Of a DNA stretch of 64,000 nucleotides, positions 1 to 64,000 are shown in pieces. The stretch spans positions 310,001-374,000 of the forward strand of contig QPGO01000022.1 in the NCBI GenBank assembly GCA_008632985.1. The letters run 5' to 3'. Below the pieces are notes generated by a model. The model did not search any database, was not told the DNA's origin, and was given only the letters and a program-made list of their open reading frames with translations. Both the position numbers and the translations under genes were made by a program. Source of the stretch: Psammoneis japonica (Eukaryota). The first letter of the stretch is position 1. Each line of letters opens with the position of its first letter.

Positions 1-189
1 ACTGAATGATCAGAGCAGAAACTATTTGCCCACGTCGATTCTCACCAGATTCAGTCGCAGCGCCGGCAAGTACCAATGTATCACCAACTCCTCGGACTAC
101 ACTCCCCAAGAGGCTGTGAAGAAGACGATAATCATGAGCTAGCTTGCCAGGTAAGCACACGCATAACGTACAGCAGATATTATGTAAGC

Positions 190-1179
190 TTACCGAACGC
201 TCTTCGCCGCGACATTTCGAGTGTTTCCAAGCAAACCACCCTTTTGACGCGGAAAGTCCGTCGGGAAACCACGTTTTTGATTTATAAGCCGTTCGGACGT
301 CAGTGGTAAGCGACGCCCTCCTGATGTTTCATCATTTGAGCTCCATTTGGGTTCTAGAACCCGTCCTGCTGTGTCCAAACCCGAGCTCATAGACTTGACA
401 GCGGTACCCATTAACTTAACTGACGAACCGGTTACCCCCGCTGCGGTTTCGCCGACAACACGTACGCTATCAGCTATCAGCCCAAACGTGTTTGCTACAA
501 AGCCAAATGATGCCGATAGCAAACGAGCCCCCTCCGCAGTCTCCAAATCAAGTTCTGCATCGACCACCTGTCGTTTTCTTTCTCTTCTCTTGCTTGCTTT
601 CTTATCACCTATCGAAACGGCACTTTTGCGTTCGTTGTCCTCAATGATCTTGTCCCTGTTTCCGCCAGCGAGTTTTGGATTATCCATTTCACGCTCTATA
701 GAAGCAGCAGCCATAGCAGTGGAAGCCAACAGCTGATCACCCGTCACGGAGGCAACCCCCGTAGAAGACTTGACTACATCCTTGCACGCACGCCTGAAAT
801 TGACCCATCGCTTTTTCCAGCGCCCCAAACGCTTCCTCCTTCCTGAAGATATCCCTAGCGATTCCAATCTTGTGTCTGAATGAAATGAAGCATCAGATAG
901 AGCCTCCCGGATAAATTGAATTAGATCTGGTCTAAGTTCATCGCCATCTACTTCAGATTCTGCATAAATGTACTTTTTTGCCAGATCTTCCTCATTCCTC
1001 TTTAGCAGTCGCTGATCAGGCCCCGATTCTCCTTCAGCAATAGCATGAAGAAAGAGAATCAAAATCCAAAATTTCCGCCGTGTGATTCTTTCCCTAGTAG
1101 CAATCCGATCACGTTTAGAAGTTGTGTCTGGTGCGATCGAGGAAGGAGTGGAAATCCGACGAGCTGTATGGCTGTTCAT
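190..1179 (-). CDS. Hypothetical protein, first exon (probably continues leftwards after an intron)
   Basis: 329-aa ORF with normal composition. It ends at a CG|GTAAG donor-like site near 190-195. No family recognised. Confidence 0.55.
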   Translation of the reverse strand: MNSHTARRISTPSSIAPDTTSKRDRIATRERITRRKFWILILFLHAIAEGESGPDQRLLKRNEEDLAKKYIYAESEVDGDELRPDLIQFIREALSDASFHSDTRLESLGISSGRRKRLGRWKKRWVNFRRACKDVVKSSTGVASVTGDQLLASTAMAAASIEREMDNPKLAGGNRDKIIEDNERKSAVSIGDKKASKRRERKRQVVDAELDLETAEGARLLSASFGFVANTFGLIADSVRVVGETAAGVTGSSVKLMGTAVKSMSSGLDTAGRVLEPKWSSNDETSGGRRLPLTSERLINQKRGFPTDFPRQKGGLLGNTRNVAAKSVR

Positions 1180-1722
1180 TAGCGTCTAATTTCAATATTC
1201 TCTTCAAGAACACATCAAAAATGATCTGCAGTTTCGTCCGTAAGCGTATGAAATTCGAAATGTGGTTCTCAGATGCCGGTCAGCAGGAAATAAACAGCGA
1301 CATACCGTGTTGTGATGGCCTCCATGGTGGGTTCAGCGTTGCGTACAGTGTACTACGTGTTGCATGCGCGTCCCTCCCTCCTGCACGCTCGCGCGTCGGT
1401 TCCTGCCTTTGACACCGAGTGACGTCACACAACCGGGTTATTCCTTATGTAGAAAAGTACCTGAGTGATGTACTGTGGTATTGTTGCTACGGAATGCTAC
1501 AGCGGAAATTCTGTCCAAGTTGCCCGCCAACACCGCGCTGTTCGCCCCGAGACACAATGACAGCGGGGGGCAACGTCCGAAAGTCGTCGTCTTTGGATGA
1601 TTCGTACTCGTTTCGCCTATTCCATCCTCTGTACCCAGTAGTTGTACTGGATGTTAAGTATCAAAAGAGTGTCGACTCCTCCATCAGAAACCGTTGTTGC
1701 AGTATCCAAGTGTCGAGGAAAA

Positions 1723-3300
1723 ATGTCAACAACAATCGCTGTCATCACGGCGGCCCTCGGAGCATTGGCATTGACCTGTGATACGGCAGTGTCATTTGCT
1801 CCTGTACGTCCAGCTCGTCAAGTAACCAGACACATCGCTTCTGGTGAGATCCGAAGAATTGATCTTTTTCGCAGTAATATGGCGATTTCAAGCAGAGAGG
1901 ACAGAGATGAAGGCCAAGCAGAAGAAGAAGCTGTTGTTGTTCCAACTCTGCCAGCAAGGAGCTTCAACTCGAAGAAATTCATTCGAATACGCCCACGGAC
2001 AATGAGAGGATCAAGGCGATGTTTTGAGCTACAGACTGCTGTCACAACGTTTGAGCGACAAAATAGCCACGGCGGAACCCAAACAGTTGATCTGCATGCG
2101 CAACTTCATTTCGGGGAGGAGAAATATTTTGATTACTACAACTCGAAGGAGTTTGAATCGCGCTATGATCGTGTTCACTACGAACTTCTGGTAGATCAAG
2201 ACCTAACTGCTACAAGAAATGGACTGAGATATTTACGTCCGAGTCCAGATGGAGGGAAAGTTCTCATGTCTTCTCCGTCGGATGCAACCACAGCTTCACA
2301 GTATGGTCTTGCGTGTCAAGTTGACGTTATGGACTTCTCGAATGAAAATTGGGTACACGCTGATTTTACTCGACAAGAATTACTCTCACAGACTCAGTCC
2401 AATCAGAATAATGAGATGAATCAACAGAGAAGTGGACCGCTGTGGGCACTAGCTTCGACGTCGCCAACATCAACATGGGGGCCTGGAGCTGAGGCGGTTC
2501 TTGCGCTTTTTCGTCCTTCTACTCCATCGACACCACTCTCATCGTCAGTTTCAAGGCGCCTCTTCTCAAATTTGTTTCTCCCGGGGAATTCACTTGCAGG
2601 TTGGTTGCGAGCTATTTTCTGGCTCGCGCTGCCTAGTCCAGAATTGAGTGTGATGGTTCTTGATTGGTCCAGTATTGTGCCTCGCCCTACTGGTGGCGTA
2701 TCTCAAGTGGCGCTGCCTGTGCTGGAATCGCTTCTCTCTGGGAACATTCAAGAAGCCCGCCAGTTAGTCTTTGGGCAAATGATTGTTGGCGCTCAGCGAG
2801 CAAGTGAGGGAGAGTCCCTTTTGATACAGAAGCGAAATGACCAGGCGTTGCGAGTGCTCCAAAAGTCCGTAGACCGGGACGGAATCGGCAGCTCAGCTTT
2901 GCTCTATGGGGGGATGCATTGCCCAGATTTGTACCGAAAGTTGTTGGGTATGGGCTTTCGTCCGACCAAGACGCAGTGGAGGACAGCATGTTCCGTCAAC
3001 GTTCCTAACTTTGGTACCGGGGGGCAAAACGGAAGAATGGAGAGCTTTGCTGCATCGTCGTCACCAGCAGCTATCGCTGTTGGGTTGGTTATACTTCCAC
3101 TCTATCTTCTGGTGGGAGGTGCTGATTGGATTGGATCCATCAGAGATCTGGCGACATATCTAGAGGCTGGCCACTTTGTGGACGCCACACTGGAAGTTGT
3201 GCTATACTTGTTTCGCCATGTCCTTCTCTATCTGGGACTTTCCAAGTTTGTGGTTGAATGGGATGGCGGAATCAATCTTTTTGGCATTGACAATCGATAA
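1723..3300 (+). CDS. Plastid-targeted conserved hypothetical protein with C-terminal TM segments (possibly TraB/GumN-like fold)
   Basis: ATG at 1723 gives a signal peptide plus VSFAP (ASAFAP-like) motif. Motifs DLHAQLHFGEEKYF and LLYGGMHCPD, with a hydrophobic C-terminus. Confidence 0.7.
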   Translation: MSTTIAVITAALGALALTCDTAVSFAPVRPARQVTRHIASGEIRRIDLFRSNMAISSREDRDEGQAEEEAVVVPTLPARSFNSKKFIRIRPRTMRGSRRCFELQTAVTTFERQNSHGGTQTVDLHAQLHFGEEKYFDYYNSKEFESRYDRVHYELLVDQDLTATRNGLRYLRPSPDGGKVLMSSPSDATTASQYGLACQVDVMDFSNENWVHADFTRQELLSQTQSNQNNEMNQQRSGPLWALASTSPTSTWGPGAEAVLALFRPSTPSTPLSSSVSRRLFSNLFLPGNSLAGWLRAIFWLALPSPELSVMVLDWSSIVPRPTGGVSQVALPVLESLLSGNIQEARQLVFGQMIVGAQRASEGESLLIQKRNDQALRVLQKSVDRDGIGSSALLYGGMHCPDLYRKLLGMGFRPTKTQWRTACSVNVPNFGTGGQNGRMESFAASSSPAAIAVGLVILPLYLLVGGADWIGSIRDLATYLEAGHFVDATLEVVLYLFRHVLLYLGLSKFVVEWDGGINLFGIDNR

Positions 3301-3368
3301 GCTCAGGAAACAGTAATAGTAATAGGCTTTTAATTTATGATGTCCGTGCTATAGAGGACACTGTGGTC

Positions 3369-4844
3369 TCAGTCGGGTTCAAAGGATGACCCTTCCCATT
3401 CGCCATAGTCGAAAATGAGCCTCCACTTACAGCTCCTTTCGTCTTGCGAGAAGATTTCCGGGTCAACATTTCCTTTAGACAGTGTAGCCTTACCGCATCC
3501 GCAAGACAGGGAGTGTAATCGGCATAATAATTCAGTCTGCAATTCCTCAACTATACTTCCGGGTGTGAAGCCATCCGCACTACTTCGGGCGATCGTGATT
3601 ATGAACGGATCTCGTCCAAGCTTTGACCGGGATTCTGATATGAATTTGGACGCTGCTGATAGTTGATCTGACACTGATTGCCTCATTACGCTTATATCGG
3701 CCGGACAATGTGGCATCATGATGTTTGGTATCGCCTCTACTGCCATTGTCGCCAGCTCTGACGAGATGTTACTTTCGCTGAGCGCGAGGAATAGGGCACG
3801 TAGAAGCAGTTCGCCTTGTCGTTTCGATTCAAATAAACAAGCTAGCGCCTCAAATTCTTCAGCGAGCCCGCATGGCACATCGCTGCTTTTGCTGTCTGCT
3901 ACGTAGAGAAGAGTCTTTGTCAAAAGGTTGCGAAAGGTCAACAAATCATCCTCGTACGCTTGAAGCGTCAGTCCCTTGTTTGTTTCGTCGTGTTCCTGGA
4001 TTCCAAACGAATCCGTTCCATTCTGATAAATCTTGGTATTATAGACAACTTCAACGAACGCTTTCGTGAAGCCTGGGTCATGCTCCTCCAAATCCGTGAG
4101 AAAGGGATTAAGACAGGCGAAGTAGTCAAGACAAATATCAAGCGCCCAATCAACACCGCGTGTTGTTGGCGAAAAGGCGGAAGCGTGGTCATCCGTGCCC
4201 AACGTACTCAAATCAGAAACCGTCAAGCACAATGGCTGTGACAACATAAGTTCACAAGATGGCACGATGGATGAGTCATCAAGGTAATACGGGTGGTTCA
4301 AGTCAACCTTAAGAGTCGCCGATAGTGGCAAGTCGAGAAACGATGACACATTCGTTACGTCGTCATTCAACGGCGTCCACGCACCCACTTGGAACGAGCA
4401 ACGACCGAGAGGAAGCTGGTTAGACTCCTGTCCCCGGATCCAGTGTACCGACGAAAGATCTCCAGCCATCACTAGAGGTAAAATCCATTCTGCTATGCCG
4501 GACTCGGAGGCGTCTAGCAACTCGTACAAGTCGTGACTCTGTTGATCGTTCACGGTAGTTCTGCTGTTTGTTTCTCCATCTTCCGTTACGCGGTCTCCTA
4601 AAGGCATATGGGCTGGCCAAGCTTTTCGGGGAGAAAAACAAGCAGCTGCAGGTATATTCGACCCAGGGCAGGCAAGGTCGGGATGCGCATCAAAGTGAAT
4701 CATTGCCCATTGTGAAGTAAATGGATGCCATTTCTTCTTTCGTCGCCTGTGACGGATGACAGTATGATAGTGCTCCAAAGCATGTGAATGTGATTCTACC
4801 ACCACAACAAAAATTGGAGGTGAATCGCTGCATTGTCGATCCAT
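3369..4844 (-). CDS. UPF0489 family protein (C5orf22-like)
   Basis: Motifs VVVESHSHAL, IHFDAHPDL, IAEWILP, LDICLDYF and ITIARS..DGFTP match my recollection of UPF0489. Confidence 0.8.
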   Translation of the reverse strand: MDRQCSDSPPIFVVVVESHSHALEHYHTVIRHRRRKKKWHPFTSQWAMIHFDAHPDLACPGSNIPAAACFSPRKAWPAHMPLGDRVTEDGETNSRTTVNDQQSHDLYELLDASESGIAEWILPLVMAGDLSSVHWIRGQESNQLPLGRCSFQVGAWTPLNDDVTNVSSFLDLPLSATLKVDLNHPYYLDDSSIVPSCELMLSQPLCLTVSDLSTLGTDDHASAFSPTTRGVDWALDICLDYFACLNPFLTDLEEHDPGFTKAFVEVVYNTKIYQNGTDSFGIQEHDETNKGLTLQAYEDDLLTFRNLLTKTLLYVADSKSSDVPCGLAEEFEALACLFESKRQGELLLRALFLALSESNISSELATMAVEAIPNIMMPHCPADISVMRQSVSDQLSAASKFISESRSKLGRDPFIITIARSSADGFTPGSIVEELQTELLCRLHSLSCGCGKATLSKGNVDPEIFSQDERSCKWRLIFDYGEWEGSSFEPD

Positions 4845-5049
4845 TCTTCATCACATCATGTTGCGCCGTTCTCCCATGCCCCATTTTCAATTTTGTGTAT
4901 CATAAGTCCTTGAGTTGGATGCACCCCTGATCAGCTTTGTTCTTTGCCGCTGCATGGAATTTCAAAAGACAACATGATTCATACAACATACACTCGTACA
5001 AATCAAAACACCGCGAAGGGGTGCGATAAAACACCTTCGCTTTGCATCA

Positions 5050-5200
5050 CACTCTACTACAGTACAGTACTACGACAATCTCTACCGGTACTCTAGCCCT
5101 AGACTAGTAGAGTAGGCCCTATCTAGCTAGAGCGATGTCTATGTACCCGGTATATCATCTAGCTCCGTAGCTACTCTACTCTCTAGCGAGGCGTATCGCA
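5050..5200. repeat. Intergenic low-complexity CTAG/TAC/TAG-rich patch
   Basis: ctactacagtacagtactac, ctctagccctagactagtagagtag, ctagctagag. Confidence 0.6.
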
Positions 5201-5541
5201 CTAGCCGCGGCAGGGGTAATAGGGACATTTTGCCGTCTCTCTCTAATAAACTACGTTGCAGTAGCTAACAACATTTTGGTGTTTCTTTTCGTTTGCATCT
5301 TTGGCCTCGGTGACGACGCATGAGAACTGAAGGTCGTGGCGACTACTTGCTTGACGAACTCGGAACGAACTTTTCGTAAATCGACTGCTACTGAGAACTT
5401 TATACTGGCCCAACTTTTAATTGGAGCGAAAGCGACGCAAACTACAATTTCTTCCGTTTGGTTTCCAGACCATTCGCTATTGCTATAAGCCTTGTAAACG
5501 TTTTCTTCTAACGCTTAGTTGCACCAAACATTGAAGCTCTT

Positions 5542-6579
5542 TCATAACCTAGAGTCGTCAGGTTTCTGTCGATGTAGTTCCTGCTCCAGCTTGTTGTACA
5601 ATAGACCCCACAGCTCGTTGCTTTGCTGAAGACGTCCGATTCGGATATTCATTTCCTGTGTTTCCTTTTCTTGACGTCTCAACTCTGACTGATGAAGCTG
5701 TTGAAGGCGACAGTTTTGGATCTTGAGTTCCCTTATTTCTTCGTCACGACGGCTCAACTCCAAAGCACTGCTTTGCTTCAGCTCCTGATGGCGCTTCTTG
5801 ATTTCTTCTATTTCCTCCGGATGGCGTTGCTCACTACGTTCAACTTCTGCACGATACGAGTGAGCCATGTCGTCTTGTGAATGCTCCTTCGGTTGATAGC
5901 ATGTTCCCATCGAAACAGATGTTTGCCTCTTTGGAAGAGATTCTTGGGGCATTCTGATGTTGTCACACGCGACAACATTCGTTTCCTCCGTTTCACAAGG
6001 TTTAGCGTCGTTCTGCATTGGGGACGTGTTTCGATGACCCTGACTCAGGATTCTAAATGGCGAATCTGGCCTGGCGTACGTTAAGTTTTCCACACGCGAA
6101 CCGATACTGCACGGGCTCTGAGTATTGTGAACGATACTTTCTTCTCCAATTGCATCGTTGGTTGCCTTTGCTGCAGCACTAGCTATGCCCTTTTCAGCAG
6201 TCACATGGGCTACTTTCTGTTCCTCCTCCCTTTCTTCTCGTGACTCCAAGTTTGGTGACGTGAACGAGACGCTTGTTTGATCCGTTTCGCCCGCTTGAAT
6301 CGATTTTGATTGGCCTTCAACCTTGCGACGGTTTCTTTTTCGCGTCCGTTTGCTCGACGAGGCGAGGTTTTTCTTGGCTACAACCTTTTTGAAATTTGAC
6401 CTGCTTTGACCAGACCTGGTTTTAATGATATAGTTAGGTCGCTGTTCCTCTATTTCGTCTTCAAACTCAAACGCGGAGAAATCGTGCGTTCTTGGGGTTT
6501 GACGATGTTGCTTGATCTTTCCACTGCAGTTACCTTCGGGACCATAGCGCGTCCCTTTTACAGCTTTCACCCGAGGCAT
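5542..6579 (-). CDS. Hypothetical protein, basic N-terminus and C-terminal coiled coil
   Basis: 345-aa ORF with an NLS-like KRTRKRNRRK and an E/Q/R/L-rich heptad tail. Confidence 0.65.
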   Translation of the reverse strand: MPRVKAVKGTRYGPEGNCSGKIKQHRQTPRTHDFSAFEFEDEIEEQRPNYIIKTRSGQSRSNFKKVVAKKNLASSSKRTRKRNRRKVEGQSKSIQAGETDQTSVSFTSPNLESREEREEEQKVAHVTAEKGIASAAAKATNDAIGEESIVHNTQSPCSIGSRVENLTYARPDSPFRILSQGHRNTSPMQNDAKPCETEETNVVACDNIRMPQESLPKRQTSVSMGTCYQPKEHSQDDMAHSYRAEVERSEQRHPEEIEEIKKRHQELKQSSALELSRRDEEIRELKIQNCRLQQLHQSELRRQEKETQEMNIRIGRLQQSNELWGLLYNKLEQELHRQKPDDSRL

Positions 6580-6958
6580 TTTCTCTGTTAATCAATATAT
6601 TACCGACTATTCTTTTTGACGGCGGAGCTGATGTAACTGCGGAGAATGGCGAATGGGCCGCCATTGCGAAAGCAGAACGAACTTTTCTTTTTTTGGCGAT
6701 AGTGCTTTCTCCGATTAGGACAAGATCGCATCGTACTTCTACCACGCATTACGTACCGGTATGTAGAAATAAATACTTTCTCTACGTGAGAGAAATCAGG
6801 TGACAATCGACAGTCGACAGCCAGACCGTCCGAAGTCGGATTTTTTTTATTATTTTTTGTTGTTCCCGAATCGCCATGAGCATACTGTACGCTACGCATA
6901 AGGACACGCTGCATTTGATTTTGTTTCATTGAGACTCCACACTACCTCGTTGACCAGA

Positions 6959-9900
6959 ATGGGCACTCAAAGCGACGAGGAAGACTCGTCTGTAACGACG
7001 CTGGGCGAAGAAGAATCTGTTGATTTGTTGGGTTCGATAGCTCCCCGACGGCAGAGCGACGACAACTCTCACGACACAGCCAATTCCAACAGCGTTCCAT
7101 GTTCGTCCTCGGCAAGTGCCAACGGATCTCCCGGGTCCATCACATCACCGGCTACGCAAACGCTCAATATTTTGTCACAGCACGATGCTGCCGGAGGCGG
7201 TGATCTGCTCTACAATACTGACACCAAGTCTCAAGAGGAGCAAAGCAGAAACGATGAAGTACTAGCCAATGCGAAACCCGTCGCGCTGCCACCGGACGCT
7301 TCTGTTCATAAGATCACTCTCTCAGAAAAGGGAACGCTTGGTATGACTATCTTACGTGGATCAGGTGATATGGATATCAATGGCGCTTGCTATGTCAACA
7401 AAGTTGCCAAAGGGGGTCAAGCGGAAAAAGCCGGAATTGTGCCTCGCGACGTGATTCTTATTCAGGAATCGAACGAGTACTTTGTGGCTTCTCATGATGA
7501 TGTATTGGCATGGTCGAACGGCTCAAGGCCTTTTACATTCTTTGTAGCGCGATTGACTGGCAACATGGTTGCAACCGCGCGCTCAAGAGGCTCGCCAATG
7601 TCACCTGCGAAAAGACCGACCGTATCATCGAAGAACAAAGAGAATATTCTTCCATTCTGCAAGGCTTGCAACAAGGGCCCGGGTTCGAAGAAGAATGTCT
7701 ATCACCACAAGATGTGCCGCAAACACAAAGATTTTAGGACTTCTGGTGCAAAGCAAAAGTTGGAGGCTGTCTGTCGAGGTGTTAAGATCGGATGCCCCGC
7801 CTGTGAATTCGAATACAACCGTGGACGAGCGAGTACGAACCACCGACACATCTGCGAGCGAGCACGAAAGAAGCCGATCCAATGCGGGTCTCCCGTGACA
7901 GTCTCGTCGCCCCAAAGCGAAACACAACCAAGCATAGCATCTGCGGCTAGAGCACTATCGGCGATGAAAGACAAGAAAGACGATCAATTTGAGGCTGTTC
8001 CGTTTTGCGTTGCGTGCAACAACGACAGCGACTCGGGTCGAAAGAAGGCCAACCATCACACCCTGTGTCCAAAGCATCCCGACTTTGTCACGTCGGGCGC
8101 CAAGGACAAATTGGACAAGATACGTCGCGGCGTCGAACAAAACTGTTTGGCCTGCCTACAAGAATATGAGTACGGAAAGCGAAAGACGCCGCGCAAACGG
8201 CATACCTGTGAGAGACGAATGAAACTGCAAAAAGATATGGAAGAGGAGCAGTCCAGAACTGCTAAATCGTCCCTATCACTTGCCGACAACGACAACGATC
8301 CACCAGTATCAGTTGTATTGACAAAAACTGCAACGCGTCAACGCAGTACTGCTAACGAAAGGGCCTCAACAAGGTCACCGCTTGTCTCGGATTCGATTCA
8401 AAAGAAAGTTTACAAGAGGCATGTAGAGGATTCGAATGGGCGAAACAGAGATTCATTTGCACCAAGCCCATCGCAGTCGGAATCAACAGGGAGCCAAGCA
8501 AGCGGAGGGCGCATGTCGACCATGAAAACTTCGTTGGTGCCCTTCTGCCAAGCTTGCAACGATGGGCAGGGTCGTGGGAATTTGTATCACCATGCGATGT
8601 GTCCGGTTCATCCCCAGTTCAAGAACTCTGGCGCCGATATCAAGTTGGAGATCATACGCCGTGGTGTTGCAGTAGGTTGCGAGGCATGCAACTTCCAATA
8701 CCAGAACGGAAGAGTAGGGCGGCATTTGCAACATTCTCCAGCTTGTGAGAGGCGAAAGAATTCAAAGAAGGACAAGACACAGGAGTCTCGGGGTTCAACC
8801 AAGGAAACATCTCAGAAAGCTGGGAAGCGACGAGCCACGCAGAAAGCTGCCGGAACGAAACCGAGAGCTGCAAAAGCGAAAGTCAGCATGCAGAAGGCGA
8901 GTGCGCCATGTGACGAAGTAGAACCGGTAAAGAGAAAGGCTCAACACCCATTTGAGCCATCGAAAAAGGCACGAACAAAGAAAGTAGAGAAGAGCATTTC
9001 TTCCGATTCCGGAGCCTTTCCAAGCGTTTCAATCGCCAAGGAGCTCTGTCACGACGAGGTTGACAACAGTTACTTCTCAACCAATCTCGCATCAGTAAAC
9101 ACAAACCTGAACGACGATCGCAACTTGGAGATTACTCTTCCTAGTGAAGAAAACGACCCTGTCAAGAAGAAGGTTATGCTGCCGTGCCCCAATCCATGGG
9201 GTACTTCTGGGTATCAAGATGGAGACGTGGTTTTGTTTTGTCCATCGGGTGGATTCACTCACCACGAGAGTTTAGATAACGCACAGCGATTCTCGTTGGA
9301 TCCATTCTGTCCTGGATCTTCCTATTTCAACAGCCATCACAGTCCTGAAAGTGGAATTCATGTGATACGACTGTCGCGAGATCGAATGGCGACACGTCCA
9401 TGGGGATTCACTTTCCGACGTCACGACTTTGGCGGTGCATGTCTTGTTGAATCTGTTGACCCGATGTCCCCGGCTGCCGTAGCGGTAAGCTTCGTACGCA
9501 TGTTTTTCAAGATTCGACTACGCAGGCCGAGCAAGTAGCTTTTCCGACTTTCTCACGTGTCTATTGTTATTTCTATTAAGGTTCATGTTGGTATGCCCGA
9601 GAATCAACCCAGCTCGGCAAGGGCGAGCCTACATGTGAACGACATGATCTTGTGTATCAACGGGAAGGTTGTTGGGGGGTTGACTCCAACTGGAGTGACA
9701 CTGGAGCTTGAAGTGAGCGGTCCAGAGATGCTCTTGGCTGTATCGCGATTCAAACGGAGTCTTACACCGTTCAACAATCCAGCGCCGCGGGAAGTAACTC
9801 CGTTACCGGAACGCAACGGTCCTAGTGAAGGAGGTGGCTTGTGTGACTGGATCGAGCTGCAGGGGGATACAAATATTCCGTCCGGCAAAGAAAGGGCAGA

Positions 9901-10823
9901 AAGTGACTCCAATCTGCACGATTTTTTTTGTCAGTCTGATGCAGAGCAAGGCAGTGGCGAAGAATCAACAAATAACGTCACTGAACATCCGACCGAAAAC
10001 GAGACCTCGTATTCAGATCAAAACTCCGATGTTTCGCTGGAAGGCGGGAGTTCGACGGCACAGTCGATCACACGGGCATCAGATGCCGGGTCAACCGGAA
10101 GAGATGGAGCCGAAGCGGAAGAAGGTGATTCGCAGATGGATACAGATGATGGTTGGGAGGACGATGACGAGCCTTGGCTAGGTTGCGTTTGTGGGAAGAT
10201 ACACCCAGCCCCAATCCCCGTGTTCTGGATTCAGTGCGACATTTGTGATGCTTGGTATTCAAGTTTTTGGAGAGTGTGTCGGTTTCAATCAGAAAACGGC
10301 AGAGGAGATGGACACATGGTCTTGCTGGGCGTGTTCAGGAACCAGAGACGCAACTCAAGCTCAGAATGGAGAGGTCGCGTCCGATTATGAGCAGAAACGG
10401 CTCGACAACATCGCAAAGAACCACGCCCGCCTAGCAGAGCTTGGGCTGCTGAACAAAGAGAATTGTAAGTCGGGCTCAATAACCCACAAGAAAGCCCGCA
10501 CAGCCAACACGGTCAGATCCCTCGTACCCCAGAGGTGGTCAACACGCACCAAGGATCTAGGGAAAAAGGAATCACCGAGTGCGCCCACATCTCGATCGCA
10601 AAACAGTGGTGACACTGACCTGCAGGTACTAGAACCGGGAACTTTGGTATATGTCAAGCCTCGCACTTGGCCTGGTTGCAACAAGCTCGGTGGAGTTGGC
10701 ACAGTAACTGCCGCGCGGAGCAACCCAGAAGGCGGAGTAAGCTACGACATCAAGTACACCGTCAATGGTGGGAAGGATTCAAATGTCTCCCATCAGTACG
10801 TCAGCAAATATACATTCTCTTGA
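6959..10823 (+). CDS. Multidomain protein: PDZ-like, 3x Cys/His repeat, second PDZ-like, PHD finger, C-terminal SH3/Tudor-like segment
   Basis: Exon 1 6959-9484, intron 9485-9580 (GTAAGC...TAAG, phase 0 on both sides), exon 2 from 9581. PDZ-like motifs GTLGMTI...GGQAEKAGI and PWGFTF...DPMSPAA. The PHD (CVC...WIQCDICDAWY...CVG...WSCWAC) is split by a 1-nt insertion near 10258. Confidence 0.7.
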
Positions 10824-11072
10824 GAATCGGGTATCGCTCTCTACAGAGTGCTGTTCAGAATCGTGTAGTTTTGCTCAGGACAATGCAAATCTGTTTCATC
10901 CCAACAAGAAAATAGGTTGACTGTGTCAGTACATTGAAATAGTTTACATGTTATGCTTGCAATAACTTGCATCTTTACACGTTGTATGAGTAGCAAACTG
11001 CATCTTGTGAAACTGTAAGGCAGATTAGAATAAAGAGTGAGTCTGGTCCAATGTTTGTCCCGGATCTTGATC

Positions 11073-11870
11073 TTAGATGGAGAATTCAATAAGGTATTCC
11101 TTGCCCCACGGAACTTTTGCCCACACACGTTCATAGAAAAACATCAATGCCGTCTTGAAAATCGCATCCGAACCAGCAATTTTTGAAGCGATGCTTAGGT
11201 CTTTGGCGATGAAGATGGCCATAGTCAAGGTGTTGCAGATGGCAAAGAGCCTCCACACGAGTGCCTTCACGAGCGATCTGCCAACGGCATCTCCCCCCGA
11301 TTTCCGCCCAGCTGACGACTTGTTCATTAGTCGTTCGCCAATAAACATAGTGAATGCCTTGGAGAAGAAGTCTGAGCCAACAATAGAGAGAGCCGTGGAG
11401 ATTGATCCCGAGAATCGGAGGGACGTCACAAATGTCACTGTTCCGGCGATAACCCTCCAGAGGAAGGCTTTCACAGCAGATCGAATAGCAGTTTCCGAAA
11501 AGTTTCCGCCCTCCGGTGAATCGGCAATTTGAGCTCCTGCAATGTATTCATCTCTCTTGGTCTGGAGCTTCTGCAAGCTCACTTCGGCCTCGTTCAACTT
11601 GTCCATGGCTTTTTGCTTGCGCTTACTATAAACTTCGATTTTGTTTTCGATTTCTCGCAGCACTGCTTCATTGTTTCCATTCACTTTGTCTCCCATCATT
11701 GCTACGAACGGCGGTACCGCATGGTGAGATACCCGCTGTTCTCGAAATAACGGGCTTTGGCGAGCGTAATGGCTTCCAATCCCGGTGGTGGGAGTAACCG
11801 GCGAGAAAGCGGCGATTCCCAGCGGAACCATAGCAATCAGGAGGAGACAAGCTTTCAACGGATTGGCCAT
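11073..11870 (-). CDS. Plastid-targeted DUF2061-repeat membrane protein
   Basis: Signal peptide plus AAFSP motif. Two RSxVKAxxWR repeats and the terminal FFYERVWAKVPWG are typical of DUF2061. Confidence 0.75.
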   Translation of the reverse strand: MANPLKACLLLIAMVPLGIAAFSPVTPTTGIGSHYARQSPLFREQRVSHHAVPPFVAMMGDKVNGNNEAVLREIENKIEVYSKRKQKAMDKLNEAEVSLQKLQTKRDEYIAGAQIADSPEGGNFSETAIRSAVKAFLWRVIAGTVTFVTSLRFSGSISTALSIVGSDFFSKAFTMFIGERLMNKSSAGRKSGGDAVGRSLVKALVWRLFAICNTLTMAIFIAKDLSIASKIAGSDAIFKTALMFFYERVWAKVPWGKEYLIEFSI

Positions 11871-12385
11871 CTTTATATTCTGTTTTATGGGTTGACACGG
11901 TGATTGCAAACACAAGGAGAAACAAGATAAATGCTTCTTTTTCCGAAGACATTCAACAAAAAGACATGATTTGTGGCGGAGAATGTGGTCAAAAAAGCTG
12001 GTGAAATCAGCTGTGTAAGGTCAGTACTGAATCCTACAAGCCGTCGAACTTCCGTATCAAATCCACTTTGTACGTCATCACTACTTACGAGATATCTTTT
12101 AATTTCTAATCTTCATGCCGAATAACTATATTTCAAATGCCACGTCACTGTATCCAGTACTGTATGTAAGTATAAAAATTGGTGGCTTGTTGAAGTTCGA
12201 GCGAGTTTCGAGTTTCGAGTGTTGAAGTCGTCATGCGCTTCTCTCTTCTCTCACTGTGACTGTTGACCTGCAGTGACACCGCCAGAAAGGCATTCTCTAT
12301 TGGCCGTCGCAGATGAAAAGCCCCGCAAACACGTAACACTGTATTGACTGAGAAAAAAAGAGAACGGAGGAGAGCCATTACTTCA

Positions 12386-14452
12386 ATGAGGCGTTCGTCT
12401 GTTGCAGACATCGCAGCTGCTTGGTTGCTTTGTGTCGTCCGTAATTGCGAGGGGCTTTCATCGAATTACGACGGGTTGCGAAACGTCGCCTTCTCACGTG
12501 CTTTCCCTGTACGTTTAGATATGCATCTAAATAGTGAGGGGCGAGAGAGTGAGGCAGATAACAGTAACTTGAAGCAACCAGATGAGGAAGGGGGCATTGG
12601 TGTAGGTATCGACTTGGGCACTACTTACTCATGCGTAGCTATCCTAGAGAATGGGATTCCCAATATTTTATCAATACCAAGAAACGGCAGAACGATACCA
12701 TCCGTCGTCAGCTTCGAACAAGACACTAACCATGTTCTGGTAGGGAAGGATGCAATTGAAAATGAGGTTGAAAACCCAAAAGGAACTTACCGCAATGTCA
12801 AGCGGGTCATTGGAACTGGCGGGCAGACTACATTAGAGACAGCTCAGGTTGTTCCTAATTTGATGATACAGCAACTCTCTGACGGTGAAGAAAGGGGTGG
12901 GAAGAAGCGGAAAAAGAGAAAGAAGAAGCGCCTCAGTTTGTCAAAGCAAATCGAGGATGCGCAGACGAATCCAGCCAAGCTTTATTTACCCGGAGAGGAC
13001 GGAGTCGACGAGCGAGAAACTGTGGCACCTGAAGTCATATCTTCTCACATCTTGAAAGCTTTGTTCAATACAGTGGAAGAACAAACCGGAAAAAAGGTGA
13101 CACGAGCCGTCGTAGGAGTCCCAGCGTACTTTCACGATGCCCAGCGCGATGCCACGATTCGGGCATGTGAGCTCGCAGGCATTTCAAAAGTTAAGCTATT
13201 AAGAGAACCGGAGGCCGCGGCGTTGGCATACGGGATCGGAAAGGAACAGATTGGACAAGGAGATGACGATGAGCTTGTACTAGTTTTTGATTTGGGTGGA
13301 GGCACTTACGATGTCAGCGTCCTCAATGTTGGTGGTGGGATCACCGAAGTGATTGCAACAGGCGGAAATGCTAGGTTGGGTGGTTCAGACTTTGACGCAC
13401 GAATTGCCGGGCACTTTTGCCGAATTTTGAAGGACCATGGTGTATCGCAAAACTTCCTCTCTTTAGGAGGAGAGGTTTCTGATGCGGTCGTACGAGCAGC
13501 AGAGCAAGCGCGGATATTTCTAAGTAACAACCGCTTGGCTACGCTTGCGCTTCCACTGACACAAGAGGGCTGGACAACCATGTCGCATGCTTCCGACATT
13601 ATTGTTGACGCACGGCAAGAACTACCAGGTATTGAGGTGACAGACGAGGGGATATCGAATTCAACCCACGTAATTTGTCGGCTGAGTCGTAAAACCGTGG
13701 AGTTTTTGTGCAAGGAAGACTTTCAGGCCTTGCTACGCCCTCTTCGTGAAGTAGCCATTATGTCAGGAGCACTTTTACCTGGGGATGCCAGACCAGCCAT
13801 GGTGGAAGCCGCACTAGAGCTGGAGGAAGACATGGAACGGGCCATGCAGCGCGCTGGCGGCGGGTCTTCTTTCGATTTCAATGATTTCTACAATGACGAG
13901 AAGGCTGAACTTGCTGCAAGTGCAGCAGTGGCAGATCCGTCAGAACTAGAAGATATTGATCAGGGTACGTTGCTACAGTTGAGAGAATTTGACATGAAGG
14001 AGAAAAAGCGGCAGCAGCAGAAGGGACGAAAAAAGGCCAGGAATTTGGCGAAACAAGATAGAAGGTTTCGCGAAGAAAAGCGAAAGATCGATATCACCTC
14101 ATCAGCAGATGTCAAGGTACGAGATGGCATCAACGGAAGACCCATATCTCAAGTTGTACTTGTTGGTGGAGCCACCCGGATGCCGGCAATCGGACGACTC
14201 CTTGCTGCAATCACTGGTGTTGTGCCGCAGAAAACTGTTAATCCTAATGAGGCTGTGGCTCTTGGGTGCGCAGTCCAGGTCGGCGTCCTTGACGGAAACC
14301 AAGACTTGGGAGGGCTAATGGTTTTGACGCCAATGCAAGCTGCAATAATGAGGGCGGTCGCTGTGAAAGAGGGTCTTCATTTGAAGAAAGATGACGATGA
14401 CTTCGAGAAGGATTTCGATAAAGATTTTGATTTATTTGATAAGCAACAATGA
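12386..14452 (+). CDS. Hsp70/DnaK-like protein, nucleotide-binding domain only, with N-terminal targeting peptide
   Basis: Motifs GIDLGTTYS, VGVPAYF, LLREPEAAALAYG, VFDLGGGTYDVS, LGGSDFD, VLVGGATRMP and NPNEAVALG. The ORF ends shortly after the NBD. Confidence 0.85.
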   Translation: MRRSSVADIAAAWLLCVVRNCEGLSSNYDGLRNVAFSRAFPVRLDMHLNSEGRESEADNSNLKQPDEEGGIGVGIDLGTTYSCVAILENGIPNILSIPRNGRTIPSVVSFEQDTNHVLVGKDAIENEVENPKGTYRNVKRVIGTGGQTTLETAQVVPNLMIQQLSDGEERGGKKRKKRKKKRLSLSKQIEDAQTNPAKLYLPGEDGVDERETVAPEVISSHILKALFNTVEEQTGKKVTRAVVGVPAYFHDAQRDATIRACELAGISKVKLLREPEAAALAYGIGKEQIGQGDDDELVLVFDLGGGTYDVSVLNVGGGITEVIATGGNARLGGSDFDARIAGHFCRILKDHGVSQNFLSLGGEVSDAVVRAAEQARIFLSNNRLATLALPLTQEGWTTMSHASDIIVDARQELPGIEVTDEGISNSTHVICRLSRKTVEFLCKEDFQALLRPLREVAIMSGALLPGDARPAMVEAALELEEDMERAMQRAGGGSSFDFNDFYNDEKAELAASAAVADPSELEDIDQGTLLQLREFDMKEKKRQQQKGRKKARNLAKQDRRFREEKRKIDITSSADVKVRDGINGRPISQVVLVGGATRMPAIGRLLAAITGVVPQKTVNPNEAVALGCAVQVGVLDGNQDLGGLMVLTPMQAAIMRAVAVKEGLHLKKDDDDFEKDFDKDFDLFDKQQ

Positions 14453-14971
14453 GGGAGAAGGTTCGCTTTTAGTCGGCGCCTGCCGATGTCGATTGTGGAA
14501 GGAACGAACGAACGAACGTGTATTCATGCAGCTTGACAAAAATATGGCAGCCGCCGTGGCGTCGTCGAGGAACTACAACAAGCTAGAAAGCTCGCTCCCT
14601 CCGTGTTGTAATAATTAATGCGCAAATGGAACCACTTCGATCAATACGAAAACGCGACTTTTTGATTAGTGTTTGTTTCTCCGAGGGTGCTTAATCTAGA
14701 CTACAAGTTTTTCCTTTTTCTTGCTCAGCTTGTCGCGCCAGTTTTGCCAGTTGATTCCGGTACGGTAGAAGTAGTTTCATACGAGCTGTGATATCCGGTA
14801 GGAATAGCGCCAGCAGTTGGGATAATGGAGGCGCCCGGCGAGCTTCCCATCAGGCGCAGGGTCTATTTGCACTCATCGTTTCCCGATTTCTTCACGTACT
14901 TTTTCTTCCACCTTGTCCCCGAACTCAAGACATCCGAAAGGCACAACTTCGCCAGCCACATGCTCCCTCTC

Positions 14972-15078
14972 ATCTCTAGTAGCTAGCCTACTCTATAGTA
15001 GAGAGTGCCTTCTCTACTCTACTCTCTCTAGCTAGCTAGCTACTACTACTTTTAAGAGCTATCTTATCTCTCTACACT
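14972..15078. repeat. Intergenic low-complexity CTAG/CTACT patch
   Basis: ctctagtagctagccctactctatagtag...ctagctagctagctactactact. Confidence 0.65.
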
Positions 15079-15279
15079 TTAGGAGTATTTATCTATGGTA
15101 CAGTTCGCTTCATTCGATTCGATCCGCTGGTCTGGCCGGCGCCATATCCAAGCAACAGCCAACAACATGAGCGGCAGCTCACAGTACAGTGTGGGACCTG
15201 TACACAACAACATGATGTTGAATGTATCGTTTGCGTCAAGCCTCATCAATCGTACCACTGTACACAACACATAAGAGAA

Positions 15280-16574
15280 ATGAAAATGGCCACATTAGAC
15301 AAGTCGAAAATATCCGCAAGCCTCAAAGGACTGCTTGTCGGCGACGCCATCGCAGTCAGCACCCACTGGTTCTATTCTCCAACCAACTTGCGAGCTGACT
15401 ATGGTGAAGTGCAGGGGATGACAGCCCCTAAGTCGACGCACGCCGAATCTATGGTACAAGGAATGAGCTACAAGGGGACTATTGATATAATGCATGATAA
15501 AGCTCGTTTCTATGAAGGAAATACGCTTGCTGATAACGTGAGAAAGATTCGACCATCAGAAGAGGAAGCACTTCGTGATGGACACGGCAATTTCATAGGA
15601 ACGACAGAAGATGAAAGAGTACATTATCACCAATCATTGCTCCAAGGGCAAAACACAGCGAATGCTTGTATTGCCCGGCTTCTAATGAGGTATCTCGGAG
15701 AGAAGAACGCGAACAAGCAAGATTGCTACGACCCTGACGAATTCCTTGAGCGATTTGCGCAGTACATGACCACCAAGCCAGTCCCAAGTGACACAGACCA
15801 GGTGCTGAATCACAATGATACGTATCTAGACGTGTACGTGCGGCAATTCTTTTTCAATGCATCAACAGGTTTACCCTACCGACATTGTGCCGCCTCGCAA
15901 CGAGATACATGGAGTATTGGCTCGCTTGACGGTGTCGTTATGTGTATGCCAATAATCGCGGCGTATGCTGATGAGCCACAGGCTTGGGTCATTGGTCGTG
16001 CAGTTGAGCACCAGATGTTGACGCACCGTTCTGTAACAGTGACAGGCGTCATTTCTGTTTTGGTGCCGCTTCTCCTTGAACTGTACCGCGGCGGTGATTT
16101 GCGAGAATCTCTCGACCGAGCGATGGAAAAAATGAGACCCCCCAGTGCACGGGTCGGGAAATGAGAGACAGCTATGTTAGTCATCGTGGCCCTGGAAATA
16201 TCGAAAAGCACGAGAAGTGGCTTCAACACATAACGGTGACGGATGAATCCACGAAGGATCTAGTTCACCGCCTGCTCTCGGCTGAAAATGACGAAGATGT
16301 TGCTGGGTGGGGTGATCGTGATAATTCCCGCCTGTCTACTGCGTGTTATTGCGAACAAGGCTTTCCAGTTGTCTTGTTCTTGGCTTACAAATATGGGGCT
16401 GACCCTAGGAAGGCTTTACTGCAAAATGTGATGCTTGGAGGACACTCGACCGCTCGAGGTGCAATATTGGGCGCGATTTTAGGCGCTGCCCACGGCGACA
16501 CTCCATTTGTCGAGGATCTTTGCGCCAAGCATGCAATTTCTAAGGAAGTTGAAAATCTTGTTCGAACCATATGA
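15280..16574 (+). CDS. ADP-ribosylglycohydrolase (ARH/DraG-type) with apparent 1-nt frameshift near 16144
   Basis: N-terminal LKGLLVGDAIA..HWFY and C-terminal NVMLGGHSTARGAILGAILGA. One added A gives a continuous RPPKCTGREMRDSY. Confidence 0.75.
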
Positions 16575-17209
16575 GCAGCGGCATCTATTTTGCCAGGTAG
16601 GTCGTTACTTCAAACGAGATTAAACGTTTGTACTCTACCCAAGGAATCACTTGTGAAGCATGTTTGTCTCGTTGTAGTTCGCTTTTTATATCTACCCATT
16701 CTACCCGGAACGCCAATGGTGCTCTCCCTTCGTCATTGCAGTAGGGCCGAACTGATCTCTATTATACTCCAAAGTAGAGGCTGTTCAGTAGGTAGTGCAG
16801 TGCAGTGTACCGGTAATAGTCCTTTTAGTTGCTTGCCTCCGCGAATCATCAATCATCATCGGGAAGCATGACGATCGAATTTCCCGCCAAATTTACAAAA
16901 GTTACTATCACTTTTTGTGTGCTTTTGCTTTTGCACAAAGCAGTACTGTACATACATACAGTAATTGTCGTCCAGTAGTCCATGTAGATTTTGAAATGTT
17001 GCCGCGTGTAAATCTTTTGAAAAGATATACGGATACGTATCATCTAGCTAGAGACACGATCAACCCACTCAACGCATCTTCTTTTTGCGTTGAGAGTTAC
17101 CGGGCGGTACACTACGCCACGACTCCAGAACATTCATCAAAGGCCTCTTGCCTCTTGCCTTCTCGTTCGCGACTCTCAATTTATTGAACCTGACCTTCCA
17201 TTTCTGACC

Positions 17210-17959
17210 ATGCTCTTTCACCGCCTTTCTCCTGTGGCACTTGCTGCACTCGCTGTCTTTCCGTCAGGATCGGCCTACTCCATTCGTGGAAGCGAAGAGC
17301 CGTCCGTGTTTACCACGAAAAACGAGTTCACGTGTAGTCTCTCCGCCTTTGATGAAGGAACCTGCAAGTCCACTTCAGACGATGATGGCGACGCCTGTGT
17401 CTGGTGTGCCTACCAGACTTTTGGCTTCTGCGTTTCGCCGGACCAATCCGCAGCGATTGAAGAAGCCGTGCCTCAGATCTCTTGCGGTGACGAAGATGAT
17501 GCCTCGCCAGAGACGGCGGAGCACAAGGCGCGGTCGAAAATCCCAGACAGCTTCTGGGAGTGTCTCGCAAACACTGACGAGGACACGTGCCTTGGTGCGG
17601 ATGACAGCTCCTGTACGTGGTGCAATACCAGAGTCGGGTTTGGACTGTGTGTCTCGTCTGAAGCCGCGGCAATGGCGGACGGCCAAACGTGGGTGGACTG
17701 TGATGGCGGACAAGAAGATTCGAAGGAGGATGTCAGCGATCCATATGACACTACCTGCATTCTCGCAGGAATAAATAGCGATGATGCCCAGTCCGCTTGC
17801 GCCGAAACTAATGATGCAGACGGAGACGCTTGCGTATGGTGTGACGTTGCCTCAGGAGTCTACGGGATTTGCCTCGCACCAGACCAGGCAGACGCTGTCA
17901 GCCAGTTCATTTCCTGCGACTCTAAAGCGGTTGTCGATGACATGGTTGCCCAGTATTAG
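17210..17959 (+). CDS. Secreted acidic Cys-rich protein with three CxWC-containing repeats
   Basis: Signal peptide, then repeats ACVWC...FGFC, SCTWC...FGLC and ACVWC...YGIC. Confidence 0.75.
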   Translation: MLFHRLSPVALAALAVFPSGSAYSIRGSEEPSVFTTKNEFTCSLSAFDEGTCKSTSDDDGDACVWCAYQTFGFCVSPDQSAAIEEAVPQISCGDEDDASPETAEHKARSKIPDSFWECLANTDEDTCLGADDSSCTWCNTRVGFGLCVSSEAAAMADGQTWVDCDGGQEDSKEDVSDPYDTTCILAGINSDDAQSACAETNDADGDACVWCDVASGVYGICLAPDQADAVSQFISCDSKAVVDDMVAQY

Positions 17960-18189
17960 GCAACTTGATGACAGTCCGATAGCTCTGAATACACATTGTA
18001 ATGGCAAATTGAGGAAATAGCAATTCCGAATGTCTACATCATGTTTCACTTTTTCTTCTCGTGTCAAACTTAACTGGTTACGAACGATAATTCTTTTTCA
18101 ATAGCTTAGCTAGAGACACATCGGTATAGTAGCCAATTCCTTGAACCCCGTCTTTAAATACCATTCCCTTGCGAGGTCCAGCGTAAGAC

Positions 18190-20097
18190 TCATTCATCCG
18201 CCTTAGATTCTGGAACAGACCAGAGTGGGTGCTTTCCGGAGACAAGTTTACCACGCTGACCAATGCCGGGTACTGCAAACTTCACGCCCGAAGGACCCAT
18301 CACCGTGCTGTCGCCCTCCACCGGACCTTTTGCTACTGGATGTGGGTGATCAGGTCCTCGATCTTCCACGCGTCGAAGACGGTCTGGTAGTTCCTCTACC
18401 GTATCGGTTCCGTAGTATTCTTCATTGTCAGCACCTAAACGTTCAGCGTGTGCCTGATAATTCTCCGTCTTTATGTCGTTCAATCCAAGAGTTTCGTTTT
18501 GCTCGAAATCGCGTTCGTATTCCTCGATGAGCATCCGGCTGTCGATGTATTTGTTGTAGCAATCTTTGTTTCCATCCTTTTCAGCTTGCAATGACAAAGC
18601 CACCGCATCCTTGGGAATCGGGCCAACAAAAGAGTTTCCAAGTGGGTCACTGATAACCAAAGTAAAAGGAAGACATTTACCGCAGGCCATGTCTTTTACT
18701 TTTCTCAAGAAATCATAGTATCTAAGGTGGTTTTCACTTGGCTCGGAGAATTCCTCTCCATCGTTGGTCAAATGTTGCTTTGTTGCCGCATCGCCTGCCC
18801 CAAACGGATTTGCCATTTGGAGGCGGTCATGGATCTTTCTCAATAGGCCTTCCACAGTTGTATATACGCCGTCCAATCCACCTTCAGCGAGCTCCATCTC
18901 AATTTCTGGGCAACAAACACCTGCAGTATCACTCTTGAGAACCTCCCTCGATAAATCATCAGAATTGACTACACGAAGTGTGATTCTCGATCCATATTTT
19001 GGTATTGCACCTCCGCCTTTGATATCACTGCTCTTATATCCACATTCTTCGCATACTAGACTCATGATTATAACCTCCTTGAAGTGAGGAATGTTGGTAA
19101 TGCACATATCCGTCTCGGCGGGCTTTCCACAATTCGGACAATGAGTTGCAAATTTCATCACCTCCTGCATAGTGAACGATTCGACGCCATTATCAGATGA
19201 TGCCGAGTCGATCTCAATAGCGTGAGTGCCCCCAGCAACATTAACGACATTCTTATGCGCTGGATTAGCGTCATCAATTGTACCTTTCCCAATAGCTGCC
19301 TCAGAAGGCTGCAGTCCCAATGACATATCTTGAGTCGCAGTGCGATAATACTTCGTACTCGTCAAGTTGGGATCTATAGAGGGCGCAAAAGGATTCTCGA
19401 TATAGGAGTTGCCAGCGGTATCATCCAAGACGACATGAAACGGAAAACGATCTCCTCCTTCCTCGTCTTCGTCAGGATCATCGCCAGCGTATGTCCTCAA
19501 CTTCCTGATAACGATACGACACCGATGAAAGTTGTCAACATCACCCAATTTCAACCGCTCTGGTTGCTGCATATCAAGATTATCAGCGGCCCGCCGTAAT
19601 ATTCCCTCCAAAGTTGAAATAGATCCGCGTTGCGTTCCCGGGGGGATTTCTAGCTCCAGCTCTGGGATCACAACAGAACAAGAATCTGATTTAATAATTT
19701 GCCGGTTAAGATCTTCCGGAGTTTCTACTTTCAATGCCATCTTTTCGCCTCGTTCCTGAATTTCTCCACCAAATGTCACTTCCGAATTGCGAAAGTTACA
19801 ATCCTACGCAATACCGCACGTCCGCGGCCATAGAGGAAAAGACACCATTTATTTCCATTCAATGAGAAATGACATCACGGCACAAGCAACTCTTTCTTGA
19901 GTATTGGAATACAATAACTGACGTACAGGACATGATAAGGAGACGATTATAATCTCACGAAAAAGAGGAATCGTTGTCGGCAACAACACAGACTTTGCCT
20001 TGCCGCCTCCACAATTGGGACAAAAACAATCACGAATTTCAGAAATATCCTCTTCCTGAGCCTGCTTCCATGATTCACCTTGCGGTAGTGCAGTCAT
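18190..20097 (-). CDS. ZPR1: Zinc finger protein ZPR1
   Basis: Two C4 fingers (CPNC...CPDC and CPNC...CEEC), IPHFKEVIIMS, LNRQIIKSD and TTVEGLL. Intron 19804-19926 (GTACGT...TAG) joins SLSCP to DCNFRNSEV. Confidence 0.92.
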
Positions 20098-20292
20098 GTC
20101 GATCTATCAAGGTGCACATTTAGAACTCGTTCTCGCCTTGCTTGGTGAGACTGTGGAACCTCATCGTAACAATAAATCGCACCTTGCTTGCGACTTCCGC
20201 CGACGCGCGTGCATGCGACGCATGGTGCGTGCGCGGGGCGGCGGGGGTCATCATCGTCTTCATGGCACCGTGCACAGATCTCCCAAGCTGAG

Positions 20293-20873
20293 AGCGGTTG
20301 CCACCGCTTTGCTCATGCGTGCTTCGTATCGGGGATGGACGAGCGCGCTCCTGGAGTGAAACGGTGGGTTCAAACCACTGGTCGCGCGCTCTCTTCTAAA
20401 GTGATGTAAATCTCATGGAATGCATTGTGCACTTGGAGTGGAGATGGCTTTGCTGGCGCTGTGAAAGGTTTTCTCCCTGCCCAAAGCTGGACGGCAGGGC
20501 CAGAGGGCGGGAGAGGTGGGAGCGATTGAACTGCGCTGACGACAGTGGCTTGTCTTTGTCGATCTTGAAAGAATGAGAACAACCAACCCTTGCAGCACGT
20601 TCAACGTGCATGCGTGGTTCAATGGGTGATGGGTCTTCTCCCCGATTCTGGCGCTGGATGAGGACAGCGGTTGCCACCGCTTTGCTCATGCGTGCTTCGC
20701 ATCGGGGATGGACGAGCGCGCTCCTGGAGTGAAATGGTGGGCTCAAACCACTGGTCGCGCGCTCTCTTCTAAAGTGATGTAAATCTCATGGAATGCATTG
20801 TGCACTTGGAGTGGAGATGGCTTTGCCAGTGCTGTGGAAGGTTTTCTCCCTGCCCAAAGCTGGACGGCAGGGC
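20293..20873 (-). repeat. Element 1 3' split repeat block B1-A2-B2
   Basis: 20293-20500 matches 20666-20873 (208 bp, a few transitions). 20522-20667 matches 26592-26761. Confidence 0.92.
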
Positions 20874-20972
20874 TTCCAGCGCCACCCACTGATGTGCAGG
20901 CGGTGCAGCAGCCAGCCAAACATGTCTTGGGATTGGGCGGGTGGGCCCATCTGGAGGGCTGGTGGAGCACTG

Positions 20973-22136
20973 TCACGGGGCGATGGGTGCTTCAGCATTC
21001 GGGTGAAGCACGAAATCGCCCCCAGCGAGCATGGCTTGCGCAAATCCGCGCATGGTGGGCTCGGCTTGGAGGTGCAGATAGCGCAGCATCTCGTCAGAGC
21101 ACCAACGGCCTAAGAGACGGATTGGGTCGGTGTCGACATGGGCACACAGCAGTGCCATTGCTCCTGCTGCACGAAGGCAGCGGGATGAGACATCGGCTGG
21201 TGTGAAGCCCAGGTTCTCGGGACCTGGGGCAACAATGGCAGTGCGGAGTGCCGACGTTGTGTCGGCAGGGGAGATGGCGTGCCACCTGTCGTTTTCAAAA
21301 CACACCCCCAGGGGGGTGTCGGGTTGCGCTCCACAGGTGCGCAAGTGGATGACTCGGCGGACGAGGGCCCTGGTTGGGCAAAGGTCTGGGTGGCCTGACA
21401 GGCCGTGCGCAATGACTTCGCCGCGAACTCCACTTTTCTGGGCAGCAAAAGTGAGGGAGCTGAGGGTGGTGGCGAAGAGGGCAGGGGCCGCGGTGGTGAA
21501 GAGGTTCAGATGTGCTCCGCCCGAGGTTGAACGAAGGTCTGCCAGGCGAAACGGAGTGGTGTCGGATGGCGTGGCTGTGTGTTCACCCGGGCGAAGCAAA
21601 AAGAAAAAGGCGATTGCGATCACATCCGCAATGGCCTTGGTGCCGGCACTGTTGCTGAGGGCGGCGGCATGCAAGATCCAGAGGAGGACACTGACGGGGA
21701 CTGGTTTAACACGATCGGGCGGCGGATCCTGTTTCTTGCAAAAACGGATTTGGCAGGCAAGACGGAAATCCAAGTCGCCCTGGGGTGTGAGACGTGGGTC
21801 CGCGGACCCCATTGCAGCGAACGTCTGCCCAACCGACCGCAAGGCATCCTCAGCGGTGCGCGCCCAGATGGGATTGCCTCTTGGTGCGATGACACCGGCG
21901 CGGAATCGATGGAGGAACACTTGGAGGAAGAGGATGGGATCGTTGGTGTCTTCGAGAAATAGACTGATGGCCAGTTGGCGGCAAAAGTCGATCCAAAGGT
22001 TCCAGTGGGCATCGGCGGCGGAGGCTCGGGAAGTGGCAACGCCGCGCTGCACTGCTTCCTGCGCAGCGCCGAGATCACGTAAGAATGCAGTTCGGGTGGT
22101 GGGGTCCACAGACGCCAAGACTTGCTCTGTGGGCAA
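20973..22136 (-). CDS. Tyrosine recombinase of element 1 (frame open)
   Basis: FFFLLRPGEH (R), QKSG (K), SRCLRAAGA and LLGRWCSDEMLRYL (catalytic Y retained). Confidence 0.88.
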   Translation of the reverse strand: MPTEQVLASVDPTTRTAFLRDLGAAQEAVQRGVATSRASAADAHWNLWIDFCRQLAISLFLEDTNDPILFLQVFLHRFRAGVIAPRGNPIWARTAEDALRSVGQTFAAMGSADPRLTPQGDLDFRLACQIRFCKKQDPPPDRVKPVPVSVLLWILHAAALSNSAGTKAIADVIAIAFFFLLRPGEHTATPSDTTPFRLADLRSTSGGAHLNLFTTAAPALFATTLSSLTFAAQKSGVRGEVIAHGLSGHPDLCPTRALVRRVIHLRTCGAQPDTPLGVCFENDRWHAISPADTTSALRTAIVAPGPENLGFTPADVSSRCLRAAGAMALLCAHVDTDPIRLLGRWCSDEMLRYLHLQAEPTMRGFAQAMLAGGDFVLHPNAEAPIAP

Positions 22137-24270
22137 GTGGAGTTCAAATGCAAAAGGAACGCGACGTTGGACAAGTGTTGCAAGCGCGAAGCGTCGTCAC
22201 CCGCTCGGTTCCAACTGCCCGGGTGGCAATCGTGGAGGCCCACGTAACGGTGTTGGCGTTGATGGTGCGCTTGAAGCCGGAGGAGCTTTGAAGCCGGTTT
22301 GACTGTGGTGGCGATCCCTTGTGTTGCCAGCACATGGCACCAAGGTTGTCGGTGCGGTTGAGGTTGGTGCGCTCGCGGATGTCGTGCGTGTCGGCGGCTG
22401 CGCAGGTGTGGACGATGCTGCCGACCAGTTCGAGGTCGGTGTTGGCAATGGGTCGTGTGGATTCTCATGCATGGCAAGCGAGTCGGAGACATCCTTGGGA
22501 AATCGCAGGCGCCACGCAATGGGGCCTGCGTCACGTTGGATGCGACGTCGGCCAGAGGAACAGCGCAGCTTGGCGGCTCGTGGGACTGCGGTGGGTGTTG
22601 GTGCGATCACCCTGCCGGCCCCGTGGCCGGCAGCGTGTGACAGCCATGAACAGTTGGAGGCAGTGGTGCGAGCTCTTGGATGCGGACGGGACGTGAGTCC
22701 AGAGTCTGGCACAGATCACGGAAATCATCCAGCATGGAATGCACGTTGGCCGCAAGTCGGGTGCGTGAGTCCGGTGCAGTGTGGCAGAGGGCTTCCTGCA
22801 ATTCGGAGAACAGGCCTCGAGAGCCGGGCATGGCTGCCGCGAGTGAACGCAGTTCTCCCAGGAGTTTCTGACAATCCTGAATGGCAACGCGTTTGCGTGA
22901 GCGGGGGAAATCCTTGTAGAGTGTGTCGTGCAGTCGTGCACGCCGGCAAGGAGCAAGTCAAAGTGTCATTGACAGGGTGTCAATTAACCAGCCTAACACT
23001 TCTTTCTGTGTAGACCATGTGGCGTCACCCTTGCGGAGCTTTTTGACTGATGCGGGTTCTTTGCGGGCGGCAACGTCGTTGGAGTCCATGGGGCGGAAAA
23101 CATCGTCGATGGCGTGCAGCAACACGCGATGTATGTTTCTCCGAGCTGCGGCGGACCCCTGCGCGGCGCCGATGAAGTCATCGACGTACATGTCAATGTA
23201 AGCAAGGCGCCGGCGGCGGCTTGGGTTGAGGTGTGGGTCTGGCGACGTTGGAATCGGCACGGCAATTGTTGCCGGTGGTGGAGTTGGCTGGGGTGCATGG
23301 GTTGGCACCCGACTGGATGCCAATTGCTCCAATGGGTGTGGTGGTGCCGTCGCGGCGCGCACTGGCTGTAAGTCAGCTGGGTCTGCTGCCGTCTCGGTGG
23401 CGGCGCTGAAACACGGTGGCGAATTGGCCCATCCCACAGGTGGCCGTGTGGGCATGGCCACCAATGGGGGTTCTCCCGGCAGGTGTGGGAAAACCACCCC
23501 GAGTCGTTGGGCGTCATCGGGGTTAAGGTGCATCCAACAGAAGCCGTCAGCGAGGTCGACTTTCACAAGGTAAACCCGGCCGTGCGATGGATTTGCCAGC
23601 AAGATGCGGTGCAGCAAACGGTCCAAGGTGCGTCCGAACTGCATGGCCTCCATTGGGGTGTTGGGCTGAGTCGCGTCGTTGGTGCCATAGAAAGTGTAGT
23701 CAACGATCGGTCGTGGTCGCCGACCGCACTGGGGCACCACGCCGATGGGGCTCAGACGCAATCCTGGGGTGTCCTTTATTTCCTCATGTGGGAGGACCAC
23801 CCAGAAACCCTTGTCAACGTAGTCAGCCATGTCCTCCCGCAGGAACTCGACATGCTCGTAAGCGGACTTGTGTGGCCCCCTGGCTAAACTTGCTTCAAGC
23901 TCTTGAGGTGTCCAAGGTGCGTCTGCGAGGGTCATGGGGACGCCGCGGCATTTGCAGCTTTGCAGCAGCCTGTGGGCTGGGTGCTTTCGTGTGCGGCGCA
24001 ATGGACCCCAGTCCCCTCTGCCGCTGCGGCGACGCAACAAGTAGCTTGGTCCTCTAAGGTGCAGCAATTTTGTGTCACGTGACATTTGCTCACCCAGTTT
24101 GTCAGTCTGTACAGCGTTTGCAATGGCCTGCGTACGCGAAGTGCTGCGGTCATTGCTGTCTGAGAATCTCTCCGCCTGCGGGGGTGGCGGCACTGCCAAT
24201 GATGCTGATGGCAGCTGAAAAGGCTCTCGGCCCAGAGTCCCCGAACTCGGGCCGTTGCGAAGACCCATTC
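22050..24270 (-). pseudogene. Reverse transcriptase/RNase H of element 1, frameshifted
   Basis: LSPIGVVPQ, RPIVDYTF, KVDLADGF, GWANSP, YVDDF and KEVLGW. A frameshift near 22960 precedes the RNase H part. Left end approximate. Confidence 0.85.
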
Positions 24271-26560
24271 GGTCTTCCAATGCTCTGTTGCCCATGTGAG
24301 GAGGTTCGCCTGGTCGCTCTCCGCGTGGTTGTTGTGATGGTCTGCGACACAACCACAGTTGGAGTTGCACTGCCCTTTCAAGTGATGCGGGAGACACCGT
24401 GGGTTTCCTTGCGCGTCGACCGGCAGGGCGACCCCATTCTGAGTGCAACGCCGCTTTACCTCCCATGACCTAACGTTGGGACGATCACGGACGGCATTGA
24501 ACCGTTCGTCGTATTGGGGGTTGCGCACTGGCGTGTTGTCGCCCGGCACGCCTGGGCGAGGGTTTTGTGAGGCACCACCCACGGGCTGGGTCAACGTGGG
24601 AGTCGTGGTAGTTGGGGCGGGCGCGCTGCCGGACACCAGTGTAATTGCAGGGGGCAGCGTGTAACGCCACGAGTCGTTCCCCTTCGAAGCATCGCCCACT
24701 GCTCGGCGCGCATGGAAAGGGACGGCGGCGTTGTAGGCCGTCTCCTGCAGCCGGAACCACGACATGAGCTCCACCTGCATGTACCGCTGTATGTCCGCCA
24801 CCAGCGTTGGGTTCCGGGAGCACTCCACAGCTAAGTCCTCAGTGTGCGTGTCCAGGTCCTCCCGGGAATCCGTGAAATGCTGGACCACAGGGTGTCCCGC
24901 TCCCAGCAATGTTGCGAGTACGATGCGGGTGCCTTCCAAACAATGTTGGAGAGATTCGATGGTGGTGGTTGCGCGAGCGTCGTCCGGGGTTTCCAGCACC
25001 ATGGCATCGGTGAGGCTGGGCCGGCTGTCACCTCCGTGGATTTGGCGGTACATGGCAGCGCGGTGTGTGATCTGCTGCGCTTGCTCCGGGGTCGTGAGAC
25101 CAAATTGACACGGGTTGACTCCTTGGGCGGGGTCATCCCTGTTGTCTCCCGCAAAGTTGAGGCTCATCAATTTCGATGCCAAACTCACAGTGACAGGGAT
25201 GCGGAAACGCACTCCCAAAGCGCGGCGCGTCTCATCGACTGCGTTCTGGACCTCGGTGATGCGTCCCGCCTTGGAAGCCCGCGCGAGGCGTGGCCACATC
25301 GGCAGCAGCTGATCTTCAGTGTACACTTGGCAGAGCCTCATGAGCTTGCACATGCCCAGATCTCTGAATGCTTGCACCGGCGTCTTTCCTTGCTCGGCGG
25401 CTCATTGGCGTGCCTGTGCGTCAATCCGAGATTGACGCTGCTCGGTCGTGAGTCCATCGATCGCCCTCACCACTGGTGCAATGTGATGGGGCGGAAGTGC
25501 AAGCTCGTTCCGCCCTGGCAGGTCAAGATTGACCTTCTGGTCGAAGTGCCGCATGAGCGCTGCATTTGGGGGCTGGGGCATGGTGAGCCACTCTCGCACA
25601 ATGGCCGATGCGTGGGGGTCCGCCGCCGTGGCGGTGCATGCGACCTTGAGACAGTCCAACAAGGGACGTGTCGCGTCGACCTCATTCCTGGCCGCAGCCG
25701 CTCCAAAAATCCGTGTGAAGGCTTGCTTCGGGGACAGCCCCCCTGGGAGAAGTGTGTTCACGCAGGCGAACGGGACGTGCATCGTAAGTCGAGTGCGCAC
25801 TTCCACCGTGTTTGCTGCATTTGGGTCCGCGGGGTCTGCCAACCCTTCAGGGTGCGCTGTGATCTCCGCAGCCATCCCCGCGTCATCTAGGACAAATGTG
25901 CCAGCGGCGGCAAGACCCATCTCCTCTGGCGGATGCGGGACCACTGTGAACTGGTTGGCGACCAGGTCCCCGGCCAGGGCGCAGGCATTTCCGTCCCACG
26001 GCTGTGCAGGCCCAATGATGGTAGTCGGGTGGGTTGAAACGCGGTGGTGCACCTGAATCGACCCTTCATCGGGTGCGCCCTGCGCGCGGCAGAGGCGCAC
26101 TAATGCCATCGGCACGTTGTGCTCGGACGCCGCGACACCCTCTGTGCCAGGGCCTGAGGGTTGCAACGAGAGGCCCCCTGCACACGGGCGGCAAAGTCAA
26201 TCATGGGCTCTGTGTAGACTCCTTGGTGGGGGTCCTTGGCATTCGTCGCGAAGAAATCGTGGCAGGTTCGGAGGTTCCCCTGTTGGGGAACCTGAGCTGT
26301 GCCGGCCTGCGGTGCCGGTTGGGCAGCTGCCTGTGGCTGCAAGCCCAGCCCTCCTTGCGGCGCTTGGCCAGCGGGTGCACCCGGTGGTGGCTGGGCTGGT
26401 TGCCCCGCTTGTGGCACGGGATGCACCGGCGGTGGTGGTGCACCCGGCGGTGGTTGCGGTGGTTGCCCAGGCGGTTGCCCGTCACCCTGATTCACGGCGT
26501 TTGGCAGTTGGTCATTCGTGCTGCGTGCCGTGTCGAATTCTTTCTGCGACAGAACAAAGA
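24270..26560 (-). pseudogene. Gag-like ORF1 of element 1, frameshifted, with C-terminal CCCH-like finger
   Basis: Fragments 26100-26852, 25402-26166 and 23932-25377 are collinear with element 2 ORF1. Motif CLPHHLKGQCNSNCGCVADH. Confidence 0.75.
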
Positions 26561-26591
26561 TGGCGGAGGTGTCCTGCGTCGCGGTCTTGTG

Positions 26592-26761
26592 GCGATTAAA
26601 CCATGCTAACGACAGTGGCTTGTCTTTGTCGATCTTGAAAGAATGAGACAGACCGGTGACCGAAGAAAAACAACAACCAACCCTCACAGCACGTTCAACG
26701 TGCATGCGTGGTTCAACAGGTGATGGGTGTTCTCCCCGATTCTGGCACTGGATGAGGACAG
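26592..26761 (-). repeat. Element 1 5' repeat A1
   Basis: Matches 20522-20667 with a 24-bp extra segment. Confidence 0.9.
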
Positions 26762-27733
26762 TGGGCACCGTGATGACACCGTCTTGTGGCACACCTCCTG
26801 ACCTTCTCTGCGACATGTGCAGAGCTGTGACTGGTGCCCCATTCCTTGCCACTCTCTAGAACCCGTGGGCAACTGGAGCAGAGCTCCTGGTCCTCTTTCT
26901 CTAGAGAAAATCAAGGATTCGACCAGAGAGAGGGTGAGAGGCACACACACCACCTTGTTTTGGCTGACAGCTTGCCGGGAGCTGCTGGAGAAACAAAGCT
27001 GTGTTCAAAGGAAGAAGACCAAGAAAGTGTGCTGGGAGACCTTCCAACAATTTTTCAAGGAGACAGAAAGGCACCACCTGGAAGCCAAGCATGCCAGTGC
27101 CACACCCTTGCAAAAAAGAAGCTCTGTGCTCACCCTTTGTCCTCAGAGCAAATCTCGCACTCCCGCTGCACAGGAGCACTTTTTCTTGGGGCACTGTGTT
27201 GCTGTGGAAGCTGTGCAAACAATGAAATGCATCTGGGGTCCAAAAGCTGGTCACAATCAAAATGCCAGCCCAGCGAGGCAGTCACCCAGTGCAGTGCCAG
27301 TGCATCAAACCAGGAGGCTGCCAGGGAGATGGCTCCAAAAGTGTGGCCAGGGTGGGGCTGTCCAGAGAGTGAGCCCAACCCAACAAGAAATCAGGAGGCT
27401 TGACAGAGTGGCTTCAATCTGCCAACATTTTGTTGAAAAGAAGCCAGCCCAATGTGCAAGAAACTTGTGGAGCACAGCTCTGCCACACCACACCAAGGGG
27501 ACAGCACAAGCAATGGGGCTCTAGCCTCCAGAGCCTGGGCCTCAGAAGAAAGCTGGCCAGGTGGACACAACTGCATGCTCTGGGAGAGAGAGAGGTGCCC
27601 ATGTTGAAACAGGCCATCAGTGTTGGCCTTCTTTTGGGGCACAGATTCAGGCAGCATTTTGTCCACAGCAGTGGACGGAGGGGATTTGCAGAGGTTGTCA
27701 GGGGGGGGTCAGTGGCAACAAGCAATGGTTTAG

Positions 27734-30700
27734 ATTGTCACAGGCTTGCAACCCAGCAAACAACTCCTGCATGTTGCAGGAGCAACACCTCTCTGCACTG
27801 TTGCCATCTTTTTGCCTGCATTTTTGTTGCTGCTGCTGATGTGTTCCAGCCCTCTGGTGGCTGCACATGTGTTCTGGCACTCACAAAAAAGACAACTGTG
27901 CTGTTTGCATGCAATTTTGGATTGTCATAACAAGGCTTTTGCTGCCAAAAGGCTGGTGGGCACAGCCTGAGTCTTGCAAGCATTGGATGCAAGCAAGGGC
28001 TGCTGCACACAGCAAACCGCTGGAGAGTGGAGGTGGCGCCAATGTTCTGGTGCAGCCACACACCCCAATTTCTTTTCAAAATTGTGTGGCAACACATGGA
28101 ACCACTCATGAACAATGATCTCTGACAACAATGGACATTCTTCAGTTTTACAGCTCTCTTTGACACAGCACTGGAATGACAGCATCAAGCACAGAGATGA
28201 GGGACACCTCAGTGTGAAGCAGCTTTGTGTGGTGTGGCACCTCTCATGACATCTGGCAAAGTCCTCTTCTCTGCCTGAGACATTTGCAATGACAGCAGCA
28301 CTGGATGCCAAAGAGGCAGTCAGCAAAGACCAGAAAGTTGGCACATCCTCTCATCTGTCTGACTCCTGTGATGGTGGCATGTGTGTGTTGTCTCATGCTC
28401 AAAATGTGCAGCAAGAGGGCAGGATGCTGACAAGCATTTTCTTGCTCCAAACATGGGTTACAAAAGACCAGAGACCAAGCAAAAAATTAGAGGCACTTGA
28501 CCACTGCAAAAAGGAACACCAAAAAGGGACCACAAAAGTTGCTTTTCTCCAAACGCTCTCTCAACACACAAGGCTGTGGGGGGTTGCAAGAACAGCAGCA
28601 ATCTTGTCAAAAAAATTGACACAGTGCACCATGGAGAGGTGTGTTTTGGGTGGGCTGCAGAGCAGCCAAAGCTTGTGCTCTGAGTTTTTGTCCTTCTCTG
28701 TGGTCAATCATGCAATCCCCCATGTGCTGGTGCAAAGTTTTGATTGGGGGGGGGTTCAGCTGACCTGCTCCACTGTGTGCAGCCAGAGATGCTGTGCAGA
28801 TTATGATCAGGCATCTGGGTTGGACAGATGAGCAGATCTCTCTGCTTCTCACTCTTTCTCACCAGTGCATGTGTTGCCACCATTGCCAGCTTGCAGGGAG
28901 GTCCTTTGCACTTGTTGCTCTTGCCCCATTGCCACTCTGTCAGGTTGTGTGGCCCTGCTTGTTGTGATGCACATCTTCTTCTGCATCTCAACTTCCACTT
29001 TGATTGGTTTGGTTTGTGAGCTGAAGAACAATTCCATGTCATTTTTTATCCTGGAGGCAATGTTGCATCATCATCAGTCTCCACTTGACAACACAAAGCA
29101 GACACAAGGTCCAACCACCAGTGGTTGTGTGGTGGCCTGCAATCCTTGTCCCCCCCCTTCCCATCTCAAAGCAATTGTGTTGCCTGCAACATGGAGTTGT
29201 TGAGGTGCTCTTGAGATTCCCAATCAATCCAACAGTGCTTGCATGCAACAGAGATCAACCAACAAATTGGCTTCTTCAACTTTTGGGCTTCCAACAATGT
29301 GGTGTTTTCTTCCCATCTTGGAGCATCAGATCCAGCACACAGGTTGGACATCCCCAAACAGCCAAATTTGTGAGCATTGAAGTTGAGGCTTTGACTCCCA
29401 TGAAGACCTCTTCCAGACACAAGCCATCAAAATCCATTCATGGAGTGTGGCTCCACAAGAGCACAGAGTGACTCATGACCATGGGCCACAAATTTGTCTC
29501 AGCTGCATCCGGCATCCAGCCATCAGGCTGCAGTCAGCATGAAACATCATCATTCTGGCCCTTTCAGGGATGCCATCACATGCAGTGATGCACGCCAAAC
29601 ACAAAACCCACTGAGCTTCCTGCCTTGGCCCTTGCACTCAAGTTCCTTGACAAATTCTTCATTGGCAAATGTGCCACCATCAGACTGACAAGCCCAAATG
29701 AAAACACCAGCAGTGAAGTGGCCTTCCTCTCAGAAGCTGCTGCTTTGCTCTTGACAGCTTCAAAAGTTTGTTCCTGAGGACACTTGATGATGGACAGACA
29801 CCTGACCTGAGGCAATGTCAATGAAAATGGTGCTGCCACCATGCTTGTCTGCCTCCTTGGATTTGCCCCAAGATTTAAACAAACAACCATGAACCAATGA
29901 AACATGTTCATTGGTTGCCACCAGCTGTCCAACAAGACAAAGAATGTGATGGAACCTTGACAGTTTGAACCACACCTGTTGGATTACAAGCATCCAACCA
30001 AGCTCCTGATGCATGGTGCACTTGAGATTCAGCACAGAAGCAGATCTGATCAATCTTGCACTGTGGCCTGAGTGACCCTGTCAAGCCAACCACTTGGTGT
30101 GATCAAAAGAAAGATGACCTGAATGAAAGTGCTGTTGCAAAAGCTTCTTCTGCTTGATGATGGACAAGCTCTGGTTCAATTTGTCTGTCAGCACACACAC
30201 GCAAGCATGGGGCTTCTGATCCAACACTGAACATGGGGGTTCCTTCCAATTGCTGCAGGCAATTTGTTGGTCTTGTGGTGTGGCATGGCAGTCATGCCAC
30301 TGTCTTTCCAACAGAAGAAACCCAGTTCTTTTCATGTGTTGACTTGAGCTAACAACCAACCCCACTGCCATGCTTGTCATGCCCACAATGTGTCACACTC
30401 AACAACTTCACCAGAGAATTTTAGAGTGCACAAGCACTGCATCTGGATGAAGCATTCTCAAGAACCTGTGTCATCAAACACCAACCATTTTTGACAACAC
30501 CAAATCCTTTGAAGTCAACAAAACTGCCAACACTTGATGACAAATGAGGAAGACTTTCTTTGTCAAACAACTTGATGGCTCCAGAAACAAAATCATTCAC
30601 ATTGCATTCAGAGCTGTTGTTTGCACCCAGGTCAAGTGTGATTTCAAAATGCTTGTCTTGCAGAGATGAGAAAGACATTTGAATGTGATCAACCTGTTTG

Positions 30701-31920
30701 CACAAGTTGATGTTCACAAAATGGCACACAATCACTCAGAAAATTTCAATGGATGGCCAGTGATCTCCTTGATCTCTTTGAGTGGTTCATTGGAACAACA
30801 ACCACAACAAGAAACTTGAAATCAAGCAAGTTGCTCAACTTCTTGGAACAGTCATGTGCTGTGCTGTCTCTTGGATGGATTTTGTTGCAGACCTTGTTGA
30901 AAGCCAACAAATGCCAAAGAACAGCCCACAAATGAGTGAATCAATGATGAAAAATCAAGCTGTGGATGTCTTTTTGAATCTTCTGAAACAATTGCTCTTT
31001 AGATGAGACTTCAGGATTTGGTGGTTCCTTCTTCTTGGGCATCTCAATGTCACATTGTCACAGGCTCACAACCCAGTGACAACTCCCATGTGTTGCAATG
31101 GTGACACCTCCATGCTGAAGCTGCCTGTTCCCCTCTGCCTGTTTTTTTTTGTTGCTGCTGCTGATGTGTTCTCCACTTCCCTGCACATGTGAGTCAGCAC
31201 ATGCAAAAAAGACAACTGTGCTGTTTTGAAGCAGTTTTGGATTTTTCTTGTTGTTGAGATTTTGCTGCCAAAAGGCTGGTGGGCACAGCTCCTGTGTCTT
31301 GTGAGCATTCTTGGGGGCATGCAAGGGCTGCTGCTGTACACAGCAAAATGCTGAAGAGAGCTGGCACCAGTGCATTTTGGCATGGCAATGCACCCCAGTT
31401 GCTTCAAAAAATTGTGGCAAATCATGGAACTGCAGATGAACAACAATGATCTCTGACAACAACAGATGTTGAGTCTCATGGCTCTCTTTGACACAGCACT
31501 GAAATGACACCACCCAGTGCAGAGATGAGACACCTTAGTGTGAAGCAGGCTTGAGTGGTGCGGCATCTCTCATGACATCTGACAAAGCCTTCAATTGCCT
31601 GAGACATTTGCAATGACAACAGTGCTGCCAGATGTCAAAGACTCAGCAAAGACATGTTTTTGGAGATCAGGTCACTGATTTCCACCCACAGTGTTGGCAT
31701 GATCATCTCATTCCTGACTCTTCTCTGGGTGGCATGTGTGTGTTGTCTGATGCCCACAATGTGCAGTGCTGATTTGCATTTCCTCGCTCCAAACATGGTT
31801 CATGAGAGACCAGAAACCAAGCAAAATGTCAGAGGCACTTGACCACTGCAAAAGGAACACCAAAAAAGCACCACAAAAGATGCTTTTTCTCTGAATGCCT
31901 TTTCATTTCTCAGTGCACAA
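27734..31920 (-). mobile_element. Old, internally deleted Copia-type element between two ~840-bp diverged direct repeats (LTR-like)
   Basis: 27734-~28570 aligns with 31054-~31920, and both begin ATTGTCACAGGCT. Between them are GAG-pre-integrase (NQSLS..QKKLLQQHFHSGHLSF) and integrase (GQVSVHHQVS, QSDGGTF) remnants on the minus strand. Confidence 0.65.
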
Positions 31921-32899
31921 GCTCACAGGCAGATGGCTTGTTTTTTGTAATGCAAGCCACCCCAGATCACAAATCTCTGACTCAAGGACCAAGCATTTGT
32001 CATGATGACTCACAGCATGGTGTCTGTCAATGGTGTCAGAAATTTCAATGCAACACTTTGGGTGGTGGATGCATTTTCCACCCATTGCAGTGCTTCAAAC
32101 AAAAGATGGTTGCAGCTGGGATTTTGCCATTGGAAATTCCCCCTCTGATGTTGTGCCTTCTTCCCCAATGCACACACATCCATTGCATTGGTGCCACCCA
32201 TGCTGTCTCAAACCTCCTGCATTGCATGGACATTCTCCTCAAGACAAGCAAGTTGGGCCTTGTGCTGCACTGTGGCTTCTTGCCACAGAGACAGTTACAA
32301 AACCTTGAAGCAAATCCTTTTTGCAAGTGTGCTCCACATTTCTGTGATGAGGCTGTTGGTCTGATTCACTGCCATCCAGTCAAGGCAACCTTTCTCTTTA
32401 GGACTGCCATGTCCAGTTCAAAGATTTCTTGCAACTCTTTGATTCCAAGTCCTCCTCAGACAGTGAAAGGGAGAGAACCACATTTGTCAAGATCATGAAG
32501 TGCGCCAAGTTTTTGGCTTGTGCAACATGTTGTGAGTGTGATTTGTTGGTTTGTTGCTGCAAGTGCACTGATGGCCAAAATGTTAAAACATCTTCTTCAT
32601 TTTTGGGCCAGATGATGGCCCCATTGCTGCTGATGCTTTTTTGCAATGGACTCAAAAACCTTGCCATCCCCAAGGTCACTGCAACAATGATGCACACCAC
32701 CACGATGCAGGGGTCAAGAATGCCTTGGTGCTTGGCTCCTCTCCAGAGTCTGATGAGCCTGCCTCCCACTTGCTCTCCTCCCACTTGCTCTGCTCTGTCT
32801 GGCTCATGACCCCCTGGATGATGCAGTTGCACCCCACAAAGATGCTTTTGCAAGCTTGTGTGATGAGCTGGAGAATCTTGGCATCCCCCATCCAATGAC

Positions 32900-33120
32900 A
32901 AAAAAATCACATCTTGCATCATTCACACATGGCATCCATGATCTTCAAAACCAAGGTTGCTCCCAATGAAGCCACCAAGCCTCCATGCTTGGTTTGCACT
33001 GGCAACCATCTGTTTGATGACCACCCTGCCCTCCAGAGCAATCCATGCATCAAGGGGTTTCACACTCATTTTGCCAGCTCTTCAAGCATGAAGCTGCAAA
33101 ATGTGCCTCTGCTTTGGTGC
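32900..33120 (+). pseudogene. Possible Copia gag zinc-knuckle remnant
   Basis: PCLVCTGNHLFDDHPALQSN resembles the gag C-terminus of the 36-43 kb Copia (HECPALNN). Confidence 0.3.
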
Positions 33121-36100
33121 TGGCTCCCAGGGAAACTTGCCTGCTGGACAGAGTGGGCCTGCTTTCCCACCATCTGAAAATTCTCTGGATTTTCAATCTG
33201 GCTGCTGCAGCCAATCTTGAATCTACAATGCTGCCCACTTTCTCCCCACCAAGACAAGATGAAAGAGGGGCCAATGTCTCCATTGCCTTCCACCCCCAAG
33301 CAAACGTTGGTGATGCCTGCTGTTCCTCTGACTTTTTTGGGAACCCCCAATGTTGACACACTGCCTGGTGATGATTCCAGGGCATCAAGTTTTCAGCTTT
33401 GATCCAGGGAGGGTTCAGGAGCAGGGGAGAACAGAGGAAGATGCTGAGCCAGATTTGGAGCTGCTCCCCTTGGAGTGCTTTGAGTCCAAAGATGATCATG
33501 GCTTTGTGGCACTCAACTCTGCATGCTTCTCCCCAGCAGCACCCACCTGGGTTTCACCATCAGTTGCCTGCAATCCTGAGCATGAATCTTTCTTCAAAGT
33601 CAACATTTCACCCCAAAGAATGCTGTGCCCAGTTGGATGCCAGCACGTGTGGTGTGTCCTGCACTGGAGAAAAGCACCTTCTTCACTCATGCCAGCTGCT
33701 CACCTCTTGACAACCCATGCCAGCCAAAGGTCAACCCAGCCCTGTCTGGCACAAGTGCTGTTCCCCACGGTTGTGGACATTTGCGTGAACCTGCTCAGAC
33801 AGATGAAGGACATGTTGCTGTGCACAAATGCTGCCACACTCCCAACTCCTGTCTGCCTTGCTTGCAAAACAAGTTTTGCATCATGCTGCCTCAAGCAGAC
33901 AGAAGAAGAACTGTCCAATTAATTGTTCTCTGAAGTTTGATGACCTTGGAACATGCAAATGCATTGCCAAACACAATCTTTGCTCCAACAAGGATGTCTT
34001 TGTGTGTGGACCATTTGTCAATGGAAAATGCTTTGCTCATCTGCTGATTTTCCTGGAACCTGACAATGACCTGGATGTTGCCTTCAGGAGCTCAAGACTG
34101 AAGAGTGCAAAGCTGTTGCTCTGCCTGTGTGGTTGATGTGCACAAGAGAAACCAGAAGAGTTCCCTTTGGCAGGAACTCAAGAATGTTCCAAGGGCTTGC
34201 CAAGACATTCCTCTTGCCTCAAGGTGGGATCTGAGCATCTCCTTTGGCATCAATGCCTTGGTCATGATCCCAGCTCTCATTGCTTGTGTTGCACCCATGT
34301 GCATGTCAATGGTGGTGTCTCCAAGTTTGTCTGCCACCCCCCTTTGAAACCTGCCCTGCTTGTGTTCATGCCAAACAAAGACACTGGCTGGCCCCAACTT
34401 TGCTTGGCTGGACTTCTTCTGCTCAGAGCTGTGCTGAGGCACAGCAGTGAATTTTTTGTTCTCTGGCCTCAAGTCAAAGGATGAGGAACACACAAACAAT
34501 TGTGTTGGTCCAAATGGAGAGACCTGTTGGATCGCTGTTGTGTGTGTGGTTGTTTTTTTGTTCATTGCCTCCATGATGCAAACTGCATTTCTGAGGGTTT
34601 TTTCAACGGATTGGCTTGGCCAACTCTTGAATGAACATTTGCCAAAATTGTCCAGACAAGCACTCATTTGTGGGTTGTTGGGGTGGTGAGCTGTGCAAGA
34701 ATCTCAAGGTTTGTTGGCTGGCAGCTCTTCAAGCATGCCTCCACTGCACACTTGGGCACCCACTGGCACAGATGCCTTCAACACAGTCATTTGACTGTGG
34801 CTGATGCAATCTGGGCAATGCTCATCAAAGCAGACAACTTTCTGGTCCTGTGCTTTTCATCATGGCAACCCTTGTCAAGAACACTGTCCCATCCAAAATC
34901 ACAACATCGCACCCACTGCTGTTGCCACTGGTGAAGTTAATGACTTTGGTGCACTCCACATGTTTGAATGCCATGTTTGGGCCCATTCTCATGTTTGACA
35001 ATCTAGAAAGTTCTGCCGTGTGTCTCAGAAAGAAGGCATCTTCCTTGGATGCCCAACTGGGTGTGAGACCAAGAATGTCCTTTGCCATGATCCTGCAACC
35101 AAATGCATCTGAAAAACATTGTTGCTCTTGTTCAAAATTGATCTTTGCCTGATGAGAATCTGTGTTCTTGGCAAGTGCTCCTTCATTGAAGCCAAAAGGT
35201 CTTTAACAGTTGAGCCAACATTTCAAGTGGGAAGCAACAGTTGAAAAAAATTGGTCTTGCATTTCACATCATTGTTGACTGAAACAATTGAACAAACATT
35301 CCAAATGAAAACAACCTTGAGTGGAGCTTGTAACTTGTTTGTTGTTGTTCTCAGCAACAGCACATCTGCAACAAATTGCTGATGCAGCTCATTTCTGACA
35401 AGAGCCGCACAAATTGATCTCATCAATTCCCTTTTACATTGGCTGCATGCTGCCAACAATTTGATTTGTGCACGCTGCAATTCAGGTTTCTGATGGTGTT
35501 GTTGGACTTTTTGTCCTCTGTGCTCTTGTTCTTTGCTGCAGAGGCTTTTTTTCTTTTCTCTGTTGCTTTTTTTCATTCCTTCATGGTCTTTTGCTTTTTG
35601 CATGGCATGCTGTTGTTCCTGACTGTTCTGGCATTGTGTCATGCTTCAATTGGTGTTCACACTCAGCTTGGTGTCCCACCCCCATTGTTTTTTATTCAAC
35701 AACAACAGCAGCCAGATTGTGTGTGTGTTGTTTGTCATTTGATGGGTGCCAGAGCTTTGCCTGCTAGAAGAAAAGAACCGTTCACAGGAGTCATGAGTTG
35801 CACTTGTTTTTGGGTTGGAAAGACCTTCACCACCATGACATTGCTGGTGCTCACCTTTGTCTGACATTGCAGCACAGTTTTCCCTTCAGGCTCATCAAGG
35901 CTTTTGTGGCAGCTCATCTGAGTGTCAAACATGGGCAAAAGTGTCAGTTTTTGCACTGTTCTGAAAGTTGTGCGCATGTGTGCCACACCTCCTGTCTTGT
36001 GCCTTTTCTCCTTGCTTGTCTTTCTTGGGGTGTGCACAGTCATTGGCTCTGCTGTTGCTTCCCACAATGCTGTCATTGCACAGGGGTTGCTTGTTCACTT

Positions 36101-36158
36101 CCAGTGTTTTGTGTGTTGTGTGCCAGTGATGATGATGTGTTTTTTGGCACATTCCAAG

Positions 36159-36331
36159 TTACGGACTGCCAGCATCGGGACAATCTAACAGACATCCAGG
36201 ACACCAGATGACAATTGTGTGCTAGATGAGAAAGAAAGTGAGCAAAGGAGATGTCATTGGATCTCTCCATGCTGTCCATGCCAGTCAGTCCGACACAAGG
36301 GAGCGTGTTCCCCATCTTGGATGTCTGTTGC
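36159..36331 (-). repeat. 3' LTR-like repeat of the 36-43 kb Copia
   Basis: Directly follows the PPT and contains inverted 10-mers ACAGACATCC/GGATGTCTGT. Its reverse complement matches 42955-43116. Confidence 0.75.
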
Positions 36332-39300
36332 CCTCCCCTGATGAGCAATGCAATGCTCATCAAGAAAGAAAGAGACAGTCCAAAAAAAAAGAGGACCAGA
36401 ACAGCAGAAAACAAAACAACAATCAATGACCATGCCCCATCATGCGTCAAGCATGTCACAACCCACAGCCTTGGTCAGTGCACAAGCAGGGTCAATGACG
36501 ACTCCTGGAACATGTCGAGTGACAATTTTCCCTGCCTCTCGCCAGTCTTGGATTGCAAAATGTTGAGTGTTGATGTGGTGGGAGCACTCTGCAGGCACCT
36601 TGTTGTTGATCATTTGAACAGCAGAAGAGCCATCAATGTGCAAGGGAGCAGGACCAGATTGGGGAAAGCAAGTTCCTCAAGTGCCAAGCAGAGACAGAGG
36701 GTTTGTTTTGCACCAGTGACACTTGCCAAGAATTCTGCCTCCACAGATCTGGTGGCAGTGATTGTCTGAGTCTGACATCAACAATCAATCGCAGCACCTG
36801 CAGGAGTGTGAGCACAACCCATGGTGGAGCAATGGTGCCAAAGCTCATTGGCGTGAGCAGCATCAATGAAATCACAGAGTTGATGTGGATCAACAGCACA
36901 CAGAAATGCAGGAAGGGAAGGATCATCTTCTGGCCAATCAAAGGAATGAGGAGGCAGACCTGGGTCACACTTGGACTTCTCATGCATCAACCCTCTGTGC
37001 TTGGTGTGGAAAAAATGCTTGGCCATTTGCTTGAGAGACAAGCAATGAATCTCAGCCAGAGCCTTGGAGAACTTTGACAATGTGACAACAGGACAACCAA
37101 TGTCCAAGCAGCAACACGAGGGTGCAAAGACCAGTTCACCCAAGACAGGCTGACAAGAGAAGCCTTGGGATTTGGAGAGGGCAGCATGCTCTGGAGCACC
37201 TTCTTCAGGGCCTTTGGCAGCATGCAAATCACCAATGCAATCAACCAGTGCAGGAGCAGCCTTGAAGTTGGTGTTGGATTCATCCACAACAGGAGCATCC
37301 CATCCATGAGTCTTGAAGACACAACCAAGGTAACTTGCAACATTGATCGTGACCAAATCGCCACTCTGGATGACATCAATGCCATTGAACTCAGCAACCA
37401 AACCCAAATGCTTGAACAAAGGGGTGTCTTCATTTTCCATCTGGAGAGCCTTGCCAATGTGGTCATGGATCTCTTTTGCAATCTTCTCTGATGGACAAGC
37501 AAGTGCAAAATCATCAACTTGATGGAGCAAGAGGACCTTGACACCATCACATTCACCTGAATGGACACACTTGTCATGGGCAGCATTGCAGAAGAGAAGT
37601 TTTGCACACCCATTGGAATCAAACTGACGTGCTTTTCCCAAAGTGCACCAGCTTCAGGGTGACCTTGGAGGGCATGCTTGAGTGGAAGAACATGATGGCA
37701 GGGCACTTTCTTGCCAAACTGTTTTTCATGCCATGCAGCATGTGCATCATCAACAGTGACAAAAACAGGTTGTGAAGGACCAGGAGAGCAAGCACAAGCA
37801 TCTGGGGCATCACCACCATAGATTTGATGCAACACAGCAGCACTGAGGGCAAAAAACATCTTCTCAATCAAGCGCTCCACACAAGAAGAGCATGTGGAAG
37901 TCAGTTCATGCAAAATGCTGTCATTGCCAACTTGGGTCCATTTCCGCATTGTTGAGAATGACGTTGACCATCTGGTTTCACCATGCAGTCCCAATGCGGG
38001 GGTGCACAACAGTTGCTCCAGGAGGTTGCAGCTGTGGAGGACCATGCATGCCAAGTGCATAAAATTGGTCCAATTGGCACTTCTCTCCTTCTTCCCATTC
38101 CAGCCATGTGTCAAGTTTACGTGGCTTGGCACAGGTGAGATGATCAAGGGCAGCTTCTTCCAGAGTGAGAGCATGAGAACTAATTGCATGAAGATGGGCA
38201 TGAAAAACATCCATTGGAATGGCCTCATCAGAGAAATCATCTTTGAGGTGAAGGAGAGCTGCAACAGATTGAACGTCCTCCAAGGCAAGTTCTGGCACAT
38301 GGGAATCATCTTCCATCAAGTTGGCATCAAATGAATCTGCTTCCTCAAATGCTTTGTTGAGAGTTTGGTGCAAAAGCAATCTCAAAAGTTGAAATCTCTT
38401 TGTGGGAGACACGTGACAGTGCAGCTTCAGCATCTTTTGGTGCAAAGACTTCTTGCTTGTTGACAGAGACAACATGTGCACCCGCAATTTTGTTGCAAGC
38501 AGCGCAAAGCGATGAGAACAAGGAGGCTGCAGGACTCCAATGCTTGATTTCAGATGCACAGACATGATCCATTAAAGCATGCTGGGAGAAGCCAAATCCA
38601 CAGGCAGGATCCGTGGGAGGGCATTTCGTGGTGCAAGCAACAGTCTTGGCAAAAGGATTCAATGAAGAAGTGAACAGAGGAACAGTTGTTTCCTGCTGTG
38701 TGTCAGCCGGAAAAGGCTGACCCTTTTCCATGCATTGCAAATGGGCAGCATTCAAAGGAAGCTTGTCCAACAACAAGTCATTCATGCCTTCATCATGCTG
38801 CACGTGCTCAGCCCTCTTGACTTTGTCAGTCTCAGGATCCCGCCAAAAAACATTCTTCAAGGTGTTTGGCAGACAACCAAGGAATGCACCTTTCTTCAAG
38901 TTTGTCCTGAATGTGGCTGGACAAGCGGAAGGTTGTTTGGCCCATGCACGGCATCCAAAAGCCTTCAAAGCAGCAAAGTCCTTGATCATTCCAGCAGCAA
39001 GGGTGGTGGGGGATGCATCTTGATCTTTTACAGGAGCAGCATTTTTGACATGTGGGTGATGACAAAACAGGGCCAGAATCAGATTGGGAGGTTGGCACCA
39101 ATTAAAATTGCACAAATCATGTTCTCAACAGTCAAATGTGAGTGTTCAACAGGGCCACATTGGCTGGATGTGCCAGCACCAGAAGGACACATGTCATGCT
39201 GGAATTCTCATTCAAAGAGGTCACAAACTTTGGGATTCTTGTTCAGTTCCCCACCTTGATCCACAAATTCATGTTTGTCATGACAGTTGATCCAAGAGTT

Positions 39301-42300
39301 GGCAAAGCCACTTGAGAGGACTGGCTTTAGAGACCCATGCAACACCACAGACCATGCATGTTTTATGATCATGCACAGTGATCCAACATGTTTGACCATT
39401 GAAACCAAGACAATCAGACTTGCGATCTTCATTCTTGGAGGCTTGACCAGCAAAAGCAAAATCCACAGCAAGGCCTTGGCATTGTTGGGTCACCTTTCGA
39501 GTCGCATCAGGTCCAGCGGGCATCTTGACTTGTTTTGCCTGGGTGCATGTTGGACAAACATCAAGGACTGGGTTGGCATCATGTTGGAACTTGGGAACCC
39601 CTTTGATGCACTTGTGAGCATCACACAAGTGATGATGCTGGGATGACCAAGGCGGTGGTGCCACAGCAAACGTTCAGCTTCAATTTTGAGAGAACGGAGA
39701 CCAGAGTTGAAGTGGGTGATGGTGGCAAGACTTCATCTGCAGAATTGCACCACATCAAAAACAGCTCAGTGTCCATCACAAGTGGGTTGGTTGAGGCTTG
39801 TTGGACATTTACATGGAATGTGGCATGTTGGCATGCATCTTCAAGGTCAGCATCCAAGGTTGGATTGGACATTGGAGGTGCTTGATGGTTGGCAACCTCT
39901 GACAGGGGAACCAGAGCTTGGGCAAAATTCTTTCCATGGCAAAGAATGCCATGAACTGCCACCTCTTGGGCATCAGTTGAAGCAGCACATCTGCAAGTCC
40001 TGTCAGCAAAGGTCTTCTCAAGGAACTTGGATCAAATGGCATGTGGTTTAAAGCCAGAAGCCAATCAAAGTGGAATGCAGGCTTGGGTGACAAAAGGTGC
40101 GCACAAGAAGGAAGCCATCTGCATTCTCTGCAGGTGCTTGCAAGCAACCATGGCCATGGGAAATCATGTTGGATCCTTTGGCAGCAGGGAGCATCTTCAA
40201 AGGACACAGGTCATCTGGTCCAAACAGGGCACAGGCATGAAGAAGGTTCTTGTCACCTCCACAGGACACCCAGGCACCAGTGTCAATCTGTGCATGGCAC
40301 ATTGTTGAATCTTGGAGCACATGATTGATGGGACAACAGGGGCATTCAAAGATTCAAACGGTGCAGATGGATCTGGAAGAGAAAGAATCAGGGGGAGATG
40401 CGCGCAGCACTCAATGGTGACAAGTGTTGACAAGCAGTCACATCAAGGTGCTCAAAATCTTGATTTTGATCAGTGGACAGAGGGACATCCATGTCCAGGG
40501 CAGGGGATTCTTGAAGAATGGGTTCCCACCCCTGATTAATGCTGTCAGGGTTGTCATCCAGAATCATCTTGACATCCGGAGTGCTGGCCTTTGTCGAATC
40601 CGAAAGAAGGTTGGCAAACAACACACAGGAAAGACACAGTTCAGTGGAAGGCAACAAGTCAGGTAGACCCTCTTTTGCAGTCACCCTGCTTGCAGGAGGT
40701 GGTTTCAGATTTGGGGCAGATGGGCAGCATTGTTCATCAGAATGCAACAACAGCCCTGGGAAAAATCCTTCTTGGTCTTCTCAGCCTTGAGTGCATCTTG
40801 AGCAAGCTGATCTCATTGAAGGAATTGGGAGAATTGGATGAGATGGGTGTGCAAGCACTCAGCATTGTTCAATGCAGGGCATTCATGGGCAAGTCTGTGC
40901 AGCATTGGGTGAAGCCTTAATCCTGCAGATGCAAGCTTTGTAAATGCCACGCGCAGTGCCTGCACTTCATCATCCAGAGGAATTTCCATGGCAGCAAGTT
41001 CATTCACAAAGCACTCCACAGCATCCAGTGGCACTTCCGCAGGAGGGGGGGTTGTTTGCTTTGGAGTTTCCTCAACAACTGGGGGTGGATCAGATGGTTT
41101 GTCTGGAGGTGGCAAGTTTAGACCTCGAACAGGAGCTGCAGGAGAAGGATTTTACAGGAGGACGAGGAGTCTGATTGTGGAGACAATGCAGGGGACACTT
41201 GGGAGCTTCTTGGGTGCAAAGAGCAGGACCATCCAGTTCCTTGAGGATCATGCCAACAGTCTCAACAATCTTCTTCTGAGTGAACTTGTGTTGTTTGTTC
41301 TTGTCTTCCCAAGCATCCACTGTTTTGCATTGTAGATGCTCTCCACATTGGGTGTGTTGCTGACAAAGATGTGTGGCTTGCCAGGGTCATCAAGAGAGGC
41401 ATCAACATTGGAGACAATTGCCCGCAGCTGAGGGAAGTCCCTGAAAAGAGCATGGCAACTAAGAATCATGAGATTGTTCTGGCAAGGGCAGCTCTTGATC
41501 AGTTCATGCGGATGCTTTGTCCAAATCTGGAGGATGTCAAAGAGAATCATCTTGAGGGCCTCATGTCCATCACCACAGCATTGGCAAACAACATCTGGTC
41601 ACTTGGAGTTAGCTGGAAAATCCCAACCTTCTGGATGTGCTGGAAGACAGTCAACTTCATCCAATCAAGTGGCACTTGCATGCAAAGTGGTGGGTCATCT
41701 GCAGGATCATTGCCACTTGTGAAGCCCCAATTTCTGCCATCCTTGATGAGACACCACACAGAGGATGCATGTGTGTGCCACAAGCCAAGGCTTGTTGGGT
41801 TGCAGCAGCACACCATGCATGGATTCCTTGAGGAGAGATGTCATCACAAGTGAGGGGATCACAAAGAAATGACTTGGCATCCCAATCGATGCAGTGGGCA
41901 AAGAGAGAACCATCAGCAAGCATGAGATGTTCTGCATCATCTTCACAATGAAGATTTCTAGACTTGCAGGGTGTTGATGATTTCCCCAACACTGCTTTCC
42001 CTGCTTCCTTGCGTTGACAGCAATCTGGCACATCCTTGGGAAGTCCTTTTGGACCAAAGGTGTGCATGGCACCAGTCACAGTCGAGGCAGAAGCTGCAGC
42101 AGCAGCAGTCATGGAGGAAGGTGCAGAAGATGGTGCAGGAGGAGCAGTCTTCTTCAATGCATTGTTCATGGCTTGCTCATGCTCTTTTGGATCAGGCAAA
42201 TGAGTGGCTAAGGCCTTGAAAAGATCTTCAGCAGTGGCACCTGTGGTGGCAGCAGGTGGAGGTGCAGAACTTGAGGCACAAGATGACTTTGGGTGTGGGG

Positions 42301-42954
42301 CATCGGACACATCATCCCAACATGCGCAAGATTGGAAATCAGGATGAAAGAAGAGACACCAATGGATGCAACATGTGTCGTCACAGTGTCCTGACCATCT
42401 GAGATTGCCTCTGATCATGGCCTTCTGAAGGTTGGCATGATTCAGACAAATCTGAGAACCTTGAGGAGCAGCCACAAAAAGAGGAGCCTTCTCAATGGTC
42501 ACTCCAATCTGTGCAAGATCTTCAGTCCTCAGAGCAGCTTGGGGGACAACAAGTTCCTGAACAATCTCATGATGGAGAGTTGCAACAGCGTTGCTCTTGA
42601 GGCCTTGAGGAGCAAATCTGTCCAGAAGATCTTCAGGAGCAGGGATCTTGTCCAAATGAAGGGCACTCAGGTGAACATGGGCATCAGGTGAGAGGTGATG
42701 TGGCTTGAATTTGACCAGTGTCAACGTGATCTTGGTCAAATCCACGGCATTTGTGTTCTTGTTGACCATGGTTGTGCAGGAAAAAAACAAATTCCTGTGC
42801 AGAGCTCTGGCATGTGTTCTGCTGTGGTTGTTTGATCACCAAAACAATGAAAAATGAAACATTGACATTCTGCAGACACAAACACACTGAGTGTGATTCA
42901 AATGATCTGCAATGTGCAGCTGCAGAGGATGTTCACCAGACCAACTGACTTGTG

Positions 42955-43116
42955 GCGACAGACATCCGAGATGGGGAGTGCGCTCCCTTGTGTTGGACAG
43001 ACTGGCACAGATGGCATGGAGAGATCTCTCCTTTGCTCACTTTCTTTCTCATCCAGCACATGATTGTCATCTGTCCCAGATGTCAGTTGGGTTGTCCCAA
43101 TGCCGGCAGTTCACAA
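42955..43116 (+). repeat. Second copy of the same LTR-like repeat, in inverted orientation
   Basis: ACAGACATCCGAGATGGGGAG...CTCCTTTGCTCACTTTCTTTCTCATC...GGCAGT matches the reverse complement of 36159-36331. Confidence 0.8.
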
Positions 43117-44049
43117 GGTTGTGAGCAGCAGCATGCTGTTTGTCTTCCTCTGCACTGCCACGTTGCAATGCCCATTGTGTGATTTGGCAACTTTCCTCCA
43201 TCGAAATTGTCCTCATTGCCACAGCTGTTTTGTGCTGCTGCACACTGGTTTTCTTGCAGAGTCATGCAAGACTTTGGGTGCAATGGCAACACCAGCAATG
43301 TCCCTCCCTGCAACCTCCTTCACACACCCACAACAATCTCTGTTGTTGTTGCATTGTCATCATGCCCAACCCTCACAAGAGTGATGCCAGAAAAGGTTGT
43401 AGAGAGGTGTTCATGGCTGCAGCAGTGGTCACAGAGGAGCCAGCTACACCGCAAGTGCTGGCAGTCATGCCGGCGGTCATGGAGGCAGTTGCAGAGAGGC
43501 AGCAGAGGAAGACGTGGAGCTCAACATCCCTTGCAAGGCACAAGGTTGAGCCCCCAGAAACATGGCTGTGGTGCCACTGCAGCTGCTGCACCTGCCCCAA
43601 ACCCAGCCCCCACTCAAGTCAATGCTCAAGCTGACTCAGATGATGCCCCCCCCCCCTCCATGATTGGAGATCTTTCTTGGTTCAAGGAATGCAATGAAAC
43701 TCTGTTGTTTAAGAGCATGGAACTGCTTGAAGCATCCCGCCATCATGCCCTGTGCCCTCTTGACCCTTGCAAGTTGTCTCACCCAATGTTGCTCATCTGG
43801 TTTCATTTTTTCTGGAGGGTGCATGGGATGTTTCAAAACCAACACACATGACAAACTCCACGCCATTTTGAAAGCCAAGTGCAATCCCCCAAAGGAAAAG
43901 CATGCCACCACCACTGCTCAGATGGCCTCACTCTAGAAAGCCCAGAAGCAGATGCTTCATGCTGGTCAGCTAACTGCTCTGGAACAAAGCATTCTTCCAG
44001 GGAAAGTGGCAGAGCACAAGGTTAGTTGACATCTTTTTGAGATTGGTTT

Positions 44050-45600
44050 TCAGTCATTGCGCTTCTTGCTGTCATGCTGAAGCTCGTGGCATGCTTTCCC
44101 CATTGCAATTTCTCCATTGAGCACTGGAATGTTGCAAGGTGTCACACTGTGCTGGCACAGACAACTGGTGTGACAACAGTGCTCTTGTCAACATGTTCCT
44201 CCATTTGTCAGTTTCTTGCCCCACTGTTGACCTGTCTGATCAAGCTTGCCCAGAAAAAGATTTCCACCTGAGGCACCATGGAGCAAACATGCTGTCTCTA
44301 GACTGGGATGTCATCAACAACATTTGTCAGACATCCACAAAAATGGAGTCACTGTTGGACCTGTTTCCCCACAGGCAAGTTCCTCAAACTGAGTGGGTTG
44401 AGGGATGTCAAGACTGACAGGTGCCAGCATCTGTTCTTCCTCTCAATGCCAGGATCAACATTTGAGCTGACAAGTTGGCCAGCAGGTGTCAAGGATGGCA
44501 CACATCTGACACATCACAGGTGACACCTCTGCCTTGCTGTCAAGCTTGCCCCAGTTTGTTGGACAGCACCATCACAACTGGATGGAAGGCTGCTGTTCTC
44601 TGCATGGCTGCAGCTCCTCCACTGCATTGGCACATTGGAGAGTGGAATGATTGGGATGAGTCTGTTCCAGACATGATTGGTTGGTCAGTGCAGGCAACTC
44701 CAGTCTGCAGGTTCTCAAAAAAGCATGTCTCCATGGTCAAGTTGATTCACAAAATGCTTGCCCCACCAACAAAACTGTGCGTCAACACAACCTGGTGTGT
44801 CCCCACCATTGTGTCTCATGCGAGCACCCATGGAGGGCTGCAATCATGTCCTGAAATGCCCTGACAACAAGCCCTGGCAATGGAAATCTCTTTGTCTCTG
44901 TGCTGGTTGTGACAAGATGAACACAACAATGCCCCCTCTGCAAGAATTCCTTGTGATGTCTGTCAAGGTGTGGTTCCTTGACATGATGGTGTGCAAAGTC
45001 AACATTGGCCCAATGCTGCACCCATCTCATGGAGAGCCCAATCTGAGATCAGATGGTGCCAACTTTTCAACGGACAGTTTTTAACCCTGTGGAACACCTT
45101 CCAAGAGATTCATCTTCATGAGTCCAGACTCCCAGACCAACATTGTAAAGAAGACAGACCTCCTCCAGTGTGAGCAGTGTAGATCAGATGATTTGTCTGG
45201 ACTTCCTGGTGGGATTTGTGGGAAACACACAACAACGCAGCTCACAGGCAAGATGTTGATTTGTGGAAATCTTTGCAACACTGACAGGCTGAGGCCAAGC
45301 ACACAGCAATGTACAAGAAAAGACAGGAACACTTTGCCAAAGACAGAGAGGTCTTGTTGGATTCTCTTGAAGTGCACAAAAGACTTGCACCACTTCTGCA
45401 ACACAAAACTGGACTGCAATGGCAAATCATGTCTGCAGGCAAGCATCAAAAAGCTGAAGTGCTCCGCACATTGCAGCACTTGCTCTGTTGTAAGTTACTT
45501 TGGCAGGGCCAGCTGGCAACCATCCTTGCTAATCCTTGTCCCCTTTTGCCACACCTGATGATGTGCTGGAAGTGTGGGTTGGCTGGTGCCAGCCTGGCTG
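44050..45600 (+). mobile_element. 3' fragment of an RNase H-containing non-LTR retrotransposon (Ambal-like), decayed
   Basis: RNase H remnants HAEARGMLS, WCDNSALV, DWDVI and WVEGCQD...NI*ADKLA, then a Trp/Cys-rich C-terminal region. Limits approximate. Confidence 0.6.
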
Positions 45601-48479
45601 GCAAAGGAGTGACAGCACTTAAAACAGATCTGCTTTTTTCATTGGATTTCCATCAAAGCAAGAGACGAACACTGTGAACTTCCAACCACTCCTTCATGCT
45701 GTTGCAACCACAGAGTCTCCCTTTGTGAGTGTGGTTTGGGAGCAGTTGTTTAGTGACAAGAACAGCCGCTGCAACACACCTTCCATTCATGCAAGGATTT
45801 GGGAGAAAGCAGGCCCCAGTGGCTCAGGCATGCAGAAGTTCCCATGTCAGCATGCCAAGTGCACCATGCTCTCCTCCACCATGTGGGATGTCCCATGTGG
45901 GATGAGCCAAGTGCTGTGACATCTCCCAGCAACATTCACAAGCTCCAGTCACTTCACCATGGTGCCTTTCCTCTGCAGCAATGATGGCAGCTTCCACAAT
46001 CTCCCAGATTTCATCTTGTTCCACCAACTTGCAACAATGCGTGGGGTTGTCACAAAAGTGTTGGAGCATGTCACAGCCCTAATTTGTCCTGAATGTGCTG
46101 CTCAAATGGGACCCACAGTGGCAAGACATGTTGTTGTGACCTTTTGCATTGCTGATTGTCATGCACAATGGAAAGCAAAGGCAGACAAACCCAAGCAAAG
46201 GCATTGCCATGGAAAAACCAGTCTCCCTCTTGGAAAGGTGGAGCAACTCTGCGAATGTCTCCCACAACACACTGTGGTGAAAATTGATGTGGGTCTTCTA
46301 TCACAGCTTGGATTGCCAGTTGACAATTCTCTCATTGCTGGTCTTTGGGTGTGGTGGCACCATTCCCAGCATGGACCAAACAAGAGAGGCTCTGAGATTG
46401 CCCAATGTGACAAGAGCTGGTTGTGCTTGCAGATGACCTGTGTTGTTGTGGAGAGTTGAGAGGAGTTGTCAAACGACACATTGGGACAAATGAAATGAGA
46501 GCTGCATGGGCATCATTGCCCAGCTCAGCAAGGGAGGATTGGAGATCATCCTCAGCTTGCTTCTGCAAATGCCAGTGTTCAGAGAGTTGTGTGTGTGCTC
46601 ATTGGTTTTGTTTTGGGGGAGCTTGCAGGGGGGATCATTTCTCCTTGTGTGACTGCTGGCAGGGCTTGATCACCAGGGGTTTCCAAAACACCCTTCTCAC
46701 ACAATGCCAAAGAAAAAATGGCACAAAAGCACTGGGGGAAACTTGGGTCCTGCATGCACAGTGGAATGGATGGGCTCCAGCCCAGTGCAATCAGTGCACT
46801 TTGCTGTCGTGCATCTCAAGGTGGCAGAGCAGGACAAAGACTTGTGCTCACAGTCACTCTCTTTGGCATGTCCAGCCCAAGAAAGAAAAAGCCTTGCAGA
46901 AGTTTGTTTCCCCAAGGCACAAAGGTCTCAAAGCAGGCCAATGCAGTGTGCATGCTGTTTTGTCATTGTCAACAATTTTTCCATCACTGCTGTCTGAGTG
47001 GGAAGAGGATCAGTGAGAATGAGGTGGTGAAAGCAGGTTGAGCTCCTCCTCCAGAAGAAGCAAATCATGGAACAAGCCATCATCAGACATCTCTTGAACC
47101 AGAGAGCACCAATGCTGTTTTGCTCTGTTGCTGGCAAATGTCAAGAATTGCCACCACAATCAAAGCGCCACTTCTTGCTGCCTTGTTTGTTGGCATGGCC
47201 ATTGTTCATCAATTGACAATCAGTGGGAGCAAGCAAAAAGAGGGGAGATGATGACACAGAATTGCAATCTAGAAGGAACAGAGACAAGGGTCCATCAGAG
47301 CTTGAGCAAAGGGAATGGTTGAGAGGAGATCCTGACAGATCCAAAAGCATGACAAAACAGCATTGCCTGAGGAGCCCAAGGGAGATGGAGGTGCACATTG
47401 TTGAAGCCAAACTGGAAGAAAGAAGAACACTGGGACACCTTTGAAAATGTGCATGGAGAGCACATCCATTGTGGTTGTTGTGGGACATGCGTGCTGGACA
47501 CAGCAGACTGTGACAGCAGTGTGCCATTGTTGCAAGTGCAACGTAGATGAGAGAACTGCTTGTGTGGCATCCAATGGAACAAACAGAGACAAATGATGAT
47601 GCAGCAGAAACAGTGTAAAACACAGACAAAGGGTGATCAAATGAAAGGTCAACCAAGCAAATGAACATTTTCTCAACAAGATCAAACTGCACAAAATGAA
47701 ACATTGCACAATCATCAATGCAGGTGCAGCCATCAATTTTATGAGCATTGACAAGTTTTTGAAAATGCCCAGTGTGTGACCCAAAACAGATGATCACAAC
47801 AACATTTTTTTGTGAATGAAAAAACAAAATGCATCTGATGTTTTTGCAACAAATGGGCATCAGTGGAAATGACAATCACAAATGTGATGAATGCAATTGT
47901 TGTTTGTGATGAGGGCATCAATGGCCTGCAACAGGGCAAGATTCCTCCCGAATGTTGTCCATCTCCAGTGAATGCAAAATGGTGAGCCATTTCTCACTGA
48001 AGACAAGGAGGCTGCAATTGGCAATTTCTGTTTCATGGGACACCTCCTTGCTGAAACACTTGAGTGCATCAGCATGAAGGGATCTGTTGCCAACCCCACT
48101 TTTGGGCTTCACTTCCAGACACTGACACACTCCTCAAGCAAGCGTGTGTGTCAGAAATCAATTATGGTGTGGCTCTGCATCCCATCTTTTCTCCTTGCTC
48201 AAAGCAACTGAGAACAGGATTGTGGGTGCACAGGTTGTGTTGGTCAATGGCGTTGATGTTTTTGACCATGACCAAGCCTTCACTGAACTCCAGTGCCTCC
48301 ATCATGCAGACAACTGAGATCTCAACATGTTGCTTTTGCTCCCAAACATCATCTTCAACCTCAACTCCCTCATGCTCCAGTGTGCTTTGGCTGAGCATGA
48401 TGTTTTTGCTCCACTCCCAGATGACATGGTTGAAATGCACCTGAGCTCACTGTGGCAGATTTGCATCATGCTGTTGCTG

Positions 48480-50610
48480 CTCTCCATTTCTCTGGGCTGA
48501 TTTCTTTCCTGCCTGATGACAAATGAGAGCCAGATTTTGCTCCCGACTGTTGATTGCAAGAATGGCATCTTAAACATTTTTGCAAATTTTGCCATGCTGC
48601 CACCCCACCAGAGGAATGTGAGTGTGACAGTTTGCTCACAACCACCTCAAGAGAAACTCCACACTTGCTTGGCCACAATGGCAGAAAGGCAAGCACAACC
48701 AATTGGATCAGTTCCATGCATGATGTCAAAAATCAGGTGGCACTTGATGATCCCAATGCTGTTGTGATGGTTCATCCTGTGCTGCTCCTGCTCTCCACTG
48801 CCTGCAGTCCACACACTTGTCCTGTGTTGAGCAGCCAGCCAATCCAACAGTTGTTTGTTTTGTGCTCTGTGCTTCAACAGGACATCAAGTTTGCTCTGGG
48901 GATGGTTGAGATGCACATGCCCACTCTTGGCAACCATCTGCTCAGCTTTGTGTGCAGGTTGATGAAACATTTTCAACATGGCACAAGCCATGTTTTGACA
49001 TCAATCTTGATTGGTCAGCAGCACTTCCTGCCCATTCTCCACACACTGCAGGGTCACCCAGAAACTGGTGTTTTCTGGAGAATCATGTCAGCTCCATTTT
49101 GACTGATGCCAAGCTTTTTTTGCAACAAAGTGCACAACAAGTGCAGCCACACTTCCACCTTTCAGGGCAAGCACATTCTCTTGTTCTGACAGCAGGTGGA
49201 CAATTTCTCTGTTGTGTGTCCTGAGGAATCATGTTCATGATCAAGACTTTTGATGAACTTGGTGCTGCTCTTCAACTTCCCTGCAAAAACTTCATTCTCT
49301 TCTCAGTGGAAGGGGGGGATCTCCAGCCATGTCAAGTCAGAATCTGATCAATGTGGCTGTGACAAGCAATGGACATGGAATCATCACACTGGTGGATGTC
49401 CACATTGTTGGACTCAGCACACAGTTCAATGCACTTGCTGTCAGGCCACACTGAGGATGTCAGTGAAATTTTCTGCACATCCGAGTCATTTTTTGATGTT
49501 GGCCCCATTGAGAGATCTTCAAAACATGTGGGGTTGGATGAGACTCAAGGTTTTGGCTGTCAAAACTCGCTGCATCTCCTGCTCCAGTTCACTGTGTTGC
49601 ATTGAAGGGCGATGCTGCAAAATGCATTTGACATGTGAAGCATTGGGGCATCAACTAGAAGAAGCCACTCAAGGACCTGAATTGCCTGGGTGTCCTTTTG
49701 AGTGCCTTGTGGTGGACCCAACTCTCCCTGCAACCCCCTCTGCGGATTCTCCCACACAACTCTGCTTGCTTTCGTGAATGTGCTTCATGGCAATGACCTT
49801 CAAAACCATCACTCCACCACAGGATGTGGTTGCATTTTAGCAGGTGGGGCCATTTCTTGCCACTGCAAGATGCAAACAGTTGCTGTGACTGGCTCTGCAG
49901 AGAAGCTGAGGAGTTCTGCTCCACTGGCAACACTGCAAGGGGAAACACATTCATCCTGTGCCATGTCCTCAAGGAGCTTGGTTTCCCCAAGATGTCCCAG
50001 CTCCACTCTTTGTTGACAACGAATCAGCCACAAAGATCATCAACAATTGTGCTCCTGCTGAGAAATCCTGCTGCACATTGACATCCAATGTGGCTTGCCA
50101 TCCAAGGCCAGAGAAGGGCGCTGCTGGTCACATTGTCAACCTGCATGTTCCTGGTGTTGTTGACCCCAGCAATGGTCTCATCTCACCAAGGCTCTTGGCT
50201 TGACACTGCATGCCTGTCTTGCTTGCCAGCTTGTCAGACACTGTTGCTGAGTCTTTCGTCCCACATCTGCTGACACTGGCATCTCTGCCGAGTTGGTGCG
50301 CTGACCCCCCTTTTTTTGTGTTTTTGTGTTTTGCCCCCTTGTTTGGTTGGCTGGTCATCCGGTCTGCATTGCCCTGGATGTTGTCTGCTGCTGCCTTCCC
50401 TTTTTCATTCCATCTGTGAACTGCATTGTCTCTTTTTTGACATGCCAGGTCAGGGGAGGTGTCATTTGACCTGCTCTGCTGTGTGCGGCCAGACTGTGCA
50501 TGTGCAGAGGATGTTGGCCAGGCATCTCTAGATTGAACAGACAACAGGAGCAGATCTCTCTGAGATCTGCTTCTCGCTCTTTCTTGCCAGTGCACATGCT
50601 GTCACTGACA
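48480..50610 (+). mobile_element. Copia RT/RNase H fragment with PPT and 3' LTR
   Basis: TLQGHPETGVFW, RQVDNF, LFVDNESATKIINN and HVPGVVDP. PPT CAGGGGAGG at 50451-50459, then TGTCA...TGACA at 50460-50610. Confidence 0.75.
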
Positions 50611-50751
50611 CCAGTTTGTGGCAAAGTTCCTTGCGCTTGTCCCTTTTGCTGTCGCTGCTCCAGTCAGGTGAAATGCCATGATGGTGCTGCGAGATGCAGG
50701 GTTGGGTGGTGTTTCCGGGTCCCCATGGAGTGCAACAATGGGATGGAGTGG

Positions 50752-51211
50752 GTGACTGGCGTCACTTTGCTCGCACGACTTCTTGCGGTGATCTGATTCT
50801 AGAGACAGGCAACCAGTGGGGATGGGAGGACTTTGCTGGCGCAGTTGGTCCCTTTCCATTCCCAAGCTGGAATGGCATGGCCAGAGGGAGGGAGAGGTGG
50901 GAGCACTTTTAGACTGTCCATTCGGCTTGCTGCTGAAGCTCTTCGGAAGAATGAGCAACAGCAGCTTGCTTCCAAATGCCAACTTGAACGCGTTCAATGT
51001 GGCAGAGAGGGGGGTGACTTCCCGGTGCGTCGTCAACGGGCAATGAGGTCATCTCCCCTTGTCGGTCTTTACGAGGCCAGTGACTGGCATTGCTTTGCTC
51101 GCACGACTTCTTGCAGTGATCTGACTCTAGAGACAGGCAATTGGCAGGGATGGGAGGACTTCACTGGCGCAGTTGGTCCCTTTCCATTCCCAAGCTGGAA
51201 CGGCGTGGCCA
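50752..51211 (-). repeat. Element 2 3' split repeat block B1-A2-B2
   Basis: 50752-50883 matches 51080-51211 (132 bp). 50902-51079 matches 56956-57139. Confidence 0.92.
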
Positions 51212-51319
51212 TTCCGGCGCCACCCACGTACACTGGTGCAGGCAGTGGCGGTGTGATTGGGTGGGTGGGTGGGCCCGGCTGGAAGGCTGAGGCGCGGCTT
51301 GTGATGGAATCACGGGTCG

Positions 51320-52463
51320 GCGGTGGCAAGGGGCACGTCGGCAATTGGGGTGCAGGACAAATTGGCCACCAGCCAACATGCGTGTTGCGAAATTGCGCAT
51401 GACGGGTTCTGCTTGTAAGTGGAGGCAACGGAGCATCTCCTCGGAGTGCCATCGGCCTAAGAGGCGGATCACGTCGGTGTCAACATGGGCACATAGGAGG
51501 GCCATGGCACCAGCCGTGCAAACAGCGAGCGGAGACATCGGCGGGTGTGAAACCCAGCGCAGCGGGGCCGATTGCCAGAATTGCGGTGCGTAGGATGTTG
51601 GCAATGTCGGTGGGAGAGACACGGCACCAGGTGTTGTCATGCAAGCACACACCAAGGGGCGTGTCTGGTGTGGCGCCAAAGGCGCGGAGATGTTTCACGC
51701 GACGGATGAGGGCGTGTGTCGGACAAAGGTCAGGGTGTCCGGACAGGCCAAGGCCCATCACTTCACCGCGCACGCTGTTCTTCTGTGTGGCAAAGGTGAG
51801 CGTGCCAAAGGTGGCGGTGTCGAGGTGTTCATCGGTGCAGGTGAACAAATCGAGGTGAGCACCTCCAGCGGAGAGGCGAACGTCCCCCAACCGAAAAGGA
51901 GTGGTGTCGGAAGGGGTGGCGGTGCATTCGCCTGGCTGCAGGAGGAAGAAAAAGGCCAAAGCAGTCATGTCTGCGATGGCTTGGGTGCCCGGATGGTTGG
52001 TTGGGGAAGCGGCATGGGCAATCCACAAGAGGACAGCAACGGGGACCGGTTTGACCCGGTCTGGCGGAGGATCCTCTTTCTTGTAGAAACGGATTTGGCG
52101 GCCAATGCGGAAATCCATGTTGCCTTGGAGGGTGCACCACGGGTCCGGGGACCCCATTGCAGTGAACGTTTGGCCAATCGACCGCAGGGCACCCTCAGCG
52201 GTGCGTGCGCGGACAGGATTGCCACGTGGGGCGATGGCGCCTGTGCGGAGTCGGTGCACAAAAACTTGGAAAAAGATGACTGGGTCATCGACGTCTTGTA
52301 AGAGAGGGTCGAGGGCCAAGTCGTGACAGAAACTTCGCCAGAGGTCCCAGTGGGTGTTGCTGGAGCTGGCAGAAGAAGCGGCAACGCCGTGGGCAACGGC
52401 GTGTTGTACAGCGCCGAGATCACGTAGGAACGCAGCGCAGGTGGCGGGGTCCAAAGGCGCCAA
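51320..52463 (-). pseudogene. Tyrosine recombinase of element 2, inactivated
   Basis: LLQPGEC (R->Q, Y->C), a frameshift near 51515, and LGRWHSEEMLRC (catalytic Y->C). Confidence 0.85.
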
Positions 52464-55400
52464 GAGGGAGTCTGTGGGTGATGAGTGTTAAAATGTTGCA
52501 AGAAGGCACGGTCAGACAATTGTTGCAAGCAAGAGGCATCATCTGCAGCGGTGTTCAACGGTCCCGGCAAACAGTCGTGGAGCAACAGGTGGTGGTGGAA
52601 ACGTTGGTGGTGACCTTGGCATCGGAGGAGGGGTGCTGCGACCTTCGTAGTCGTGGTGGAGCCCTTGCGTTGACGAAAGAGAGTGCCGGTGTTGTCCGTG
52701 CGGTTAAGCACTGTGCGCTCTCGAAGGTCGAATCAGTCCGCCGCGGCACAGGATTGCACAATGCTGCCGACCAACTCCAAGTCGGTGTTGGCAATGGGGC
52801 CGCGGGGATTCTTAAAGGTGGACAGTCGGTCGGTGACTGCCCGGGGGAAGTGCATGCGCCAGACGACAGGTCCGGCGTTATGTTGTGGTCTCCGACGGCA
52901 AGCAGTGGAGCAACGCAGGGTGGTGCTGCGAGTGACCACTGACGGCGCAGGGAGGAGGACGCCACCTGCGCCATGACCGGCTGCATCATGGCAGCCTGTG
53001 ACAGTGGGCAACAGGGGGACAAGTTCTTGGATGCGGGTGGGGCGGAGATCGAGCCCACGGCACAACAACCGAAAATCGTCCAAGATGTCATGAAAGTTGT
53101 GGGCAAGACGAACTCGCCCGTCGGGTTTGGTGTGGAGCAATGCTTCCTGGAGTTCAGAGAACAGATTGCGAGACCCGGGAATGCCGGGCGTGAGGGATCG
53201 CAGTTTGCCAAGGAGCTTGTGCAGGTCGGCAAGCGCTGTCCGCTTGCGATGGCGGGGAAACCATTCGTACAGCGTGGTGCGGAGGCGCTCGCGGCGTCGC
53301 GGCGTAAGGCGGATGGTCATGGACAAAGCGTCAATGATCCACCCTAGGACCTCCTTCTGTGTTGACCAAGTGGCGTCGCCTTTGCGGAGCTTTTTGACTG
53401 AGATTGGCTCCTTGCGACTCGTGTGGTCTTGGTCGTCGAGTGGACGAAATGCATCGTCAATGGCGTGCATTGTCGTGCGATGCACATTGCGCAGCGATTG
53501 TTTGGAGCCTTGGGCGGCGCCGATAAAGTCATCAACTTAGATGTCGACACATTGGAGGCGCCGCCGGCGGTGGTGCGCGATGTGTGGATCCAGCGTGTCT
53601 GGCGCTGGGACAGCGACAGACGGATTCACGTCAGCAGTGACAGGGTGGTGCTTTGGTGGTCGGCCATCAAGGCAAGGCTCGAGTGGGTGTTCCGGTGCCT
53701 GATGGTTGCACACGAGCTGGCGATTGGCAACGTCTGCGACCGTCTCGGTTGCTGCACTAAATGCCGGTGGTGAGTTGGACCATCCCATGGGCAGCCGAGT
53801 TGGCATGGCTGCCAGGGGAGGTTCCCCGGGAAGGCGGGGAAAAACCACACCTGGTGTGGGTGCTTGCTCGGGCGCCAGCTGCATGCAGCAGAAACCATCA
53901 GCCAAGTCAATCTTCATCAGACAGACGCGGCCCTTGTTTGGATTGGCAAGGAGAGCGCGCCGAAGGATGCGGTCCAGCGTGCGCCCGAACTGCATAGATT
54001 CCATTGGCACGTTTGGCTGTGTAGAAGGATTGACACCGTAGAACGTGCAATCCACAATCGGTCGTGGTCCACGTGCGTGTTGTGGGACCACACCGACGGG
54101 GCTCAGCCATGGGTTGGGTTCATTCTTGACATCGTCGCATGGAACAACCACCCAGAAACCCTTGTCGACACAGTCAGACATGTCTTTGCGCAAAAACTCG
54201 ATGTGTTCGTAGGCGGACTTGTGTGGTCCTCGAGCGATGCTACCTTGGAGCTCAGCGTTGGACCATGGCTCGTCTGCAACAGTGACCGGTGCCCCTCGAC
54301 ATTTGCAACCGGTGAGCACTCGGTGTGCTGCATGCTGTCGCGTTGTCACCAATGGTCCCCAGTCACCTCCACCACTGCGCAGATGCAACAAGCAACTGAG
54401 GCCTCTAAGGCGCAACAATTTTGCATCGCGTGTAATTTGCTTGCCCAATTTGTCAGTCAGTGCTGATGCGGCCACATCCTGTCCACGTGTTGTGGGGCAG
54501 AAGCGCCGTTTTCTAGACTCCACTTGCAGGGGTTGTGGATGCATGGGCTTGTGTGCCCGTGCAGGAAGGGGCTCTTGGTTCCATGTCCCCGAGCAGGAAC
54601 CATTGCCGATGACCCATTCGGTCTTCCAATGTTGCACACCCCACGTGAGAAGGTCGACCTGCTCCTGCTCCATGTGGTTGTGATGATGATTGGCCCATGA
54701 TCCGCAGTTGTTGTGGCACTGTCCAATGAAATGGCATGGGAGACAACGTGGCGCCCCTTGGGAATCCGTGGGCAAGGCGATGTTGTCCCGGGCGCAGCAC
54801 TGCTTGACGGTGCGAGAACGCACATTGGGACGCTCCCGCAAGACCGTGAAGCGCTCGTCGCACTGTTTGTTGCAGATGATGGAATTGTCGCCAGGCGCAT
54901 TTATGCGGCTTGGTCCCGGCTGTGGCTGCCCAGTGGTCTGCAAACGCGGCATCGTGTGTGGTTGAAGGACAGATGTCGGTGGGTCGAGACGCCAATGGCA
55001 GGCGCCTTGTGCGGCCTCAGCCACCACTGGGAGCGGTTGAAATGGGACAGGGTTTTGTGAGTGCGTTTGCGCCTGGAACCAATGGCACATCTTCACCTGC
55101 GCGTGACGTTGTAGGTCCGCTGGTGACATCAGGTGCGACACCACTTGCGCCGCCAAATCGTTCACGCAGACGTCCATTGACTGGCGCGTGTGAGTCAACC
55201 ACTGCACCAGTGGATGTGCTGTGCCAAAGGCTGCAGAGAGAACGATGCGCAGACCGTCGAAAGACTGTTGAACCGCCTGTATCGCAGTGGCCACCATGGC
55301 GTCGTCCGGGGCCTCCAACACTCGCGCATCTGCCAAGGAAGGTGTGCCGTCACCTCCATGAATCTGTTGACACACAGAGCTGCGACAGGCGGTCTGCTCG

Positions 55401-56938
55401 GCTTGCTCTGGTGCAGTGACACCGAACAAGAAGGGGGCAATTCCCTGAGTCAACTCGTCCTTGTTGTGCCCAGCAAAGTTGACTTGGGTGAGTTTTGTGA
55501 CCAGGTTCACGGTCACCGACACATTGAAGTGCACGTGGTGTGCTTGCCGTTGCTTGTCGATTGCATTTTGGACGGCAGCAATTTGGCCGGTCTTGGGAGA
55601 GGCCGCCAGTTGCGCCCAGAGTGGTGGTGGGTTGGCTTCGTGATGCACCTGGCACAAACGCATGAGTTTGGCAATGCCAAACTCTCCGCAGAACTCCGTT
55701 GGTGTCTTGCCGCGCAATGCCACCTGTTGGCGCGCTTCCGCGTCTAAACGTTGTTGGCGCTGCTCTGCTGTTAAGCTCTCAATGGCTGTGAACACTGGTT
55801 CGAACTGGCGCGGTTGCGGCGGTTGGCCCACGCAGTGCGGAAGGTCATGCTGCACCACCGCGTCAAAGAAACGAACAAGTGCTTCGTTGGGTGGCTGCAC
55901 CATCGTTGGCCATGCTTGCGCTGCTTCGGACACATGTTGGTCCCATGCTGTCGTGCAACACGCCACTTTCAAAAAGTCCAGAAGTGGCCTGCATTCGTTG
56001 ACCGCATTGGCAGCTGTGACAGCTCCCAGCACCCAGGCAAATGCTTGCTTTGGCGTCAGCGGCATTGAAAGCAAGAGATTAACATGCGCGAATGGCACCA
56101 TCATGGTGTTCCACGTCCTGACCTCAACCGCGTCTGGGTCGCTCGGCTGTGCCTGTGGGTGCAATCCTTCTGGGGTCGTGACAATGTGAGCTTGCAGCGC
56201 TGCGTCGGTCGGCACCCATGTGCCGTGTTTGGCCAACTGAAAGGCATCATCAGTGATGGGTGCAAGTTGGCATTGTCCCATCGTCAGGTCGCCTGCGAGC
56301 GCAAAAAATTGTCCATCCCACGGTTGTGCTGGTCCTGCCACCGTGATCGGGTGCTGGGTTGCACGATGGAGCACCTGTGTGACTCCCATGTGGTTGCTTC
56401 CTTGCACCCAGCAGTGCTGCACCAGTGCCACAGGCAAATCGTGCAAAGAAGCTGCTCCAGCACGGGTCCTCAGCACGTTGGGATTGTAGCGTGACTGTCC
56501 TTGCAGTGGGACCATGAAGTCCTGCATGATTTCCGCACAGTTGCCGGCGTGCGGATCCTTGATGGCGTGCGAGTGGTGATCCCGACAGGTCCAGATTGCT
56601 GCTGGTGGTGCTGGAACTCCCTGCCCCACGGGACCTGCTGGCGGCATGGGTGGCACTTGAGGTGCCGGCTGTTGGGGAGGCGCTCCAGGGGCTTGTCCTC
56701 CCTGCGCTGCGGCAGGTTGTGCCGCTGCTCCTGGTGCTGCCGGCGCCACTGGATGCACCGGTGCTGGCGGCATGTTCTGGGCATTGTTGGCCGCCGGAAT
56801 CGGTTGTTGATTTTGTCCGCCCCCAGGTTGTTGTGCCACCGCAGCGGCGTCCGGCGGTGGATTGTTTCCGATGTTTCCGTCTTGGTTCACAACGTGTGAC
56901 GTTCCTGCGAGCTTTGCAGATGCAGCGGCGGATGGCAT
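52400..56938 (-). pseudogene. Gag-RT-RNase H of element 2: in-frame gag-RT, stop at the YVDD tyrosine, frameshifted RNase H
   Basis: The 1133-aa ORF ends ATC TAA GTT GAT GAC (I*VDD) at 53537. It continues through KEVLGW, CHDAAGHGAGG and NTDLELVG. Confidence 0.85.
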
Positions 56939-56955
56939 CCTCCGCCGAACACAAC

Positions 56956-57139
56956 AGCGCTTTTAGACTATCTATTCGGCTTGCTGCTAAAGCTCTTCGG
57001 AAGAATGAGCAACAGCAGCTTGCTTCCAAACGCCAACTTGAACGCGTTCAATGTGGTAGAGCGGGGGGTGACTTCCCGGTGCGTCATCAACGGGTAATGA
57101 GGTCATCTCCCCTTGTCGGTCTTTACCGGTACGAGGCCA
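56956..57139 (-). repeat. Element 2 5' repeat A1
   Basis: Matches 50902-51079 with a 6-bp extra segment and retains TpA sites lost in A2. Confidence 0.9.
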
Positions 57140-57297
57140 TAGTTCCTGATGTTTGTTGTGTGTGAGGTGTGCGGTGTGCGGTGTGCGCGACGCAAATAGA
57201 GAGAAAACCAAAAAAAGCTTACCGGTATGTAGTTAGTCTAGCAGAAGCATATCTTTACATCTCACGCATTGCTGCACTCTGTTGTGGCCAAGAGACG

Positions 57298-57726
57298 ATG
57301 GCACTGGAAGAAAGGTTTGACACCGACAAAAGGGAGCACACTTTGGAAGAAGGTCAAGATGAAATGGCCATGCCTCTTGATGAAACGCAGGAGCACTTGG
57401 CGCCTGAAAACAAGAGCACCTCCGTCGTTGAACAGACCGTGGTCTTTATCTTCTCGGTGCCCACGGTGATGCTGGTTGCTCTCTTGCGGGTTGCTTTCAC
57501 TCTGCTGCTAAAGATAATCGTGGATCCGTTCAAAAGCGTGAAAGAATTGTTTTTGCTGAATCAAGAGGAAACTCTTGCGTTGGCAACTGTTGGGGAGGGA
57601 CAAGAATCACAACGACGAGAACTACGTGCAGTTCGAGATAATCAGATGGAGCATCGCAGACGACTGAACGATTTACGTCAGAGAATCGAGCGATTAGAGA
57701 GAAGCAGAGATGATGCTAAGTCTTAA
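57298..57726 (+). CDS. Small hypothetical membrane protein with C-terminal coiled coil
   Basis: ATG at 57298, a hydrophobic segment VVFIFSVPTVMLVALL, and LNDLRQRIERLE. Confidence 0.55.
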   Translation: MALEERFDTDKREHTLEEGQDEMAMPLDETQEHLAPENKSTSVVEQTVVFIFSVPTVMLVALLRVAFTLLLKIIVDPFKSVKELFLLNQEETLALATVGEGQESQRRELRAVRDNQMEHRRRLNDLRQRIERLERSRDDAKS

Positions 57727-58156
57727 TTTCTGAAGAAAGGCTCCATATAGCATGCCATTAGGGATGTGGTTGCTGTTGTCCCAGTTCATTCGTCAGCATG
57801 CACGGTTTGAAATGCTCGATAGCGGAAGAGAAGGGCTCTGGAGCATTGTCCTCTCTAGCTTAGGTGCGACATATCTGGAACGATTTCCGCTGAATTGTTA
57901 CTGTAGTGTCATAATTTCCAGGACAAGCACCCCTTGAAGTGCCACATTGAAACTGGAGTGCGCTCTAGTTCGAGCCTAGATTTTTCTACCTACTGTGGAG
58001 GGTGAAGCAACTTGCTTGTGCGATATACATACGCATGCAAGAAAAGAGATGTATAGGCACTGTAAACTCAGACTGGAAGACCTTGAACACTAGTGCTGCT
58101 TGTGACAACAAGTATGATTTGCTTTTAACGGAGAACTATATCAGAAAGAAGCAAAT

Positions 58157-58790
58157 CTAAAAGAACACGAAATGCTTCTGAACTGCTTCGCTTACATCCC
58201 ATGTGCAGCTCATTCCAGCAGGAAAGGTAACAAAATCTCCTTTCCCGAACGTGGCCGGAGGGCGTCCATCCGATGGTGTCACCGTCACTTTTCCTTGAAG
58301 TAGGTAGCAAGATTCATTCGAATCATAAGTCCACGGGAACTTGGAAACATCACAACCCCAGGTGCCCCACGAGAAAACTCTTTTTGTTATCAGCGTACAA
58401 AATCGACAGTAATGATTTCACGGTGAGATAGAATTGCAGTCTACACAAAGAACTCATACATGTTCAGCGACTGGAACATGCAACAGTAGCGAAACTCACC
58501 CTTTCTTCTCGAGGAAATCCTATTGGAATAGACGAAAACTAAATGAGCTTCGGACAAAGATTTGATATCCACTGCAGCATGCGTCATTTATTCCGGGCAC
58601 AGACGGTAGAGAAAGAGGAGAGACTTCATACCTGATCGGGCTGACGAACAACTCCAACTTCGATAAGAGGGCCGGTAGAAGTATCGGTACTCATGCCAAC
58701 TGCAGACAAGCGACGAATCGAAAAGGTGGGCACAATGAAAGCTTGCACTGATGAAAATAATAGCACAAGAATGGTGACGGCTCTTTTCAT
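58157..58790 (-). CDS. Plastid-targeted cupin (Cupin_3/DUF861-like), three exons
   Basis: Exons 58790-58632, 58519-58500 and 58379-58157 with GT-AG introns. The spliced product reads VQAFIVP...DFLEKKGVFSWGTWGCDVSKFPWTYDSNESCYLLQGKVTVTP...GDFVTFPAGMSCTWDV. Confidence 0.85.
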
Positions 58791-59097
58791 GTTTTCTTCG
58801 TTTAGAATGGCGGTCGGATTTTTTTTGCCAGCAAGAAGCAAGAAGCTTGAAACCGCGGTGTTGGGTGTGATAGATGAGTAGGGCCCTAGTTGTTGTGCGA
58901 TGTGCGAGGCATAGAGCGCACGCATCCTTTTCCCGCCATTTTCAATTTTTGCTTGTGAAATTTTGATACGCAGGAGCGAGCCCACATTATGATACTACCG
59001 GTACATCTCGTCAGAACGAACGCGAAACGTTTTTACCGGTAATATCATACAGTTATTCGAATAACAAGTCGGGTTTTCTAGAGAGAGAAGTATCGCA

Positions 59098-60518
59098 ATG
59101 GGCAAAGAGAGAATTCGACAAGGCTGCAAGTGCGGCCATTACGAAAGCGTGATGCAGTCAACAAGTCAAGACGGCACTCTTAATTATGCCACTGCTGTTG
59201 GTTTGGAGGCATCGTTTGTTCATTTGCCTTTACCGCTACAAAAATCTGGACACTACGGTTGCAATCTTTGGGTGGATGGGCATGATTCGATTGCTGAAAA
59301 CCGGTTTTTGGAGACGCTCGTTCATTCTTCGGCGCTGATTCGTGCAGCAGACGGCGAAGCACGCAGCAAGGGTCCAAACGATCCTGGCGTGTCTCTATGT
59401 CAAGGATGTATTGAACGCGTTGCCATGGCGCTCGATGATGAGACTGATCGGCTCAAGCAAGAAGCGCTTGCTTATTCTCGCGCTGTGGAGTTGCAGGAAG
59501 AAAGACAAAAAGTTGTTCAAAGGACTTTGGCAAGCCGTCTCGCCGGAAACGGGCAACCCAGCCAATCAAATCACGAGAAAGAATCAGACGCAACCTCAAG
59601 GTAATTTACTACACTCTACGCGTCGATGTGAAGCTCTCCAACTTACACTTTTGCTTTTTTAACTGTTTGCGCTCTCGAAGAACTGCTGCGGTTCTGCAAG
59701 AAGAAATCGAGACTATGAGGGTTGCTTGCGAGCAGCACGAGCAAGAACTAAAGAATCTCAAATTCCTCGAAAACGAGCAATACATGCTCTCAAAACAATT
59801 AGACAATACAGAGGATGACCTTTGGCAGCAGCAAAATTCGCTTGAACTCGAAGCTCGAGCATTCGACAATGTTCAAGCCCAACTCTCATCACATGTGATG
59901 AAGGCGCAGGAAGAAGTCGACTCTTTGTCGCGAGTCAAGTTACACTCTTCTTTGTTTTCTTTGGCAGTAGACAAGCGTGGACTGCGATACCCACTGATTA
60001 ACGAGCTTCGACTCGCGTTCAGGCCAAAGGGAGATGTGAGCTGGAACGAAATCGGTGCTGCGTGGTCCCAAGCAGCACAGTTACTACTGTTTGTTGGCGC
60101 CTCAATCGATTTTCGACCAAACGGTTGGCGTATTGTGCCGTTAATGTCATGCGCAAAGATCATCAGTCTCTCAGCGGACGGCAAGCATCGAGCTGTGTAC
60201 AACCTTGGTGGACGAGACTTGGATGGATCCAGCTCGACGCCAAGGAAGAGCGCTGTCTCCGAATACAGCATGGCGGTATCTCTACGCGCTCTCAATGCCT
60301 TATTGGATCAACTGATCAGCCATACATCTTCTGTGGTCGACGATGCACCACCTTTGCCTTTCGACATCTCTCGACACCGAATCGGCAGCTACGAACTGTC
60401 ACACCTGGATGAAACGAATGACTCTGGCTGGTCGAGGGTAATTCACTGTATGGCTTCCAATCTACAATGGCTTTCAGACTGCGCGTCCGACTGCATCCTT
60501 CAGAATGATGTACTGTAG
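59098..60518 (+). CDS. ATG6: ATG6/Beclin-1-like autophagy protein
   Basis: LCQGC, a coiled coil, and INELRLA...VSWNEIGAAWSQAAQLL (BARA-domain motif). Intron 59601-59680 preserves the frame. Confidence 0.75.
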
Positions 60519-60678
60519 TTAAACTACGACTCCCACTAATATTACCAGGTATCTACGTTGACAAACCCTGCCTACAGAAAAGCATTGAAAATATCTATTT
60601 GACTATATAGTTTGCGCATCAATTCTGGGTGCCCCCTGCTGGTGCCCCCTGCCCCCTTTGTTTCCTGATGAACTCAAG

Positions 60679-61458
60679 CTAGCCCTTGATGGCCGCACGA
60701 GTCCTGCTGAAATGATTGAGACTACGCAGCGATGATGAACGCGTGGCCCTCGACATCTTGAGTGGCTTCCAGCCGTTCTTAGCCTTCTGGTTGCGTACAG
60801 CGAACGACAGGACTTTGTCGTCCTTGACGACTGCAAGAACATTGTTTGAGACGTTAACGTATTTCGTGCCGCCCACAGTCACAGACGCAATACCTGGAAT
60901 CTTGGGTATCTCCATACCTGGGATTGCAGTGTCGTTGTTGTCCTTGGTAGTCTGATAGAGTACGCAGCGATCCTTCTCCTCTTGCTGCTCTTGGAGTTCA
61001 ACCGTATACATTTTAGCCATAGAGGCTTTCGAGTCATCCACCTCGTAGATGCTGTTCAGTCCGTGAACCTCAACTTGAGTTTTCTCATCGGTGATGCTGG
61101 CGAGTGCCAACTGCATTAAGTCCACAATCCAATCACACGCCATCTTCACCATGGCAAGCTGCTTCTTGAGGACCACAACATGATGAACGGAGCGACAAAC
61201 TTGTGCCTCAAGATAAGCCGCGTAGTGAGGTGCCACATCTTGAGCCCTGGCAGCCTTGATACACTGCATGTAGACGTGAAGGGGGGTATGTTTCGGTAAC
61301 TCATCGCGAATTGCTTTTGTCAGAGAGGCCTCCGCCGCTCTGAACCGCCTGTATACTTCGTCATTCTCAAGAATTTGACGCTGACGCTCCAAAGCCCCCT
61401 TTGCGCGGAGCCTCGCAAGCTCCTGACGAGATTGTTCGATCTGATCTGTAATATACAT
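60679..61458 (-). CDS. Hypothetical coiled-coil protein (5' end uncertain)
   Basis: 259-aa ORF with helical composition. No family recognised. Confidence 0.55.
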   Translation of the reverse strand: MYITDQIEQSRQELARLRAKGALERQRQILENDEVYRRFRAAEASLTKAIRDELPKHTPLHVYMQCIKAARAQDVAPHYAAYLEAQVCRSVHHVVVLKKQLAMVKMACDWIVDLMQLALASITDEKTQVEVHGLNSIYEVDDSKASMAKMYTVELQEQQEEKDRCVLYQTTKDNNDTAIPGMEIPKIPGIASVTVGGTKYVNVSNNVLAVVKDDKVLSFAVRNQKAKNGWKPLKMSRATRSSSLRSLNHFSRTRAAIKG

Positions 61459-62376
61459 TGTTCTTACCGAACAGCAGCGCAGAGATGATCTACAAAGAAT
61501 GGAGAATAGCTCTAGCTAGAACAGCGCGGTGCCTAGAGAGTAGAAGTACGATGGCAGATAGCAGGTACTTACCGTGAACACACAACATCAAGGTGGTGGT
61601 ATGGTAGCCCTAGCCCTAGGTCTTGAAATCTTTTGAGTTGCCCGACCAAAAAATACAGTAACCACGTCATCAATGTACATAAATAATAATACAAAAAATG
61701 TTGTTTATGAATCGCGAATAGCAAACGGCCTCGTCAAGACATTTTGGCAACTCCAACAAGAGCCAAAACAGACCGACCCCGCCCGGCATACCATACGGTA
61801 GCATAGCCCTAGGCCTACCGGTACATCAAACAGACTACAGTACAAAAATCGACGACCAGATTCTTGGTAGACAGATAGATTAGATCCACATGCAAACTTA
61901 GAACTAACTACAGTAATGTACCTACTCTCTAGCTAGAGCTAGCTATCGTACTAGAATGTGAAGGCAGAAGAATCGCTAAACAATCACTGACGCACGCGGC
62001 AGCTGTTGTCTACATCACCGGTACTACGATCTCCTGCGACGTTCGATGATATTCTCTGACGGAAAGAAACCAATCACATGATAGCACGTCGTCATCATGT
62101 CCGTCCTGTACATACTGTAGGGCCATACGCACGGTCAGGGCTCCCACAGATGGTACCATACTCGCACGTAGTCAAAGGCTATCAACCTCTATGATAGGGC
62201 CTATTGTAGCGAGACTGATTGGCTCAAGATGCCACAAATGGTCAACTCCGAGCTATGAGTCATCCTCTGAAACAACCGGGATCGGTTGACTCAAGAAACG
62301 CCACAGATCCTTGAAGTCATACTTAGCAAGATCACTGAGTCGACTGCAAGTACGCAATGGCGACGAAAAGCCAGAT

Positions 62377-63672
62377 TCAGGAAGCTAGGCTAGGTCTGAC
62401 ATTGGGAGGCTGTTGTAACTCTGTATCTTCGATCCCATTCGCAGTGATGGCAAAGGTTGCCGTAAGGTTTTTGGTATTGTCATGGCACCGCTTTGTAGGA
62501 TGATTTTCTAGGTTTGCGCGGATCGTCCGCTGAGAAGATATTTCCAAGCTTGGCACTTTCTCTTGACCAGCCCAAGCATCATCACTCAGAGTTTCGAACC
62601 ATAAGTTTACGTCCGCCACTCTCCAATATTGGCCCATTGCTGGCTTGAATGAGTTGCCATCCTTAGATGAAACCGTGCTGTTTGTCACCAAGACCGCTGC
62701 ATCGTACTGTCGACTGATTCTTTTGAGCTCATCGGCTACCTGCCGAACCAAGGATATACTAGCTCCACGATCTCCAGAGGAATACAAGCGTTCTGACAAG
62801 CAACCAGACACAGAGTCCAGAATAATGAGTATTGGTGTTCGAGTTGACACGTCGCCGTCCATCGCTGACTCCAAGCATGAGCTTTCGATTTCTGACAAGG
62901 ATGTCAATACGTCGTGTGCATTAGAAACCATAGTAAACGTGACGCCTTGACACACCTGATTGATGAGTGAATCGTCCTTGCAAGTTTCCTTGCAAATGTA
63001 CTTCAATCGAAATGCGAGCGGAAGGAGTGCTCCACTCCCTAAATAGAAAACACTCGTTCCTACATACTTTGTCGCATGCCTAGCAGCAGCGGCAAGAGCC
63101 ATCTGCGTCTTGCCACTGGCCGGTGGACCCGTTACCTGTGTCACGTACCCGAAAGGAATACCGCCGCTTTCGATATAATCTCCTACAGAACTGTTTCGCT
63201 CCGCATGCAGCAGCGAAAATCTGGAGTACTCTTGTGGAAAGCCCAACAACTGGTCCAGTTGATGGCTGCCAGTGGAAAGACTATGCTGGCCGACACCTCC
63301 GAGGGATTCAAAGCAACACAACTCCCGTGCCGTGACAGATCCTGGAATAAAAGCGGAATTATGATTTGCTTCTCGGACTTCAGCTTGCTCGTTGGAGTCC
63401 ATTGGATCATTTGATAATTCGTCTTTGTTTCCAAGGCCCCCGAGGGATCCGTGAATACGAAGCGCTCTCTTTCCGTTTTCACCGTTTGCAATGACGGCGT
63501 CTGCGACGTCTTTGCGTAGCCTCAATAGTTCATCAATCGGAACGGCCATACTTTGCGCCAAATTCGATGGATCTCTCGATAGCAAGGCCTGGGGTGTTTC
63601 AATGGGAGGCTCGAGCAGGGAAAGTTTGTCTCGAATCAACTGGTGGACGGCGATAGACGATAGGGTTGGCAT
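62377..63672 (-). CDS. RAD51D: RAD51 paralog, RAD51D-like
   Basis: LSTGSHQLDQLLG, Walker A GPPASGKTQ, Walker B LIILDSVS, AVLVTN and KPAMGQYW. Confidence 0.72.
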   Translation of the reverse strand: MPTLSSIAVHQLIRDKLSLLEPPIETPQALLSRDPSNLAQSMAVPIDELLRLRKDVADAVIANGENGKRALRIHGSLGGLGNKDELSNDPMDSNEQAEVREANHNSAFIPGSVTARELCCFESLGGVGQHSLSTGSHQLDQLLGFPQEYSRFSLLHAERNSSVGDYIESGGIPFGYVTQVTGPPASGKTQMALAAAARHATKYVGTSVFYLGSGALLPLAFRLKYICKETCKDDSLINQVCQGVTFTMVSNAHDVLTSLSEIESSCLESAMDGDVSTRTPILIILDSVSGCLSERLYSSGDRGASISLVRQVADELKRISRQYDAAVLVTNSTVSSKDGNSFKPAMGQYWRVADVNLWFETLSDDAWAGQEKVPSLEISSQRTIRANLENHPTKRCHDNTKNLTATFAITANGIEDTELQQPPNVRPSLAS

Positions 63673-63879
63673 GATGATGTGATCGATCCTTTCGCGTTGT
63701 CATTGCTGGCTGCTGGCTTTTATTATTTCCGATGCACGCATGCCATGGTGCGTGCGTGCGTGCGTGCGTGCGTGAATGTGAGAGATTGCCGTCTGTCGTC
63801 TGTCTACAGCATCTCCGACCTTGGCGCGAGAAGCTCAAAGCTCAACAGTACTATGGTAGGTAGATAACATACCTTACCG

Positions 63880-64000
63880 GCATGCCTCTCTCCTTGCTCT
63901 CTCTAGAGCCACTGTAGAGTAGCTCTCTCTCTCTCTCTCTCGAGAGTAGAGTAGAGTGAGTAGTAGCTACTCTACTAGAGAGTAGGCTCTACTCTAGCTC
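63880..64000. repeat. Intergenic low-complexity CT/AGAGT/CTAG patch
   Basis: (CT)n, gagagtagagtagagtgagtagtagctactctactagag. Confidence 0.65.

Follow-up and report, generated by a model that had tools for sequence, protein, structure and literature searches.

A retrotransposon nest in a diatom chromosome nearly free of TpA: a candidate for in-place A:T-to-G:C hypermutation of silenced mobile DNA

Fungal RIP is a regional transition hypermutation of very high density, lethal to transposons but sparing the neighbouring genes, and it converts CpA to TpA with a fall in GC. In animals, the ADAR and APOBEC enzymes mediate a deaminase-driven hypermutation of parasitic nucleic acids, acting on RNA or single-stranded cDNA and leaving a one-strand signature. 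In diatoms, CG methylation (DNMT5a) falls mainly on transposons in the account given in PMC9998398. The closest described system is a very recent one, in Bigelowiella natans, where a preprint (bioRxiv 10.64898/2026.01.13.699255) reports that in two regions of integrated viral DNA 230 of the 231 mutations that arose de novo were A-to-G/T-to-C, all at TpA, and that low-TpA coding sequences are enriched for reverse-transcriptase and DDE domains. This is the only previous report of such a TpA signature, and it comes from an alga unrelated to the organism considered here. It also overtakes the initial annotation of the present locus, for which no described mechanism was known, since TpA-only A:T-to-G:C hypermutation is what that preprint sets out.

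The present locus belongs to a diatom, Psammoneis japonica, a stramenopile host rather than a rhizarian one such as B. natans, and was analysed within a window of 64,000 nucleotides (contig QPGO01000022.1, positions 310,001 to 374,000). An island of about 37 kb (20174..57195) contains 181 TA dinucleotides where 2093 are expected from base composition (observed/expected, o/e, 0.086, counted over 20200-57130), and the TA o/e outside it is 0.62-0.625, or 0.42-0.97 in 1-kb windows. The outer parts of the island (20001-27000 and 51001-57000) have a TA o/e of 0.09-0.40, a GC content of about 0.60 and a CG o/e of 0.73-0.99, and the interior (27001-50000) has TA at 0.02-0.14, CG at 0.02-0.23 and both TG and CA at 1.45-2.15, again in 1-kb windows. 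By zone, the o/e values are TA 0.62 and CG 1.00 in the flanks, TA 0.19, CG 0.86, TG 1.43 and CA 1.49 (GC 0.60) in two outer elements, E1 and E2, and TA 0.05, CG 0.10, TG 1.81 and CA 1.84 (GC 0.48) in the core. The 1-kb windows and the zones alike bear out the earlier description of an island nearly without TA, in its older core also without CG, and abundant in TG and CA, and the depletion is confirmed as real. Its likeness to the B. natans signature, as the preprint presents it, is close: the changes are A-to-G/T-to-C only and fall at TpA, both strands are affected, the regions to which the changes are restricted are foreign or silent, and the rate is far above background, with GC driven up, TpA depleted and CpA and TpG enriched. 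The resemblance to fungal RIP extends to density and to the sparing of neighbouring genes but the direction is opposite, TpA being destroyed and GC raised, in another lineage.

The borders of the island are sharp. To the left, TA keeps its normal density through 20173 and the next TA comes only at 20327, and on the right there are two TA between 56000 and 56963, then nine in 56964-57140, within the last E2 repeat, with normal density back from 57197. The change takes place within about 100-200 bp on each side, in agreement with the proposed switch within about 200 bp between normal flanking genes, which encode a ZPR1 zinc-finger protein on the left (18190..19803, minus strand) and a protein with an Apg6/Beclin BARA domain on the right (59448..60518, plus strand), both with normal TA. 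The ZPR1 gene also served to assign the host to the diatoms. Among the genes within the window, none was identified as a candidate for the mutating enzyme.

In this nuclear chromosome the island forms a retrotransposon nest, with the fairly young E1 and E2 on either side of an old core. Both are Ngaro/DIRS-like tyrosine-recombinase elements on the minus strand and share with Ngaro/PAT-like retrotransposons of the DIRS order (PMC4157794) the succession of ORF1, reverse transcriptase (RT) and tyrosine recombinase (YR), then split direct repeats (A1 ... B1-A2-B2), the internal repeats lying downstream of YR as in known elements. E1 (20290..26764), assigned from its split repeats and ORF1, RT and YR homology, comprises the 5' terminal repeat A1 (26592..26764), a gag-like ORF1 (24268..26196; tblastn to the family consensus, HMM E 1e-83 to 4e-129), an RT region with family homology (22919..24103), the tyrosine-recombinase ORF (20976..22196) and, over 20290..20873, the repeats B1 (20663-20873), A2 (20522-20670) and B2 (20290-20500). 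E2 (50752..57126), which is about 60-67% identical to E1 and whose family has a depth about nine times single-copy in a public sequencing run, comprises A1 at the island edge (56956..57126), an ORF1 fused in frame with the start of RT (53540..56962; 1141 codons without a stop), the continuation of RT (52736-53536), a tyrosine-recombinase region with one frameshift (51344..52463) and, over 50752..51211, the repeats B1 (51080-51211), A2 (50902-51072) and B2 (50752-50883). Unlike the described elements, both copies are dead, with frameshifts and replaced conserved tyrosines.

In the old, decayed transposon core (26800..50700) a Pfam scan found a match in 1 of 112 ORFs and a DIRS-family HMM search gave no match. 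The core includes a Copia-type remnant on the minus strand (36990..39124), with an integrase C-terminal SH3 domain at 38348-39124 (PF25597, E 1.9e-6) and a probable RVT_2 reverse transcriptase at 36990-38315, the latter a lead from an Atlas search in which 30 of 30 matches were RVT_2 (top score 0.94, 169 shared features). Deamination of methylated CpG, given diatom CG methylation as described in PMC9998398, accounts for the loss of CG from the core, but it cannot remove TA, and in E1 and E2 80% of TA has gone while the CG o/e is 0.86.

An artefact of assembly, or of base calling at modified bases, was among the outcomes named beforehand as fatal to the idea of a mutation process. Contigs from the public run over 45597-50577 (depth 68-69; flank 56-57) reproduce the core without TA or CG, differing from it at 6 of 4177 nt and at none of 803 nt, although that run may be the sample behind the window's assembly and hence not independent. 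The changes are also coherent at the protein level, from Tyr to Cys or His, and a public protein from a different contig (P0123) carries the same signature, all of which makes an artefact hardly credible.

The process can be followed most directly between the twin repeats of single elements, on the presumption that A1 equalled A2 and B1 equalled B2 at insertion; the A and B repeats of these elements are described as identical (PMC4157794), within a replication model less settled than that for LTR elements. Over four intra-element pairs (663 aligned nt) there are 5 TA/TA, 4 TA/TG and 4 TA/CA sites and 8 TG/CA double differences, such that 16 of 21 sites attributable to ancestral TA differ. For CG the corresponding figure is 12 of 42 (30 CG/CG, 6 CG/TG, 6 CG/CA), for which methylated-CpG deamination again accounts, and other mismatches number 7 in the 663 positions. 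By arithmetic from the CG counts, CG decay explains fewer than one of the eight TG/CA doubles. T-to-C and A-to-G changes no more frequent at TpA than elsewhere, a second outcome that was to have told against the process, are not what these counts give. All the paired examples cited in the initial annotation are found in the alignments, for instance atTAa/atTGa and gcTAa/gcTGa in the E1 A pair, which in total has two TA/TG and three TG/CA double differences, and cgTAt/cgCAt in the E1 B pair. Its count for the E2 A pair holds for TA, where 5 of 7 sites differ (2 TG, 3 CA; A1 keeps all seven shared sites and A2 two), and is corrected for CG, from about 3 of 13 to 3 of 11. The E2 B pair has four TG/CA doubles and core repeat pairs have 17, 5 and 6, while among the 702 double mismatches that separate E1 from E2 the largest class is TG/CA, with 67 (next 33). 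At both borders TA lost from the inner repeat copy persists in the outer one (E2 A pair, E1 B pair), but in the E1 A pair two TA lost from the outer copy survive in the copy that lies closer to the core, making any edge effect on TA retention inconsistent across pairs. Should other copies of the E2 family share the TG/CA states of E2, some of the mutation would be older than this insertion; the comparison with the public-run contigs covered 40 of 272 variant places.

The direction of change is fixed as TA to TG/CA by the conserved residues. At family-conserved columns of E1 and E2 together, 22 Tyr positions hold 4 Tyr, 12 Cys, 3 His, 2 Phe and 1 Leu; 15 of 22 are therefore Cys or His compared with 6 of 598 in 80 relatives (4 Cys, 2 His), which keep Tyr at 503, and the reverse changes, Cys to Tyr and His to Tyr, number 0 of 16 and 0 of 28, and the conserved columns as a whole are 85% and 83% identical. 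The earlier appeal to conserved tyrosines is upheld, with PGEY now PGEH in E1 and PGEC in E2 and the DGFY of the RT now DGFC in both, save that the catalytic MLRY has become MLRC in E2 alone and is retained in E1. The five conserved Tyr of the recombinase are 2 Cys, 1 His, 1 Phe and 1 kept (MLRY) in E1, and 3 Cys (including MLRC), 1 Leu and 1 kept in E2.

The same relatives bear on whether low TA might be native to, or selected in, these transposon families, e.g. through UpA avoidance in RNA, or inherited from a TA-poor donor. Moderate TA under-representation is indeed seen in the flanks (0.62) and in the 80 relatives (median o/e 0.64, range 0.38-0.88; CG 0.91; GC 0.55), but the lowest relative, at 0.38, is well above the 0.19 of E1 and E2, and TA density is 35.6 per kb in relatives against 7.5. 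Moreover, catalytic and other conserved tyrosines have been destroyed, non-coding repeats and both strands are affected, and so is the unrelated Copia-type remnant. A natively TA-free family, the third outcome named in advance, is contradicted by these observations and is very improbable. GC-biased gene conversion between copies of a repeat, combined with CpG decay, would suit the GC of E1 and E2 (0.60, relatives' median 0.55) and the multi-copy nature of the E2 family. However, such a bias covers all weak-to-strong mismatches, and here only TA is lost, with AT, AA/TT and GC dinucleotides undepleted in the zone table (AT o/e 0.96 and 0.89); the core, single-copy at 90% identity or more in the public-run contigs, is yet the most depleted part. 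This explanation is extremely improbable.

Both strands are hit. Sense-strand A-to-G is represented at the conserved columns by Tyr to Cys (12) and sense-strand T-to-C by Tyr to His (3), Leu to Pro (7), Val to Ala (5) and Ile to Thr (2), and the o/e values of TG and CA are about equal. The 12 against 3 for Tyr hints at a possible strand bias, which a purely symmetric process does not predict, and it favours the view that element RNA or cDNA was edited outside the chromosome (ADAR/ADAT- or APOBEC-like) and that copies arrived already mutated. All identifiable components of the island are retroelements, which suits that view, as does the 5' U preference of animal ADARs noted in the Discussion of bioRxiv 10.64898/2026.01.13.699255. 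Yet sense-strand T-to-C is also frequent and, unlike the products of ADAR or APOBEC editing, the twin repeats belonging to a single inserted copy have diverged at TA sites and contain TG/CA doubles, and the borders are offset from the element ends, with some 115 bp beyond the last E1 repeat (20174-20289) lacking TA and the outermost 180 bp of E2 spared. In addition, depletion is stronger in the older core than in the young elements, and the B. natans target reported in the preprint is resident, non-retroelement DNA. Editing before insertion is unlikely.

The best explanation (probability about 0.62) is a TpA-specific hypermutation from A:T to G:C that acts in place on silenced mobile DNA, probably through deamination of adenine, together with ordinary 5mC CpG decay. 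The extra TpA-directed process in silenced repeats claimed at the outset is supported, none of its three tests having gone against it, and the signature extends over at least two transposon superfamilies. After insertion, T:A would be converted to C:G at TpA on either strand, giving TG or CA, at roughly a hundred times the rate of background substitution and also more rapidly than CpG decay. The likely effects are the destruction of Tyr codons (in E2 including the catalytic Tyr of the recombinase), a rise in GC and the removal of most TAA and TAG stops; in the older core methylated-CpG deamination would additionally have removed CG, both processes ending in TG/CA. The process appears to end within about 100-200 bp of the island borders, and as these are not exactly at the element ends a chromatin-domain target fits at least as well as the homology dependence implied by "repeat-restricted". 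The most likely agent would be an adenine-deaminating enzyme that produces hypoxanthine, which is read as G, at 5'-TpA-3' sites within silenced or heterochromatic DNA, presumably in a defence role.

Because TA is palindromic, attack on adenine or on thymine is not separable by sequence alone, each TA-to-TG being a T-to-C on the other strand. The same signature and targeting could thus reflect attack on the TpA thymine, for example through its oxidation or hydroxymethylation to a product mispairing with G, or through error-prone repair recruited to methylated chromatin, and the window genes point to no enzyme. To our knowledge there is no thymine-modifying system that gives clean T-to-C at TpA, and the sole experimental precedent, in the preprint's own inference, favours an ADAT2-like adenine deaminase. 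Thymine attack has a small but appreciable chance of being correct.

In-place adenine deamination at TpA would then be the process caught live in the mutation-accumulation lines of B. natans, whereas here it is read from the end state alone. The targets in that preprint are giant-virus and virophage inserts in which TA remains plentiful (rho 0.45, and 9.2% TpA), as opposed to retrotransposons near saturation (o/e 0.05-0.19). The diatom locus also has an extended preference for ATA/TAT, and none appears in the Introduction, Results or Discussion of the preprint. A 5' A precedes 8.2% of the surviving TA in E1 and E2 and 6.0% in the core, the corresponding figures being 23.7% for relatives and 26.6% for the flanks; for a related count of ATA/TAT flanks in three classes, the chi-square p values are 4.5e-6 and 6.6e-9. 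Survival in E1 and E2 relative to relatives is 7% for ATA, 23% for GTA, 24% for CTA and 32% for TTA/TAA, such that ATA/TAT is lost most completely and TTA/TAA least, and the process would appear to strike them with corresponding strength.

The loss of the dinucleotide TpA is confined to a retrotransposon island with borders at about 20174 and 57195, and the depletion described in the initial annotation is borne out by counting: positions 20200-57130 hold 181 TA, whereas 2093 would be expected from base composition, an observed/expected ratio (o/e) of 0.086 as against 0.625 in the flank. In 1-kb windows the flanks (1-20000 and 57001-64000) have a GC content of about 0.48, a TA o/e of 0.42-0.97 and a CG o/e of about 1. 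The young elements at either end of the island, at about 20.2-27 kb and 51-57 kb, have a GC content of about 0.60, with TA at 0.09-0.40 and CG at 0.73-0.99, and across the old transposon core (27-50 kb) TA falls to 0.02-0.14 and CG to 0.02-0.23, while TG and CA rise to 1.45-2.15. Apart from TA, no further dinucleotide beyond CG is depleted on the island, AT standing at 0.89-0.96 and AA/TT at 1 or above. The TG and CA ratios are nearly equal to one another, at 1.43 and 1.49 in the two elements and 1.81 and 1.84 in the core. Normal TA density ends at 20173 on the left and resumes at 57197 on the right, and the neighbouring host genes are unaffected. TA loss is patchy at a finer scale, in that 23000-25000 within the left element retains 28 TA in 2 kb (5-9 per 500 nt, the remainder of that element having 2-4), and the counterpart of this stretch in the right element is not spared.

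Self-comparison of the window resolves the young DNA into two elements of the same build, both on the minus strand, E1 (20290..26764) and E2 (50752..57126). The order in E1 is A1 (26592-26764), ORF1, reverse transcriptase (RT), tyrosine recombinase (YR), B1 (20663-20873), A2 (20522-20670) and B2 (20290-20500), and in E2 it is A1 (56956-57126), ORF1, RT, YR, B1 (51080-51211), A2 (50902-51072) and B2 (50752-50883), where A1/A2 and B1/B2 are twin direct repeats. Both elements thus carry the RT and YR reading frames of DIRS-order retrotransposons, and they share the A1 ... B1-A2-B2 layout, with internal repeats downstream of YR, of the Ngaro/PAT-like members of that order, which are defined by split direct repeats so arranged (PMC4157794). 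Hidden Markov models built from homologues recognise RT with E values of 4e-162 and 1e-113, YR with 2e-173 and 4e-137, and the main ORF1, RT and YR segments of the two elements with 1e-83 to 1e-209; there is also a weak extra match to the RT model inside E2 (54516-55016, E 0.05). Homologues are plentiful, with 1307 proteins matching the YR frame and 2473 the ORF1+RT frame. Pfam, on the other hand, found no domain at E 0.01 or better in any open reading frame of E1 or E2. A methyltransferase domain is absent in Ngaro and present in PAT/DIRS elements, and Pfam gave no match to one in these frames, where it is also blind to RT. Since Pfam-A misses both RT and YR (20976-26196 and 51344-56608), standard domain annotation would overlook the E1/E2 family, and islands of this kind hide transposon genes from such searches generally.

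Pfam applied to island reading frames, in sets of 15 and 112, returned a single match, SH3_retrovirus, which lies in the core and is the SH3-like domain at the C-terminus of retroviral/copia integrases (38348-39124, minus strand). Directly downstream of this integrase remnant lies a frame (36990-38315, minus strand) that resembles Ty1/copia in a protein atlas, where 30/30 matches are RVT_2 (top score 0.94, 169 features in common), and its identification as a Ty1/copia RVT_2 reverse transcriptase is offered as a lead; a homologue search of the Copia fragment against longer proteins was without match. Models of the DIRS family made no credible match in the core; their best E value outside E1 and E2 was 0.51. 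With DIRS-order elements and a Copia-type remnant in the same island, TA loss has affected at least two transposon superfamilies. The erasure of TAA and TAG also accounts for the 66 island reading frames of at least 150 codons, so that a long frame here is no sign of function; such islands yield long false reading frames and mimic GC-rich foreign DNA. One frame of 1141 codons (53540-56962, minus strand) has ORF1 fused to the start of RT.

Is the family simply poor in TA by nature? This alternative, raised in the initial annotation, can be judged against relatives found by a YR-alignment scan of metagenome contigs, of which 508 were confirmed. The best 80 of these 508 have a median TA o/e of 0.64 (range 0.38-0.88), with CG at 0.91, TG at 1.14, CA at 1.12 and a GC content of 0.55, so the family is not TA-poor by nature. 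Expressed per kilobase, TA stands at 35.6 in the relatives and 7.5 in E1 and E2 (about 21% survival), and at 41.6 in the flanks and 3.5 in the core.

The direction of change is recorded in the encoded proteins. Tyrosine is the sole amino acid with TA in every codon, and TAY becomes Cys when it changes to TGY and His when it changes to CAY. Conserved columns were defined by at least 70% agreement among homologues, using a majority consensus for ORF1, RT and YR, and at these E1 retains 85% identity to the consensus (458 columns) and E2 83% (459 columns). Tyr stands apart from this general conservation: its 22 conserved positions in the two elements now hold 4 Tyr, 12 Cys, 3 His, 2 Phe and 1 Leu, and none of the reverse changes occurs (Cys to Tyr 0/16, His to Tyr 0/28). 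The same test on the best 80 of 508 relatives finds 503 of 598 kept, with 4 Cys and 2 His, so that Tyr has become Cys or His at 15/22 positions in E1 and E2 and at 6/598 in the relatives. The net flux is therefore from TA to TG/CA, as had been proposed, with no reversal at the conserved Cys and His, and it runs opposite to fungal RIP. That process, which makes C:G-to-T:A transitions, creates TpA and lowers GC, is ruled out for an island in a diatom in which TA is destroyed and GC raised. The tyrosines retained by E1 differ from those retained by E2, which indicates independent hits. The motif examples cited in the initial annotation are found in the sequence, except that the change of the catalytic MLRY to MLRC holds for E2 only, E1 still reading MLRY. 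The family ORF1 ends in ...HWKTE-stop, and both E1 and E2 have TGG at the stop position; a change from TAG to TGG was dropped as evidence of TA loss, relatives having TGA in 13/15 matches, some of them doubtful.

Decay of CpG has left its mark too. In diatoms, CG methylation that depends on DNMT5a is reported to fall mainly on transposons (PMC9998398), and the loss of CG to TG/CA that 5-methylcytosine would cause is shared by the DNA described here, with a core CG o/e of 0.10 and 12/42 CG sites differing between twin repeats. It is visible in the proteins too, where Cys, Trp, His or Gln has replaced 15/102 conserved Arg. CpG decay accounts for the loss of CG only.

The twin repeats allow the two processes to be compared in the same DNA. 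Across four pairs lying within the elements (663 aligned nt), TA is kept by both twins at 5 sites and is paired with TG at 4 and with CA at 4, and there are 8 double differences of TG against CA; CG is kept by both at 30 sites and paired with TG at 6 and with CA at 6, and every other mismatch amounts to 7. The paired-copy examples of the initial annotation are all present. A double difference is what would be expected if one ancestral TA (or CG) had been mutated in both twins, on different strands. By rough arithmetic the per-copy loss of CG is about 0.17, which yields less than one double from CG, so that nearly all 8 derive from TA and the TA-derived sites that differ between twins come to 16/21. 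The same class stands out elsewhere, with 67 TG/CA doubles among the 702 double mismatches between E1 and E2 (the next class has 33), and the core contributes 17, 5 and 6 from its three old repeat pairs. Set beside 7 unrelated mismatches in 663 nt, the loss of about 80% of TA puts the rate at TA roughly two orders of magnitude above background, on the assumption that the twins were identical at insertion, as twin repeats of Ngaro/PAT-like elements are reported to be (PMC4157794). A rough estimate from these counts suggests that TA is lost several-fold faster than CpG decays.

Both strands are affected. Read on the sense strand, A-to-G changes are represented by the 12 Tyr to Cys, and T-to-C changes by the 3 Tyr to His together with Leu to Pro (7), Val to Ala (5) and Ile to Thr (2); among the changed tyrosines Cys outnumbers His by 12:3. 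The neighbouring base also matters. Surviving TA is preceded by a 5' A (both strands considered) in 8.2% of cases in E1 and E2 and 6.0% in the core, as against 23.7% in the relatives and 26.6% in the flanks, and chi-square tests on a related three-class count of ATA/TAT flanks gave p = 4.5e-6 and 6.6e-9. Relative to the relatives, trinucleotide survival in E1 and E2 is 7% for ATA/TAT, 23% for GTA/TAC, 24% for CTA/TAG and 32% for TTA/TAA, and the corresponding values for the core, with the flanks as reference, are 2%, 5%, 11% and 21%. Such an extended preference is as expected from an enzyme. Trinucleotide gains were set aside as a means of choosing between ATA to ATG and ATA to ACA, being confounded by subfamily composition and CpG decay.

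Could the changes have been made before integration? Editing of the ADAR or APOBEC type at that stage leaves a one-strand signature, which is at odds with hits on both strands and with differences between twins in one copy. The involvement of both strands, the differences between twins and the greater depletion of the core than of the young elements together favour action on resident DNA. So does the offset between the TA-loss domain and the ends of the elements: to the left of E1's last repeat, 116 bp (20174-20289) lack TA altogether, although flank density would predict about 5, in a stretch that could be host DNA or an older transposon fragment, and the outermost 180 bp of E2 are spared, the outer copy of its A pair keeping 7/7 shared TA and the inner twin 2. 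Protection at the edges was considered as evidence for chromatin spreading and discarded, as it agrees with two pairs but not with a third, the E1 A pair showing the opposite, with 2 TA kept by the copy nearer the core. Short tracts free of TA and rich in TG/CA and CG lie directly outside the terminal repeats of both elements, at 20174-20289 beside E1 and at 57141-57195 beside E2, the latter a (TG)n-like run; they may be either host DNA that the process has reached or remnants of older transposons.

That the pattern is an artefact of the consensus sequence, a further explanation entertained at the outset, is contradicted by a public sequencing run (X1), in which 61% of the words sampled from 50700-59700 are present. 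Compared over 45000-62000, its contigs reproduce the core sequence, showing 6 differences over the 4177 nt of 45597-49773 and none over 49775-50577, which excludes a consensus error peculiar to this assembly, although the run may be the source sample of that assembly and hence not fully independent. Depth over these core contigs is 68-69 and over the single-copy flanks 56-57. As to the duplicated sequence that RIP requires, the summed depth of 356-999 over the E2 interval (50670-57473) corresponds to about nine copies' worth of the E2 family in this sample at an identity of at least 90%, but at the same identity the core, where TA is most depleted, is at single-copy depth. Two short pieces, 45567-46133 and 50103-50669, are likewise high-copy in the run. 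Among the variant places listed (40 of 272) are three TG/CA doubles, at 47252-3, 52103-4 and 55876-7, and many places with CG in other copies and TG/CA in the window. A public YR homologue, P0123, on a JGI/IMG contig of 1465 nt, has 67% identity to the YR of E1 and 2 Tyr in 391 residues; at five Tyr-conserved columns it reads His, Cys, His, Tyr and Cys, with MLRC at the catalytic site, whereas 37 other homologues have Tyr in 173 of the 185 cells for these columns. The same signature is therefore carried by a copy on another public contig, probably a further TA-hypermutated one whose source is a different contig or organism.

The interpretation first put forward, TpA hypermutation on top of CpG decay, is supported; the process may be restricted to repeats and may serve in defence. 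A process of this kind has already been described once, very recently. The literature search found a single account of A:T-to-G:C hypermutation directed at TpA, in a 2026 preprint whose subject is a rhizarian alga, and none for diatoms or other stramenopiles, most subscription journals lying outside the search. In mutation-accumulation lines of Bigelowiella natans, 231/302 nuclear point mutations are reported to fall in two integrated viral regions, 230 of these 231 being A-to-G or T-to-C, all at TpA, the rate per site being about 6e-7 in each generation and the baseline 3.5e-10; only a subset of the lines showed the hypermutation, coding sequences low in TpA are enriched in RT and DDE domains, and an ADAT2-like DNA adenine deaminase is proposed (bioRxiv 10.64898/2026.01.13.699255). 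The island shares every feature that could be tested, namely A-to-G and T-to-C transitions at TpA giving TpG and CpA on both strands, regional confinement, and a rate far above background (here, by rough arithmetic, about 100-fold or more). It differs in host, a stramenopile rather than a rhizarian, in demonstrated target, retrotransposons rather than integrated viral DNA, and in degree, being near saturation. The island extends this kind of hypermutation to diatoms and shows its end state and a preference for ATA/TAT.

The broadest reading is that diatoms and chlorarachniophytes share an ancient genome-defence DNA adenine deaminase spread across the SAR supergroup (Stramenopila, Alveolata, Rhizaria), which would read 5'-(A)TpA-3' on chromatin-silenced double-stranded DNA and step by step clear transposons and integrated viruses of all their TpA, a mirror image of RIP that would be active in vegetative cells and need no duplication. 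We hold this tentatively, with a probability of roughly 0.3. Erasure of TpA would, on the deaminase reading, strip Tyr codons, TATA-like promoter elements and TAA/TAG stops from its targets. A near-saturated signature in diatom retrotransposons suggests that the process is widespread across SAR protists, and that its targets are transposons as well as viral inserts. CRISPR knock-outs have been made in a diatom species (PMC9998398), which opens candidate deaminases, and a connection with DNMT5-dependent methylation, to direct test. If the reading is true, a natural adenine deaminase acting on double-stranded DNA would be of interest to base-editing research.

The host sequence on either side is ordinary. 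The left flank carries a ZPR1 gene (18190-19803, minus strand) with 62-66% identity to pennate diatom proteins, the named matches being Fragilaria and Mayamaea, and with no identical protein on record; further flank genes encode Hsp70-like, UPF0489, ADP-ribosylglycohydrolase, Apg6/Beclin BARA-domain and Rad51-like ATPase proteins. Contigs of a second public run (X2) fall almost nowhere on the island, which has no bearing on expression. They skip 59598-59677 (80 nt, GT..AG, in the Apg6/Beclin gene) and 58385-58630 (246 nt), which the X1 contigs do not, and X2 may therefore be cDNA and the skipped intervals introns.
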